DNA from: a candidate division FCPU426 bacterium
GTDB taxonomy: Bacteria; Oederibacteriota; Muellerivitia; Muellerivitales; Muellerivitaceae
DNA length: 64,000 bases
NCBI GenBank assembly: GCA_963771075.1
Contig: CAVYSE010000024.1
Location: forward strand, 115,867-179,866
Direction of reading: 5' to 3'
Part shown: piece by piece, positions 1-64,000 of the stretch
Layout of the letters: every line of letters starts with the position of its first letter
Numbering within the stretch: position 1 is the first letter of the stretch
Program-made: the position numbers and the translations under genes
Notes under the pieces: model-generated
What the model saw: only the letters and a program-made list of their open reading frames with translations
What the model was told of the DNA's origin: nothing
Databases searched by the model: none

Positions 1-661
1 TCTGGAGGAAACCGGGATGTACATGGTGGCCTACACCGCCTACAGCAAAAACGGGCCGGGTGTGGCCTTGGCCGAGACCGGGGACTTTAAGACCTTCAAG
101 CGATACGGGATGGTCATGCAACCCGACGACAAGGACGCGGCCATGCTTCCCCGGCGCATCGACGGGAGCTACGCGCTCATCCACCGCCCCCTGACCGATT
201 CGGGGGCCAGCATCTGGATCTCCTACTCACCGGACCTTCAAAACTGGGGTAACCACGCTCAAATCCTCCCGGCCCGCCGGGGCGCCTGGTGGGACGCCAA
301 CAAAATCGGCTTGTCCGGGCCGCTGATCGAAACGAAGCGGGGATGGCTGATGCTTTACCACGGCGTGCGGCAAACGGGGTCGGGTTGCATTTACCGGCTG
401 GGCGCGGCGCTTCTCGCCCTGGACAATCCGGAACGCTGCCTGCTCCGGGGCGATTCCTGGCTTTTCAGCCCGGAGGCTCCCTACGAACGCGGGGGGGACG
501 TGGCCAATGTGGTATTTCCCTGCGGCCAGACGATCGGGGAGGATGGGGACAGGATCCATCTTTATTACGGCGCGGCGGATACCAGCATCGCAACGGCGGT
601 GGGAAGCATCCGCCAGATATTGCGATGGTTGGATGAGAACGGGAATAACCCGGCGGCTTAA
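1..661 (+). CDS. GH130-family glycosidase/mannoside phosphorylase (5' part outside window)
   Basis: DKDAAMLP, HRP, KIG..GP, YHGV, NVVFPCG, YYGAAD motifs. Confidence 0.85.
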   Translation, partial: LEETGMYMVAYTAYSKNGPGVALAETGDFKTFKRYGMVMQPDDKDAAMLPRRIDGSYALIHRPLTDSGASIWISYSPDLQNWGNHAQILPARRGAWWDANKIGLSGPLIETKRGWLMLYHGVRQTGSGCIYRLGAALLALDNPERCLLRGDSWLFSPEAPYERGGDVANVVFPCGQTIGEDGDRIHLYYGAADTSIATAVGSIRQILRWLDENGNNPAA

Positions 662-775
662 GACGTTGGCTCGGGTGTGAAATAAAAAAACCCGCGTACC
701 CTTGAGGGGAAGCGGGCCACAAAAACAGGATTACTTAGTAGTGCTTCAGTTCGAAAATAGCTTGTTTGTTAAGCC

Positions 776-1135
776 GTCATTGCGAGGTTCAGCCCCAATC
801 GGGGCGGGTTGTCCTACGTTGCCCATTGGGCAACGTAAATCAGGACTATGCCGCTAACCCTTTGGCTTTTATTGTAAAACGGCATGAACCAAGCTTGTGG
901 TAGTTGGCCTGAAATCGGCCAACCATCCATGGGCTTTAGTCCATGGACAATCTCAGGCTGACTCATACCACGAATGGCAAAACCTGAGATTCTTACGTCG
1001 CATACCGCTTTTCTATTAGGTATTTATTGAAGCGGTATTGCCCAGTCTTCCGTTGCCCTAAAGGGCAACGGGGGCAAATCGTACTGATCTCCTAATTTCA
1101 AGGAAATGGAAATCAGCACTGCTTCTCGGAATGAC
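776..1135. repeat. Composite REP-like palindromic block
   Basis: Outer GTCATTGCGAG (776) / CTCGGAATGAC (1125); inner palindromes at 815-838, 927-947, 1050-1071. Confidence 0.6.
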
Positions 1136-1157
1136 ACCCTAAACAACTCACTACTGG

Positions 1158-1523
1158 CTACTTCGCGGCGACGGCCTGCGCTTTCGCTTCAGTTCCGGCG
1201 GTGGGGAAATTCGCGCTCGCCCACTCCTGCATGCCGCCTACGAACTCCGTGGCCTTAAAACCCTTCATTTGCAGGGCCTTGGCCGCTTTGGGTCCCGCGT
1301 CGCAGGAGGCCCCGGCGCAATAGGTGACGAAGAACTTGCCTTTGCCGTATTTTTTCTCAACCGCCTCGATGAAATCCTCGGTTTTTTCCCCGATCGGAAG
1401 ATTCTCGGAACCCTCGATGTGGAGCTTGGCGAAATCCGCCTCCGGCAATACGTTCAAAACGACGGTGTTGTGGTCCTTCATCTTGTCCTTGAGAGCTTCC
1501 TTTGAAATCGGCATGCTTTTCAC
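1158..1523 (-). CDS. Rhodanese-like domain protein
   Basis: HIEGS, YCAGASC, GGMQEW motifs; close paralog of 9485..9853. Confidence 0.9.
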   Translation of the reverse strand: MKSMPISKEALKDKMKDHNTVVLNVLPEADFAKLHIEGSENLPIGEKTEDFIEAVEKKYGKGKFFVTYCAGASCDAGPKAAKALQMKGFKATEFVGGMQEWASANFPTAGTEAKAQAVAAK

Positions 1524-1560
1524 CTCTTGATGTTTTTAATGGACTTCAACCTTACTTAAA

Positions 1561-1574
1561 GCAAGTAGCGTGCC
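1561..1574 (-). promoter_or_regulatory. Sigma54 -24/-12 promoter
   Basis: GG-CACGCTACTT-GC(TT) upstream of rhodanese. Confidence 0.75.
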
Positions 1575-1807
1575 CCGGCCTAGGGCGGATCGGTGTTTCC
1601 GTTATTCATTCAACGCGGGGAAACAACGTTTTATGGGAGGGGATGGACGGATCGGCGGACCTTCCGGTTTTCCGATCAAATCGACCGGGCAAGGCTCTCG
1701 TTTTGGTAGCGCTTCCGAATAGGTGTTCAGGAAGCCGATTGCTTTTAGCTATAAGCCTTTAGTTAAAAGCATACATCGACAAGCCGAGAGCCTACCCATT
1801 TCCGGGT

Positions 1808-2164
1808 TTATTCCGCGGTGTATTTCCTGGAACCGGACGAATAGCAGAGGGTCATCTCAGCCTCCCCTTTCCCCGTGTTCTGGACCCAATGGATCACCCT
1901 CAGGGGAACGGTGAGCGCGTCCCCCGGCAGGAGATTCACCTCCCGGCCGCCCGCCTGGACGCAGGCGCTGCCCCGGATCATGAGGATCACCTCATCCGCG
2001 TTGGAATGGCTGTGGGGCCCGTCGGAAAACCCCGGATGAAGGATCAACCGGCCCACCGTCACCGAACTGCCGGAAAGGGTTTGGTTGGCCACCCAGGACA
2101 GGGAGCCCCAGGTTTCCACCGCCTTGTTTTTTTCCGAATCCCGCGCGTTCACCAATCCGGTCAT
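1808..2164 (-). CDS. Cupin domain protein
   Basis: PHSHSNADE and PGD..H..N cupin motifs; ATGA overlap with upstream stop. Confidence 0.85.
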   Translation of the reverse strand: MTGLVNARDSEKNKAVETWGSLSWVANQTLSGSSVTVGRLILHPGFSDGPHSHSNADEVILMIRGSACVQAGGREVNLLPGDALTVPLRVIHWVQNTGKGEAEMTLCYSSGSRKYTAE

Positions 2165-2514
2165 GGGAGGACCTCGGTTCTCGGGGGCCGGGTGGCTTCC
2201 GTCGAAAATCCGGACCCCTTCCACTCGGCGAGCCCACCGGGAAAGGCTTCCGCCCACAAGCCCCTCTTGCGCAGGGCCAGGGCCGCTTCATCCGCGAGGG
2301 TGGAGGGGGGCTCGAGGCCGTAAACGATGAAAAACTTACCCCTCCCGAATTTCATTTCCACCGTCTGGGCGAATAAAGCCTGGTTCGGAAGATAGGGAAT
2401 GTTATGGGAGCCCGTGATGTGGCGTTCCCGGTAATCCCCTTCCGGCTGAACGTTTAAAACCACCACGTGGGGTTTTCTCATCTTATCCAGCAGTATTTCT
2501 TTTGTGACGGTCAT
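2161..2514 (-). CDS. Rhodanese-like domain protein (lacks the loop Cys)
   Basis: HITGS and GGLAEW motifs; YGLEPPS replaces YCxxxxC. Confidence 0.8.
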   Translation of the reverse strand: MTVTKEILLDKMRKPHVVVLNVQPEGDYRERHITGSHNIPYLPNQALFAQTVEMKFGRGKFFIVYGLEPPSTLADEAALALRKRGLWAEAFPGGLAEWKGSGFSTEATRPPRTEVLP

Positions 2515-2569
2515 GGGTTCCTTTTTCTAAATGAGTCGGTGTGGATGAAGCGGGTTGGAGCGGGACCCT

Positions 2570-2818
2570 TCATTCGTAAATCTTGGCCGCCAGGAACATG
2601 TTGGCGATAAAACCCCAGGGAATGTTGGGAGGTTCGGTGAGGTGGTTGATTTCATTAAATCCTTCCATCTCCCCGACCCAGCTCGCCATGCCGGTTAAAA
2701 AGCCGCTCAACTTCTTGTTTTCCCACTCGTCCGGGAAATTTTTGTGGTTCTCGGCCAGTTCGTTCAAGAAACGAATAAACTCGGCTTTGGTTTTCACATC
2801 TTTTTCATCCATGTTCAC
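2570..2818 (-). CDS. Small conserved protein, DUF7660-like
   Basis: EWEN..L..FL..MASW...W..A...LAAKIYE pattern. Confidence 0.6.
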   Translation of the reverse strand: MNMDEKDVKTKAEFIRFLNELAENHKNFPDEWENKKLSGFLTGMASWVGEMEGFNEINHLTEPPNIPWGFIANMFLAAKIYE

Positions 2819-2872
2819 CCTGGTTTCCCCCAGTTCCCAAGCCGCCCGGGCGGGCGCCGGGGTGGATTGGGC

Positions 2873-3649
2873 CTAATTTTGTCCCGCGCGATTCCCAATT
2901 TCCATTTCCTCGAACCAATAGCCGTAACGGTCGTAATGCCGGTAGAGCCGGACCTCGTCATTCCGGGTCGGGGTGGCGGGGGGAGTGAATTCGGGCGATT
3001 TTCGGACGGCCTCCCGGGTCAGGTTCGTGAAAACCTTCTTTTCGGCCCAGCTCACCCGCTCGATCCAGCGTGGTGATACTAGCACATGCCTCCCCGGCAG
3101 CCAATTTTTCGTGTCGGCCACCAGGTAACGGATCGTCCAGTATTCCTCGTCGATGATAAAATCGTCGATATGCCCGATCTCCCCGTCTATGGCTTGGAGG
3201 TGGTGCCCCGTCACGTCCCGGGTGCTGAACAGGTTCGGATCGCAGGCTTTCGGCTCTTCCCGGACCGCCGGCCAGGTGGCCGGGTCCCGGGACAGGTTCC
3301 GGTAGTTTCCCCACATATAGGGGCCGCCCCAATAGGCCGGCCATCCGAAATAGTTGAAATAGGTTTTCTCGAACTGGTGGGAGACGGGCTGGTCGCTTTC
3401 CAGGGAAGGGCTTTCCTCGATCTGGCGCAGGGTCAAATCGACGGTGAGGTACTTGTTTTCGGGATGGACCGAGGTCAGCGCGTAAGGCGAGATCAGCACC
3501 TTCCGGCCCTTGAGCCAGCCGCCGGTGTCGGCCACCAGGTAGCGGACCGTCCAATGTTTGTCGTCGAATAGGAATTCATCGACGGTTCCCACCTCTCCGT
3601 CTCGGCAATGCAGGGTATAGCCCCGAAGGGTCTTGGCTGGGTGCATCAT
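2873..3649 (-). CDS. Tandem PRC-barrel domain protein
   Basis: Two copies of DGE.G..D.F..D...WT.RYLVADT..WL.GR.VL.SP. Confidence 0.9.
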   Translation of the reverse strand: MMHPAKTLRGYTLHCRDGEVGTVDEFLFDDKHWTVRYLVADTGGWLKGRKVLISPYALTSVHPENKYLTVDLTLRQIEESPSLESDQPVSHQFEKTYFNYFGWPAYWGGPYMWGNYRNLSRDPATWPAVREEPKACDPNLFSTRDVTGHHLQAIDGEIGHIDDFIIDEEYWTIRYLVADTKNWLPGRHVLVSPRWIERVSWAEKKVFTNLTREAVRKSPEFTPPATPTRNDEVRLYRHYDRYGYWFEEMEIGNRAGQN

Positions 3650-3686
3650 GGGTGTTTCCTTTCATCGCGGGGAACCGGGGCCTCCC

Positions 3687-4610
3687 TCACAAGGCTTTTG
3701 CGTGTGAAACTTCTTTTGCTTGGTTCGCTTGTTCCTGGCCGATCCCCATGGTCAGCGCCGTCAGGCCGGCCACCCCGCCCAACTGCATGGTTTCCACCAC
3801 CGTGCTGGGCACGATGACGATCGTGGCGTTTTTCTTCAGGCCCTCGTAAAGCATGTTCATGGCCCTCAAGTGCAGGGCCACGGGGTTGTGGGCGTAGGTC
3901 TTGGCCGCCTCCCCGAATTTTTCCGCCACCTGCCGCTCCGAATCGCCCAAAATCACCCGGGCCTGGCGCTCCCTTTCGGCCTGGGCCTGCATGGACATGG
4001 CGTCCTCCAGGGCCGGTGGAATCAGCACGTCCTTAACCTCCACCGAAATCACGTTGATGCCCCAGGGCTCGGTGCGGACGTCGATGATCTTTTGCAGCTC
4101 GGTGCTGATCTTTTCCCGGCCTTCCAGCATGTCGGAAAGCATGGTCTTGCCGATGACGTCCCTCAGGGCCGTCTGGGAGGCCCAGTTGATGGCGCTTTGG
4201 TAGTCGGCCACGTCTAGGGCCGCCTTCTTGGGGTCCACGACCTTCCAGAAAAGCACCGCGTCCACATCCACCGGGACCGTGTCCTTGGTCAGGGTCTTTT
4301 CCGCCTTGAAAGAGGAGGTGATGACCCGGGTGTCGATCCAGTAGGCGACCATGTCGATAATGGGAATGATGAAGAATAGCCCCGGGCCTTCCAGGGACCG
4401 GTACTTGCCCAGCCGGAGGATCACGACCCTTTCCCACTGGTCCGCGACCTTGATGGCCTGGGCGCAGAGGATGGCGAGGGCCAGGGTGAAGGCGCCCACC
4501 AGGGCGCTTCCAATGACGGCGGAGGCGCTATAGAAGCCAAAGGCTACCAGCCCCCCCAACACGAGTATCGTGAAAAAGACTAATGCCGGAAATGAACTGC
4601 CGTTTCTCAT
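3687..4610 (-). CDS. SPFH/band 7 (stomatin-like) protein
   Basis: N-terminal TM, ERVVILRLG, TKDTVPVDVDAV, QAQAERERQA. Confidence 0.92.
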   Translation of the reverse strand: MRNGSSFPALVFFTILVLGGLVAFGFYSASAVIGSALVGAFTLALAILCAQAIKVADQWERVVILRLGKYRSLEGPGLFFIIPIIDMVAYWIDTRVITSSFKAEKTLTKDTVPVDVDAVLFWKVVDPKKAALDVADYQSAINWASQTALRDVIGKTMLSDMLEGREKISTELQKIIDVRTEPWGINVISVEVKDVLIPPALEDAMSMQAQAERERQARVILGDSERQVAEKFGEAAKTYAHNPVALHLRAMNMLYEGLKKNATIVIVPSTVVETMQLGGVAGLTALTMGIGQEQANQAKEVSHAKAL

Positions 4611-4660
4611 AGTGAAATTCCTCCAGGAATTGCAGAAAAATTTTCTCAAGACCAGTTAAA

Positions 4661-4674
4661 GCAAGGAACATGCC
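4661..4674 (-). promoter_or_regulatory. Sigma54 -24/-12 promoter
   Basis: GG-CATGTTCCTT-GC(TT) upstream of SPFH gene. Confidence 0.75.
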
Positions 4675-4863
4675 CCGTTGAAACGACTCTTCATCGCGAA
4701 AAACGCCTTTAAGTAAGGGGAAAATTTGATTTTATGTTTTCTAGGGCATGCTCCGCCGGCCCGAATCAATCAAAACGATAGCTTTCGGTTCTCTTTTTGA
4801 TCTTTAAAGCTTCCGAACTTGGATTGGGTTGGTTTTATCGCGAGTTAAAAAGATTCGGTGTCC

Positions 4864-4877
4864 GGCTTGATTCTTGC
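4864..4877 (+). promoter_or_regulatory. Sigma54 -24/-12 promoter
   Basis: GG-CTTGATTCTT-GC(TT) upstream of DUF2934-like gene. Confidence 0.7.
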
Positions 4878-4906
4878 TTTTCTAAATCCTGATACCCGTT
4901 CCATTC

Positions 4907-5173
4907 ATGAAGAATTTCTATCACGGCAAAGGATCCCAAATGATCGCGTTAAAAAATGATGTGTTAGGGGCTTCGCCCATCGGAGCCGAGGCCAACAAGC
5001 AAATCGAGGAAGCCGCCTATTATTGTTATTTGAACCGCCAACGTTACGGCCAGGAAGGCGACACCCTGAGTGATTGGCACGAGGCGGAAAGCGAGGTAAG
5101 GAAAAAACAAGCCCAACACCTCAACCCGATCCTCAGCTTTGCGTCGGTCCTCAAAAAAATCGTTAAGAAATGA
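4907..5173 (+). CDS. DUF2934-like protein
   Basis: I.EAAY..Y..R...G....DW.EAE.E pattern; start may be 4940. Confidence 0.75.
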   Translation: MKNFYHGKGSQMIALKNDVLGASPIGAEANKQIEEAAYYCYLNRQRYGQEGDTLSDWHEAESEVRKKQAQHLNPILSFASVLKKIVKK

Positions 5174-5269
5174 TCGCTTCACAGGGTATCCCCCGTCTAT
5201 TTCGATTCGTTTTTTTGAATGTCGAAGTAAATAGGCAAGGGAATGACTCTCGATAGTTCCCGGGCCCCG

Positions 5270-5560
5270 TTATTTGATCTTGGCCAGTAACCGATGGATG
5301 GCTTTTTCCAAAACTTCGCAAGCGGTATCGACCCCGATTTTCATGGATTCCCATTCCGCTTCACCGGCATGTTGTAGTTCTAAGATTGTCGCCTCGAGGT
5401 CTAAGCGTTTTGCCTGGATCTCCTCGATTTCCTTTTGGTAGGCCGCCTGGGAATTCGCCCGGACCTGGGACGCCATGGATAAGAACTCCTGGATCTCCCC
5501 GGTCCATTTATTGATTTTCCATTTTATTTCTTCAACATAAGCGTCTCTTCGTAATCCCAC
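5270..5560 (-). CDS. Small coiled-coil protein
   Basis: W..EI...EWE.MK.GV..A pattern; similar to 48252..48545. Confidence 0.7.
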   Translation of the reverse strand: MGLRRDAYVEEIKWKINKWTGEIQEFLSMASQVRANSQAAYQKEIEEIQAKRLDLEATILELQHAGEAEWESMKIGVDTACEVLEKAIHRLLAKIK

Positions 5561-5782
5561 GAGGGCGCCTCTTTCATATAAATTTTGAAGGAATGGATTA
5601 AACCGTCAACGTACCCCGGCTTTTCCAAATCAATCCTGCCTGGTCGGCGGGAACTTCATGACTGTAATTTTCATCGAACTCACGGGTCCCGGGAATAGGC
5701 CTGCTTTTCCTTCGCCGGGCCGGGAGGGGAAGGACTTTAGGTTGGAAACGGGGCTTTTCAGGCTTTTGGGTAAGGGCCTTGG

Positions 5783-6391
5783 TCATAGGGCGTACTCGGC
5801 GGACCTGGCCAGTCGCACGGCAGAGGCGAATCTTTTTTGGGCTTCCGCCCAATTGATGACTTTCAGGAAAGCCTCGGTGTAATCCGACCGGTTATCGCCA
5901 TAATCCGTCATGTAAGCGTGGTCGAAACAATCGTTGACCAGGAGGGAAACACAATAGAAAAGGCTTCCCACCTCATGCCCGGTGATCCATAGGTTAATGA
6001 GGTTTTTTCCTTCCGGTTCCCAGGCCAGGACCGCCCAGCCTTCTCCCCGGGTGAGGGAGACTTCCCAAAAATCATTCGCCCAGGACTCCAGGGAACCATA
6101 GGTCTTGATGATCTGGACCGCCAAATCCGAATCGGGGTCAAGGGACTGGGATTGCCTGGCCATATTCCCGAAATAGATCTCATGGAGCCGGACGCCGGTG
6201 AAATCCGAGGCGAAAGCATTCTTAATGGCATCATATTCCGGATTATCCCTTTGAGCCCCATTCAGTACGTCGATCATCCGGTTGAAACGGTCGAGGAAAC
6301 CTTCATAGATTTTGATATGGTCTTTTATGTATTCGTCGCTGAATCCCGGCATACCCAACAAATGCTCATAACTTTGTCCCGCGTAAGTCAT
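5783..6391 (-). CDS. Fe/Mn superoxide dismutase family protein
   Basis: H..IY.G, LHEIYF.N, GWAVL, DCFDHAY..DY; RBS before ATG 6391. Confidence 0.8.
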   Translation of the reverse strand: MTYAGQSYEHLLGMPGFSDEYIKDHIKIYEGFLDRFNRMIDVLNGAQRDNPEYDAIKNAFASDFTGVRLHEIYFGNMARQSQSLDPDSDLAVQIIKTYGSLESWANDFWEVSLTRGEGWAVLAWEPEGKNLINLWITGHEVGSLFYCVSLLVNDCFDHAYMTDYGDNRSDYTEAFLKVINWAEAQKRFASAVRLARSAEYAL

Positions 6392-6473
6392 CGTGCGTCC
6401 CTTTCGGAAATAGTTTGGCACAGACAACGCCATCCCCCCGCCGCTTTCTTGAATTCCTGCTAACACAGTAAAA

Positions 6474-6487
6474 GCAAGTTCCATACC
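6474..6487 (-). promoter_or_regulatory. Sigma54 -24/-12 promoter
   Basis: GG-TATGGAACTT-GC(TT) upstream of SOD-like gene. Confidence 0.7.
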
Positions 6488-6675
6488 CCGTGATTTTTTT
6501 TGATCAGGTCTCCAGGTATCGCGCCCATCTTGATCCATACGGAATTTCCAGCCGGGATGGGACATGGAACGGCCGGCTTCTATCAAAATGATGTTCCCCT
6601 AAATCTCACTTTGATCCTCTGCCAAGACGAATCCCGGGAAGCGCATTGAAAGCCGCGCAAGCTGTTTCACGCGGC

Positions 6676-6689
6676 GGCTCGTTTCTTGC
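6676..6689 (+). promoter_or_regulatory. Sigma54 -24/-12 promoter
   Basis: GG-CTCGTTTCTT-GC(TT) upstream of STAS/pirin pair. Confidence 0.7.
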
Positions 6690-6772
6690 TTCCTTTGATA
6701 CGACACGATTCTTAAAAACTTCGCAAGCCAAGGCGGGGAACATGACTTTCACCCGCAAAGGACATTAAACCT

Positions 6773-7207
6773 ATGATCTCTGAAAAAACGTCGGACGCCC
6801 TCACCGTCACCCTCTCCACCTATCCCGGTCGGCCCGAAATTTCCCTCCTTTCGGTCAGGGGTTACCTCGACACCACCACCACCCCGGATTTCGAGGAAAT
6901 TTTCCAATCCGCCTTGCGCCAAAAGAAATTCAAGCTGGTGGTCGACTTGAAGGACGCGGATTACATCAGCAGCGCGGGCTGGGGGATCTTCGTCAGCGAG
7001 ATCAAGCGCATCCGCCAGGGAAAAGGGGATTTGGTGCTTTCCGGGATGAATCCGGGGGTCCAGGAGATTTTCAAGCTTTTGGAATTCGACACCTTTTTGA
7101 GTTCCTTTCCCAACGTCGAAACGGCGGTCGAGAAGGGTTTTAGGGACATCCTTCCCCTGCCGGCCAAAGGGGACCCCCTCGGCGGGCGCGGAAAAAAAAC
7201 GCCATGA
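6773..7207 (+). CDS. STAS-domain anti-sigma factor antagonist
   Basis: GYLD..T, VDL..DYISSAG.G motif. Confidence 0.9.
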   Translation: MISEKTSDALTVTLSTYPGRPEISLLSVRGYLDTTTTPDFEEIFQSALRQKKFKLVVDLKDADYISSAGWGIFVSEIKRIRQGKGDLVLSGMNPGVQEIFKLLEFDTFLSSFPNVETAVEKGFRDILPLPAKGDPLGGRGKKTP

Positions 7208-7905
7208 TCACCCTGCGCAGGTCGGAAGAACGCCGCCACATCGCCGTTGAGAACCAGAAAACCTGGAGGACCTTCGACTGGGAAAACCAGGCCGACCCCC
7301 TGCGGGGTGGTTTCGGCGTATTAAAGGTTTTCAACGAGGAAATCCTGAACCCGGGCCGGGCCTTCACCCTCCACACCCAGGAGGACAGGGTGGTCGTGAC
7401 CTACATCAACGAGGGCGTCATGATCTTCAACCGGCCCAGGCTTGGAAAAACCGGGCTCATGGAAACGGGGGACCTCCAACTTTCCTACGCCCTTTCCGGT
7501 TCCAAGCCCTATTCCCTCAACCACTCGTCCCTCGACCAGGCGCGGTTTTTCCAAAGCGGATTCTCGCCCCTCGTGGGCCCCCAAGAACCCGGGGGCGACA
7601 AAAAACACTTCACCCTCGCCGAGCGCAAGGGGGTCTTGAAGCTCATCGCCTCCCCCGACGGCAAGGAAGCTTCCCTCAAGATCCGGCAGGATGTGGAGAT
7701 GTATTCCACGCTCATCCACAAGGGGAACCACATGATCCACGAGCTGAAACCGGGCCGAACCGCCTGGCTTCACGTGGTCAAGGGCCGAATCGACCTGGGG
7801 GAACTCATCCTCCTGGCGGGGGACGGAGCCGGATATTCGGAAGAAATCGGCGTCTCATTCACCGCCCAGGAACCCAGCGAAATACTTTTGTTTGATTTAC
7901 CCTGA
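7204..7905 (+). CDS. Pirin-like (YhhW-type) bicupin with degenerate metal site
   Basis: GFG.L.V.NE, LIASPDG..SL.I.QD, GDGA, EILLFDL. Confidence 0.85.
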   Translation: MITLRRSEERRHIAVENQKTWRTFDWENQADPLRGGFGVLKVFNEEILNPGRAFTLHTQEDRVVVTYINEGVMIFNRPRLGKTGLMETGDLQLSYALSGSKPYSLNHSSLDQARFFQSGFSPLVGPQEPGGDKKHFTLAERKGVLKLIASPDGKEASLKIRQDVEMYSTLIHKGNHMIHELKPGRTAWLHVVKGRIDLGELILLAGDGAGYSEEIGVSFTAQEPSEILLFDLP

Positions 7906-7929
7906 ATCAGCGAAATCCAAGGCCCGGAA

Positions 7930-8655
7930 TCAGGTTTTGACTGTTTCACCCAAGGGGGTATGGGCCTTGTCCATCCGCGGCTTGGCTTTAACGGACCCCT
8001 CCGGCGGGGCGCTGATGCCGCAGTAACCCCCGCAACCGGGGCAGCGGACCACCTTCAAGTCGGCGGGGCGATGAAGGATATAGGACAAGGAGCAATGGGG
8101 ACAGGCGGTCTTCCTCCCCACCGGCCTGGAAGTGGAATGATCGAACAGGGCCATCCCCGTTTTCCCGTCAAAATATTCCCCAAGTTCGGAAGGGTCGCGG
8201 CGCGCGAGGAGATCGGCGGCCTCCGAAACCCCTTCCTTCATGAGGGTGGGCGCCGGCCTGGGTTCCTCATAGGTTTCGGCCAGCTTCACGACGTAATCGG
8301 TCCAGGCGTTGGTGGTGTAGAGGCTGATGGAATGCTCGAATCGAGGCACAAGGCCCGTGATTCTTTTAATATCTTCGCAATGCCCGAACACGTAGACATC
8401 CTTGCCTCCGGCGAAACGGGTAGTCTTTAAATCCGGGATCTCGGTACCGGGCGTCATTGGGCCGCCCTGGCTGAACATCAGGAATAGGGCGCTGGAATTT
8501 TTAGCGTGATCAAGAAATTTCGCCTTATCCCCCGCCCCCGTGATCGTTTCGTAATCCATCCAAACCGTCCCCAATTCCACCGTCGAAAACACCTTCTCAA
8601 AAAAGGGTTTAAACCGTTGGTCTAATCGGCTGTTCAATAGAAGGATCTGCCGCAC
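7930..8655 (-). CDS. Hypothetical protein with C-terminal CxxC..CxxC zinc ribbon
   Basis: CPHC/CPGC; GTG at 8655 after AAGGGGG. Confidence 0.6.
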   Translation of the reverse strand: MRQILLLNSRLDQRFKPFFEKVFSTVELGTVWMDYETITGAGDKAKFLDHAKNSSALFLMFSQGGPMTPGTEIPDLKTTRFAGGKDVYVFGHCEDIKRITGLVPRFEHSISLYTTNAWTDYVVKLAETYEEPRPAPTLMKEGVSEAADLLARRDPSELGEYFDGKTGMALFDHSTSRPVGRKTACPHCSLSYILHRPADLKVVRCPGCGGYCGISAPPEGSVKAKPRMDKAHTPLGETVKT

Positions 8656-9017
8656 TGGAAACCCCCTTGGCTGTTCCGGTATTGGTGAATTCCGTTTTTG
8701 TAAATGGCGGGTGTCCGGACAGGGGTTAATAGAGCAATTTCCATACCTTGAACCTGTGGGGGGCAAGAGGTGGAACCCTTTCCAGGGTCCGATTCGGCCA
8801 AGTCCATGCCGCCGGCCTATCAAAGAGAGAAAGGGATCGAACCATTTTGATTCGTTGGGCCGCCAGGCCCTTTTGACCGCTTTCGTCCCGTTTAACTCAA
8901 TGGACACCGAATAAACTACTCTTGCCGCTGGAAGAGCCTATAGTCCAAGTGAGTATTACGAACTATTGCTCGTGGTGTTTGGAGCCGCGTTTTGTGATTC
9001 TCTCGGAGGAGGCTCCC

Positions 9018-9281
9018 ATGGAATTCGAGCACGCGTTCAAAAAGTTGGCCACACGGTACAAGGTCTTACGCCTCCACCGGGGAATGATCCAGGAGGACGT
9101 CCTGGAACACAACTTCTCGGTCCGGCACTACCAGCAGTTGGAAGCCGGAAGGCCCCATTCCCTCACGACTTTATTCCGGCTTTCCGTCATGTTCGATACC
9201 CACCCGGAAATCCTGATCAAGGGCCTGTTGAACGGGCGAAACGGCCATCGTAAAAAGGGAAAAAAACGCCGAACGAAATAG
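9018..9281 (+). CDS. XRE-family HTH regulator
   Basis: LR..RG..QE....SVRHYQQLEAG...SL.TL.RL; RBS GGAGG. Confidence 0.8.
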   Translation: MEFEHAFKKLATRYKVLRLHRGMIQEDVLEHNFSVRHYQQLEAGRPHSLTTLFRLSVMFDTHPEILIKGLLNGRNGHRKKGKKRRTK

Positions 9282-9434
9282 TTTTTATTCCCCCTAAACT
9301 GAAGCACTACCAAAATGAGAGCCTTCCCGATTGATTTGATAGGGCCGTCGGCCGCGCCGCTTCCGCGCGAAGGTCGCCGGATTCAAAACCGCGATTTCCC
9401 GCGTGATTCCTGCCCGGCCGCACGGTCCGCCCGC

Positions 9435-9448
9435 GGCACGGTCCTTGC
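9435..9448 (+). promoter_or_regulatory. Sigma54 -24/-12 promoter
   Basis: GG-CACGGTCCTT-GC(TT) upstream of rhodanese. Confidence 0.75.
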
Positions 9449-9484
9449 TTTTACATGGACGGGTGACAATCCATCGATGATGAG

Positions 9485-9853
9485 GTGAAACGAATGCCGA
9501 TTTCGAAAGAAGCCCTCAAGGGCAAAATGAAGGACCGCAACACGGTGGTCTTGAACGTACTGTCGGAGGCGGATTTCGCGAAGCTCCACATAAAGGGTTC
9601 GGAAAGCTTTCCCCTGACCCAAAACACGGTCGAATTCGCCCGGGAAGTCGAGAAGAAATACGGGAAGGACAGGTTTTTCATCGCCTATTGCGAGGGACCG
9701 ACCTGCAGCGCGGGCCCGAACGCGGCCAAGGCCTTGAAGGTCCATGGCCTGGATGCCGTGGATTTCGCGGGAGGCATGCAGGAATGGGAATCCGCGGGTT
9801 ATCCCACCGAGGGCACCGCGGCGAAGCCTCCAACGGCCCATGCGCTCAAATAG
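9485..9853 (+). CDS. Rhodanese-like domain protein
   Basis: Close paralog of 1158..1523; YCEGPTC, GGMQEW. Confidence 0.9.
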   Translation: MKRMPISKEALKGKMKDRNTVVLNVLSEADFAKLHIKGSESFPLTQNTVEFAREVEKKYGKDRFFIAYCEGPTCSAGPNAAKALKVHGLDAVDFAGGMQEWESAGYPTEGTAAKPPTAHALK

Positions 9854-9865
9854 TCTCCCTTTTTG

Positions 9866-9904
9866 AAAAGGCCCGCGTTCCCCCCGGGGACGTGGGCTTT
9901 TTTT
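9866..9904 (+). terminator. Rho-independent terminator
   Basis: GC-rich hairpin followed by T run. Confidence 0.75.
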
Positions 9905-10155
9905 AGTGAAAATGCGCCCTTTTCACAAAAAGGAAAAAGGGAAGTGTAAAGGGGATTTGGGTTTCAGCTTTGCCCGCCGTCTTTAGCAAAGCTTTTTTCA
10001 TGCGCGAAATAATGAATGACAATTGTCCCGTTTTTTCCTTCCAGAATGAAAAAATTCACTCATTAAAGGCGAATAGGCGCAAAATAGTTCGTGAAGTATC
10101 CAAACGGGGAGCGTGAGGATCTTACGATCTTCCGAATCAACATTCGGAGAATGCA

Positions 10156-11352
10156 ATGCGCCCCCCACTTATCCCACCAGCTTCCCGTAAGCTCTCATTC
10201 CACCTTCTCATCTTTCCGGCGGTGTTTTTGTTATTACCCTTGGCCCTATCCTGCGACCGTCTCCACGCTTACCTGCACCCCGACGCGGGCAAAGTCGGGT
10301 TTATCGACCACCAGGGAAAATTCGTCATCAAACCCCAGTATCAATGGATTCAGGGCTTCAAGGGCAACGTAGCCGCGGTGGAGGTGAAGAACCTGGATAA
10401 AAGCGCGGACGGTACCCAATACAACCTGACGGATAAATTCGGCGCCATCAACACGAGGGGGGAACTGGTCGTTCCGCTGGAATACGACACCGTGCGGGCC
10501 CTGGGCGACGGTTACATCATGGCCGAAAACGACAAGGGCTGGATCTTGTTCGACGAGAACGGGAAAAAACTTTGTCCCGAACCCTTCAAGCGGCAATTCA
10601 CGGATTCGGGGGACGGGCTGGTCGGATACGAGGAAATGCGCAAAGACGGTAGCCCGGAATTCGGCTTCCTGGACAAGGCCGGTAACCGCCTTTACACGAC
10701 CGTTTATCTCCACAACACGGAGACGCCGGCAAGGGTTTACAACGACCGTTTTGGCGAGGGGTTGGTTTGGGCGAGTGACGGGAAGGGACGCATGCTGGTG
10801 GACCGCGAAGGCAAGGTCGCGGCGCGTTTCACGAACTCGGGGGTGACCTTGAACGCCGAGATGCCTTTCGTGGGCGGTCTTTCGGCGGTGGCCACTTCCT
10901 TCACTAAGGACGACCAGAATTTTACGGAGCGATCCAACTGGGGCTACGTGAACACGAAGTGCGAATGGGTGGTTCCGGGCATGTATGCCGAGGCGCACGA
11001 TTTTTCCGAGGGTCTGGGATGCGTTAAGCTGGGAAAACTCTACGGTTTCGTGGACACGACGGGAAAGGAAGTCATCCCCCCGCAGTTCGACGACGTGGGC
11101 CAGGACGGCTTCGCGAACGGCCTTTGCGTGGTCTCCAAGGGAAAAAAGGACGCTTATTTTTTTATCGACACCCAGGGCAAGAGGGCCATCGACGCAGATT
11201 ATGAGGCCGCCTACGGGTTCCACGAGGGGCTGGCGGCGGTAAGGGTGAAGGGCCAATGGGGCTTTATCGACAAGACTGGGAAATTCGTGATCAAGCCGGT
11301 TTTCGAATCGGTGGGAAGCTTCAACAGCGGGCTGGCCGCGGCGTCCGAATAA
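10156..11352 (+). CDS. WG-repeat protein
   Basis: Repeated F.EGLA.V....WGFIDK.G..VI.P. Confidence 0.9.
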   Translation: MRPPLIPPASRKLSFHLLIFPAVFLLLPLALSCDRLHAYLHPDAGKVGFIDHQGKFVIKPQYQWIQGFKGNVAAVEVKNLDKSADGTQYNLTDKFGAINTRGELVVPLEYDTVRALGDGYIMAENDKGWILFDENGKKLCPEPFKRQFTDSGDGLVGYEEMRKDGSPEFGFLDKAGNRLYTTVYLHNTETPARVYNDRFGEGLVWASDGKGRMLVDREGKVAARFTNSGVTLNAEMPFVGGLSAVATSFTKDDQNFTERSNWGYVNTKCEWVVPGMYAEAHDFSEGLGCVKLGKLYGFVDTTGKEVIPPQFDDVGQDGFANGLCVVSKGKKDAYFFIDTQGKRAIDADYEAAYGFHEGLAAVRVKGQWGFIDKTGKFVIKPVFESVGSFNSGLAAASE

Positions 11353-11358
11353 AACCTA

Positions 11359-12312
11359 TTGGGGGTAACCGGCATGGGGGTAGGGATCAAGGCTTTGATG
11401 GCGGCGGGGTTGATCTTCGGAGGGTCTCTCGGGGCCGGGGCGCTGGGTTGCGAGGTCGCGGGCGAAGCTTGGCGTCCTGACAAGCCAGGCAAGCCCTATG
11501 AAGCGTTGACTTCAACGCAATACTATTCGAATTGCGCGGAATGCCAGGCGGCCATCGAGGATACTTACGCGAAATATCCCGGTTATTACCGGAATCTGCA
11601 ATGCGTGAATTGCGATTGCGGCCAAAGTGAGGGAAACGACAACGCCACCACGAGTCAATCTTCCCCGGACCCGTCGGCGAACGATCAAGCGGCTCAGCAG
11701 GCGGCGGATGAAAAAGAACGCGAGGCGAACCTGGCCAAGGAGCAGAAGTTCAAGGAAGACAAGCAGGACGCCTTGAGCCAGCTCAAAGGCGTTTCCGGGG
11801 ACAGCGACGAGGCCGCCGATGAAAAGGGCGTCGAACCGGTTTCGAAACAACTCAACGGGCCCCGTGAAAGGGCGGTCAGCATCTCGGGCGGGGGTTTTGA
11901 TCGTGCTTCCGGCAGGGCCAAACCGAAGGAATTGAATATCCCGCCCGCCTCGCCCCCGGTCCGGGAAGAGCCCCTGGTGACCCTCGAGAAACAAATCAAG
12001 CAATACCAAACCGACCTGGAAAAAAAGAAGAAAAAAATACAAGAACTGAATAGGAAGATCACCCAATTGGCCGTCAAGCTAAACGAAACATCCGCCCCTG
12101 AGGTTGAAAGCGCCCCCGCCACGCCCCCGCCAGGAGCGCCGGAGGCCAAGCCCACCCCGGCCCCGAAGGCCGACGACTCGGCCGCCAAGAAATTGGCCGA
12201 GCTGAACGCCCTGCGCCAGGCGGCCATGGCCGATCAGGCGGACCTCGAGAAAAAAATCAGCGATTCTGAAAAACAAGCCGATGAAATGAGCAAGCCCACA
12301 CCGATTCCCTGA
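11359..12312 (+). CDS. Secreted hypothetical protein, Cys-rich N-terminus and coiled coil
   Basis: Signal-like N-terminus, co-oriented in operon. Confidence 0.65.
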   Translation: MGVTGMGVGIKALMAAGLIFGGSLGAGALGCEVAGEAWRPDKPGKPYEALTSTQYYSNCAECQAAIEDTYAKYPGYYRNLQCVNCDCGQSEGNDNATTSQSSPDPSANDQAAQQAADEKEREANLAKEQKFKEDKQDALSQLKGVSGDSDEAADEKGVEPVSKQLNGPRERAVSISGGGFDRASGRAKPKELNIPPASPPVREEPLVTLEKQIKQYQTDLEKKKKKIQELNRKITQLAVKLNETSAPEVESAPATPPPGAPEAKPTPAPKADDSAAKKLAELNALRQAAMADQADLEKKISDSEKQADEMSKPTPIP

Positions 12313-12349
12313 GGGGCGGGTGGCCGAATTTTATTCAATGAGGTGACCC

Positions 12350-13282
12350 GTGAGACGATGGATGTTTGCGACCGGTTTGGGCTTGTGGTTATCCGCGTTT
12401 CTCTTGCCCGGCGCCGTTCAGGCCCAAGGCCTGGCGGATAACCATTGGATTGATGATGAGGTACTGCCGAAACTGGAAGCCATGAAAACGAGAGCCGCGA
12501 AGGATTTGGAGGCTGCCGAAGCGAAAATCAAGAGCGCCCGGAAAACCATCCAAAAGGCGGAGGCGCTCGAGGCTCAATACCAAAGCGCGGGGAATTCGAC
12601 TGGCGTCGAAGGGGCCAGGCAGGTGGAGGACATCGGGAAGCAAACCCTGGAGAAAGCCCAGGCCTGGAAGGAACGCACCCTCTTGAACCAACAGCGCGCC
12701 GGAAAGGCCATCGAAAGCGTGACCTATACCTTGGCCCACAACCTGGGGGGGAAGGCCAACGCGGTGGCCAGCGGTGTCACGGGCGATGTGAAGATCAGCC
12801 GGAACGGAAAATTCGCGGATTTGTACGGTTCGGACGGGGATTTCCTGGTTCCGGGCGACAAGATCCAGACCGGCGCGGACGGCCGGATCGACCTGGTGAT
12901 GAAGGACGGCCACAAGATTCACATGGAACCCCACTCGACCCTGACCTTCGAAAAGGATGAGGTTTCCTTTCTCGCGGAAGGCGAAATGGCGTCGATGAAA
13001 AAATGGATCAAGGAAAAAATGAGGAAAAAGTTCGAGGTCAGAACCCCTGCGGCGATTTGCGGGGTCCGTGGGACCGAATACTCCATTCACTCGGCCCGGG
13101 ACGGCACGGCGATCGAGGTGCATGAGGGCTCCGTGGAAGTCTGGGACTCGAAAAAGACCCAATCGGTAATAGTGGAGGCGGGCTTCAAGACATTCGTGCC
13201 GAATGACGGTTTGCCTGGAACACCTGAAAAGGACGGCACCTGGAAAACCCTGGATTGGGACGCCCCGATCGCCGGGGAATAG
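12350..13282 (+). CDS. FecR-domain secreted protein
   Basis: GD.I.TG.DG, FEVRTP.A..GVRGT, V.EG.V. Confidence 0.85.
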   Translation: MRRWMFATGLGLWLSAFLLPGAVQAQGLADNHWIDDEVLPKLEAMKTRAAKDLEAAEAKIKSARKTIQKAEALEAQYQSAGNSTGVEGARQVEDIGKQTLEKAQAWKERTLLNQQRAGKAIESVTYTLAHNLGGKANAVASGVTGDVKISRNGKFADLYGSDGDFLVPGDKIQTGADGRIDLVMKDGHKIHMEPHSTLTFEKDEVSFLAEGEMASMKKWIKEKMRKKFEVRTPAAICGVRGTEYSIHSARDGTAIEVHEGSVEVWDSKKTQSVIVEAGFKTFVPNDGLPGTPEKDGTWKTLDWDAPIAGE

Positions 13283-13291
13283 GGAGGACCT

Positions 13292-14038
13292 ATGAAAAAA
13301 AACGCAGCCTATCTATGGGCCTTCTGGGCACTGACCCTGCTGAACGCGCAGGCCGCGAAGGTGCCGGCGGAAGCCAAGAAGCACCTGAACTACGGCACCG
13401 CGGCGCTGGAGATGGCCACGGATGAGACGGGCTATCAAAAGGCGGCGGTGGAGTTCGGGGTCGCGACCCAGTTGGCCCCCCGGTGGCCGGCGCCCTATTA
13501 CGACCTGGGCGTCATCTATTCCAAGATGAATCGTTTTGATGATGCCTTATGGTATTACAACAGATACCTGGAACTCTCCCCCAAGGCCAAGGATGCGGAA
13601 AAGGTCAAGAGCGAGATCGACAAGCTTCAGTATAAGAAGGAACAGCAATCCGATAAGAGCCGTTATTGTGGGGAATGGTGCGGCGTCATCAATCCGTCGA
13701 CGAGATTCTGCGATTTCAATTTAGAGTTATATCAAAATCCAAATAACAAGACCCTTTATCACCTGCTGGCTTGGTGCGCGAACGAGGATGATTGCGGCGA
13801 GGATACGGGATGGTCCATCACGGTGGATGATCTAAGGATCGGGCCCGATAATAAATTCGACGCGACGGGTGTCATTGCCAAACTGAAAGGGGAAAATAAA
13901 ACCGTCCTCGGCTCGGGTCGAGTCATGGGTTCGTTGAGCGACAAGGATAGTAATGGAGAGGGTAAAGACATGATCAACCTTGGTTTTCTGTTCAGGGGGG
14001 AGTGGTATTCGTTGGCCTTCAAGAAGGCCGGCAACTGA
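13292..14038 (+). CDS. Secreted TPR protein
   Basis: AP.WPAPYY.LG..Y...YLELSP.A.DA. Confidence 0.85.
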   Translation: MKKNAAYLWAFWALTLLNAQAAKVPAEAKKHLNYGTAALEMATDETGYQKAAVEFGVATQLAPRWPAPYYDLGVIYSKMNRFDDALWYYNRYLELSPKAKDAEKVKSEIDKLQYKKEQQSDKSRYCGEWCGVINPSTRFCDFNLELYQNPNNKTLYHLLAWCANEDDCGEDTGWSITVDDLRIGPDNKFDATGVIAKLKGENKTVLGSGRVMGSLSDKDSNGEGKDMINLGFLFRGEWYSLAFKKAGN

Positions 14039-14076
14039 ATCCTGCACCAAGGATGAGGATCTAAGGAGTTCATATC

Positions 14077-14700
14077 GTGATGACAGTTGAGCCTGCGACT
14101 TCAGGTGTTTTCGACGATATCAAGGATCAGAACGAGGAGATACTTTGGGTCGGCAAGCCCAACGCCTTTTGCTTTGTCTTTTATGGGATCCCGTTTCTGA
14201 TCCTGGGCTTGGCCTGGGGATGTATCGACGTTTTCATTCTGATCCAAATGATGAACAGCGGGGATGAAATGATGGGGTTCGGCATCCCCTTTCTATTGCT
14301 CCATTCTTTCCCTTTGTGGGGCAGTTTCCTGTTCATGGGCTGGTTATGGCTGGCGCACGGAAAGACCTTTTATGCCTATTCCAACCGCCGGTTGTTGGTC
14401 CGGACGGGCGCCATCGGGACGGATTACAAGACCTACGATTACGACCAGTTATCCAACCTGGAGGTCCGGCAAGGCCCCATCCAAAAGAGCTTCAACGTCG
14501 GGACCATCCGATTCAATACTGGGCAAACCGATTCCGAGGGAAAGATGCTCACCCACTCATTCAGGGCCATCCCCGCCGCCTTCGAGGTGTTCAAGAAGAT
14601 CAAGGAAGTCTCGATGGACGTCAAAACGGACGAATTTTATCCCAATGCCCGGCGTCCTTCGGAAAACGAAGGATATAAGACCCGTTACAAACCTCGCTAA
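14077..14700 (+). CDS. Membrane protein with bacterial PH domain
   Basis: E.ILW.GKP, two TMs, Y..SNRR, FNVGTI. Confidence 0.75.
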   Translation: MMTVEPATSGVFDDIKDQNEEILWVGKPNAFCFVFYGIPFLILGLAWGCIDVFILIQMMNSGDEMMGFGIPFLLLHSFPLWGSFLFMGWLWLAHGKTFYAYSNRRLLVRTGAIGTDYKTYDYDQLSNLEVRQGPIQKSFNVGTIRFNTGQTDSEGKMLTHSFRAIPAAFEVFKKIKEVSMDVKTDEFYPNARRPSENEGYKTRYKPR

Positions 14701-14745
14701 AGAGGGGCTTGGACCCGGTTTTGAAACAGAGGTTTGGGAGGCCTT

Positions 14746-15456
14746 ATGAAAAAGCTAACGATCTTAATATCGATCCTGACCCTGTTGGTTTTCACCAGGG
14801 CCCAGGCTGCGAAATTGCCGGAGGAGGCCAAGAAGCACATGGCCTTCGGCGCCGCGGCGCTGGAAATGGCCCAAAGCGACGACGGTTTCAAGAAAGCGGC
14901 CGTGGAATTCGAGGCCGCTGCCAAGCTGGCCCCCAAGTGGCCGGCCCCCTATTACAACCTGGGGGTGGTCTATTCCAAACTGGAGGATTGGGAGGACGCC
15001 CTGGCGAATTACAACAAATACCTTGAGCTATCCCCCAAGGCCAAGGACGCGGATGCGGTCAAGAGCGAGATCTACAAGATCCAATACAAGAAGGAACAGC
15101 AATTCGACCTGGGCCAGTTCCAGGGATTTTACAACTCGGAAAAATTCTCCCTGGCTTTCCGGGATCTCGGCATGGGCCATGGGAAGATCCAGATCACCTG
15201 CCAATCGGGGGAGGATTTTGTCCTTTGGAACGACGATGTCGAATTGAAAGAGGATAAGGCGACCGGCCGCATGACATTCAAGGCCCTGTTCAACCAAGCC
15301 GAGAATGACCGCATGGAAAAGACCGGGGAACAAGAAGTCTCGGGATACTTTATACCCTCCGCTAAAAACCCAAATGGGGAAACTTGGGCGGTGACGCATT
15401 GTACTTTCCATAATGAGGGGTGGTTCTTCGAGTTCAAGATGTACCAGAAGAACTAA
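14746..15456 (+). CDS. Secreted TPR protein (paralog of 13292)
   Basis: First ~120 aa highly similar, C-terminus dissimilar. Confidence 0.85.
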   Translation: MKKLTILISILTLLVFTRAQAAKLPEEAKKHMAFGAAALEMAQSDDGFKKAAVEFEAAAKLAPKWPAPYYNLGVVYSKLEDWEDALANYNKYLELSPKAKDADAVKSEIYKIQYKKEQQFDLGQFQGFYNSEKFSLAFRDLGMGHGKIQITCQSGEDFVLWNDDVELKEDKATGRMTFKALFNQAENDRMEKTGEQEVSGYFIPSAKNPNGETWAVTHCTFHNEGWFFEFKMYQKN

Positions 15457-15510
15457 GGTCCGGGTGGGGTGTCCGCCGGGCACAGGATTAGGATCTATTC
15501 CACCGCCTTT

Positions 15511-15841
15511 GGGTCGAGGCCCCAAGCCGAGACACATGACTTGATTGTGCCGATTCCAGACGGGAATCGGTTAGCGAAGGATTTGGCAATTGGCGTGATC
15601 ACCGAGGCTTCGGCCTGTCCGCCGTAGCCTTGGCGAAGGTGGAAGCTTCTGGAGCATTTCCGGCTGCTTGGATTGGTTTATCTTAGCTGGCTGCCGACTG
15701 TCTCCTGCCTCGAACCAACAAGCTTTTGCATTGAGGCTTCATGCCGAAATGCATGTTTTAAATGTCCCGGAACAAAAGTTAAAAGGTTCCGGGGGTGAGA
15801 GGCATGGTTTGGTGATCCCAATTGCCTTTGTGCAATTGGGG
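15511..15841 (+). repeat. Two copies of the two-hairpin repeat (GA orientation); second has a 77-nt loop insert
   Basis: gggtc-GA-ggc-cccaa-gcc-GA-gacac at 15511; gcctc-GA-acc[15717-15793]ggt-GA-gaggc; each followed by TTGRT and a hairpin. Confidence 0.8.
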
Positions 15842-15856
15842 CCGACTGGTTTTTAG

Positions 15857-15952
15857 ATGAGACTTTACTCCGGTTCCTCCGCGCAGTTCATCCAGGATTT
15901 CACCCGCAACCAGATTGCCGATAAGCTCAAAGATTCCTTTTTCAGGTATTTT
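15857..15952 (+). pseudogene. N-terminal remnant resembling a DUF2075 (Schlafen-like helicase) protein
   Basis: Translates MRLYSGSSAQFIQDFTRNQIADKLKDSFFRYF, then runs into repeats. Confidence 0.55.
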
Positions 15953-16066
15953 TGCTGCGGATTGCCGACCTGGCCGCAGAAGCTTTAGCGTAGGCGTGCC
16001 TGTCGTCTGATGGTTTTCCTGTCGACTGTCGACCGCGGACTGTCGACGGGTGTATATAATAAGTCC

Positions 16067-16357
16067 ATGAAACCGATCAAAATACTCGCGAAAAACAGAA
16101 ACAAAATCCTCGAACTAGCCCGTTTACACGGCGCCACCCGGGTCCGGGTTTTCGGCTCCGTCGCGCGGGGAGAGGCCGACCGTAAAAGCGACATTGATTT
16201 TCTCGTCCAAATGGAACCAGGCCGCACTCTTCTGGATATGGGGGCGCTGTTAATGGATCTGCAACGAACCCTGGGGCGCCCGGTCGATGTGGTGACGGAA
16301 AAAGGCCTTAAGGACCGTATCCGTGAAAAGGTTCTCCGCGAGGCGGTGCCTCTGTGA
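16067..16357 (+). CDS. MNT nucleotidyltransferase antitoxin (MntA-like)
   Basis: VFGSVARGE....SDID.LV; overlaps HEPN gene. Confidence 0.92.
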   Translation: MKPIKILAKNRNKILELARLHGATRVRVFGSVARGEADRKSDIDFLVQMEPGRTLLDMGALLMDLQRTLGRPVDVVTEKGLKDRIREKVLREAVPL

Positions 16358-16752
16358 GGGATTTAAGGGTGCGGATCCTGGATATGCTGGACGCGATCGA
16401 ACGCGTCGAGAAATACGTCTCCCAGGGCCGAAAAGCGTTTGAAACGGATGAGTTGATCCAAGTATTTATCGTGCACCATCTCCAAATTTTGGGAGAAGCG
16501 GCATATAAAATCCCCCCCGGGTTCCGTAAGCATTATCCTGAAATTCATTGGGATTCCATTCAAGGCATGCGCCATATCCTGGTCCATGATTATTTCCAGG
16601 TTGATCTGGACGTGGTCTGGGGGGTGGTGGAAAAAGACTTGCCTGATTTGAAACAGAAACTCCAAGATATTCAATTTCCAACCGCCCAAGAACCCCACGC
16701 CGTTTACAAGGCTGGTAAAGCCAAAAAGGCAAAAGCTAAAAAACGCAAATGA
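16354..16752 (+). CDS. HEPN/DUF86 toxin (HepT-like)
   Basis: ILGEAA, GMRHILVHDY (RX4H), VDLDVVW. Confidence 0.92.
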   Translation: MRDLRVRILDMLDAIERVEKYVSQGRKAFETDELIQVFIVHHLQILGEAAYKIPPGFRKHYPEIHWDSIQGMRHILVHDYFQVDLDVVWGVVEKDLPDLKQKLQDIQFPTAQEPHAVYKAGKAKKAKAKKRK

Positions 16753-16902
16753 TGTGATGTTGCTAATACCTAAAAGCCAACCGCTAGATGCAGTTAGCAG
16801 ACCGCAGTTCGCAGCTAGCAGCTAGACTTGGTCACCTTTCCTGCGGACTTTCGTCTGATGGTCTCCCTGTCGACTGTGGACTGCGGACTGTCGACTGGTG
16901 TC

Positions 16903-17382
16903 TTGCATGGTTTGCAGGAATTCAATGATGCCAAACTGATCTTGCCAAGCTCTAAGCGAGATTGGCCTAAATGCGAGAACCTGGAAGAGAGATATAATCA
17001 GTTCCGCGCAAGTTAAAGGCTGACTTTTGAATCAAAATTGTTGTACCCGCCGAAGCCGCCTGTCCGCCGAAGCCTTGGCGAAGGAGGATGGCGAAGGAGG
17101 ATGGCGAAGGTGGATGGCGAAGGAGGATGGCGAAGGAGGATGGCGTAGGAGGGCCCAAACAGGAGAACCTTGAGGAAAGGTATAATCAGTTTCGGGCAAG
17201 TTGATGATGATTATGAATTGGGACCTAAAATGGTGAATGGGGGCCTGACCCTTTTTTCTCTTTGTATCTTCGAGCTAGCGCTTACGAACTGTGGTTTGCT
17301 GACTGGTGTTATATAATCAGTTTCGCGCGAGTTGATATTCGATATTTAGAAAATTAATAAATGATGACTGAACCCATTCACA
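16903..17382 (+). repeat. Direct repeat copy 1 (HNH gene 3' end plus downstream block)
   Basis: Matches 19020-19460; encodes LHGLQEFN...EERYNQFRAS*. Confidence 0.9.
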
Positions 17383-17432
17383 CTAAATCGGGGGAACTCC
17401 ACCTTTGTTCCTTCTAAGCGGGAGAAAATCAA

Positions 17433-18059
17433 ATGCGACTTAAATCTAAATTTGTTGTTTTACTGGTAATCCTATCAACCCTTGTTATGGGTTGTGTAAC
17501 GACAAACACTGAAAGTGTTATTAATCCTGATTTCCAAGGTAATTATTACCGAAAAATATTGGTATTAGCTTGTTTATCTGATATTGGGTCACAGAAAACT
17601 GTCGAAAATCATGTAGTTGAAAAGCTTCAAGCGTATGGGATTAAGGCGGTGCCGAGCTACACTTTTTTCTTTCGCGGCGATGAATTAACGGATAAACAAA
17701 AAATAAAGAAAATTCAATCAGCTGGTTTTGACGCTATTCTTACAATCAAATTTACAAATTCCTATACAACGGATGTTTATGTCCCGCAGAATACCTATAC
17801 AAGTAACAGTACTTATGTGACGCCTTATGGGTTCAACAACAAACAGTCGACCTATCAAACAGGTGGTTATTATTTATCTCAACCAAATTTCGAAATTAAT
17901 TCACAACTTCAGGAAACAAAAAAATACAAAGTGGTTTGGACAAGCGACTCGGATAGTCATGGTTGCGAAATTTGTGACTTTTCAAGAATTATGGGTTCTT
18001 TCGCTGACTCGGTCGTTACCAAAATGGCTGGAGATGGTGTATTAGGGGAACTTCCGTAA
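17433..18059 (+). CDS. AT-rich putative lipoprotein
   Basis: Lipobox LVMG-C; visibly lower GC than neighbours. Confidence 0.75.
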   Translation: MRLKSKFVVLLVILSTLVMGCVTTNTESVINPDFQGNYYRKILVLACLSDIGSQKTVENHVVEKLQAYGIKAVPSYTFFFRGDELTDKQKIKKIQSAGFDAILTIKFTNSYTTDVYVPQNTYTSNSTYVTPYGFNNKQSTYQTGGYYLSQPNFEINSQLQETKKYKVVWTSDSDSHGCEICDFSRIMGSFADSVVTKMAGDGVLGELP

Positions 18060-18221
18060 CCCACCCCAAAACCAAGTGTCGATAATAATCCGGATGAGTG
18101 ATTAAAAGTGCCTATCTGTTAGTTTGTTGAAGAGAGATTTGGTGATAAAACACACTAATTATTTCTTGGTCTTAACGCCTAATTCCTAACTCCTCCCCCC
18201 TAACTGTCCTAGAATGCTTCT

Positions 18222-19133
18222 GTGACCTCTCTTGACCAACAAGTTCGGCTCAAGGCTTTTGACCTCCTCAAACAATTGCAATCCATCTATGGGGACAACA
18301 TACCCCGCGCGTTATTGGAAAAAGGGTTTGAATTCGAGGGGCGTAAAGTACCTTTAATCGGCCCCCAGGGCATCTTTAAACCCGCCATCCTTCCTGAAAT
18401 TCCCATCAGCATCACCACCGCGCCGATCGTGGAGGGGCGGCCACGGCCTTATGACGATTCTTCCGAAGATGGGTATGTGAAGTACAAATACCGGGGGACC
18501 GACCCAGACCATCATGAAAACGTGGGGCTTCGGAAGGCCATGGTGCAAAAGATACCCTTGATTCATTTTTATGGGGTGGTTCCAGGGATCTATACCGCCG
18601 TTTGGCCTGTTTACATCGTGGGGGATAACCCCAAACAACTCACCTTTACCGTGGCGGTGGACCAACCTGACCATCTATATGAAGGCGAAGAGAAGGTCGT
18701 GGATTTTGCCGCCGAATCCAGGCGTCGATACCAGACCGTTGAAACCCAAATGAGGCTTCACCAGGCGGGTTTTCGCTATAAGGTCTTAAAAGCCTATGAA
18801 GAAAGTTGCGCCATCTGCCATTTGAAGCATACCCAACTCTTAGAAGCGGCCCATATTCTTCCTGATACCCACCCCAACGGCTTACCCATTGTCGTGAATG
18901 GCATTTCCCTTTGCAAAATCCACCATGGGGCCTATGACAGCAATATCATTGGAATCCGACCCGATTATGTGGTGGAACTGAAGAGGGAAGTGATGGAAGA
19001 GAAGGATGGCCCCATGCTTTTGCATGGTTTGCAGGAATTCAATGAAGCCAAGATGATCTTGCCCAAATCCGAGAAAAACTGGCCCAAACGTGAGAACTTG
19101 GAAGAGAGATATAATCAGTTTCGCGCAAGTTAA
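18222..19133 (+). CDS. HNH endonuclease (putative restriction-type)
   Basis: Q..FR..VL.AY..CAIC, LEAAHI, NGISLCKIHH.AYD. Confidence 0.9.
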   Translation: MTSLDQQVRLKAFDLLKQLQSIYGDNIPRALLEKGFEFEGRKVPLIGPQGIFKPAILPEIPISITTAPIVEGRPRPYDDSSEDGYVKYKYRGTDPDHHENVGLRKAMVQKIPLIHFYGVVPGIYTAVWPVYIVGDNPKQLTFTVAVDQPDHLYEGEEKVVDFAAESRRRYQTVETQMRLHQAGFRYKVLKAYEESCAICHLKHTQLLEAAHILPDTHPNGLPIVVNGISLCKIHHGAYDSNIIGIRPDYVVELKREVMEEKDGPMLLHGLQEFNEAKMILPKSEKNWPKRENLEERYNQFRAS

Positions 19134-19460
19134 GCGCTGACTTTTGAAGCGAAATTGGTTTACCCGCCGAAGCCGCCTGTCCGCCGAAGCCTTGGCGAAG
19201 GAGGATGGCGAAGGAGGATGGCGTAGGAGGGCCCAAACAGGAGAACCTTGAGGAAAGATATAATCAGTTTCGGGCAAGTTGATGATGATTATGAATTGGG
19301 ACCTAAAATGGTGAATGGGAGCCTGACCCTTTTTTCTCTTTGTATCTTCGAGCTAGCGCTTACGAACTGTGGTTTGCTGACTGGTGTTATATAATCAGTT
19401 TCGCGCGAGTTGATATTCGATATTTAGAAAATTAATAAATGATGACTGACCCCATTCACA
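19020..19460 (+). repeat. Direct repeat copy 2
   Basis: Matches 16903-17382 with fewer TGGCGAAGGAGGA units. Confidence 0.9.
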
Positions 19461-19534
19461 TTCGGATTTGACGGGCGTTCGCCAAGAGGCTTCTAAAGTG
19501 TAAAATGTAGGCCTGGCCCCTTTCTTCTTCGACA

Positions 19535-19793
19535 GGGGGGAGATGGGCGGCTATTCTTTACAGCTTGGTAGCCTCGTGTAAACGACACAAGATTGACCCT
19601 TACTTTTATCTACGGGATGTTATTAGCCGGGTAAAAACTCATCCCATGAGTCGGATTCGGGAATTACTGCCCGCCACCTACATGCCCGGCCCCGCTCCGG
19701 AAGCGCCGATATTCCAGACTGCCAAGCCCGAGCTTCCTCAAAAAACGCAAAACATACTTGCCCTTCCATGAAATGGCGTAACCCGACAGTTAC
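19535..19793 (+). mobile_element. IS66-family transposase C-terminal remnant with probable right end
   Basis: AAILYSLVASCKRHKIDPYFYLRDV...ELLP; ends ...ACAGTTAC. Confidence 0.75.
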
Positions 19794-19883
19794 ATTTATC
19801 GAAGCATGACATGTGTCATACAGGGAAAATGTTTTCCTTCCTATTATTAAAACATTGTTTATTTTTTTGGGAGGAGGCTTTTT

Positions 19884-21104
19884 GTGAAAACTGCACACGT
19901 CGTTTTGGCTTTATTCTTGATAGGCACCCTCACTGCACTCTTCAACATCACCGGTTGCGGCAGCCCCACATCACCCGCTCCAACGCCAACCCCTGCGCCC
20001 ACGAATACTCCATGCGGTTTTCCGGGCAATACCTGCACACCGACCTTTACCAGTACCTACACCTTCACCGGCACCTACACCATGACCTTTACCGCGACCA
20101 ACACGCCGACTGTCACCAACACGAAAACCCTCACCTTCTCGCCGACCATCACCAACACGCCGACGAACACCAATACGCCGACCTTCACGACGTCGCCCAC
20201 CGATACCTGGACCCCCAGCAACACTCCCACCATCACGATGACCGCGACCATCACCAACACCCCCACCAACACTCTTTCGCCGACGATCACGAATACGCCT
20301 ACGAATACGCCTCTGGTGACCAATACCTTCACCTCGACCAATACCGTTTGCGCTACCAATACAAACACTCCGACCCCGGGAACGAACGGGATCTCCTTTG
20401 CGGGCACGGCCAGCTGGACCGGGACCGGTTCGGTGAGCAGCAGCTATCCGATCTTCATCAACGCTTTCGTTCAGAATGCCGGGGACAGCGCGTTACATGC
20501 CCAAGTCACCACCAGCGGGGGGCCCTATACGATCGTCGGATTGGCATCGAGCACGACCTATACCCTGGTGGCCTACTATGGTAATTCCAGTACTTATAGT
20601 TGGCCGCCTCCGGCCGGGGTCTATGCCGCCCTCTATGGGACGTCCACCTGTAATGTCGCCAACTCCACTCAAGAACCCTCTTCCGGTTCCGTCGTTGGAT
20701 TGAACTTCTCTTTTGGGAACTCCAACCAGATCAGCGCCTTCTCGGGGGCCGTCAACTACTCGGGAAGTATGGGAACGGTGGATCAGTGCCACCAGATCTA
20801 TATCCTGCAGTTCCCGGCGGGCACAGGTATTTCGGCTATCAAGTCGGGCGCCACTTGGAACAATGACACTCATCTCAATCATAACGGCAACACCTTCGAC
20901 ATGGTGTCGAAGGATGCAACCAACAGTGTTTGCAATACCCAGACGGCGGACCTGCTGATCTTCTATGACGCGGCTGGAACGGGGAGCAGTAGCCCCCAAA
21001 CGGGTGATCCCTATACCTTACTCGGCAGCGCGTCCTCCGGCACCTCCGCGACGACCGATAGCGCGTCTTTTGACGACACCAACATCTATTCCAGTTTTCT
21101 CTAA
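19884..21104 (+). CDS. Thr/Pro-rich lipoprotein
   Basis: Lipobox ITG-C, long TPTxT linker. Confidence 0.8.
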   Translation: MKTAHVVLALFLIGTLTALFNITGCGSPTSPAPTPTPAPTNTPCGFPGNTCTPTFTSTYTFTGTYTMTFTATNTPTVTNTKTLTFSPTITNTPTNTNTPTFTTSPTDTWTPSNTPTITMTATITNTPTNTLSPTITNTPTNTPLVTNTFTSTNTVCATNTNTPTPGTNGISFAGTASWTGTGSVSSSYPIFINAFVQNAGDSALHAQVTTSGGPYTIVGLASSTTYTLVAYYGNSSTYSWPPPAGVYAALYGTSTCNVANSTQEPSSGSVVGLNFSFGNSNQISAFSGAVNYSGSMGTVDQCHQIYILQFPAGTGISAIKSGATWNNDTHLNHNGNTFDMVSKDATNSVCNTQTADLLIFYDAAGTGSSSPQTGDPYTLLGSASSGTSATTDSASFDDTNIYSSFL

Positions 21105-21284
21105 TGGAAAGCGCTTTTAAGTTCGTTTACCCTGTTCTTAAGGCGATCGAAACCGTCAAAAGCTCTCATCACGGACTTTATAATACCCGCAATGACCTCT
21201 CAGGGGGATAAGGCGGCAAAACCGGTAATTTCAGGGGTTACAACTTAGAACCTATAACAAAACCCCAAGGCAAAGGCAATTTTC

Positions 21285-21386
21285 ACCGCCAAGACGCCAA
21301 GGAGGCCTAAAGCCAAGCCTTTGATTTTAAGGATTTTCCAACTTATTGTTTTTTGTCGTTCTTGGCGAACTTGGCGTCTTGGCGGT
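21285..21386. repeat. 17-bp inverted repeat element
   Basis: ACCGCCAAGACGCCAAG (21285) / CTTGGCGTCTTGGCGGT (21370). Confidence 0.8.
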
Positions 21387-21419
21387 TAAACAGGTTTTGT
21401 TAGAGCTTATTAATAAGAA

Positions 21420-23391
21420 CTACCGCGTCACCACGATCTTGAGGTCCTGGTGGCCGATCAGCCCGCCCTGGGCGTTGTGGGCTTCCACAATCGCGAAATA
21501 GATTCCGCTCGCCACTCCCGACGCGTCCCATGAAGCCGTGTTGGCTCCCGACGCGCCTGCCACGTTTCGCTTCACCAACTCGCCCGCCGCGTCATACACC
21601 CGGTATACCAGCGTCAGGCTCTGGGCCGAGTCCGAGATGAACTGGACGTTATACCCTGTCGTTGGATTCATCAGGTTCGGCCTCGCGGTGATGTTCCCCA
21701 TCCCCGCGTTCGCCGTATCCGACATCACCATCACGTGCGCCGTCAAGATCGTCTCCCCGCCCTGCCCGTCCTGCGCCGAAACCTCGATGTAATACTGGCC
21801 CGACGCTACCACGGCTCCATTATCGCCTGTTCCGTCCCAAATGATCGTCGTCCCGTTGTTGAGCGAAATCGTCAATTGAGTGGGTACGTTCCCCGTCACC
21901 GGCCCGCTGGTCGGCTCGATACCGGTCGCCGACAACTGCAGTTGGGTTGTGTTGGTCGGTCCCGGGTTGCTCGTGTAGGTGTACAGGTTCTTCACCACTT
22001 CCCCCGCTTCGTTGTAGATCTTCACCGCCACCTTGTACACCGACCGGTTCACCACAATCGGCTGGGTCACGCTCGTGTCCGCCCCCATGTTGCTCACGCT
22101 GTCGATCTTCACGTAATACTGCCCGTTCCCCACCGGGTTCCCCGCCGTATCCAGCCCATTCCAGGTCCCGATCGGGGTTCCCAGGTACTCGATCGTCGTC
22201 GTGCTCCCGGGCCCGCTCACCGCCGTGATCGCCCCGGAGTTCAGGGTGAAACTGTTGATCGCCTGCGAATATTGGCTCACCGGCAGCGACTCCACCAACT
22301 CGCCCGCCTCGTTGTAGACCCCGATCTTCACCGTGTACTGCCCTGTCGTCAGCACGTTCACGCAGGCCGTGGCGGATCCGCCCGTGAAACTGGCCGTCGC
22401 GCAATTCACGATCGTCAGCCCTCCCGCCACCAGGTTGTTTACCGTCGCCTGGTAGGTCATTGTGTACACTCCCGGGGACAGGGGCGACGGCATTTGCCAG
22501 CTCATGATCGAGGTTCCCGCGTTGTAGCTCGTGGACGTACCGCCCGGCGCGGTCCCGAAAGACGAGAAGGTCAGGTTGGTCGGCAGTTGGTCCGTCACCA
22601 CCATGTTCATCACGTTGTAGTTCGAGACGTTCAAGGTCAGGGTATAGAGCAAGGTGGATCCCGGGCTGGTCACCGAAGTGGATACCTGCTTGGTCAACTG
22701 TACAAAGCCCAGGGGGGTCGCGGTGGCGGTCGTGGTGAAGGTGGGGGTGGCGGTCGCCGTCGGGGTCACCGTCGGCGTATGGGTATTCGTGGGGGTCATC
22801 GTATAGGTCGGGGTCGAGGTGTAAGTCTTGGTGGAAGTCGATGTGGACGTGTCCGTGGGTGTCCCCGTATCGGTCGCCGTATGGGTCGAGGTGGGCGTGT
22901 TCGTCGCCGTCCAGGTATCGGACGCGGTCGCCGTATCGGTGGCCGTGTTGGTCGCCGTAGGCGTGTTCGTAGCGGTAAAGGTGTTGGTTTCCGTCGGAGT
23001 ATAGGTTGCGGTGTAGGTGAAAGGTGGCGTTGCCGTAAAGGTCGGGCTGTTGGTTGGGGTCAAGGTATTGGTCGAAGTGGGTGTGTTGGTAGCCGTATAG
23101 GTATTGGGATGGATTTCGCAGGAGGGAGTGTCGGTGAAAAAGGGGGTAAAAGATGAAGTTGGAGTCGGTGTTCCGCTGGGAGTCAAGGTATCGGTCGGGG
23201 AGTTCGTCCTGGTTGGGGAGAGGGAAGGGGCCTTGGTGAGTGTCGGGGTCGAGGTCATGGTAGGCGTGGCCGTAAAAGCGCTCATAGGAGGCGAAGTAGG
23301 AGTAAAGGTGAATGTGGGCGTAGCCGAAGGCGTATAAGTCGCTGAATAAGCGGGAGTCATCGTCAGCGTGCTGGTTGGTGTGGAGGAACAA
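21420..23391 (-). pseudogene. 5'-truncated Thr/Pro-rich exported protein with DUF11-like and three FlgD/T9SS-CTD-like domains
   Basis: C-terminal ~430 aa paralogous to 48776..53221; no signal peptide; frame runs into repeat at 23392. Confidence 0.75.
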
Positions 23392-23505
23392 GTAACCAAG
23401 GGGTCTGGCCTACACATTACACGTTAGGTTATATCACCCCACAAAACCAATTTCTTTTTGGGTTGTCCGGTTTACGATCACCCGTGTTTGGTTTCACTAC
23501 AATCA

Positions 23506-23573
23506 TCCTAATTCCCAATTGGAATTTGGACTACCAAGGCTTGTCCCTCACCTTGAAAGTTCGGGACAGGTGG
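23506..23573 (-). repeat. Two-hairpin repeat (second copy 24488-24555)
   Basis: tcctaattcc/ggaatttgga-ct-ACCAA...gtccc-TC-acc-ttgaa-agt-TC-gggac-AGGTGG on + strand. Confidence 0.8.
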
Positions 23574-23651
23574 CTTTTTCATTTACAGCATCCAACCTCA
23601 AGCGCAAACTGAAGTGGTAAGAAGAACCTTTTTGAAGAAAGGAAAATTCTT

Positions 23652-23882
23652 ATGCGCAAATGGTCAAAGGGTGATATCCGATTCACCCTGCAACTCATGG
23701 ACATGAAGTCCATTGACCTTTCGGAAGATTACATCCGCAAATGCGACCCCGACCTATACAAAGCGGCCTGTTCCAAAAGACGCTTTGGCAGTTGGCGCGC
23801 TGCCCTCATCGCATCCGGAATCGATTACGAAAATGACCTGCTCTTCCGCGTCCCGCCCGAAAATCGGCTTTCAACTCCTTAA
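23652..23882 (+). CDS. Small protein resembling homing-endonuclease-associated repeat
   Basis: LY.AA...RFGSW.AAL..SG. Confidence 0.6.
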   Translation: MRKWSKGDIRFTLQLMDMKSIDLSEDYIRKCDPDLYKAACSKRRFGSWRAALIASGIDYENDLLFRVPPENRLSTP

Positions 23883-23973
23883 GTAGGTAATACCCAATCA
23901 ATTAGGTAATGAATTAGGTAATGTGATAAACTTTACAAGATTGGTTCGAACCCCCCATTCACAAGGAACAGCG

Positions 23974-24372
23974 ATGCTGACTATCAAACGTTTTTCATCC
24001 GAAGCCCACTCCATACCCGCCCTGACTTCCTGGTATTTATCCGACCTGGGCGAGGCCAAGGGAAGACAGGAGCTATTCACCAAACAATCCCCACAAAAGT
24101 TAAAGGTTTTGAGGGAGCACGCCATCATTGAAAGTTCGGTTTCCTCCAACCGGATCGAGGGCGTTCAAATTGAGCAAAAGCGGGTGGCTACGGTTGTTTT
24201 TGGGAAATCCCTTTTGAAAGACCGGGGCGAGGAGGAAGTTCGCGGCTACAGGCAGGCATTGAAGTGGATCCATGAGGAGGGGAAGGATATTCCCCTGTCG
24301 GAAAAAACGATCCTGAAACTTCACAAGTTGACCCGCGGGGAAATATGGGACGCGGGCAAGTACAAGGAAAAG
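23974..24372 (+). pseudogene. Truncated Fic gene copy
   Basis: Identical to 5' part of 24956..26002, cut before the Fic motif. Confidence 0.85.
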
Positions 24373-24633
24373 CGTAACCAAGGGGTCTGGCCTACACATT
24401 ACACGTTAGGTTATATCACCCCACAAAACCAATTTCTTTTTGGGTTGTCCGGTTTACGATCACCCGTGTTTGGTTTCACTACAATCATCCTAATTCCCAA
24501 TTGGAATTTGGACTACCAAGGCTTGTCCCTCACCTTGAAAGTTCGGGACAGGTGGCTTTTTCATTTACAGCCTCCAACCTCAAGCGCAAACTGAAGTGGT
24601 AAGAAGAACCTTTTTGAAGAAAGGAAAATTCTT

Positions 24634-24864
24634 ATGCGCAAATGGTCAAAGGGTGATATCCGATTCACCCTGCAACTCATGGACATGAAGTCCATTGACC
24701 TTTCGGAAGATTACATCCGCAAATGCGACCCCGACCTATACAAAGCGGCCTGTTCCAAAAGACGCTTTGGCAGTTGGCGCGCTGCCCTCATCGCATCCGG
24801 AATTGATTACGAAAATGACCTGCTCTTCCGCGTCCCGCCCGAAAATCGGCTTTCAACTCCTTAA
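24634..24864 (+). CDS. Duplicate of 23652..23882
   Basis: Identical translation. Confidence 0.6.
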   Translation: MRKWSKGDIRFTLQLMDMKSIDLSEDYIRKCDPDLYKAACSKRRFGSWRAALIASGIDYENDLLFRVPPENRLSTP

Positions 24865-24955
24865 GTAGGTAATACCCAATCAATTAGGTAATGAATTAGG
24901 TAATGTGATAAACTTTACAAGATTGGTTCGAACCCCCCATTCACAAGGAACAGCG

Positions 24956-26002
24956 ATGCTGACTATCAAACGTTTTTCATCCGAAGCCCACTCCATACCC
25001 GCCCTGACTTCCTGGTATTTATCCGACCTGGGCGAGGCCAAGGGAAGACAGGAGCTATTCACCAAACAATCCCCACAAAAGTTAAAGGTTTTGAGGGAGC
25101 ACGCCATCATTGAAAGTTCGGTTTCCTCCAACCGGATCGAGGGCGTTCAAATTGAGCAAAAGCGGGTGGCTACGGTTGTTTTTGGGAAATCCCTTTTGAA
25201 AGACCGGGGCGAGGAGGAAGTTCGCGGCTACAGGCAGGCATTGAAGTGGATCCATGAGGAGGGGAAGGATATTCCCCTGTCGGAAAAAACGATCCTGAAA
25301 CTTCACAAGTTGACCCGCGGGGAAATATGGGACGCGGGCAAGTACAAGGAAAAGGACGGGGATATCATCGAGAAATACCCGGACGGCCGCCAGCGGTTGA
25401 GGTTCAAAACCGTGCCCGCCAAGGAAACCCCCGGCGTCATGAAAGACCTCCTTGGGCTTCACAAGGCTTGCGCCAGGGAAAGATGGGTCCAGCCCCTGGT
25501 CGCCACCGCTGTTTTCAACCTTGATTTTCTTTGCGTTCATCCCTTCCGGGACGGCAATGGCCGGGTTTCACGGCTGCTCTTACTGCTCCAGTGCCATCAA
25601 CTCGGGTACGAAGTGGGGCGGTTTATCAGTTTGGAAAGGCTTATTGAGGAGAACAAAGACCGATATTACGAAACTTTGGAAGAAAGTTCCAAAGGCTGGC
25701 ACGGGGACCAACAGGACCCCTGGCCTTACGTGAACTACCTGCTTTTTATCCTGAAAACCGCTTACAAAGAATTGGAGGCCCGGGTGGGCGTCACCGCGAC
25801 CCCCAAGGGCGGAAAGACGGACCAGGTTTTGGCGGCGATCGCCAAGGCGGGCGGGGTTTTCCGGGTTTCGGATCTTCAAAGGGAATGCCCGGGAGTGGGG
25901 GTGGACATGATCCGGAAGGTATTGAAAGACTTGAAAGCCTCCGGCCGCGTGGTGTGCCTGAGCCGGGGCCAGAATGCCCAATGGAAAGAAATCCGCAAGT
26001 AG
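24956..26002 (+). CDS. Fic family protein
   Basis: HPFRDGNGRVSR motif; SSNRIEG. Confidence 0.95.
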   Translation: MLTIKRFSSEAHSIPALTSWYLSDLGEAKGRQELFTKQSPQKLKVLREHAIIESSVSSNRIEGVQIEQKRVATVVFGKSLLKDRGEEEVRGYRQALKWIHEEGKDIPLSEKTILKLHKLTRGEIWDAGKYKEKDGDIIEKYPDGRQRLRFKTVPAKETPGVMKDLLGLHKACARERWVQPLVATAVFNLDFLCVHPFRDGNGRVSRLLLLLQCHQLGYEVGRFISLERLIEENKDRYYETLEESSKGWHGDQQDPWPYVNYLLFILKTAYKELEARVGVTATPKGGKTDQVLAAIAKAGGVFRVSDLQRECPGVGVDMIRKVLKDLKASGRVVCLSRGQNAQWKEIRK

Positions 26003-26032
26003 AAAAAAAGGGGCCGGGTTGGTCCTTCCCGG

Positions 26033-26295
26033 CTAGAAATTTCCTTCCTCCAAAAAGATACCCCGCCATTGGTCCAGGCGTTTGACGCCGGCGGTATCCA
26101 GGGTCTTTTTCACCTCTTGGGAATCCATGGCATCGGCGGCGGTTAGGAGTTCCGGCACCTCCCGCGCCAGGATCACCTCCCCGGGGCGGCCGGCCATGCG
26201 GTAGAGGGTACCCTCGTAAAAAGGGGCCAGGCCAACATTCAACACATTAGGTTGATCGCCCTTAATCCATCCGATATTCCTGTCCCTTGATCCCC
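26033..26295 (-). pseudogene. Probable C-terminal gene fragment, unknown family
   Basis: Open frame with no good start, extending up to a repeat block. Confidence 0.3.
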
Positions 26296-26547
26296 CCTGT
26301 TTTTTATGTCCCCCTTTTCCAACCCGCTTTATACTTTTGGGGCTGACCCATATAAAAGAACCAATAGGCCTACATATTACACGTTAGGAAATGCCTCCCT
26401 AATAACGCCCCTTCTCCGATATCACATGCCTCACTCCACCCTGAACATCAGCTGGCAGCTCGCAGTTGGCAGTCGACAGTGAACCAACTGCTATTGGCTA
26501 CCCATTCAACCAAGCTCAGGGTCTTGACGGTACGGGGAAGATTCATT

Positions 26548-26572
26548 AATGTAATTACATAGTAATTACATT
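26548..26572. promoter_or_regulatory. Probable autorepression operator of mazEF-like pair
   Basis: AATGTAATTAC-ata-GTAATTACATT; TTGACG at 26524. Confidence 0.7.
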
Positions 26573-26596
26573 CCAAAGACTCTTCGAGGTGAGGTT

Positions 26597-26848
26597 ATGC
26601 GGTCCCAGATCATTCAAATCGGCAATTCCAAGGGTATTCGCATCCCCCGGCCCCTATTGGAACAATGCCAGCTGGAAGACGAGGTGGAGCTGGAAGCCCA
26701 GCCGGGTCAGCTGGTGGTTCGGCCCGTGGGCGGACCCCGGCATGGATGGGCCGCGGCCTTTGAGAAGATGGCCCAGTACGGCGATGACGAGCTTTTGGAC
26801 GGGGGCGGTCCCGAGACCCAATGGTCCAGGAAGGACTGGAAATGGTGA
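26597..26848 (+). CDS. mazE: AbrB/MazE antitoxin
   Basis: IGNSKGIRIP motif. Confidence 0.9.
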   Translation: MRSQIIQIGNSKGIRIPRPLLEQCQLEDEVELEAQPGQLVVRPVGGPRHGWAAAFEKMAQYGDDELLDGGGPETQWSRKDWKW

Positions 26849-27165
26849 TCTCACGCTTTGAGGTGCATTTAGTCCGTCTGGACCCGACCGAGGGAAGCGA
26901 GATCAAAAAGACACGGCCTTGCTTGGTGATATCCCCCGACGACATGAACCAATTTATCCGCACCGTGATCGTGGCCCCCATGACCAGAAGGGAAAAAGAT
27001 TATCCCACCCGTGTTCCGGTCGAGTTCCAAGGGAAGCACGGACAGATCGTCCTGGACCAGATCCGCACGGTGGATAAGACCCGGCTCGTGAAAAAGCTTG
27101 GAAAGATCGGTGACGCCACATCGGAAAAGGTCCTGAGGCTCCTGGCGGAAATGTTTGCTCCCTAA
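26842..27165 (+). CDS. mazF: MazF/PemK toxin
   Basis: DPT.GSEI.KTRPC..IS, DQIRTVDK.RL. Confidence 0.95.
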   Translation: MVISRFEVHLVRLDPTEGSEIKKTRPCLVISPDDMNQFIRTVIVAPMTRREKDYPTRVPVEFQGKHGQIVLDQIRTVDKTRLVKKLGKIGDATSEKVLRLLAEMFAP

Positions 27166-27171
27166 AAGCCC

Positions 27172-27690
27172 CTTGTTACCAATTTCGTAGGGATTCCCGA
27201 TTTAATTGGCAACAAGAAATACACCCTTCAAAAGACCCTTTAAAACGATGGTCGCCCAGCGACTGTTAAAAATAAGGGGTTTTTGATTGGTTAGTTATGG
27301 AACTATTAGACCCATTTAAATAAGGGATTTAATTAGTAGTAATACTACTAATTCAAATAAGGGAATTTGGCACCTTCTGGGAAAAGCCTGGGCTTGCTGC
27401 CAATTTTGAGAATCAGTTCGCAGTCGGCAGTCCACAGTCGGCAGGGAAGACCAAAAAGCCAGCTGACAGCCCGTAGTTCGCAGCCGACAAGGACAGGCTA
27501 AACAGACCTCGTTGCCAATTTTGTCCTCAGTAGGGATTTAATTGGCAACAAGAACCGATTAATTATAAAAAAACCAATGATTAGTGTGGCCGTATTACGG
27601 CCACTTAAAATAAGGGGATTTGGCACTTGTTCGGTCTTGCCGGGGCTTACTGCCAATTAATACCAGCGGCTGGTAAAAATTGGCAACAAC
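27172..27690. repeat. Composite repeat block, largely repeated at 34543-34923
   Basis: 27199-27554 matches 34572-34923; GTTGCCAAT..ATTGGCAAC hairpins and hairpin+AAATAAGGG units. Confidence 0.85.
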
Positions 27691-27767
27691 GGCCTTTCTG
27701 ATTTAGGTTATATACACCAAAAACCGAATTTTGGAAAATAACCATCATTTTTGGCCGGAGGTATCCA

Positions 27768-28343
27768 ATGGTTGAATCACCTATGAGGGGTTTTCTGAAG
27801 AGTATCTTTGGCCTAGCCAAGGATGAACCCCCCCAGGACCAGCCAACCACCCCGCCTGCCGCCGAGGACATCCAAGCCCAGCAGGCCCCATCCCTCCCAC
27901 TACGCCCTTCTCCCGTCGCTAAAGCTCCTGCCTACGCTGAAACTTTGGCAGGCACGTTGGGAGACAAGCCAGGCTCCGAGGGACAGGCAGTCCGTACCCC
28001 CACCCTAACCGAAGCCTACCTCAACAGGAAAAAGGGCAGGAAACGGCATAGGGACAGCCTGGATGATCTCAAGAGAATCGTGGCTTGCATCGAGAGTCGC
28101 GGGGAAGTGACCCCCGGCGATCTGGCCCTGGAACTGGGAATGTCCCGCAGCACCCTGACCTATAACCTAAAACGGCTTTTATCCGTGTCGCCGAATGCTG
28201 ATCCATATGCCGTGGGCTACTGGCAATGCAGGGCGCTTCAATGGACCCTGGGGGGGAAGTACCTCGTCAAGACCGGCGCTGGTAAACATGTGAAGTACCG
28301 GCTGGAGGTGCTCCCGAACCCCATTTCACCGAAGGAATCCTAG
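27768..28343 (+). CDS. Winged-helix HTH protein
   Basis: TPGDLALELGMSRSTLTYNLKRL; G.GKHVKY wing. Confidence 0.7.
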   Translation: MVESPMRGFLKSIFGLAKDEPPQDQPTTPPAAEDIQAQQAPSLPLRPSPVAKAPAYAETLAGTLGDKPGSEGQAVRTPTLTEAYLNRKKGRKRHRDSLDDLKRIVACIESRGEVTPGDLALELGMSRSTLTYNLKRLLSVSPNADPYAVGYWQCRALQWTLGGKYLVKTGAGKHVKYRLEVLPNPISPKES

Positions 28344-28733
28344 CAGGGGTAGTGGGGGACTTTCCTTTTGATCCCCCCGGTTTTTTTTACGGCCCCCTTC
28401 TCCCACCCGCTTTATACTTTTGGGGTCCTGCCAAATTAATGGAAGTGATTCATTTTGAATAATTCCCCGCTTCCCCCATGCTTCTATTGGGAAAAAGGAT
28501 AGGGGGCATGGGGACGTCCCCATTTTCATTTCGTATGTATTCAAATGAAAAAATGGGGGTGAAAAAGGGGCCTTTCGGTTTTGTGGGTACATAGGGGTTT
28601 TACCCTATGAGCGCCGTTGGGAGGGGGGTATTAGACTTTAACGACAAGGCTAACTCCCCCTTAATCCCCCTCTTTCAGAGGGGGAAAAAGAAGGCCCACC
28701 ATCAAACTGATCCACTACTAAATTACTATAGGG

Positions 28734-29438
28734 GTGACCAATATGTTCCTATTGCCCATGAACACGGATATTACGAAGGAACAGCGCAATTTTTTCAGGC
28801 TGGTCTATACCTGGATGTTCTTCGGGCTGGCCCTTTCGGGGGTCACGGCGGTTTTCACGGCCTTTAACCCGGACATGGCCCAGGGCATCCTGGGCGACAG
28901 GCTGGTTTTCGACGGGCTTTTGGTCGCCGAGATCGTGCTGGTGGTCGTGCTGGCGGCGAACATGAAAAAGCTCCCCGTGGGCTGGGCGGTCGCGCTGTTT
29001 CTCCTCTATTGCGTCACTTCCGGGCTGACCCTGTCGGTGATTTTCTTCGTTTACGCCCTCAACTCGATCATCAGCCTCTTCTTCGTGACCTCCCTGGTCT
29101 TTTTCCTGATGTCGCTTTACGGCTTTTTCACCGACCACGACCTGACCAGCTGGGGGCATGTGCTGTTGTTCGGCCTTTTGGGCATCATCCTGGTTTCCCT
29201 GGTCAATCTATTCCTCAACAGCACGGCGGTGGAATGGGCGGTGAACGTGGCGGGGGTCTTGATCTTCACCGGGCTGATCGCCTACGACACCCAGAAGCTG
29301 AAAGCACTCGATGAGGCGGGCACGGTGGAGGGAAGCGATGAGGAAATCAAGCTTTCCATCTACGGGGCGCTGGACTTGTACCTGGACTTCATCAACCTGT
29401 TCCTGAAGCTTTTGGCCCTCTTCGGAAAACGGCGCTAG
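28734..29438 (+). CDS. Bax inhibitor-1/YccA family membrane protein
   Basis: Multiple TMs, AYDTQKLK, ALDLYLDFINLF. Confidence 0.92.
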   Translation: MTNMFLLPMNTDITKEQRNFFRLVYTWMFFGLALSGVTAVFTAFNPDMAQGILGDRLVFDGLLVAEIVLVVVLAANMKKLPVGWAVALFLLYCVTSGLTLSVIFFVYALNSIISLFFVTSLVFFLMSLYGFFTDHDLTSWGHVLLFGLLGIILVSLVNLFLNSTAVEWAVNVAGVLIFTGLIAYDTQKLKALDEAGTVEGSDEEIKLSIYGALDLYLDFINLFLKLLALFGKRR

Positions 29439-29454
29439 GAAAAACACCAGTCGG

Positions 29455-29975
29455 CCCCAATTGCCCATAGCAATTGGCCGGGGAATTCGCCCGTCACAAC
29501 AAATGGTTAATGGAATGGCATTTAAACAACCATTTGTTAGGAATCACCAAACCACGCATCGAAACTTGTGGTTTCGATGCAGGAGACAGTTCGCAGTCCG
29601 CAGTTGGCAGTCGACAGTGAACCAACAGCTGTTGGCCATTGGCTTTTAGCAACGACAGGAAAGATCTCCTAATAAGCACCTTGGCTCGTTTCTCGTCTTG
29701 AAGACTCGAAACAGGTATTAGCCCTACCGTTGAACCCGCATTTGTGCCAACATTGAAACCCTCTACAGATGAATCCTTCTCCAAAATCCACTCTCTCCGC
29801 TTGGCCAGCAAATCGTTCGCGGCATCAACGGCCTTTATGCCGTTGATACAACCAAACCTTACAACTCACCTGGAAGGTTCGTTGTAGGTTCAGTCTCTTG
29901 ACAGGTTTGCCAATCGCTTTATGGCGATTGGCACTACCAATACCGTCAATCGACTTGGGGTCTCTTGACAGGTGG
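29455..29975 (-). repeat. Three two-hairpin repeats (29455-29585, 29822-29889, 29908-29975)
   Basis: hairpin-ACCAA-10-bp stem/5-nt loop-AGG on + strand; stems differ but pair. Confidence 0.85.
29722..29822 (-). pseudogene. Internal HIT-domain fragment
   Basis: ANDLLAKRREWILEKDSSVEGFNVGTNAG, near-identical to 30957-31030. Confidence 0.75.
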
Positions 29976-30035
29976 TCCCCTCCGGGTATCATTATAGTCA
30001 GACTAGTCAGAAATATTCCTTTGGGAGGCAACCCC

Positions 30036-30284
30036 ATGACATCCTGGCAACTTCAAGCCGCCAAGGCGCGGTTCAGCGAGCTGATCCGCACGGTTCAATC
30101 CAAAGGGCCCCAGGCCATCACCTTGCACGGCCGGGAACAGGCCGTTGTGATCTCCAAGAAAGAATACGACCGTTTGAAGGGCACCAAGCCCAATCTGGTG
30201 GACTTCTTCAAGAAATCACCCTTTTATGGGCTTGATTTGAAGATTCAGCGCAACAAAAGCGTTAGCCGTAGGGTCGAATTTTGA
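30036..30284 (+). CDS. Phd/YefM antitoxin
   Basis: WQLQ.AKARFSEL...GPQ.IT.HG...AVV. Confidence 0.92.
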   Translation: MTSWQLQAAKARFSELIRTVQSKGPQAITLHGREQAVVISKKEYDRLKGTKPNLVDFFKKSPFYGLDLKIQRNKSVSRRVEF

Positions 30285-30691
30285 GTTTCCTGCTCGACAC
30301 CAATATTCTTTCCGAATTGATCAAAAAACATCCTGAACCCAAGGTGGTTCAATGGGTGTTGGAGAAGGGTTCGGACAGGCTGTGCATTAGCGTATTGACC
30401 CTGGGTGAAATCCGGAAGGGCATCGAAAGATTGGAGCCAAACCCCCGAAAGGCCAGGCTTCTTCAATACCTCGAAAGGGATATTCCGGCGCAATTTGAGG
30501 ATAGGATCTTGGCCATTGATTCGCCGGTGGCTGAGGTCTGGGGCCATTTGGAATCCCAGGCGGGCCGCCCGCTCCCGACCGTTGACGCGCTCATTGCGGC
30601 CACGGCGATCGCGCACAATCTTGTCTTAGTGACCCGGAACACCAAGGATTTTAACTTTCCGAAATTGAAGTGCTTGAATCCTTGGGAATAG
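30281..30691 (+). CDS. vapC: VapC PIN toxin
   Basis: LLDTNILSE, DALIAATA, VTRN.KDF. Confidence 0.93.
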   Translation: MSFLLDTNILSELIKKHPEPKVVQWVLEKGSDRLCISVLTLGEIRKGIERLEPNPRKARLLQYLERDIPAQFEDRILAIDSPVAEVWGHLESQAGRPLPTVDALIAATAIAHNLVLVTRNTKDFNFPKLKCLNPWE

Positions 30692-30835
30692 AACCAAGGA
30701 GCCTGGCCTGCACATGACACGTTAGGCAGCGCCAGCCTCATAACGCCCCTTCTCCGGTATCACATGCCTCACCCCACCAACAACATCAGTCGACAGTCGG
30801 CAGTTCACAGTCTGCAGACAGACAAAAACCAAGGC

Positions 30836-31159
30836 TTAATAGCTACCTTTGGTCGGTATAACATGACGGACACCACCACGAGGATTCTCAACGTCACCTT
30901 TTCGTCGTGGAATCAGATGAATGTGTAGATGAAAGATGGTTTGCCCGGCTGTTAATCCCGCATTAGTTCCAACATTGAAACCCTCTACAGATGAATCCTT
31001 CTCCAAAATCCACTCTCTCCGCTTGGCCAGCACTTTTCCCGGCATCTGCTTGGTGATCTGCTCGTAATATTCCACCTGGCTGTCGTCGAATTTCAGTATT
31101 TCCCGGGCGATATCCTTGGCGGTTCGGGTGCCTTTGTTCTTTAGGAGGGCCATAAGCAT
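30836..31159 (-). pseudogene. HIT-family gene remnant, apparently internally deleted
   Basis: HLHIHLIPRR HIT motif, but the N-half of the HIT domain is missing; 5' end abuts repeat. Confidence 0.7.
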
Positions 31160-31164
31160 GACTA

Positions 31165-31231
31165 GCCGATTCCCCTATGGAATCGGCACAACCAAGTCAC
31201 ACCCCTCGGCTTGAAGCCTCGGTGTAGGTGG
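31165..31231 (-). repeat. Two-hairpin repeat
   Basis: gccgattcc/ggaatcggc-aca-ACCAA...acccc-TC-ggc-ttgaa-gcc-TC-ggtgt-AGGTGG. Confidence 0.85.
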
Positions 31232-31473
31232 GCTGTAGATATGGCTCATCTTCATTTCAGCGACGATGAACTTTTCCCCCATGCTCCTTTTAAAACAACC
31301 GGCAAAGGGCATGGGGACGTCCCTTTCTTCTGTGTTCCTATTTCAATTGGAGAGAAAGGGGTAAGGCGGGTGAAATCCATAGGTTCATTATAGATAAGGG
31401 ATAGATAAACACTTAAAATCAATAAAATAAGCCATATTTACATATATTTCACCATAATATATAATTTCAACAA

Positions 31474-32571
31474 ATGATGAAACTAATAGAACCAATGAAA
31501 AATTATGAAGATATGCTTAAAAATGCTGAGATCGTGATAAACCAGCGTTTTAAAGGCATTTTCAAGGCAACCATGTTTCTTCACAAACCTGAGCCAAACA
31601 CTTTGGGCCCGGATTTGATTCTTCGTGTCGTGAAAAGCAATAACGCATTTAAAAACATCCTGTTTGAAGTGAAAGCCAACGGCCAGCCCAGGGAAGCACG
31701 GCAAGTCATAAACCAAATCCAAAAATACATTCATCAGGGTTATGAGAATCCCTATGGGGTCATGATCGCCCCTTATATCTCCGACCAGACGGCCGAGATA
31801 TGCCGGGAGGCGGGCATCGGCATTCTGGATTTCGCGGGGAATTGCAGGCTCGCTTTTGACGATGTTTTTATTGAGACGAAAGGGGCTTCCAACCCTTTCG
31901 CGAAAGGCCGGAATTTACTCACGCTTTATTATCCAAAATCCACCCGTATCCTCAGGGTCCTTTTAAATAACGCTCAAAAAAACTGGAAGATGCAGGATCT
32001 TGCCCGCGAGGCGAACGTAAGCTTGGGCCAGGTTTCAAACGTAAAAAATCTATTGGATTCCCGCGAGTGGGTATCCGTGACCAAAGAAGGTTTGCGATTG
32101 GCCCGGCCGAAAGAACTTTTAGAGGAATGGGCCGGCCGATATGAGTTCAATGAAGTGAATCATTTCGAGCGTTTTTACACCCTTCAATCCTTCGAGGAAT
32201 CAATGAAGAAATTGTCGGGAAATGAATTGGGATCGCGGATTCTCAACTATTCGAACAGGTTCGCGTTGACGGGTTTTTCAGGATCGAATCTGTTGTTCCC
32301 CTATATCCGCAGCAAAACGATCAGTCTTTATGTGGATGATGTCGATTTTTGGGTACCTCGTTTAGGACTCAAACGGGTTGAAAGCGGGGAGAATGTCTTT
32401 TTGATTAGGCCTTATGACGAAGGCGTTTTCTACGGGGCCAAAAATGAAAAGGGCGTCCCCGTGGTATCGACGATCCAGTTGTACCTGGATTTGAAAACAT
32501 CCGGAGGGCGAGGGGAAGACGCGGCGGAAACTTTATTAAAGGAAGTCATCGAAAAACAATGGCAACTATAG
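31474..32571 (+). CDS. Type IV TA AbiEi-like antitoxin/regulator
   Basis: APYIS, D.AGNC, LA.EA.VSLG HTH, VS.IQLYLDL...GRGEDAA. Confidence 0.8.
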   Translation: MMKLIEPMKNYEDMLKNAEIVINQRFKGIFKATMFLHKPEPNTLGPDLILRVVKSNNAFKNILFEVKANGQPREARQVINQIQKYIHQGYENPYGVMIAPYISDQTAEICREAGIGILDFAGNCRLAFDDVFIETKGASNPFAKGRNLLTLYYPKSTRILRVLLNNAQKNWKMQDLAREANVSLGQVSNVKNLLDSREWVSVTKEGLRLARPKELLEEWAGRYEFNEVNHFERFYTLQSFEESMKKLSGNELGSRILNYSNRFALTGFSGSNLLFPYIRSKTISLYVDDVDFWVPRLGLKRVESGENVFLIRPYDEGVFYGAKNEKGVPVVSTIQLYLDLKTSGGRGEDAAETLLKEVIEKQWQL

Positions 32572-33377
32572 ATGATTATTCACAAGACGCGGTTGAGGCG
32601 GCACGGTCTGTATTGATTGAGTGCGGCCATTTATTGGGAGAATACCGGGAAAGCGTCGTTTTAGTGGGAGGCTGGGTACCCGCATTCATCCTGCCGGGCG
32701 CCCAAGAAGACCATATCGGCAGTACCGATGTTGATTTGGCGTTGGACCACCGCAGCCTCCAAGACGCGGGCTATCAAAAGATCGAGAAACTTCTCTTAGG
32801 CGCGGGATATGCAAAGACCGACCAGCCTTTCAGGTTCTTAAAGACGGTGAAAGGGATGCCGGTTTATGTTGATCTTCTCGCGGGCGAATATTCGGGCACG
32901 GGAAAGAAGAAACGACATCAGCAAATCCAGGATTTAAAAGCCCGGAAGGCGCGTGGATGTGATTTGGCGTTTAAAAATCCGGTTGAAATCAGGATCGATG
33001 GAACCCTTCCATCGGGAGACCTGGATTCGGTGCGAATACGGGTGGCTTCCGTTGTGAGTTTTATCGTCATGAAAGGGATGGCGTTGGCCGGCCGCATGAA
33101 GCCTAAGGATTCATACGACATTTATTTTTGCGTGACCCAATATCCAGGCGGGTTCACTGGCCTCGCCGCCGAATTTAAAGAACTGGCGAAGCATCCGCTG
33201 GTCCTAGAGGCGTTGGGGAACATACGGGACAAATTTTCAACGGATCGACATGTTGGCCCCATCCAAGTATCCCAATCCTATGACGCGGGTGACGAAGAAA
33301 TGGAAAGAATTAGGCGTGATGCCTTTGAAAAGATTAACGCGTTTCTGGATTTGGTTGATGGAATGAAGCTGGATTGA
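32559..33377 (+). CDS. AbiEii-like nucleotidyltransferase
   Basis: VLVGGW, S.DVD, MKG.A...R.K.KD.YDI. Confidence 0.8.
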   Translation: MATIDDYSQDAVEAARSVLIECGHLLGEYRESVVLVGGWVPAFILPGAQEDHIGSTDVDLALDHRSLQDAGYQKIEKLLLGAGYAKTDQPFRFLKTVKGMPVYVDLLAGEYSGTGKKKRHQQIQDLKARKARGCDLAFKNPVEIRIDGTLPSGDLDSVRIRVASVVSFIVMKGMALAGRMKPKDSYDIYFCVTQYPGGFTGLAAEFKELAKHPLVLEALGNIRDKFSTDRHVGPIQVSQSYDAGDEEMERIRRDAFEKINAFLDLVDGMKLD

Positions 33378-33415
33378 TCGGGAAACAATCACTTCCGAGG
33401 GTAAAGGGGGTAACC

Positions 33416-33601
33416 ATGCCGAAAACAAAAGTAAAGGCGGATATCTACAAAATCCTCTCGCGGGCCGTAGGGGAGGGAATCACTTACGGCTGGAACCGGG
33501 CCCACAAGCATACGGACAATCCCAACGAAGAAACGATCAAGGATGAGATTGAAAGAGCCGTCATGAACGAGATATGTGAGGTCATCAAGACCGACTCATA
33601 G
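33416..33601 (+). CDS. Small hypothetical protein (paralog of 35347)
   Basis: RAV.EGI.YGWNRAHKHTDNP. Confidence 0.7.
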   Translation: MPKTKVKADIYKILSRAVGEGITYGWNRAHKHTDNPNEETIKDEIERAVMNEICEVIKTDS

Positions 33602-33806
33602 GAACCCCCGCAAGGTGGGGAACATCCGCATCTTGCCCTGGGCGGTCTTTTTAGAAGAGCTCTGGTCGGGGAAGTTGATGAAGTGAGTGTGTTGAACTCT
33701 TTGCGAAGGGGCCAATCCCCCTTGGAAAGATCATAATCCGGTGGACCTGTAACCTTTTTGGGTGGGCGGGAGTAAATCCCATCATCAAATCCTGATAGGG
33801 AGTTCC

Positions 33807-34454
33807 ATGAAAAAAAGCGCGGTTTTGAGCCTCGGCGTCATTTGCTTTTTCCTATTGGGTACAAGGGGGTCTCTCATGGCGGAATCAACGGCCAACCAGG
33901 TGGCGGACAAGGCGGCAGACGTGCGTCCCCTCCAGGTGGGGGCCGTGATCCCGGACGGTGCGCTTCTTTCCCTCGGGGGAGGGAAGGTGGAATTCAAGAA
34001 ACTGGCCGAACAAAAACCATCCGTGGTGATCTTTTATCGGGGCGGATGGTGCCCCTATTGCAACCTCCAGATGGGGCAGTTGGTCAAGATCGAGCCCCAA
34101 CTCGCGCTCATGGGATACCAGGTGCTGGCCATCAGCCCCGACCAGCCGTCGAAACTGAAGGAAAGCCTGGACAAGCACCGGATCAATTACACCCTGCTTT
34201 CGGATAGTTCACTCGAGCTCGCCCGGAAATTCGGGTTGGCCTACCAGGTAAGCCCGGAGATCCTGGGCAAGATGAAAAGCTTCGGGGTGGACCTGGATGG
34301 GGCCACCGGCAACCACCTCCATCAGCTGCCCGTACCCGCGGCTTATGTGGTGGACCGGAATGGGGTCATTCGTTTCGCGTATTTCAACCCGGACATCAAG
34401 GTGCGTGTGAACCCGGACGAATTATTGAAGGCGGCCAAGGAAGCCATCCGGTGA
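33807..34454 (+). CDS. AhpC/TSA peroxiredoxin-like protein
   Basis: FYRGGWCPYCN, LPVPA. Confidence 0.92.
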   Translation: MKKSAVLSLGVICFFLLGTRGSLMAESTANQVADKAADVRPLQVGAVIPDGALLSLGGGKVEFKKLAEQKPSVVIFYRGGWCPYCNLQMGQLVKIEPQLALMGYQVLAISPDQPSKLKESLDKHRINYTLLSDSSLELARKFGLAYQVSPEILGKMKSFGVDLDGATGNHLHQLPVPAAYVVDRNGVIRFAYFNPDIKVRVNPDELLKAAKEAIR

Positions 34455-34542
34455 AACCAGTCGACAGCAAAACACCAGTCAACAGTCGACAGCCCTTCGG
34501 CGGTGCTCAGGGCAGGCCGGCACGGAAACTCTAAACAGTTCT

Positions 34543-34923
34543 TGCTGCCAATTAGCCGTCGTGCCCCGACGTTTAATTGGCAACAAGAAATACACCCTTC
34601 AAAAGACCCTTTAAAACGATGGTCGCCCGGCGACTGTTAAAAATAAGGGTTTTCGCATGGATGGTTATGGGACCAATACCACCACAAAAACAGGGGTTTT
34701 AATTAGCGGCTACGCCGCTAATTAAAATAAGGGAATTTGGCACCTTCTGAGAAAGGCCTGGGCTTGCTGCCGATTTTGAGAATCAGTTCGAAGTCGGCAG
34801 TCCACAGTCGGCAGGGAAGACCAAAAAGCCAGCTGACAGCCCGTAGTTCGCAGCCGACAAGGACAGGCTAAACAGACCTCGTTGCCAATTTTGTTCCCAG
34901 TAGGGATTTAATTGGCAACAAGA
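34543..34923. repeat. Second copy of composite repeat block
   Basis: Matches 27172-27554. Confidence 0.85.
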
Positions 34924-34946
34924 ATCACTCCACATCTAAAACAAGG

Positions 34947-35332
34947 TGCGATAAGGACTGGGTGATGCTTTACGCGTGTTTTCAAATCCTGGTGGACTTC
35001 ATCGAGAAGGAAAAACCACAGAAGATCGTGGATTACGATCACGACGCATACCATCGGAAACAATGGAAAGAGCTACAGATCCTCGATAAATATTGGAAGG
35101 TGGATCGGCCCCGGTTGCAAAAGGAAGAAGAAAAGGCGCTTAAAAAAAATGGGCCAAGACCTATAAGGATACCTGGGTGCCCGAACCTGATGGCAGGTCC
35201 TCGCTGCATGTTGTGTTGCATGAGGATAAAAGAGCCGGCGCCTATCATCGGAAACTTGAGGACAAGATCCGCACCATGGACGATAAAATGCTTCATCGCC
35301 TTATCGACATAAGGCACCCTTTGTGGTGCTGA
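34947..35332 (+). pseudogene. Hypothetical gene, 5'-truncated and frameshifted in an A run near 35142
   Basis: MLYACFQILVDFIEKE...ALKK continues in another frame to MLHRLIDIRHPLWC*. Confidence 0.55.
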
Positions 35333-35346
35333 TTGGGAGGAAAACC

Positions 35347-35532
35347 ATGCCGAAAGTTAAATTAAAGGCTGATATCTACAAGATCATATCGCGAGCCGTA
35401 GAGGGGGGAATTGCTTACGGCTGGAACCGCGCCCACAAACACACAGATAACCCTAATGAAGAATCAATCAAAGAAGAGATCGAAAAAGCCGTCATGAATG
35501 AGATTTGTGCCGTCATCAAAATAGACTCATAG
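35347..35532 (+). CDS. Small hypothetical protein (paralog of 33416)
   Basis: Highly similar 61-aa translation. Confidence 0.7.
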   Translation: MPKVKLKADIYKIISRAVEGGIAYGWNRAHKHTDNPNEESIKEEIEKAVMNEICAVIKIDS

Positions 35533-35635
35533 GCCCCCTGCAAAAGAACCTCTCTTCTAAAAACATCAATAAATCATAATATTGATGCTATAATATATCA
35601 TCAAATAGTAGCTAATAATGATGATGGGGGCAGAT

Positions 35636-35869
35636 GTGCGAACAACCATTACGGTCGAGGATGGGGTGATGGAAAAGCTGATGAAATACACCAAATCCAA
35701 GACACAAACGGAAGCGGTGAACCGCGCCTTGGCGGACTGGGTTCAAAACCAGAAGCTGGAGAAATTAAGATCGCTGCGGGGAAAGCTTTCTATCGATGAT
35801 AACTGGGAATCGTTGCGCGCGTTGGAAATTCAAGAAAACAAGGCGACCTATGGCAAGCGTTCTCGTTGA
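35636..35869 (+). CDS. vapB: VapB-type antitoxin
   Basis: MRTTI...TEAVN.AL...L..LRGK; upstream of PIN gene. Confidence 0.85.
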   Translation: MRTTITVEDGVMEKLMKYTKSKTQTEAVNRALADWVQNQKLEKLRSLRGKLSIDDNWESLRALEIQENKATYGKRSR

Positions 35870-36356
35870 TACTTCGGTATGGGTGGACTATTTCCGCAAG
35901 GGTGAAAGCCCGGCCGCTCTCCTGCTGGACCTGCTGATAAAAGAAAAAATGGCGGTTCTTTGCGGGATCGTGGAATTAGAACTTCTTCAAGGCGTGCGGC
36001 CCTCTGAAAAAGAGCCCCTGCAAGAGCTTTTGACCGCCCTCCCCTATGTTGAAACCGAAAGAACCGATTTTCAAAAGGCCGGGGACTTGTTGCGCGAATT
36101 AAAGGCCAAGGGTGTCCAGATCCCCGCGACGGATGGGATGATTGCCGCCCTTTGCGTACGCCACAGACTCTCGCTGCTCACTTTAGACAAGCATTTCGAC
36201 CATTTTCCCGACGTTAAAAAGATAAATATCGATGACCATCATTGGAAAGCCATGCAGGAAGAGGCCGCGCCCTACGCCCTCGCCAAAGGCGTGAGGACTG
36301 AGCAGGATGTGGAAAAACTGATTCGGAAGAACCGAAACCCTAAGCGCCCTTCATAG
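35850..36356 (+). CDS. vapC: VapC PIN toxin with C-terminal extension
   Basis: LVDTSVW, ELLQG, D..IAA, T.DKHF. Confidence 0.9.
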   Translation: MASVLVDTSVWVDYFRKGESPAALLLDLLIKEKMAVLCGIVELELLQGVRPSEKEPLQELLTALPYVETERTDFQKAGDLLRELKAKGVQIPATDGMIAALCVRHRLSLLTLDKHFDHFPDVKKINIDDHHWKAMQEEAAPYALAKGVRTEQDVEKLIRKNRNPKRPS

Positions 36357-36424
36357 ACAGCCATTAACCTTTAGCTCTTAGCTTTTAGCCGAAATTAAGC
36401 CACCCATTAATAAAATGACTCAGG

Positions 36425-37126
36425 ATGGAAATGCCCGAACAGATTCTTCTCCAAGATTTAAAGATCGAAGTAACCCTGAAGAACATCCGGAACATGCACT
36501 TGCGGGTATACCCGCCGGACGGGCAGGTGCGGGTCACGGCCCCCATCCGCATGGACCCCGAAAAGATCCGCAAGTTCGCCCTGTCCAAGCTCGAATGGAT
36601 CAAGCGCCAGCAAAAACGCATCCGGGAAGGGGGCTGGGCGGCCCCGCCGGAATACAAGGAAGGCGAGAGCCATTTCGTTTGGGGGAAGGCCTATCCGCTG
36701 CAGGTGGGGGAGGGCGGGGGGCGGAACCGGGTGGAATTACGGGATGACCGGCTGGTCCTGCGGGTTCGAAAGGGCGCGGGAGCGCGCAAGAAAAAGGCCC
36801 TGGTCGCCGGGTGGCACAAGGAACTGGTGAAGACTGCCGTGCCTCCCCTGGTCGCCAAGTGGGAACCTCGGGTGGGGGTTCAAGTGAAGGGCGTCTCCGT
36901 GCGGCACATGAAAACCCGATGGGGAAGCTGCCACACCCAAAAAGGCACGATCCGCTTGAACGCCGGCCTGGCCCAAAAGCCCTTCGACTGCCTGGAATAC
37001 GTGGTGGTGCACGAAATGGTTCACCTGCTGGAACCCTCCCATAACGCCCGCTTCAAGGCCCTGATGGGGAAGTTCATGCCGCAATGGAAGAACTTTAGGA
37101 AGCAGCTAAAAGCAGTTGGCAGGTGA
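36425..37126 (+). CDS. M48/YgjP-like (DUF45) metallopeptidase
   Basis: MKTRWGSC, YVVVHEMVHL...H..RF. Confidence 0.92.
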   Translation: MEMPEQILLQDLKIEVTLKNIRNMHLRVYPPDGQVRVTAPIRMDPEKIRKFALSKLEWIKRQQKRIREGGWAAPPEYKEGESHFVWGKAYPLQVGEGGGRNRVELRDDRLVLRVRKGAGARKKKALVAGWHKELVKTAVPPLVAKWEPRVGVQVKGVSVRHMKTRWGSCHTQKGTIRLNAGLAQKPFDCLEYVVVHEMVHLLEPSHNARFKALMGKFMPQWKNFRKQLKAVGR

Positions 37127-37285
37127 CAGTCGACGGTCGACAGGAACAACCACTAAAGACTGTCCACAGTCGACAGTCCACAGTCGACAGTCCGCAGTTG
37201 GCAGGGAAACAAAAACAAACAACCCGAAGTCGACGGTCGACTAATGTTTTGCTGTCGACTGTGGACTGCCGACTGTCGACTGCTT
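37124..37285. repeat. Heptamer (CAGTCSA) tandem repeats in inverted arrangement
   Basis: CAGTCGACAGTCCACAGTCGACAG ... CTGTCGACTGTGGACTGCCGACTGTCGACTG; relatives at ~16020, 16868, 26455, 27415, 29586, 30787, 34458, 34785. Confidence 0.8.
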
Positions 37286-37287
37286 TT

Positions 37288-38157
37288 CTAGAAACTCATT
37301 TCCACCGACAGTCCCCCGTCCACGCCCGAGTAGTCCAAGTTGGCGTAGCGGAACTCGCCGGGGATGGAATCAATGGCCCCGTTGGGCACCGGCACAATCT
37401 CGTTGTAGCCCGCGCCCGTGTTAAAGACCGCCAGCGAATAGGGGCCTTTCGTTTTCAGGTCCTCGTAATAGCCGGAAAGATCCGAAGCCTGGATCCTCGA
37501 AAAATTCACGTAACGCCCCCGCACGAACAGGTCCAGGCCGAAGGTGGGGCTGATTTGCACCTGTTCGCAAAGGCCCACCGTGCCGCCGGCCGTATCCCCC
37601 GTCAAGGCGCCGTTGATGGCGACCCCCTGCTGGGCGGGGTTGGAATAGGTCACGTTGTCAGAGTAGTCCACGATGGCGTGGTAGTAGCCCGCTCCCAGGG
37701 AAAGGGTGGTGCGGTTTCCGGGGCCCTGGAGGATGTCGAAGGAGTATTCGAGGGACAGGTCCGCCAGGTTGGGGCCGATCAACTGGTAGGAATCGCTGGT
37801 GGCGCTGTGTTGGGCGAAGGTATCCGCCTGGGAGGAAATCACCTCGAAGTGCAGGGAAAGTTCGCTGGAATCATCCAGCCTCCTGCCCCAGGCCGCCCCC
37901 AGCAGGATGCCGCTGTTGTCGGTACTGACCCCCACGGTGGAACCCAGGCTTTGGTAATAGGCCCCCATGGATTTGACGCTCGTGAGGATGTCCCCAAACA
38001 TGGAATAGTCGTATCCCCCGTAGAGGCTGAAGGAATCGTTTCCACTTGAAAAGAGGTCGGCGGAATAGCCTTTATCCAACGCGGGCTTGGCGGACGCCAG
38101 CGCCGGCAGGATCAGAAACCAAAGGGCCCAGGCGAAAAACAGCGGATGCTTTATCAT
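37288..38157 (-). CDS. Probable outer-membrane beta-barrel protein
   Basis: Signal peptide, amphipathic strands, terminal Phe. Confidence 0.65.
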   Translation of the reverse strand: MIKHPLFFAWALWFLILPALASAKPALDKGYSADLFSSGNDSFSLYGGYDYSMFGDILTSVKSMGAYYQSLGSTVGVSTDNSGILLGAAWGRRLDDSSELSLHFEVISSQADTFAQHSATSDSYQLIGPNLADLSLEYSFDILQGPGNRTTLSLGAGYYHAIVDYSDNVTYSNPAQQGVAINGALTGDTAGGTVGLCEQVQISPTFGLDLFVRGRYVNFSRIQASDLSGYYEDLKTKGPYSLAVFNTGAGYNEIVPVPNGAIDSIPGEFRYANLDYSGVDGGLSVEMSF

Positions 38158-38258
38158 TATTTAGCTCCCCTAAAAATGATGAATGACCGGCTCTTCTAAA
38201 TAGCGGAAAAGGGAGCGAAAAAGAAAGGGGGTGGGGAAATAAACCAGTCCGAAGTTGG

Positions 38259-38590
38259 CCCCTATTGCCATAGCAATAGGGATTACCAAATCACACCACT
38301 CGGCTTGTGGCCTCGTGGTAGGTGGCCCCTATTGCCATAGCAATAGGGATTACCAAATCACACCACTACCAACTGCCATTGGCAGTTGGTACAACCAAAT
38401 CCCAGCCCTCACCTGGTTGGTTCGGGACAGGTGTCGGCTTGTCCCAATCGTTTGTACCGATTGGGATCACCAAGTCTACCTCTCACCTTGAAGGTTCGAG
38501 GAAGGTATTGGCTCGGGACAGTTGGCCCCTATTGCCATAGCAATAGGGATTACCAAACCTCGTTGTTCGCCTTGTAGGCTCACAACAGGT
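38259..38590 (-). repeat. Heterogeneous tandem array of about five two-hairpin repeats
   Basis: Units at 38259, 38326 (cut), 38367, 38442 (nested), 38526. Confidence 0.9.
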
Positions 38591-38846
38591 TACAGTCCAC
38601 AGGGAAACTACTAGAACCAGCCGACAGGGAAGGCTCAAAAGCATTACCCGGATCAGCGCCCAAAATCTTGAAGCCCAGATCGACGGGGTAGCGGCCAAAA
38701 GGTTCGGTCGGCCTTCATTAAATCCAAATAAAATGATTGGGGCAGTCTTGAATACGCCATCATCAGCCAATATAGTTTCGCTCAATCGAAATCGACCCTG
38801 GCCTTAAGGGTTCCTTTTCGAGAATCTTTCGAACCACTAGGGCCGT

Positions 38847-39404
38847 ATGAAAATACGACATGGGCTTCTTCTCCTGATCCTCCTTTCCGGCGGTCCGTTG
38901 CGGGCGGAGCCCGCCGCGTCCCCCACCCCTTCCCCCCGGACCTTCTATTTGGAGCTGGGCGAGGGCATGGACCTGCCCGTGAACGGCTGGCAAAGCGCCT
39001 ATTCCCTCGCTCCTGATTTCAAGTTCGCCGCGGGTTATGCCCTGGACCCCCATTGGGCGATCCAACTGGACCTGTCCACCGCCCTTTTCTTCGGGATTAA
39101 CGCCACGGGGCGGATCAGCGACCAGGAAGTCCTGGTCCTCCCCATGATCCGTTATCAATTCGAGGGTGATCCCTTCCGGCCCTATCTCTTGGCGGGCTTC
39201 GGCGGGGAATTCGAGCTTCTTTCGAGCCCGCCTTCCGGCGCGACCGTTGCCGATTTCGACGGGGCGCTCGGCGCGGGCGTTGAGACGACCCTGTATCGGG
39301 GGTTCTCCCTTTTCGTGGAAGGAAAATATAACTGGATCTTTTCCTCCAAGGTGGCCGGCCAAGACCTGCCGCTGTGGGTGGGCGTTCACGGGGATATGGA
39401 TTAA
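38847..39404 (+). CDS. Small outer-membrane beta-barrel protein
   Basis: Signal peptide, RPYL.AG.G, GAGVE, FVEGKY. Confidence 0.75.
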   Translation: MKIRHGLLLLILLSGGPLRAEPAASPTPSPRTFYLELGEGMDLPVNGWQSAYSLAPDFKFAAGYALDPHWAIQLDLSTALFFGINATGRISDQEVLVLPMIRYQFEGDPFRPYLLAGFGGEFELLSSPPSGATVADFDGALGAGVETTLYRGFSLFVEGKYNWIFSSKVAGQDLPLWVGVHGDMD

Positions 39405-39416
39405 AGGAGACCGGAC

Positions 39417-40928
39417 ATGAAACGTGCGATCATCTTTCTGGCGCTGGGCCTTCTGCTCGTGTTCGGCTTCCAGGCCTGCAACAACACCAAAAATTATCCC
39501 GCCAGCCCCTTCACCTCCCTGGCCCTCACCCCCACGAACACGGTCCTTTTGACGCCCCCGACCGTCACCCTGACCCCCACGATCACGGCCAGCCGCACCC
39601 CCACGAACACGCCGACCATCACCCTGACCGCGACTTCGACCGCCACCCCGACTTCCACATCGACGCCCACCCTCACCCAAACCCCGTCCGTGACGCCGAC
39701 TTCCACGGCCACTTCCAGCCCGTCGATCACCCTGACCTTCACGATCACGAACACCGCGACCTTCACCTCGACGCCCACTATCACCCAAACCCCGACCGTG
39801 ACGCCGACCTCCACGGCCACTTCCAGCCCGTCGATCACCCTGACCTTCACCACCACGAACACCCCGCCCCTCACCTCGACCCCCACCGGGACGCCCACTT
39901 CCACCCAGACCCTCACCTTTACTCAATCCCTTACGCCCACCGATTCGGCCACTTTCACCCCAACTTCTTCCTCAACCGACACTTACACCGAAACCTTCAG
40001 CCCGACCCTGTCGAACACGCTTACGGTCACCCCCACTTTTACCCACACCACCACCCGAACGGGCACTCCCACCTCGAGCCCCACCCAAACCTCCACGGCC
40101 ACGGCGACTTCGACCGCCACCTTCCATTTCTTGAGCGGGGGTTCCTGGTCCAGCAATACGCCCTTCGGCCTGGCCTGCAACCGGGGAACCAGCGTGGTTT
40201 ATGTGGCCCAACCCGGTGATGTGGATGTGTTCAATTCGATCGCCAACTTCAGCTCGCCCGTCTCGACCTGGACCCAATATGGAGGCACGGCCTTCAACTT
40301 GATCCAGACGCAGGCGGTCAATCCGCTCAATGAGAATATCTATATCGTGGATGGCGGGGTGGGTGTGGTCTATCAAGTCACTTCCGGCGGGGCCGCGGTG
40401 AACAAATCCTCCACGGCCTTTAACGCGATCCAGGACGTGGAAACCGATTCCAGCGGCAACGCCTATGTGGTGGACCAGGGCGGCGCCACTCTCTATGAGC
40501 TCAATTCCAGCATGTCGGTCGTGAAAACCTGGACGGGCGCCGGCGCCACCGCCTTTTCAAGCCTCTACTCGGTGGCTTTGGACCCGTCGAACAACATCTA
40601 TGTTTGCGATAACGGGGCCGCCCCCGGCCACAACCACATCTGGGAAATGAACTACTCCGGGACCGTGCTTAATACCTGGAACACGCCGGTGGGGAACTTC
40701 ATCTACCAAATGTGCGTGGACGCGAGAGGGACCGTTTATGCCGTTGATCAGGGGGTGGTGGGGCTGGAAGAATATGTCCCGGGGACCGCGACGCCCGTGC
40801 ACACCTTTACCGGAACTGAAGGCGGGGGCACCGCCTTTTCGGCTCCGGACGGTGTGTGTTTTCTCCCCAACGGCAATCTCCTGGTCGCCGACTACGGCAC
40901 GAACCTTCTGCAGGAATATGTCCCCTGA
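39417..40928 (+). CDS. Thr/Pro-rich lipoprotein with NHL-repeat propeller
   Basis: Lipobox FQA-C, TPT linker, D.SGN.YV.D repeats. Confidence 0.85.
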
Positions 40929-41200
40929 TACGCGGCTTCCAGCCGCGTATCGCGCCTAGGGAGTGCCGATTCAAACAAGAATCGGCGCCCTGATCCGAGC
41001 CTTCAAGGCGAGGATCAAACCTAGGGAGTGCCGATTCAAACAAGAATCGGCGCCTTGATACGCGGCTACCGGCCGCGTATCGCGCCTAGGGAGTGCCGAT
41101 TCAAACAAGAATCGGCGCCCTGATCCGAGCCTTGTCCCAATCGTTGGTACCGATTGGGATCACCAAAAATTCCCCTCACCCTGAAGGTTCGGGGTAGGAG
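40927..41200 (+). repeat. 65-bp-period array of two-hairpin repeats; fourth unit interrupted by an inverted unit
   Basis: Starts at 40927, 40992, 41057, 41122; inverted unit 41134-41200. Confidence 0.9.
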
Positions 41201-41282
41201 ACAGTGAACCGACAGCCATTGGCTATTGGTTTTTTGCCACGACTGAAAACACCCTGTTGAAAACGCTTTACGGTTTAAAGGT

Positions 41283-41780
41283 TTATCTCTTGCGGCGGGG
41301 GGACGGTTTCTTCTTCTTCCCTTTTACTTTGTAGAGGGCAGGCGCTTCCCGGGCTTGGGGTTCTCCCATGGGGGGGCCATCCAGTTCAGCCAAGAAGGCC
41401 GCCGGGTCCAAAATTCGGATGCCCCGGTATTCATGAAGGGATAGCAGATGGGCATCCCCGGAAATCAGGACCTCCGCCTGGGCGGCCAGGGCGCATTCCA
41501 AGACCCGGTCATCCGATGGATCAGCCTTGATGACCTGCAGGCGCTGGGTGGGATACACCATGAGGCACAATTCCCGGATCTCGCGCTCATAAACTCCCAA
41601 TTGATCGGGTGAAGAATTGAACTTGCGGCCCCCGAGGATTCGAAGCGTTTCGGCAAGAAGATCGGTTGAGATCGCCACTTCGAAAACCCTCAGGATCGCA
41701 TGGTCCAACAATTCACGAACCCGGCCCCTGAAGGCCAGGGCCGAGACCCAAATATTGGTGTCGAAAACGACCCTGATCAA
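41283..41780 (-). CDS. PIN-family toxin
   Basis: VVFDTNIWVSA, DPSDDRVLECA, ISGD.HLL. Confidence 0.9.
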   Translation of the reverse strand: MIRVVFDTNIWVSALAFRGRVRELLDHAILRVFEVAISTDLLAETLRILGGRKFNSSPDQLGVYEREIRELCLMVYPTQRLQVIKADPSDDRVLECALAAQAEVLISGDAHLLSLHEYRGIRILDPAAFLAELDGPPMGEPQAREAPALYKVKGKKKKPSPRRKR

Positions 41781-42013
41781 GTCCGGCGGGCTTCCCGGAT
41801 GGCCTCTTCCACATCCTCGGGTTTCAAACCCAGGCGACGGACATGGGCATCCATCTGCTCGAAAATTTTGTCCCAGCGGGAACGCCGATCCAAGTAGATC
41901 CGCAGGGCCGCGCGCATCAACTCGGAACGGCTGCGGGATTCCCTCTTGGCGAGCTTATCCGCCCGTTCAAGCAGGTCCTTGGGGATCGAAAGGTTGATGG
42001 TCGATGGTTTCAT
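41777..42013 (-). CDS. CopG/RHH antitoxin
   Basis: INLSIP..L....D.LA..E.RSRSEL.R.AL. Confidence 0.9.
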   Translation of the reverse strand: MKPSTINLSIPKDLLERADKLAKRESRSRSELMRAALRIYLDRRSRWDKIFEQMDAHVRRLGLKPEDVEEAIREARRT

Positions 42014-42036
42014 GGTTTCCCTCCTGTTAAAACAAG

Positions 42037-42057
42037 CCTATACAATTATTGTATAGG
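42037..42057. promoter_or_regulatory. Probable TA operator
   Basis: CCTATACAAT-T-ATTGTATAGG perfect inverted repeat. Confidence 0.7.
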
Positions 42058-42181
42058 ATTCAATATTTGAAATCTTCCTACAACATCAGCAGGCAGTCGG
42101 GTCGGCCTTACAAAAGAACCAATAGCTGTTAGCTAATCGTATTTAGCCACAACTCGAAAGACCCCTGATCCCCCTCGTTCC

Positions 42182-42534
42182 GCACAGATTCCCTATGAAT
42201 CTGCACCGGCAACCTACACCTTCGACCTGAGGTCTCAGGTGGCCTGCACAGATTCCCTATGAATCTGCACCGGCAACCTACACCTTCGACCTGAGGTCTC
42301 AGGTGGCCTGCACAGATTCCCTATGAATCTGCACCGGCAACCTACACCTTCGACCTGAGGTCTCAGGTGGCCTGCACAGATTCCCTATGAATCTGCACCG
42401 GCAACCTACACCTTCGACCTGAGGTCTCAGGTGGCCTGCACAGATTCCCTATAAATCTGCACCGGCAACCTACACCTTCGACCTGAGGTCTCAGGTGGCC
42501 TGCACAGATTCCCTATGAATCTGCACCGGCAACC
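42182..42534 (-). repeat. 64-bp tandem repeat x5.5 (homogeneous array of the two-hairpin unit)
   Basis: GCACAGATTCCCTATGAATCTGCACCGGCAACCTACACCTTCGACCTGAGGTCTCAGGTGGCCT at 42182, 42246, 42310, 42374, 42438, 42502. Confidence 0.95.
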
Positions 42535-42829
42535 ATCGTCCTCGACTTGTCCCAATCGTCCTTAACGATTGGGATCACCAAGGCTTACCACTCGCCTAGT
42601 AGGCTCGTGGAAGGTATTGGCTCGGGACAGGTGGCAGTCCGCCCCCAATTGCCCAAAGCAATTGGTCGGGGAATTCGCCCGTCTGTCGAAGTCGCTTCGA
42701 CTTCGACACTCGACTGGCCAACGAGTGGTTGGCCGTCAGCGCAAAATGGTTTATGGAATGGTTTTTTAACAGGCCATTTGTTAGGAACTACCAAAGCTCG
42801 CACTCACCTTGTAGGTTCGTGATAGGTGG
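42535..42829 (-). repeat. Nested and insert-bearing two-hairpin repeats
   Basis: Unit 42549-42615 inside the loop of another; 42643-42829 parallels 29455-29585. Confidence 0.85.
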
Positions 42830-42899
42830 CAGGGAAGACCATAAGAACCAGTCCGCGGTACAAAATGAAGCCCGCGCAGGAAAGGATCGAGAGGCTTGC

Positions 42900-42919
42900 A
42901 GATGCATACAAATGCATCT
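42900..42919. promoter_or_regulatory. Probable TA operator
   Basis: AGATGCAT-acaa-ATGCATCT. Confidence 0.6.
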
Positions 42920-42942
42920 AAAATATATTCGAGGTGGTCCAC

Positions 42943-43182
42943 ATGCGCACAACTATTGAAATTAAAGATAAATTAAGGGCTGAGCTTCTTCGGCGGGCGG
43001 CCCACGATGGGGCGAAAGGCTTTTCCCACATCATCGAGGAAGCCTTGGAATCCTATTTTGGGAACGAAGACAAAATGGCCGCCGCTATCAAAAAAGCCAA
43101 GGAACTCAAGGGCTGTTTGAGCGCCCGCGAGGCGGAACAACTCTCCACGGAGACGCGGAAGATCAGGGAATCCTGGCGATGA
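42943..43182 (+). CDS. VapB-type/RHH antitoxin
   Basis: MRTTIEI...IIEEAL; overlaps PIN gene. Confidence 0.85.
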   Translation: MRTTIEIKDKLRAELLRRAAHDGAKGFSHIIEEALESYFGNEDKMAAAIKKAKELKGCLSAREAEQLSTETRKIRESWR

Positions 43183-43577
43183 TCATCGCGGACACGGATG
43201 TCCTCATCGATTTTTTGGCGGCCAAAGAGCCGGGGGCCAGCCGGGTCCTGGCCGAGTTGGAGGATGGTACGCTCCACACGACCGTTATTTCACGGTTTGA
43301 ATTGCTCTCAGGCGCTAAAAGCGCCAAACGCAATGAAAAGATCATGCAACTGCTTGATGCGCTTCAGGTTCTGAATCTGGACGTACCCGCCGCTGATCGG
43401 GCGGCGGAAATCAGGCGCCATCTGGATCAAAAAGGCCATGGAATCGGATTGGCCGACAGCCTGATCGCGGGGATGGCGATGGTCCATCGCGCGAACCTGT
43501 TGACCCGCAATGAACGCCATTTCAACCGGGTGCCGGGTTTGAAATTGAGCCAATGGGATGAACATGGAAAAAGTTAA
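43179..43577 (+). CDS. vapC: VapC PIN toxin
   Basis: ADTDVLIDFL, ELLSG, ADSLIAG, TRN.RHF. Confidence 0.93.
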   Translation: MIIADTDVLIDFLAAKEPGASRVLAELEDGTLHTTVISRFELLSGAKSAKRNEKIMQLLDALQVLNLDVPAADRAAEIRRHLDQKGHGIGLADSLIAGMAMVHRANLLTRNERHFNRVPGLKLSQWDEHGKS

Positions 43578-43683
43578 GAAGCTATCGAAATTATTCAAAG
43601 AGAGCCTCCGGGAGGGGATCAAGTACGCCCAGGGAAAACCCGCGAAGGTGAAGGTGGAGACACTTTATATCAAGACGACAAGC
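43564..43683 (+). pseudogene. Possible N-terminal remnant of an HTH regulator/antitoxin
   Basis: LF.ESLREGIKYAQGK then runs into repeat array. Confidence 0.4.
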
Positions 43684-43920
43684 GGCCGATTCCCTGATGG
43701 ACGTCGGTTCCTCTTTGGAACCAACACACTCAAGACTTGAACCTCGATTGAAATCTCGGTTCTAGAGGTCGGAACTGCCAAGTCACACCCCTCGGCTTGT
43801 CCCAATCGTTTGTACCGATTGGGAACACCAAGGCTTACCACTCGCCTAGCAGGCTCGTGGCAGGTATTGGCTCGGGACAACCAAAGCGTACCCCTCACCT
43901 TGAAGGTTCGGGGTAGGTGG
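43684..43920 (-). repeat. Cluster of 3-4 two-hairpin repeats, one nested
   Basis: gaacc-TC-gat..atc-TC-ggttc; accac-TC-gcc-tagca-ggc-TC-gtggc; acccc-TC-acc-ttgaa-ggt-TC-ggggt-AGGTGG. Confidence 0.85.
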
Positions 43921-44094
43921 CAGTCCGCAGCCCTTCGGTGGTTCGATGCACTACGTTTACTCACCACTCAGGGCGGGTTGGTTTTTGGCTATTGGAGATT
44001 GGGAAAAATACAAGAATAGAGAAGGTGCTCCGGGCAAGTGAAGTTAGGGGTTAGAAGTTTTAGACAATGCTAACAACCAAAAGCCAACATGGTT

Positions 44095-44499
44095 TCAAAC
44101 GCGCCAGATTTCCAAAAACTCCGATGGGGATACGATGCGGGTTTTGCCGGCCGATCCATGGGGAAAATCCTTTTTATTTCCAGTGACCAGGTAATCCGTT
44201 TTCGAGCCCAGGGCCACTTCCGCGAAAGCCTCATCCGTTGGGTCCGGAATCCGTTTTTTGAGGGGAAGGGACGAGCCTAAGAGCCCCTTGGTCTCAAGAA
44301 CGGCCAATAGGCGCGCTGTTTCGGCGGGATCAAACGCGAATTTCGGCCGGGCTAAGACCAGGTGATATTCCAGGAGAATCCGGGCGTCATAACAAACCTG
44401 GAAACGCCCGGCGACCGCCATTTGAATGACCGTTCCGGAAGGGCCGCTGGGTTTGATCAGCCCTGAAACCAAAATATTAGTGTCGAGTACGGCCTTCAA
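44095..44499 (-). CDS. PIN-family toxin
   Basis: VLDTNILVSG, DPTDE.F.EVA, LVTGN.KDF. Confidence 0.9.
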   Translation of the reverse strand: MKAVLDTNILVSGLIKPSGPSGTVIQMAVAGRFQVCYDARILLEYHLVLARPKFAFDPAETARLLAVLETKGLLGSSLPLKKRIPDPTDEAFAEVALGSKTDYLVTGNKKDFPHGSAGKTRIVSPSEFLEIWRV

Positions 44500-44783
44500 C
44501 CGCGAAGGCTCCGGCGTACCTTGCGGATTTCATCCTGGATCTCATGATCGGTCATCCTTGATTTACCGGATTCCACACTGGCCCTTTGTAGTCTCTCGAC
44601 CGCGCGCATCGCCCTTAACTCGCGCGCCTGGCCCAGCCGCTCCTCCAGGCTATCCTCGTCAGCGGCGGTGAGGATACCCACGGGTTTCCCGTTGTTGGTC
44701 AGCACCAAGTCGGTCTCTGTTTTTAGGTCTTTCCAAACCTTGGAGGGGTTGGCCCTAAATTCACGAACGGATATCATTTTCAT
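44496..44783 (-). CDS. Phd/YefM antitoxin
   Basis: ISVREFR......LT.NGKPV. Confidence 0.88.
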   Translation of the reverse strand: MKMISVREFRANPSKVWKDLKTETDLVLTNNGKPVGILTAADEDSLEERLGQARELRAMRAVERLQRASVESGKSRMTDHEIQDEIRKVRRSLRG

Positions 44784-45086
44784 GGCGTTCTCCTGTTACC
44801 CATATGGTACACAATTGGTTAACGATGATCAATATTCGTTCTTTCGCCAACCGTTTCAGGAGGGCCATGAGAAAAAAGGGGTCAACATTATCCATTTTAG
44901 GTGAATTCACCCCGCAAAACCCTTCCGATTGGTCGCCAAGTAGGGGGAACAGATAGTCGGCGAAATGGGGCTGATCCCTTTAATTCATTTTAGATAAAAA
45001 AGTTTACCTTCGGCCTGGCCCATATGGCTTTTTGGCCGGAAACTCCCCTAGAATTTCGAATCGATCAAATCATCAAAAGGGGAGCG

Positions 45087-45905
45087 ATGATGAAACCTTC
45101 ATATTTATTTGGGCTGTTACTTTTATCCGGACTTCTTCTCGGGCACCTGGCCTGCGGCGGCAGCAGTACCCCCACCTCCACCCCATCCTCCTCCAGCTCT
45201 CCCGCATCCTACCCCGATTGGAATATCACCGGCCCCGCCACCCTCAACGCGGGGGCCTACAACTACGGCACCGTCCATATCAGCAGCACCGGAGTGCTCA
45301 ACCTGTTGGGGCCCAGCGGCGCGGCCACGGGGGCCGCGGTCACCCTGAACCTGACGGGGGATTTCGTGATGGACGCCGGGGCCTCGGTGGTGGGCTTTGG
45401 CGCGGGTTACGGCCCGGGCCTGGGGCCCGGGGCGGGAGGGGTTTCCTTCGCCAACGTCGGGGGAGGCGGGCATGGCGGCGCGGGGGGCACGGGCGGGTTG
45501 GCGGCGGGCGGGCCGGCGAATGACGATTCGGCGGGGCCCACCCTGATGGGAAGCGGGGGAGGAAGCACGGGCGGTTCCGGATCCGGCGGCGCCCTGCTGA
45601 GGATCACCGCGGTGGGCGCGACCTTGAACGGAACGATCCTGGTGGGCGGCAATGGCGCCACCACGGGGGGCGGGGCGGGCGGCACCCTCTTCATCCAGGC
45701 CAATACGATTTTTGGGTCCGGGACCTTGGATGCCTCCGGCGGGGGATCCATCACCCCCAACACCGGCGGCGGCGGGGGAGGCCTCATTACCCTGTCGGTC
45801 CATTCCGGATACTACTTCACGGGTACGGCTTACGTCGCCGGGGCCACGGGCTCCGGCACCAATTCCACGGGGGCCAACGGCCTTTTCACGCAAACGGGTT
45901 ATTGA
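45087..45905 (+). CDS. Glycine-rich lipoprotein
   Basis: Lipobox HLA-C; GGGHGG.GG and GSGGG repeats. Confidence 0.75.
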   Translation: MMKPSYLFGLLLLSGLLLGHLACGGSSTPTSTPSSSSSPASYPDWNITGPATLNAGAYNYGTVHISSTGVLNLLGPSGAATGAAVTLNLTGDFVMDAGASVVGFGAGYGPGLGPGAGGVSFANVGGGGHGGAGGTGGLAAGGPANDDSAGPTLMGSGGGSTGGSGSGGALLRITAVGATLNGTILVGGNGATTGGGAGGTLFIQANTIFGSGTLDASGGGSITPNTGGGGGGLITLSVHSGYYFTGTAYVAGATGSGTNSTGANGLFTQTGY

Positions 45906-46128
45906 ACGGGAACGCAAGGAAACCCAGCCGGGTCCCTGAATGTTTAAACCCTTCGATGTCGCTCATGGCTTTAGGGCCTCGAAAGGTTCGCGGCCTCGAC
46001 GGTGGTCGGGTCATGTCAAAAAGCGAGCCTTGGATTTTTGATTTCGTTAAACCTTGATGGGAAATCGTAACGCTGATTTTCTCCTGTTACCGTTAGGACC
46101 TCCAGTGGGGCGGGTCTATGATGGCTGT

Positions 46129-46635
46129 ATGGAGCGTGTCTGTTCATACTGCATGAAAAAAATGGGCGCAAAAGAACCCGTGGAAAACACGAACGTGACC
46201 CATGGAATCTGCCCCCTGTGTTTAGGGGCCCTTGCCGACAGGATGGGTTTTTCAGTCGCCGAGTCATTGGAATGTTATGACCAACCCATGATGATGGTCG
46301 ACCGCTCGAACCGCGTCGCGGGTTATAACCGGCATTTATCGAAAGTTTTGCTCTCGGGCGGGGTAAAGCCCAAGGAACTGCCCTTGGGCGAGTTCATTGA
46401 ATGCCGCTATTCCATGCTGGAAAGGACCTGCGGAAAAAACCCCCAATGCCGCGACTGCCCTTTTCTCCAGCTGGTCCACCAGGCCTTCCGAACGAACGAA
46501 CCCCAGGAAAAGGTCCGAATCGACCTGGCCCCCATCAGCGAAGACCATTTGCTTCGGCGCACATGGACGGTGACCGCCCAGAAGGTCCAAAACATGGTCC
46601 TGCTGACATTCCTGGACGCGGCCCAGCCCGCATAA
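46129..46635 (+). CDS. Hypothetical protein, CxxC..THGICxxC plus PAS-like region
   Basis: CSYC, THGICPLC, CG....C..C. Confidence 0.6.
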   Translation: MERVCSYCMKKMGAKEPVENTNVTHGICPLCLGALADRMGFSVAESLECYDQPMMMVDRSNRVAGYNRHLSKVLLSGGVKPKELPLGEFIECRYSMLERTCGKNPQCRDCPFLQLVHQAFRTNEPQEKVRIDLAPISEDHLLRRTWTVTAQKVQNMVLLTFLDAAQPA

Positions 46636-46761
46636 CAGGGGGCACCGGGAACCTATTCAAACAATCGATTGAGGGATCCATCTTAAGTTGGATGAACGTC
46701 TGGCCAAAATCTTTCACACCGGACGGCTTGGGCTTTTTTCCCCCGCGCGGCCGGAGGGGGT

Positions 46762-47820
46762 TTAGGAAACCGCGGGCTTGGCGGCCGGGACCGCGTTTTT
46801 TTGGGCCAGGTAGGGTTGGTAGTGTTTTTCCATGAACTGGACCTTGTAGTCCCGGTAACTCTTGATCCCACCCAATAAGCGGCAGCCGCAAATGAACAGC
46901 CAGGCGTAATCCCATTGGTAGGGCAAAAACCCGGCGCGGATCCCGTTGGGGTACAAATGGTGGTTGTTGTGCCACTCGCCCGTGATCATCCCGGGCCAGG
47001 GCTGGTTGATGGAAAGGTCGGCGCGGTTGAAATCGATGCCTTCCTGGCGCGAGTCCTTCCCCCGCCCGTGGCCCTCGAAATTGAAGGTGCGGATCCCCAC
47101 CGCCCAAACCGCGCTCATGCCGAAGAGGGCGACGGCCAGGGGCATTCCCCCCATTAAATAAAAAGCCCCGAACCAGAAGGCCCAATTGAGGAAGAATTGA
47201 AGCAGGGTGGGGACCGGGTGGCAGATGGAGCCCCATTCTTGGTACTGCTCGTAGCTGTTCAGGGGTACGACCGTGTGCTCGATCAGGCGGGCGGCCTTGG
47301 CGTAATCCTCGCGGTTGAAATCCCGGGCGATGGCCTGGTGGTTGGCGTCGGCCAGGAAGCAATAAAGGAAGCCCCCGTGGACGTTATAGGGGTCGCCCGG
47401 TTTTTCCGGGATGTAGTGGTGAACATGGTGGGACACCACGTAGACCTCCTCGGGCACGATCTTGAGCACCAGGTTGCTCACGACGAAGAGCCAGAGGCGG
47501 TTGGTGAAGGTGAAGGCGTGGTGGGTGGAATAGCGGTGCAGGTAAACGGTCCCGTGGGTCCCCAAAACGACCATGCTGTAAATGAACCCGATGAGGAAAA
47601 GCTTCCAGGTGAAGTAATGGAAGAGGAAAAGGAAGAAGAAGGGCGTGAAAAACAGCACGATCAGCCAGCTGAAGAGGGCCAGCCAATTCTTGCGGGATTG
47701 GAACAGGTTGATCCGGGAAAGGAACTCGTTCCAAAGCTCACGGCGGGTGGGCACGTATAATTTTTGATCCCGCACGAAGCCGTAGGACGGCGGGTCCAAC
47801 ACGCGGTCGAGGAAAGCCAA
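46762..47820 (-). CDS. Fatty acid (acyl-CoA) desaturase
   Basis: HRYSTH, HHVHH, WHNNHH histidine boxes. Confidence 0.9.
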   Translation of the reverse strand: MAFLDRVLDPPSYGFVRDQKLYVPTRRELWNEFLSRINLFQSRKNWLALFSWLIVLFFTPFFFLFLFHYFTWKLFLIGFIYSMVVLGTHGTVYLHRYSTHHAFTFTNRLWLFVVSNLVLKIVPEEVYVVSHHVHHYIPEKPGDPYNVHGGFLYCFLADANHQAIARDFNREDYAKAARLIEHTVVPLNSYEQYQEWGSICHPVPTLLQFFLNWAFWFGAFYLMGGMPLAVALFGMSAVWAVGIRTFNFEGHGRGKDSRQEGIDFNRADLSINQPWPGMITGEWHNNHHLYPNGIRAGFLPYQWDYAWLFICGCRLLGGIKSYRDYKVQFMEKHYQPYLAQKNAVPAAKPAVS

Positions 47821-48251
47821 TATTTGTCCAGTCGACTTATAACGCCATGCCCGGTGATCTGGTCGGTTTTGCTGGGTGCGACAACGGCGGAGGGTAGGGG
47901 TCACATGTCAGTAAATTGGAAGACTTTCGGAGTATAGACCGGTCCAGGGACGGAAAGATATAGGAGGGGATGGTAATAACCGCCCGGATCGATGGCCCGC
48001 CGACCGGTGGCCTTTTCCGGTAGAAACCGTGATCGGACGTGCGAAAAGGCGTTTGTCGACCTATTTCCGCTGATTCGGGTTCAAAAAGAGTATTACCGGC
48101 ATGAAACAAACCCAAAAGGCCAGGTCACCCGCTGGCGGAACCTTCCATCCGGGCCCAGTCCCAGGCGGGTTCACCCTGGAATTACCAACGATCCCGCTGG
48201 AATGTCCCTATAATCCCCGGGTCGGAACATCATTGGGCGGGGGATTGGATC

Positions 48252-48545
48252 ATGGGGGATGTCAGGGAAGACTTCGTGAAAAAAATGAAAACCAGCATGG
48301 ATCATTGGAATGACGACATCGATCTATTGCAGTCCTCCGCGATTCGGGCGGGTTCCTCGGTTCGCGTGGAGATGGAAAAAAACATCGAGGATTTAAGGAA
48401 CAAGCGGAAGGATTTCCAGGACAAGTTGGGCCGCCTCGGCCGGGCCACGCAAGAAGCTTGGGGGCCCCTGCAGACCGGGGTCGAATCGGCTTGGAAAACC
48501 CTGGACGATTCCATTCTTGGGGCCAAAACCAAGTATAAAAAGTAG
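48252..48545 (+). CDS. Small coiled-coil protein
   Basis: W..DI..L...AW..L..GVE.AW; similar to 5270..5560. Confidence 0.7.
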   Translation: MGDVREDFVKKMKTSMDHWNDDIDLLQSSAIRAGSSVRVEMEKNIEDLRNKRKDFQDKLGRLGRATQEAWGPLQTGVESAWKTLDDSILGAKTKYKK

Positions 48546-48619
48546 TCTACCAGCGGGCCCGGTTCAACCCGGAAAGATCCCGCGCTATTCCGTATAGGCG
48601 GATTGATAAAACGTCCTAT

Positions 48620-48659
48620 AAAAAAGCCCGGTTTTAGAAAAAACCGGGTTCTTTTTTTG
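48620..48659. terminator. Bidirectional terminator
   Basis: A run-GCCCGGTTTT..AAAACCGGGT-T run between convergent genes. Confidence 0.75.
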
Positions 48660-48775
48660 TCCGATGGAATTCTTGGGGCGCCTATAAAATGAATATCGAA
48701 CCGGTTGTTTTTGTGTCTGATGACGGATCCCGTTGATGGGTACCTTAACCTAAGTTCCAATACCCGTTCACATCA

Positions 48776-51700
48776 TTAATGCACCACGACGATCTTGAGG
48801 ATCTTGTAGCCGATCAAGCCGCCTTGGGCATTGGTGGCGTCCACCACCGCGAAATAAAGCCCGCTCGCCTTTCCTGTCGCGTCCCACTGGGCGCTGCTAC
48901 TTCCCGAATTTCCAGGCGTCCGGTGCAAAACCAGCTCCCCAGCCGTATCGTATATCCGGTAATCCAGCGTTAACCCAGGCACATTCGAGATGAAGGTCAC
49001 CTGATATCCCGTCCCCCCGTTCAAAAAGTTCGGTTCCGCCAGGATATTCCCCATCCCCGAGTTCGCCGTATCCGACATCACCATGACGTGGGCCGTCAAG
49101 ACGGTCTCCCCGCCGGTCCCACTCTGTTCGCTCGCCTCAATGAAGTACTGGCCCGACGGCACCACCTCGCCGTTGTCACTTGTCCCATCCCACACGATGG
49201 TCATCCCGTTATTAAGGGTAATCGTCAATTGGGTCGGAATGTTCCCGGTTACCGGCCCGCTCGTGGGCTCAATACTCGATGACGACAACTGCAACTGGCT
49301 GGCCGTACCCGCCACGGGGTTGCTCGAGTATACATACAGGGTCTTCACCACTTCCCCGGCCTCGTTGTAGATCTTTACCGCCACCTTGATCAAGGTTCGG
49401 TTCACGATCACCGACTGGGTCACGCTCGTATCCACCCCCATATTGCTGATGCTGTCCACCTTCACGTAGTACTCCCCGTTCGGCACCGGGTTTCCCGAGG
49501 AATCGCTTCCGTTCCAGGTTCCGATGGGCACTCCTCCGAAAATCACCGTCGTCATGCTTCCCGTTCCGCTCACCTGTGTGATCGATCCCGAGCTCAAATT
49601 GAACGAATTGATCGCCTGCGAATATTGGCTCACTGGCAGGGATTCCACCAATTCCCCCGCCTCGTTATAAATTCCGATTTTTACTGAATACTGGCCAATG
49701 ATTTGGGTCGTCACGCAGGTGCTGGCCGTGCCGCCCTCATAATTAGCCGTTGCGCAATTTCGGATGGTGATCCCCGCCGCCACCAGGTTGTTTACTGCGG
49801 CCTGGTAGGCCATTTGGTATTGCCCGGGCGCCAGGGGCGAGGGCATCGCCCAGGTCATGAGGGAGGCCGCCGAGTTATAAACCGGGGTCACCCCCGACGG
49901 CGACATGCCGAATGATTGGAAAGTAAGGTTCGCCGGAAGCGGATCCGTCACGATTAAGCCGTAAACATCGCTGTTGATGACGTTTAAGGTCAGGGTATAA
50001 ACCAACCCCGATCCGGCGCCCGCACTGTTGGCGGAAACTTGTTTGTTAATGGTAACCATCCCTAAGGGGGTGAAGGTCGCCGTGGCCGTATCAGTCGATG
50101 TGGGGGTGACCGTGGGAGTCGCGGTGAAAGTATAGGTCGAGGTATTGGTGAAAGTAGATGTCGGAGTCGGGGTTTGGGTCCGGGTGGGGGTAGAGGTTTC
50201 AGAGGGGGTGGGGGACGCCGTATCCGTCCAAGTGGGGGTGGCGGTCGGGGTATCCGTCCATGTCCGGGTAGCGGTCGGAGAGGGAGTCTTCGAGGGGGTG
50301 AAAGTTTCCGTTGAGGTCAGGGTCGTGGTAGGCGTCATCGTCGGGGTGACCGTCTGGGTGAGGGTCGGTGTAAAGGTCATCGTGAAGGTATTCGTGGAGG
50401 TCTTGGTCAGGGTCTGGGTCATGGTCTCCGTGGGAGTTTGGGATGGAGTCACGGTCAAGGTCTGCGTGGGCGTCACCGTTTCCGTAGGAGTACAGGTTTG
50501 GGTGGTGGTGTTCGTCCAGGTGAGGGTGTTGGTTTCGGTGTGGGTCAAAGTTTGGGTCAGGGTATAGGTTTGCGTGGAAGTCACCGTCACCGTCGGGGTT
50601 TCAGTATCGGTGAGCGTAAAGACGGGGGTTTCCGTCCAGGTCGGGGTGACCGTGACGGTGGGCGTGTTGGTGAGGGTGTGGGTCAGCGTGGGTGTCAACG
50701 TCGGCGTGACCGTCAGGGTGATCGAGGGTGTCACCGTGAGTGTCCAAGTGTTGGTCAGGGTGTATGTATTCGTGGGAGTCTTCGTGTGGGTTGGGGTAGG
50801 CGTAACGGTCAGTGTATTCGTATTGGTGGGCGTCACCGTGATGGTGGGGGTATAGATGGGGGTGATCGTGTTCGTGTTCGTTTGGGTCACCGTAAGGGTA
50901 TGGGTATTCGTCAGCGTATAGGTGTTCGTCGGGGTCACGGTAAGGGTTCGGGTGGGTGATACCGTGGGCGTATAGGTTGCCGTCACCGTAAACGTATTGG
51001 TAGGTGTGACCGACGGGGTAAAGGTTTTTGTCACTGTATAGGTTTGCGTGGGAGTCACTGTGGGTGTCACCGAATGGGTGTTCGTCGGGGTATTCGTCGG
51101 GCTGTTCGTGGGCGAAATCGTCGGTGTGAGGGTGGGAGTCCGGGTGGGGGTAAAGGTGGAAGTATGGGTGAGTGTGGGGGTTTTCGTGAAGGTATTGGTG
51201 GCGCAAAGCATAACAGCCGTAACGGCATTGGAGGTCACCGCCGCGTCGGAATCGGCGGAAATAACCGCTTGGTTGATGTAAGTCACCGCGTCCTGGGTCC
51301 CTGGGCAGGTGGCCGTACCCGTCCAGGTAATGGCGCCCGTCAGGTTATAAAGGGTCCCCGGAAAACTCCACGAAAGCGGGGGTCCCAGCGAAAAGACTAC
51401 GTTTGAAGCGCCCGCGCTGACGGTGCTGGAACCGCTATAAGTCATATTCGGCGGCACGGTATCGGTGAGTTTCGTGTTCACCACCGCGTCGTCGTAGAAA
51501 AGCTTGAGGTTGCCGTAATCGTTCTGGCCCGAGGAGGCGTCCGATTGCCATCCCTGCTGCCAAAGGCCGTTGCAAGAAAAACCCGCGGTTTGGGCCGCCG
51601 GCACGGCGCAGTTGACGGTCCAGACGCCGGCTCCCGGGTCTCCCTTTTTCCACAGCTGGAGCAGAACATTGAAAGTGCCGGTACCGGGATTGTAGCTGAC

Positions 51701-53221
51701 GGTCCCGTTCATGGTGTACCATTGGCCCGCTTGGACCGGCGGCATGGTGCCGTTGCCGCATCCCCAATATTGGTTGGCCCCATTGTTGACCTGTACCGCC
51801 AGGTAGGCGTCGGCGTTCGAGCCGATGTAGTTGTCGATCGACATCACGCCCATGAGGGCCTGGGTCACGCCCCCGTTGACCTGGTAGGCGAGTACCATCG
51901 TGGCATCCCCGCCGACCCCCGCCCCGGGAGCCGTTGTGGGGATCATCAAGTCCCCTTCCACACTGAAACTGTTGCAAACGCTGACCCCGCCGCTTCTTAA
52001 AAAAAGCGGGTATTCCCCGCCCGCGCCGGAATCGTATTGAGTCTGGGAAGTCAGGTAAGTGCTGCCGTCCGGGTTTTGGGCGACCTTCCAATTGCCCGTG
52101 GCCCCGTCGGAGGTCGCGGGGATGATGGTATAGGTGGCGCCACCGTAACCCGTAATGGCCGTGCCGGTTTGGCCGGTTTCGCCGTTGTAGGAATCATAGT
52201 ACTGGAGGCTGGACCCGCTGATGTTGTAGGCGAGGACATAGTTCTGGGTCCCCCCCGAGGCCAGGCTGTTGGCCGATTGCTGTTTCGTCAATTGGAACCC
52301 GCTCCCGTTCACCGCGGAAGTGGCCGTGTTCGAGGTGAGGCTGGCCCCTGAACCCGTTAAAGTGATTTTGGCCGCGTTGCTGATGGTGCCGCTGGAGGCC
52401 GTGACCTTACCCAAAAACCATACCTCGCCCTTGGCCTCGTCAGCGCTTCCGGGCACGGTCCAGGAAAGGTTCCCGCCGGTGTTGACCGGGTTGACCCCCG
52501 GAGGCCCCATCTGCACGAAGGTGACCCCGGGCGGAACGGTATCGGTGATGACGCCCCCGGCCGGGCTGTTGACGAAATCGTAATCGATGTTGAAGAGCAC
52601 CAAGTCGCCCGTGGACGCGCTTTTGCCCTCCGCGTCTTTTTCAAGGCTGAGAATGGTAGCCGGCGGAGCGGTAATGACGATGGGAATGTCGGCGAATTCC
52701 CCGGCCCCGGGTTGGGTGCCGCAGCCCAAATAATAACTCCCCGTGGCGATATTCAGGTAATAAGTGCCGCCGTAAGCGGCCTCGAGGGGTAGTGTCAGGT
52801 TCCATGTTTTTGTCAGAGTCGTGCAAACTCCGCCATCCGTATCGGCGGGAGTGGTCACTAAACCCGCGCCCTCCCCGGTGCATCCCGTTGGGCAGGGATC
52901 CTTTTCATCGAGATCGGTTCCGTTGACATCCACCAAATATTCCTGGCCCGCCAGGGAACAGGCCGTAAGGGTGGGGGCGGTGTTGAGCAAGACTTCCCAA
53001 AGGGAGGTGCCATAGGACGTGTTGCAATAATTGACCGTGAGCGTGAAAGCTTGGCCGGGCAGGGGATTTGTCGGGGAGATGCTATAGCTTTGGATCGTTT
53101 GTGCCAGGGCAATGGGGGCAACGGCAAAGAATGCCAATAGGAACCCCATGCACGATTTTCCAATCATGATGGCCCATCGGCGTTTAAAAGCGCTCCCCAT
53201 CCCAGCCGTTTTCGTGCTCAT
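48776..53221 (-). CDS. Large secreted protein: DUF11-like domains, Thr/Pro linker, three FlgD/T9SS-CTD-like domains
   Basis: Signal peptide; ITDTVP motifs; IYNEAGE(L/V)V twice; YDTAGELV..WD...ASGLYF..KIVV. Confidence 0.85.
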   Translation of the reverse strand: MSTKTAGMGSAFKRRWAIMIGKSCMGFLLAFFAVAPIALAQTIQSYSISPTNPLPGQAFTLTVNYCNTSYGTSLWEVLLNTAPTLTACSLAGQEYLVDVNGTDLDEKDPCPTGCTGEGAGLVTTPADTDGGVCTTLTKTWNLTLPLEAAYGGTYYLNIATGSYYLGCGTQPGAGEFADIPIVITAPPATILSLEKDAEGKSASTGDLVLFNIDYDFVNSPAGGVITDTVPPGVTFVQMGPPGVNPVNTGGNLSWTVPGSADEAKGEVWFLGKVTASSGTISNAAKITLTGSGASLTSNTATSAVNGSGFQLTKQQSANSLASGGTQNYVLAYNISGSSLQYYDSYNGETGQTGTAITGYGGATYTIIPATSDGATGNWKVAQNPDGSTYLTSQTQYDSGAGGEYPLFLRSGGVSVCNSFSVEGDLMIPTTAPGAGVGGDATMVLAYQVNGGVTQALMGVMSIDNYIGSNADAYLAVQVNNGANQYWGCGNGTMPPVQAGQWYTMNGTVSYNPGTGTFNVLLQLWKKGDPGAGVWTVNCAVPAAQTAGFSCNGLWQQGWQSDASSGQNDYGNLKLFYDDAVVNTKLTDTVPPNMTYSGSSTVSAGASNVVFSLGPPLSWSFPGTLYNLTGAITWTGTATCPGTQDAVTYINQAVISADSDAAVTSNAVTAVMLCATNTFTKTPTLTHTSTFTPTRTPTLTPTISPTNSPTNTPTNTHSVTPTVTPTQTYTVTKTFTPSVTPTNTFTVTATYTPTVSPTRTLTVTPTNTYTLTNTHTLTVTQTNTNTITPIYTPTITVTPTNTNTLTVTPTPTHTKTPTNTYTLTNTWTLTVTPSITLTVTPTLTPTLTHTLTNTPTVTVTPTWTETPVFTLTDTETPTVTVTSTQTYTLTQTLTHTETNTLTWTNTTTQTCTPTETVTPTQTLTVTPSQTPTETMTQTLTKTSTNTFTMTFTPTLTQTVTPTMTPTTTLTSTETFTPSKTPSPTATRTWTDTPTATPTWTDTASPTPSETSTPTRTQTPTPTSTFTNTSTYTFTATPTVTPTSTDTATATFTPLGMVTINKQVSANSAGAGSGLVYTLTLNVINSDVYGLIVTDPLPANLTFQSFGMSPSGVTPVYNSAASLMTWAMPSPLAPGQYQMAYQAAVNNLVAAGITIRNCATANYEGGTASTCVTTQIIGQYSVKIGIYNEAGELVESLPVSQYSQAINSFNLSSGSITQVSGTGSMTTVIFGGVPIGTWNGSDSSGNPVPNGEYYVKVDSISNMGVDTSVTQSVIVNRTLIKVAVKIYNEAGEVVKTLYVYSSNPVAGTASQLQLSSSSIEPTSGPVTGNIPTQLTITLNNGMTIVWDGTSDNGEVVPSGQYFIEASEQSGTGGETVLTAHVMVMSDTANSGMGNILAEPNFLNGGTGYQVTFISNVPGLTLDYRIYDTAGELVLHRTPGNSGSSSAQWDATGKASGLYFAVVDATNAQGGLIGYKILKIVVVH

Positions 53222-53265
53222 CCAATACCTTTCTTTAACTTAAGATCCAAAACCCATTCTCACCA

Positions 53266-53545
53266 TTAATGCGCCACAACGATCTTGAGGATCTTGTAGC
53301 CGATCAAACCACCCTGGGCGTTGGTTGCGTCCACCACCGCGAAATAAAGGCCGCTGGCCTTCCCCGTCGCGTCCCATTGGGCGCCGCTGCTTCCCGCGTT
53401 TCCAGGCGTCCGGCGCGTGACCAGTTCCCCGGCCGTGTCATAAACCCTGTAATGCAGTGTCAATCCCGGCACATTCGAGATGAAGGTCACCCCATATCCC
53501 GTTGCCCCATTTAGAACATTGGGTTCCGCCAGAATATTCCCCATC
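53266..53545 (-). pseudogene. Last domain of a third paralog, cut at a sequence junction
   Basis: Near-identical to final 92 aa of 48776 protein. Confidence 0.8.
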
Positions 53546-53549
53546 TCCA

Positions 53550-53985
53550 GACGCTTGGAGCGGCATGTTATACTCTGCCCGCTGAAGCAGCCACGATGGG
53601 TAGCCGCCGTTACGCCACTCGTTGCAAATCACCGGCCCCGGACGCAGAATAAGTTTAAAGCCCAGCTCGTGCGTCAGCTTTAACAAACCGATGAGATCGC
53701 GGCGCGGGTCGGTTGCGCCGGTGAAGTCCAACACGCCCTCGGAAGGCGCATGCCAGTTCCAGATAACGTAGAGATCGACCGTATTGATGCCGAGGCGCTT
53801 ATATTCCAGGAGCGCCGCATGCCATTGGTCGCGAGGGATACGTTCGTAGAAGAAGGCGGCACCGTAGATGAAGAAGGGGCGCCCATCAACGCTAAAGACG
53901 GGATAGCCGTGGTCGGAGATCACCCGCGAGACGTTCCAGTTCGACCATCCCTGCACGGCGGCGGCACGCGTCGCAATCGGAGTAC
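53550..53985 (-). CDS. GH35 beta-galactosidase N-terminal part (truncated at junction)
   Basis: Y.RIPRDQW, G.NTV..YV.WNWH, RPGP.IC.EW..GG.P.WL. Confidence 0.85.
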
Positions 53986-55344
53986 CACGGCCAGCAGCAA
54001 CGCGAGCAAGAACGGCCACCAGCGCTGCATTCGCGCTGCGACGAGATAGACGATCGACCCGCAGATCAGCCAGCCGGCTCCCAGCGCGATTGCACCGTAG
54101 CCGGTCGCAACGAACGCTAACGCCCACCCGCCCAGTGCAAGTAGCGCCGGAAACGGATAAAGCGGCATTCTAAAGGGCCCGCTCGCCCCTCGCGCGCGCA
54201 GCACCGCTAGGGCGACGATCTGCGCGATGCCTTGGATGAGCACGATGCCCGCGGTTAAGAACGCGATAACTTGATCGAGGGTGAAAAGGCTCGCGATCAG
54301 CGATAATGCTCCGACCGTCAGCAAAGCGACGTGCGGAAAATCTTTTCGCGGATGCAGCCTGCCGAAAATCGGAAGAAATGCGCCATCTCGAGCCGCGGCG
54401 AACGAAATCCGCGAGAACCCGAGAAGGTTACCGTACAGCGAGGCAAAGGCCGTCACCAGGACGAGTACCGTAACCGCGAGCGCGGCGCCGCCGACCCCAG
54501 GTTCGCTCGACGACGAAGGCCCCCACGTACTGCGCCTGCGTGGTGGGCTGACCGTGCGCGTCGAGCAGGGATTGCCACGGCACGACGCCCAGCACGCCGA
54601 TCTGCAACAGCACGTAAAGCGTCGCGACAGAGGACCGAGATGAGAATCGAGCGCTTGGAATCGTACGCACCGGATCCATGACCTCGTCGCCAATCAGCGC
54701 GGCCTCCGATAGCCCGCGTAATCGTACAGCGTAATGACAGCGCTTGACCAAAGCCGCCAAGAAACCGAGCGCCGAACGCACCGGTAGGCGAGATGAAAAA
54801 CTTGTGGAAATCCGGCGTGCGAAAGCCCCGCCAGCGCGATGAGCGCGACGCGTAAGACTGCCGCAGCTAGCCGCGAAGCACTAACTCAGCGACGCAACTT
54901 GCGACGTTCGACGATAGACAAGAACCATCGTGACGATTCCCATTCCGACCGCCACCGCGTCGTGCGCAAACGAGGATGGAGCCGAGCGCGGGATACAGTA
55001 GGCGGCGTAGTTCGCGAAGCCGATGTAGCCGCTGGCAGAGGACGGCGTCGCAAAGAAACGAACTGCCAGTTGAAGAGAAACGCGAGCATTCTCCCAGCCG
55101 CTCGCGTCCGAAGAACGTTGCGCAGGTACACGTACGTTCCGCCCGACCGGGATAGCGCGCAGACGAGTTCCGCCCACACGAGGCCGTCGCACATGGAGAC
55201 CAGTGCACCCGCGATCCAGCCGATCAGCGCGAGCGGCCCTCCCAGCGCCGCAACGACCAATGGGATCGTTACCAGCGGTCCAATCCCGATCATCGTAATG
55301 ACGTTGATCGAAACCGCGGCGCGTAGATCGATAGCGCGCTTCAT
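53986..55344 (-). CDS. APC-family amino acid permease (frameshifted)
   Basis: MIGIGP, WAEL...SGGTYVYL, SRI.FAAARDG pieces in several frames. Confidence 0.8.
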
Positions 55345-55381
55345 CTAGGCGCATGCTGTTCGTGCGACGAAGCTCATCGCC

Positions 55382-56425
55382 ATGCAGGAACGCTCGGATA
55401 TCGCGCGCCTTCTCGGGCTCGCTAGGCGATGTCCGCGTCGACTTCGTCGAGAGCGCGGCGCTCGCGGGAAATCCCCTCGGCGATCCGGCGACGCGGCCGG
55501 TCGCCGTCTATCTCCCTCCGGACTACGATCCGCAGGGCTCGCGGCGCTATCCCGTTCTCTACGTTCTGCACGGTTACACCGGCGACGTTGCGGCGCTGAT
55601 CTCGACGCGGCCGTGGGAGACGAACGTCGTCCAGTGGGCCGACCGCCTGATGCACAAGAGCGATGCCGCCGGCGATGCTTGTGCTCGTCGACGGTTTCAC
55701 GCGGTTGGGCGGCTCGCAGTACGTCGACTCGATCCACAACGGTGACTACGCGACCTACACCGTGCGCGACGTCGTCGGTCACGTCGACCGCTCTATCGCA
55801 CGATTGCGCGCGAAGGCGGCACGCGCGGTCGTTCGGCAAATCTTCGGGCGGATTCGGCGCGATGCACTCGTCATGGAGCATCCCGGGACTTTGCGGCGTT
55901 CGCCTCGCACAGCGGCGACTCGTACTTTCGATACGCGCATCCGCCGGCGTTTCGCGACCGTGCATCGCACGCTGGAAGCGCACGAGTTTCGATATCGCCG
56001 GCCTTCGTCGAGGCCTTCGAGCGCAAGCACAAGCGCGTGCGGCCGGAGTATACGACGATGGAGATGCTGGGCTACGCCGCCGCCTATTCGCCGCGGCGGC
56101 GCAAGGCGTTCGACGCTCGACTTGCCGTTCGACTCGGGCACGGGCGAGCTGCGCGACGACGTGTTCGCGCGCTGGCTCGCTTTCGATCCGGCCGAGCGCG
56201 ATCGCGACGCCGCGCGAGGCGCTCGAGCGTCTGCGGCTTGCGCTATCTCGATTGCGGGCGTCGCGACGAATACGGCCTCGACATCGGCGCGCGCGTCGTC
56301 GCGCAGCGGATTCGCGAGCTCGGCTTCAGGTGCGGCACGAGGAATTCGACGACGATCATCGCAACATCGGATACCGGTACGAAATCTCGCTGCCGGCGCT
56401 TGCCGCCGTTCTGGATAACGAATGA
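55382..56425 (+). CDS. Esterase, alpha/beta hydrolase (frameshifted)
   Basis: NPLGDP..R...VYLPP.Y, YPVLY.LHG, GKSSGG, EEFDDDH. Confidence 0.8.
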   Translation: MQERSDIARLLGLARRCPRRLRRERGARGKSPRRSGDAAGRRLSPSGLRSAGLAALSRSLRSARLHRRRCGADLDAAVGDERRPVGRPPDAQERCRRRCLCSSTVSRGWAARSTSTRSTTVTTRPTPCATSSVTSTALSHDCARRRHARSFGKSSGGFGAMHSSWSIPGLCGVRLAQRRLVLSIRASAGVSRPCIARWKRTSFDIAGLRRGLRAQAQARAAGVYDDGDAGLRRRLFAAAAQGVRRSTCRSTRARASCATTCSRAGSLSIRPSAIATPREALERLRLALSRLRASRRIRPRHRRARRRAADSRARLQVRHEEFDDDHRNIGYRYEISLPALAAVLDNE

Positions 56426-57010
56426 CGAAACGCTCGATCTTTCCTCTTCGCCGTCTGCTGCTGGGCCTCGACCGCGGAGCGCCGCGTGCTCGCGCAGGTG
56501 CCGCCGCCCCCCACACCGGCGCCGACCCGCACACCTACACCGATCCCGGCATGACGTTCACGGCTCCGCCCGAACGCGTATCTGGTCGATCGCGTCGAGA
56601 AGTCTCGCTCAACGAGCTGGGCGACGATCTGCAAGCCGTCGCCATGTGGGTGCTTACGGCCGGGCCAGGAGGATGTCGCGTACGATCCAGCTCGCGATGG
56701 AAGCCTTCAACGGTCCGGCCCAATCAATGGGAGGCGCAGTTCGAAAGCCAGACCCATAGTTCGCAAGACGGCGCGCTGATCAAAAACCAGACACCGATGA
56801 CGCTGCTCAACGGGATGCCGGCAACGTACGTCGAGGTTGCCTACGGAAGCGGATTCGATGCGCGCAAAGAGTACGCGATCACTTGGGCCGATGGACAACG
56901 CGGCGTCGTTCTCGCGGAAACGGCACGGATCGGCGACGTCACCGCTGATGAGGCCGACGAAGCCCTCAAACAGGTGAAGGCAGTTCGCTATCCGCTTAGA
57001 CCAGCCATAG
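56422..57010 (+). CDS. Hypothetical secreted protein (frameshifted)
   Basis: Conserved with inverted copy at 63445-64000. Confidence 0.55.
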
Positions 57011-58155
57011 CCTCGAGCGGCTTGCGCGGAGATCGTCGAGCAGATCCTCGACGTCTTCGATGCCGACTGAAAGACGAAGAAGCCCGTCGGTAACGCCGCG
57101 CCGTTCGCGATCTTCCTTCGGAATCGAGCCGTGCGTCATGCGCGCCGGATGGCAGATCAGCGATTCGACGCCGCCGAGGCTCTCGGCGAGGCTGAAGAAC
57201 TTCAAGCGGCTGCGCGAAATCGAGCGCGCGCTCTCGCGGCCCCTGGAGCACGAACGAGACCATGCCGCCGAAGCCGCTCATCTGGCGCTTCGCGAGCTCG
57301 TGCTGCGGATGCGATCGCAAGGCCGGGATAGTAGCACGCGCTCGACTTCGGCGTGCGTTTCGAGGAACTCGGCGACATCGTGCGCGTTCTGCGCGTGCTC
57401 GCGCATGCGCACCGCGAGCGTCTTGGCCCGCGCATCGACGAGCCAAGCGTCGAACGGTCCGGGGACGCCGCCGACGGCGTTTTGATGGAACTTGATCGGC
57501 TCGTGCGATCGCGGCGTCGTCGTGATCGCGACGCCGCCGACGACGTCGCTGTGGCCGTCCATGTATTTGGTCGTCGAGTGAACGACGACGTCGGCGCCCA
57601 GCTCCAGCGGTTGCTGGAAATACGGCGTCGCGAACGTGTTGTCGACGACGACGAACTGATCCGCGCGTCCTTGCAGCGAGGCGATCGCCGCGATGTCGAT
57701 CAGTTTGAGCAGCGGATTGGTCGGCGTTTCGAGCCAGAGCAGCTTGCGTGTTCGGGCGGATGGCGCGCTGCGACGGCAGCGAGATCGGTCATGTCGACGT
57801 AGGTGAACTCGAGCCCGTAACGTGCGAGCACGCGCGCGAAGAGCCGGTAGGTTCCGCCGTAGAGATCGTCGCGTGACGACGACGTGATCGCCGGCTGAAA
57901 GCAGGTTGAGCATCGCCGAGGTCGCCGCCATTCCGCTCGCAAAGGCGCTGCCGAACTGCGCATCCTCGAGCGAAGCGAGCTGTTGCTCGAGCGCGACGCG
58001 CGTCGGGTTGACCGTGCGGCTGTAGTCGAAGCCTTTGTGCTCGCCGACTCGCGTCTTGCGTATAGGTCGAGGTTTGGTAGATCGGAACGATCGTCGCGCC
58101 GGTCGTCGGGGTCGGCCTCTTGACCGACGTGAATGGCCTTGGTCGCAAACTTCAT
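56996..58155 (-). CDS. metB: Cystathionine gamma-synthase/lyase (frameshifted)
   Basis: YSRT.NPTR, ETPTNP, DNTFATP, HSTTKY..GHSD, AESLGGVES. Confidence 0.85.
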
Positions 58156-59563
58156 GGTCGCGGACGACGTCGGAGCTGGTGGAGAGGAAGCTGATGATGT
58201 CTTGGCGCGTCAGCACGCCGATCGGCTCGCCGTCGTCGGTCACCACGATCGCGGGATTGGCCAGCGTCAGCAGCTTGTAGGCGCGCTCGATCTCTTCGAA
58301 CTGCTCGAGCGCCGGGAACGGCGCGCCCCATCACTTCGCTGACCGGTTGATGGATGATGTCGGCGTGATCGAAGACCGCACTGCATCACGCCCACGTCGT
58401 TGACGCTGCCGACCTGCTCGCGTCCCGCGCATGACCGGGAGCTGCGAGATTTCGTACTTGCGCAGACAGGTCGAGCGCGGTTTTGACCGTGTCGTCGTCG
58501 CTGACGGTGATCAGCGGCGGCAGCGGCGTCTTGCTGCGCAGCACGTCGCCGACCGTCGCGCGGCGCTTGGCATCGGCCAGAAAGCCGTTGGCGATCATCC
58601 AATCGTCGTTGAAGATCTTCGACATGTAGCCGCGGCCGGAATCGGGCAGGATCACGACGACGATTGCGTCGGTCGGCAGCGTCTTTGCGAGCTTCACCGC
58701 GGCGACGGCCGCGGTTCCCGAGGATCCGCCGACGAGCAGCCCTTCTTCGCGCGTGATCCGGCGCGCCATCAAGAAACGAATCGCGATCCGAGACGCGGAC
58801 CATCTCGTCGATGACGCGCAAGTCGACGGTTTCGGGCAGATAGCTCATGCCGATGCCCTCGACCGCGTACGAGCGCGGAATGTCGCCGGAGTAGATCGAG
58901 CCTTCGGGATCGGCGCCGACGACGTGAATCGTTCGGATTTTTTTCTTTCAGGTAGCGCGCCGTGCCGGAGATCGTTCCGCCGGTTCCGATGCCCGCGACG
59001 AAATGCGTGATCGTCGCCGCGCGTCTGCTCCCAAATCTCGGGCCGGTCGTATGATAGTGCGCGTCCGGGATTGAAATGATTGTGAAACTGATTCGGCTGG
59101 AACGCGCCGGGAATCTCCGACGCGAGCCGGTTGGCGACGCCGTAATACGATTCGGGCGAGTCCGGCGAGACGTTGGTGGGCGTGACGACGACGTCGGCCC
59201 CGTAGGCGCGCAGCAGGTCGATCTTTTCCCTCGACATCTTGTCGGGCATCACGAGGATGCAGCGATAGCCGCGAATCGCGGCGGCCATGGCCAGGCCGGT
59301 GCCCGTATTGCCGCTGGTCGGTTCGACGATCGTTCCGCCCGGCTTGAGCAGGCCCTGGCGCTCGGCGGCATCGAGCATCGCGACTGCCGGGCGATCTTTG
59401 ACGCTGCCGCCGGGATTAACGTACTCGACCTTGGCAAGCACGAGGCATGCGGCGCCGTCGGTGACTTTGTTGAGCTTGACGAGCGGCGTGTTGCCGATCG
59501 CTTCAAGCGCGTATTCGCAATAGGCGAGGCCGGTCGTGCGGACGACGGGGCGGTACTTGCCAT
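58152..59563 (-). CDS. cbs: Cystathionine beta-synthase with CBS domains (frameshifted)
   Basis: [33 protein letters not shown]. Confidence 0.88.
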
Positions 59564-59601
59564 AGGAGCGCGCGGCTTCCGCGTGGCGAACACGTTCACC
59601 T

Positions 59602-59956
59602 ATGAAACCGCTCGCTGGCGCGGCTCTCCCTCGCAATCGCGTTGCTGCTGCTTGGCGCTGCCGGGATGCAACAACGACGCGTTGCCGCCGGCTGCCGGAT
59701 TTGCGAGCTGTCGGGAACGTCGTCGATGCCTCGACGAGCGCACCCAGTCCGCGGCGCGATGGTGACGGTCGATACGGTCTTAACGGCGACCACCGACGCG
59801 ACCGGCACGGTTCACGATCGAGAAGGTTCCCAGCGGCATCGTCGACTACGCGGTCGAGGCGACGGGCTACCGGCGCTAACGTCGACGCACGAACGTCGAA
59901 CCCGGCAAGCCGTTCGCAGCTAAATCTGACGCTCACCCAACAGCAGCCCCGCATTA
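59602..59956 (+). CDS. Small lipoprotein, carboxypeptidase-regulatory-like (frameshifted)
   Basis: GCNNDALPPA; T.TTD..G.F; V.A.GY. Confidence 0.5.
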
Positions 59957-59965
59957 GGCGCTCAG

Positions 59966-60205
59966 CTACAACGCGCCGGAGCGCCGGTACGCACTCGCCG
60001 GCTTGACCAGCGTCGCCCGTTCGGCGACCGTGCGATCGATCGATGCCCAGAACGACCGTCGGCAAGATGATCCGGATCGTGACGCACCGTCTCGGTTTCG
60101 CTGATGACGGCGCGCGCGAACGGGTTGCAACCCAATCGCCGCGATGCGCTCCACGTCGGGCTCACGGGCACTTGGCCCTCTTCGCATACGCCGCGAGCAA
60201 TCGCG
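59966..60205 (-). pseudogene. C-terminal fragment resembling YvcK/CofD-family gluconeogenesis factor
   Basis: EEGQVPV.PDVERI..G......VISET.TVRHDP.HLA. Confidence 0.55.
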
Positions 60206-60212
60206 ACGGCGG

Positions 60213-63200
60213 CTGGTCGCGATTGCTTGGAGCCTATGCGCAAGAGGGACAGGTGCCCGTAGAGCCCGATGTCGAGCGCATCGCGGCGCTTGGGTTGGAA
60301 CCCGTTCCCGCGCCGCGGTGATAAGCGAAACTCAGGACCGTGCGTCACGACCCTGAGAAGCTTGCCGCGGTCGGTCTGGGCATCGTCTCGATGCGAACCG
60401 TCGCAGGAATCGCGCAACGCTGGTCAAACCGGCGAGTCGCAGGTACCAGCCTGCCGCCACATTGAGCTGAGGCCTAATGCCGCGCTCTGTGGGTGAGCGT
60501 CAGATTTAGCTGGAACGGCTTTCCGGGTTCGACGTTCGCCGTGGACGCAACGTATGGTACCCGCTCGCCTGCACCGAGTAGTCGGCAATTCCACTGGGAA
60601 CCTCGATCGAGAACCGTCCGGCAGCGTCGAGTGAGTTACCGTTAAGACCGTGTCGATCGTAATGATTGCGCCGCTTACTGGGGCGCTGCGTCGTGGCATC
60701 GACGACGACACCCGTTACAGCTTGCGAATCCGGAAGCCGGCGGCAAAGCATCGCTATTGCATCCCGGCACGGCGAAGAGCAGCAACGCGATCGCAAGGTA
60801 GAGCGCGCCGGCGTTCGGTTTCAGATAGGCGAACTTCTTTGGCGCGCCGAAGCCACCGCTCCCTATGGCAAGCCCCGCCCCCGTCGTCCCCAAAACCGCC
60901 GCCTGCGCCTATTGCGAAAACGCGCTCGAAGCGATCGGCCGGACCCCGCTGGTCAAGCTCAACAAGGTCGTCGGAGCGGCGCAGCGTGTCTCCTGCTTGC
61001 AAAGGTTGAGTACGTCATCCGGGTGGAAACGTCAAGGACCGGCCGGCCGTCGCAATGCTCGATGCCGCGGAGCGCCAGAGGCCTTCTGCAGCCCGGCGGA
61101 GAACGATCGTCCGAACCGACGAGCGGCAACACCGGACCGGGCCTGGCAATGGCGGCGGCGATTCGCGGATACCGATGCGTCCTGCGTGATGCCCGATAAG
61201 ATCGCGCGGGAAAAGATACAGATTGTTGCGCGCCTACGGGGCAACGTGCGTCCTTACCCCCACGAAGGGGCTACGTCTCGGCCGGATTCACCTGAATCGT
61301 ATTACAGCGTCGCGAATCGGCTCGCACGGGATCGCAGGAGCCTTCCAGCCGAATCCAGTTTCACAATCGCTTCAACCCGGAAGCCCACTATCACACGACC
61401 GGCCCCGAGATTTGGAGCGGAGCGCGCGGCGAAATCACGCATTCGTCGCCGGAATCGGCACCGGCGGGACCATTTCGGGCACGGCGCGCTATCTCAAGGA
61501 GAAAAATCCGGCGATTCAGTCGTCGGCGCCGACCCCGAAGGCTCGATCTACTCGGCGACATGCCGCGCCGTATGCGGTCGAAGGGATTAAGGAATGAGTT
61601 ACCTTCCGCGAGACGGTGATCTGCGCGTAAATCGACGAGATAGAGGTACGCGTCTCCGATCGCGATTCGTTTCTCATGGCGCGCCGGATCGCGCGCGAGG
61701 AAGGCTTGCTCGTCGGTGGAGATCGTCGGGCACCGCCACCGTCGCGGCCGGGTCTGCAAGTTGGCAAAGACGCTCTCGCCCGATGCGATGCGTGGTCGTG
61801 AGATCCTGCCCGAATCCGGACGCGGGTACATGTCAAAGATCTTCAACGACAACTGGATGATCGCCAACGGGTTCCTGGCCGATTCCAAGCGCCGCGCGAC
61901 CGTCGGCGACATGTTGCGCGGCAACTCGCCCTTACCGCCGCTCATTACCGTGCAGCATGACGACACGGTCAAAACCGCGCTCGACCTTTTGCGCGATTCG
62001 AAATTTCACAATACCGGTGATGCGGGGACGCAGAGAGCAGGTCGGCAGCGTGAACGACATCGGGGTGATGCAGAGCGTCTTCGACCACGCCGACATCATC
62101 CATCAACCCGTCAGCGAGGTGATGGCGCGGCCGTTCCCGGCCTTGGAACAATCCGAGGAGATCGATCCGCGTACAAGCTCCTCACCCTCGCAAATCCCGC
62201 GATGACTGACCGCGAGCGGCGAGCCGATGGGCGTCTCCGCCCGCCAAGGATCGTCAGCTTCCTCTCAACCAGCTCCGACATAGTGCACAAATGAAGTTTG
62301 ACGACCAAGGCGATTCACGTCGGTCAAGCGGCCGACCCCGCAACCGGCGCCACATTGTTCCGATCTATAAGACGTCGACGTCACACGCAGACGCGAGTCG
62401 GCGAGCATAAGGGCTTCGACTACAGCCGAACGAATCAATCCGACGCGTCTCGCATTGGAACGGCAGCTGGCTTCATTAGAAGGAGCGCGCTACGGCAGCG
62501 CCTTCGCCAGCGGAATGGCAGCGACCGCAGCGGTGGTGGGGCTTCTCTCCGCGGGCGACCGCGGTCATCAGTGATGAGTCTACGGCGGAACGTATCGCCT
62601 CTTTGCGCGCATCTCACGGTACGGCCTCGAGTTTACCTACGTCGACATGACCGACCTCGAGGCAGTACGCGGCGCGCTGAAACCGGCCACGAAACTTTTT
62701 TCGATCGAGACCCCAACCAACCCACTGCTCCAAGCTCGTCGACATCGCGGCAATACGCATCGCTTCGGCGCCCGGAGCAGCTCGATGCCATCAACAACAC
62801 CTTTGCGACCCCGTATTTTCAGCAACCGCTCCACCCTCGGCGCGCAAATCGGTGGTGCACTCGACGACCAAGTATATCCGCGAGGTCACAGCGACGTGGT
62901 TGGCGGCATCGCGATAACCGACGACGCGGCGTGCACGAACAGATCCGCTTCGTGCAGGATGCCGCCGGCGGCGTCGCCGGACCGTACGATGCGTGGCTGA
63001 CGATGCGCGGAGCAAAGACGCTCTCGTGTGCGCATGCGCGAGCATGCTCGCAACGCGATCGTCGCCGAGTTTTTGGAATCGCGCGACGAGCGTCAGTCTC
63101 GTTCACTATCCCGGCTTGCGATCGCATCCGCAGTACGAGCTTGCGAAGCGCCGGGCATGAGCGGCTTTGGCGGCATGCTCTCGTTCAAGCTGTCAAGGGG

Positions 63201-64000
63201 GCGCGCGACGAGCGCTGGAGTTCGCAAGCCGTCTGAAAATTTTCAGCCTAGCCGAAAGTTTGGGCGGCGTCGAGTCGCTAAATCTTGTTCATCCAGGGCG
63301 CATGACGCACGGCTCGATTCCGGTCGCGGAGCGCGAGCGGGCGCGGCGTTACCGATGGGCTTCTTCGCCTATCAGTCGGGATCGAGGACGTCGGGCGGAT
63401 TTGCTCGACGACTCCGCGAAGCCCTCGAGGCTACGGCTGGTATAAGGGATAGCGAACTGCCGTCACCTGTTTGAGGGGCTTCGCGAGCCTCCTCGGCGGT
63501 GACGTCTCCAAGCCGTGCCGTTTCCGCGAGAAAACGACGCCGCGTTCTCCATCGGCCCAAGTGATCGCGTACTCTTTGCGCGCGTCGAAACCGCTTCCGT
63601 AGGCAACCCTCGACGTACGTTGCCGGCATCCCGTTGAGCAACGTCATAGCTGTCTGGTTTTTGAATCAGGGCGCCGTCTTGCGAACTCTGGGTCTGGCTT
63701 TCGAACTGCGCTTCCCATTGATTGGGAAAAAGTTGCGGTTGAAGGCGCGAGCTGATGTACCGGACATCCTCCTGGCCCGGCCGTAACACCCACGTGGCAA
63801 CTGTAACTCGGATCGTTCACCCAGCTCGTTGAGCGAGACTTCTCGACGCGCGGCCAAATACACCGTCGGCGGAGCCGTAAACGTCATGCCCGGGATCGGT
63901 GTAGGTGTGCGGGTCAGGCGCCGGTGTGGGGGGCGGGGGATTCTGCACGAGCACCGGCGCTCCGCGGTTGAGGCCCAGCAGCAGAGCAAAGAGAGCGATA
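60213..64000 (+). repeat. Inverted, diverged copy of 56435-60205 (yvcK end, lipoprotein, cbs 60865-62294, metB 62291-63445, hypothetical)
   Basis: Same genes in mirror order, axis near 60209, dense indels. Confidence 0.9.

Follow-up and report, generated by a model that had tools for sequence, protein, structure and literature searches.

What is the short, two-hairpin repeat that recurs with changing stems in a toxin-antitoxin island of a Muellerivitaceae bacterium, and how does it spread? The second part of this question is a general one, as it is still unsettled for most families of small palindromic repeats (REP, RPE, BOX, and others). Our starting point was a window of 64,000 nt (the whole stretch of DNA that was analyzed), in which a sequence-only reading had described about 25-30 copies of the repeat.

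Copies in the window and range of the repeat

A covariance-model search at E<=0.002 finds 27 copies in the window, spanning 15505-43920, with 22 on the plus strand and 5 on the minus strand. The copies and stems quoted at that stage are indeed present where they had been placed. The features are listed below, starting with the parts of one model copy as read on its TC strand.

31165..31230, plus strand: model 66-nt unit, consisting of hairpin 1, 13-nt linker, hairpin 2, and AGGTG end
31165..31187, plus: hairpin 1 of the model copy, 9 bp with a 5-nt loop
31191..31193, plus: ACC within the linker ACCAA, forming the 5' side of the third helix by pairing with 31227-31229 (family covariation)
31201..31225, plus: hairpin 2, with a 5-bp stem, TC/TC (on the minus strand, GA/GA), a 3-bp stem, and a 5-nt loop whose G is near-invariant
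31226..31230, plus: AGGNG end and right limit of the mobile unit; its GGN forms the 3' side of the third helix
15505..15578, minus: copy (60 bits)
15722..15800, minus: copy nested in another, broken copy
23500..23573, plus: copy within a 981-bp tandem duplication
24482..24555, plus: copy identical to the preceding one, in the second repeat of the 981-bp duplication
29513..29586, plus: copy whose core is fully paired (GA/TC)
29662..29718, plus: partial copy, hairpin 2 only
29818..29975, plus: two copies, the second providing the TTGACA of a promoter-like site before an antitoxin-PIN pair
38253..38592, plus: four-copy cluster, tandem and nested
40921..41123, minus: three-copy tandem array, period 65, beginning at the stop codon of an NHL-repeat gene
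41129..41201, plus: copy adjoining the minus-strand three-copy array
42175..42503, plus: five-copy tandem array, period 64, a variant with third helix GGC:GCC
42544..42829, plus: two copies
43696..43920, plus: three copies, the last heading a PIN-gene segment that recurs on contig C18 at 97%

The host context, outside the element itself, is an island (16010..44499) of toxin-antitoxin and nuclease genes, with MNT-HEPN, HNH, Fic, PemK, five PIN, and AbiE genes and a HIT fragment. The restriction of copies to 15.5-44 kb, as originally described, is true inside the window but not of the genome, in which the covariance model finds 113 copies or more, spread over 18 of the 28 contigs. The repeat itself is a mobile unit spread genome-wide, not merely a boundary site of the island, and the island is probably a tolerant landing zone rather than a dedicated array.

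The repeat was found in all 30 sampled genomes of the host family (for example, 62 copies in G025, 66 in G021, 70-73 in G024, and 10 in G006), and in none of 68 genomes from other families of the phylum. Two genome matches in other phyla were thrown out by the covariance model, as was the single pattern match in one of two viral contig sets, the other having none. Rfam holds no genuine match at gathering or E-value thresholds, and we found no description of the repeat in the literature searched, which consisted mostly of non-subscription journals without the supplements where motif tables may be kept. An intrinsic terminator was considered and rejected: between 28.5 and 45 kb, only three of 30 terminator-like sites (23 expected) overlap copies, and 48 of the 113 copies in the host genome lie inside ORFs (29 sense, 19 antisense) rather than at gene 3' ends.

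A bulged third helix and the folded strand

The two-hairpin description proved incomplete. The unit folds into hairpin 1 followed by a long arm, in which come, one after another, 3 bp, a bulge of 6 nt, 6 bp, the tandem GA/GA, another 3 bp, and a loop of 5 nt. The helix that had been missed is formed by the CCAA linker pairing with the AGG end over the bulge, that is, linker positions -10 to -8 with end positions 26 to 28. Among the 218 dereplicated copies on which our structure counts rest, pair -10:28 is Watson-Crick in 178 (versus 74 in shuffles) and pair -9:27 in 201 (versus 151), values reached by 0 of 2000 shuffles. As had been proposed, the stems vary while pairing is kept. In the training alignment of 45 copies, 85% of cells are paired versus 60% in shuffles, and in a held-out alignment of 68 distinct copies from other genomes, itself fitted to the covariance model, 92.4% are paired, with a covariation score of 0.69 versus 0.20. 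Of the 218 copies, 196 keep the TC/TC (GA/GA) core, and nine of the other 22 have fully paired (WC/WC) cores, so that the few fully paired copies noticed at the outset are borne out. The 13-nt linker, the G in the loop of hairpin 2 (99%), and the third helix over the bulge are all fixed.

The claim that the structure is selected in a single strand is supported. Wobble pairs are asymmetric, with 89 A.C on the plus strand versus 22 G.T (P = 1e-10, 218 copies), and pair -1:25 is TA in 117 copies and CA in 79. On the strength of this bias, the GA strand is the better-supported folded strand. RNA folding favors the GA strand as well (157 of the 218 copies, versus 59 for the other strand), so the strand evidence cannot separate DNA from RNA. 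With regard to the C^T at which REP/RAYT cleavage takes place, the 5' foot of the GA strand has a conserved CT (AG 94%), but insertion junctions fall 2-4 nt further out. The GTAG or GGAG reported before hairpin 1 is no family trait: of 218 copies, 60 have GTGT and 58 have TTGT as the tetranucleotide at this place, and the compatible TAGT and GAGT occur in six copies each.

Precise insertions and their targets

Comparison of filled and empty sites places the limits of the unit at the AGGNG end and at the base of hairpin 1, or 0-2 nt before that base in some subfamilies. We obtained 27 candidate pairs, several of which are array expansions or loose alignments, among 113 dereplicated non-tandem copies, and most units measure 62-71 nt. 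Exact 22-residue insertions are seen in IleRS and an AddA-like helicase when compared to uninterrupted orthologues, and such insertions also separate ParB-like paralogues. The unit inserts in either orientation, in tandem (periods 64-69), into other copies, which then appear nested, and in frame into genes, where TC-sense copies prevail (24 versus 10 in relatives, and 36 versus 3 in metagenome loci). Isolated, precise filled/empty junctions are what would be expected of a substrate for recombination or cleavage, the function that the sequence-only reading had suggested.

The ends of the unit are asymmetric, with no terminal inverted repeats, and there is no fixed target duplication, junction repeats varying between 0 and 10 nt in the genome and metagenome sets. 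In the genome set, targets were enriched for homology to the terminus of the element (15 versus 3.9 expected of 113), but this enrichment, like that of direct repeats, was not replicated in the metagenome set (1 versus 1.4 of 58). A guide-complement in the left flank was not significantly enriched (18 versus 13.9 of 113), and copy orientation showed no link to GC skew (42 versus 34), which is weak in the G000 (host genome) assembly. On contig C18, an inverted hairpin-1 loop lies between adjacent copies.

Possible routes of spread

We lean toward an explanation in which the repeat is a non-coding unit of about 66 nt, precisely inserted and moved as folded single-stranded DNA (ssDNA) by a trans-acting enzyme. 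It is likely best read as a mobile ssDNA element that is non-autonomous and REP/RPE-like but has a new fold. The putative cut-and-join enzyme would act in trans and recognize the shape of the GA strand, and its substrate would be DNA, not RNA. By analogy with the HUH (Y1) enzymes of REP/BIME and IS200/IS605, it might act through cleavage, strand transfer, and a single-stranded circle, an ssDNA route for which PMC3333891 and PMC8266576 offer mechanistic precedent. Neither circles nor excision products of the unit were observed. The third helix could hold the end to be cut, in the fashion of a guide sequence, and the GA/GA core may form sheared pairs that mark the strand.

Several known systems share part of these properties. 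REP/BIME/REPIN sequences with TnpA-REP (RAYT), as presented in PMC3333891, PMC8266576, and PMC3733652, are also small, lineage-wide, and vertically kept hairpin repeats with a strand-specific irregular stem, tandem arrays or mosaics, and some in-gene copies. Our repeat shows the irregular-stem trait through its wobble bias and conserved mismatch core, whether as DNA or RNA. However, it has no GTAG/CGTC tag or flanked Y1 gene, has a tandem GA/GA core, and is a single asymmetric 66-nt unit with two hairpins and a bulged third helix, unlike the inverted doublet of REP in those sources. Rickettsia palindromic elements, as described in PMC2229807, likewise insert in frame into conserved genes, add a short peptide, and have an unknown mobilizer, but the RPE-1 type there is a long single stem-loop of 105-146 bp with terminal inverted repeats, whereas our repeat has two hairpins in 66 nt, lacks such ends, and shows strand-specific covariation. 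IS200/IS605 ends and PATEs (see also PMC8266576), as well as Replitrons (PMC10288648), similarly have no terminal inverted repeats, no fixed target duplication, and possible guide-to-end pairing, whereas no autonomous element bearing our repeat's end was found. MITEs such as ERIC, RUP, and Correia differ by their terminal inverted repeats and target duplications. According to PMC11893778, the SRM/NTS repeats of Ssn GIY-YIG nucleases are also hairpins that a small protein recognizes in ssDNA form. An SRM/Ssn-type system exists in the host family, and another repeat flanks its GIY-YIG genes, the 30 loci of which contain no copy of ours.

No enzyme gene recurs beside copies in G000, in relatives (covering all 10 copies in G006 and about 45 of 73 in G024), or in 65 metagenome loci; neighbor clustering gave only toxin-antitoxin genes and ParB-like or related membrane proteins. 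Candidate mobilizers that we considered were RAYT, integron integrase and other tyrosine recombinases, Ssn nuclease, reverse transcriptase (RT), and IS110, and none was found to track or flank the repeat. Y1/RAYT-like matches occur in 23 of 31 genomes and RT matches in 14, and six genomes lack both, including G006 (99% complete) and G025. The proposed REP/RAYT link is not sustained, since besides the missing GTAG tag, Y1 matches are absent from copy-rich G025 (62 copies, 89% complete) and G021 (66 copies, 99% complete), and 44 Y1 and recombinase loci contain five copies with no gene flanked on both sides. Nine further Y1 loci contain none, and the Y1 genes of 320 aa have terminal inverted repeats of their own. 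IS91 Y2 was detected in 0 of 31 genomes by a search whose controls were silent, IS110 in 0 of 5, and a protein atlas search with a RelE-like piece returned only leads below 0.9.

Tandem G.A pairs are common in RNA. The selected structure could also be one of RNA, either a GA-strand transcript copied back by RT or an RNA processing signal, which the better RNA folding of the GA strand and the tandem arrays would suit. We nevertheless regard this as improbable: copy number fails to track RT count across the 31 genomes (rho 0.29, P = 0.11), more than half of which have no RT match, group II introns are flanked by other sequences, Rfam has no match, and copies inside genes mostly have their GA strand opposite the coding strand. 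A more doubtful explanation still is that the repeat is an attC-like recombination site bounding toxin-antitoxin cassettes in integron-like arrays. Copies do sit among toxin-antitoxin genes, mostly co-oriented over tens of kilobases, as for the 22 of 27 in the window, and on one strand throughout in several G024 and G004 islands. As in attC (PMC5371416), structure outweighs sequence, a single-strand shape with unpaired features is recognized, and the favored, folded strand is usually non-coding. Against this, most genes in the island are not bordered by a copy, spacing is irregular, copies occur inside genes, the PIN segment common with C18 has a copy on one side only, and it is the site itself that moves, entering genes alone. 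An attC core reads RYYYAAC...GTTRRRY, and our consensus has no such AAC/GTT core. Integron integrase was detected in 0 of 31 genomes at E<=1e-30, a weak search as its controls were silent; for the recombinase domains of G000, other models give the best scores, and tyrosine recombinase loci, several of them at tRNA genes, are not flanked by the repeat.

We give equally little credence to the expanded ParB-like family as the partner, binding hairpin 1 or recruiting a mobilizing activity so that copies accumulate in or before its genes. It would account for the 42 of 48 intragenic G000 copies found in ParB-like ORFs, which represent 0.9% of coding DNA, and for copies at 9 of 17 ParB-like loci in relatives (leaving out the out-of-family locus L142) versus 1 of 11 chromosomal parB loci. 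Copy number also follows paralogue count (rho 0.69), a partly circular correlation among non-independent kin. Yet 12 of 31 genomes, including copy-rich G024, have a single ParB match at E<=1e-12, and the N-terminal part finds its matches among ordinary ParB/Noc DNA clamps, 0 of 12 solved relatives being a nuclease. It is just as improbable, in our view, that no dedicated enzyme is involved and that hairpins spread and stay symmetrical via template switching, slippage, and gene conversion. The tandem arrays, the inverted loop on C18, short junction homologies in some copies, and the lack of an identified enzyme would all suit such passive spread, but template switching would repair the TC/TC mismatch, which is kept in most copies, and neither the fixed linker, the loop G, and the bulge-spanning helix nor isolated precise insertions in unrelated genes would be expected.

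Returning to the explanation that we favor, the repeat stands out by its well-defined fold, sharp ends, many filled/empty pairs, one-family range, and the fact that the usual enzymes do not track it. Together, these properties narrow the search for a mobilizer to a gene that the 31 genomes have and the 68 relatives lack. If it proved to be a new enzyme that cuts and joins ssDNA, its 66-nt substrate and modest target requirements would make it interesting both for its mechanism and as a tool. A bolder version, possible but doubtful, is that the repeat represents a new class of minimal mobile element, a 66-nt ssDNA that brings along a guide helix for pairing with its end, marks its strand by sheared GA pairs, and can precisely re-enter or leave the same nucleotide, the enzyme that moves it belonging to none of the known HUH, integrase, RT, and IS110 families. 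Interrupted genes, such as a RelE-like toxin gene, would then be switchable on and off, and modules of ParB-like membrane proteins could be reshuffled. Already as it stands, the repeat contributes 22-residue peptides to essential proteins.

The repeat and its folded strand

An alignment of 45 repeat copies, drawn from the window and from elsewhere in the host genome (4.39 Mb, 28 contigs), was used to build a covariance model, which finds 27 copies in the window at E≤0.002 (range 15505-43920; 22 on the + strand, 5 on the − strand). The copies quoted in the sequence-only reading lie where it placed them, and its confinement of the family to 15.5-44 kb is accurate for the window but not for the genome, where at least 121 matches were found at E≤0.5 and at least 113 kept at E≤0.003, on 18 contigs (lower bounds, with 150 of 1205 candidates scored). 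The window is thus a real cluster, since uniform spread predicts 0.7 copies per 28.4 kb, rather than the sole site. An Rfam scan, suggested by that reading, matched the repeat to no described family.

The unit is numbered from the first base of hairpin 2 (position 0) on the TC strand, this and the GA strand being named after the mismatch core (TC/TC = GA/GA):

−36 to −14: hairpin 1, 23 nt in 49 of 105 non-tandem copies (range 19-32)
−13 to −1: linker
0 to 24: hairpin 2, followed by an AGGNG end

Paired cells make up 85.3% of the 45 training copies, versus 59.7% in shuffles. The covariation claimed from the window alone holds in copies from other genomes (92.4% paired versus 66.0% shuffled; covariation 0.69 versus 0.20; slid controls ≤0.15), in an alignment fitted to the model and against shuffles that ignore relatedness. 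Mutual information, scanned without bias over 137 distinct copies, ranks hairpin-2 pairs top, followed by −10:28 and −9:27, which had not been proposed before. Among 218 copies dereplicated at 90%, these two are Watson-Crick in 178 (74 when shuffled) and 201 (151 when shuffled), and −8:26 is in 211; the ACCAA linker and AGGT end therefore form a third helix, closing hairpin 2 across a 6-nt bulge. At the core, 196 copies have GA/GA, 9 are fully paired and 13 are mixed; tandem G·A pairs stack like a helix. The GTAG or GGAG noted earlier before hairpin 1 is not a consensus there in the 218 copies.

In the same set, A·C on the + strand (G·T on the − strand) is the main mismatch of hairpin 2 and the third helix, at 89 against 22 for G·T on +, and pair −1:25 is TA in 117 copies and CA in 79, so that 196 of 218 pair there on the GA strand only. 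Hairpin 1 has no such wobble bias (13 versus 15).

Other features were seen in the window:

16820-16900, 29580-29620, 30790-30820: heptamer tracts (CAGTCGA/CAGTTCG type), often adjoining repeat copies
23392-25354: 981-bp tandem duplication that takes in a repeat copy as well as the beginning of a Fic gene, with ends away from the repeat
29965-29992: promoter-like site (11/12) whose TTGACA is supplied by a repeat copy, with an antitoxin-PIN pair downstream

The repeat is mobile as a discrete unit

Two ParB-like paralogues on contigs C1 and C7, nearly identical otherwise, are set apart by a 66-nt stretch that begins at the foot of hairpin 1 and stops where the repeat ends. Because the unit is 66 nt, it can survive in frame. 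In relatives, IleRS (L041) and an AddA-like helicase (L187) have insertions of exactly 22 residues when compared with the host orthologues, and ParB-like proteins have them too. A flank-joining search with 113 dereplicated non-tandem copies gave 27 candidate filled/empty pairs among the matches listed, including several that reflect expansion of an array or a loose alignment. Tandem arrays of copies are also seen, with periods of 64-69, as are copies inserted inside other copies.

The ends of the repeat have no terminal inverted repeats. At some junctions the sequence to the left duplicates the element's end: L041 and L168 share 7 nt with it, and L171 shares 6 nt, its linker ACA pairing with the end TGT. 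Such repeats of ≥5 nt occur at 15 of 113 junctions in the genome set versus 3.9 by shuffling, but at 1 of 58 versus 1.4 in the metagenome set; target homology is therefore occasional, not the rule. A weak copy (L063:4600-4760) ends right at the 5' end of a tRNA-Thr gene, and contig C19 starts with a similar junction.

The same copy, out of frame, interrupts a RelE-like toxin gene at an identical base in alleles that diverge at up to 62 of 392 flanking positions:

L106:2300-2790, L183:1800-2290, L188, L197, L217, L220, L289: interrupted gene (filled)
L291-L294, L297: gene without the repeat (empty)

Constant columns number 70/72 in the copy versus 271/352 in the flanks (p 1e-5), and a shared ParB-like site has the same excess (57/66 versus 122/301). 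Filled alleles form two clades, one grouping with an empty allele (support 0.90); their divergence is mostly synonymous (17:8 and 11:7 versus 25% expected), and in most of them the copy brings in a stop codon as well as a GTG at which translation might restart. This pattern could reflect recurrent insertion or transfer into a single target, precise loss of the copy, or a protein made in two pieces.

Distribution and landing sites

The model matches all 30 other genomes of the family (1-70 per genome; 17 genera with the host) and none of 68 genomes drawn from 22 of the phylum's other families. Of 29 exact-pattern stretches in the species collection it upholds 27, mostly in records titled uncultured bacteria (three Candidatus Firestonebacteria), and rejects two in other phyla. 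A stricter pattern found 65 metagenome loci; viral contigs yielded nothing real.

By our own gene calls, 65 of 113 host copies are intergenic, with clusters in islands of toxin-antitoxin genes, the window among them, and 48 lie in ORFs (29 sense, 19 antisense), 42 of these within ParB-like genes, a multicopy family accounting for 0.9% of coding DNA. The coding strand tends to be the TC strand for intergenic copies (host 14 versus 7, p 0.19; relatives 33 versus 18, p 0.049) and intragenic ones (relatives 24 versus 10; metagenome loci, not dereplicated, 36 versus 3), in part because of stop codons (best open frame 162 versus 137 of 218). The ParB/Noc-like family has interchangeable N-terminal, membrane and C-terminal modules (L001, L002, L004, L008, L009, L013, L019, L049, L059), and repeat copies mark many of the borders between modules; one member carries a tandem pair of ParB domains.

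A candidate mechanism and its rivals

The fixed strand-specific fold, sharp ends, lack of terminal inverted repeats or a fixed duplication, loose targets and tandem growth fit the profile of the single-strand cleavage and transfer reported for REP/BIME elements (PMC3333891, PMC8266576). We consider it somewhat probable, from this combined analysis, that a trans-acting single-strand cut-and-join enzyme moves the repeat. It would bind the folded GA strand, with cuts at the foot of hairpin 1 and close to the end that the third helix holds, and join the unit into new sites, probably via a circle. The data show the fold, the strand bias, the unit limits and the mobility, whereas the enzyme class, the circle and DNA as the substrate are our inference. 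The repeat behaves as REP and RPE repeats do, yet it fails the tests that define them. The link to REP elements and their RAYT transposases drawn from the window is not supported: Y1/RAYT-like matches were obtained for 22-23 of 31 genomes, with none in relatives G025 and G021, no Y1 gene among the loci examined is flanked by the repeat on both sides, and the tetranucleotide consensus is absent.

An RNA route is unlikely; reverse transcriptase (RT) matches occur in 14 of 31 genomes. That the repeat is an attC-like site seems improbable, since it fails the defining tests for attC. It also fails those for MITE and SRM. Integron integrases, like IS91 Y2 enzymes, were found in none of the 31 genomes (controls silent). 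Copy number correlates with ParB-like count (rho 0.69) and genome size (0.63) but not with RT (0.29) or Y1 (0.28), although kin are not independent and counts are lower bounds. A ParB-linked site, which the first of these favours, is nonetheless improbable, as just one ParB match turns up in 12 of 31 genomes and the domain looks like that of ordinary ParB/Noc proteins. Purely passive spread we hold to be no likelier. Near-identical gene 3' ends in relative G006 (L163:6590-6850, L164:6930-15120) give way, starting on the stop codon, to differing copy arrangements, which suggests recent activity in a genome without a Y1, RT or IS110 match; IS110 matched in none of five chosen genomes. A literature search of listings and passages from papers found no description of the repeat. 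If its mobiliser lay outside known families, or it served precise switching, the repeat would be categorically new, which we regard as doubtful.

Host Y1/RAYT-like matches comprise three IS200 TnpA copies and ~320-aa elements with terminal inverted repeats, which resemble the similarly flanked RAYT-like genes of PMC3733652. About 17 matches are to 316-326-aa Y1 transposases of this kind (L024-L028 and other host loci), often with an IS110 element at their ends; window 19430-19525 holds likely end remnants. Ten near-identical RT-bearing elements of ~2 kb (contigs C2, C3, C4, C5, C6, C9, C21; L155-L162) are inserted at sites other than those of the repeat. Tyrosine recombinases are present, several at tRNA genes, at loci not flanked by the repeat. 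Small GIY-YIG (Ssn-like) genes are flanked on both sides by a different palindromic repeat family (L260-L267, L272-L274, L276, L278, L281, L285).
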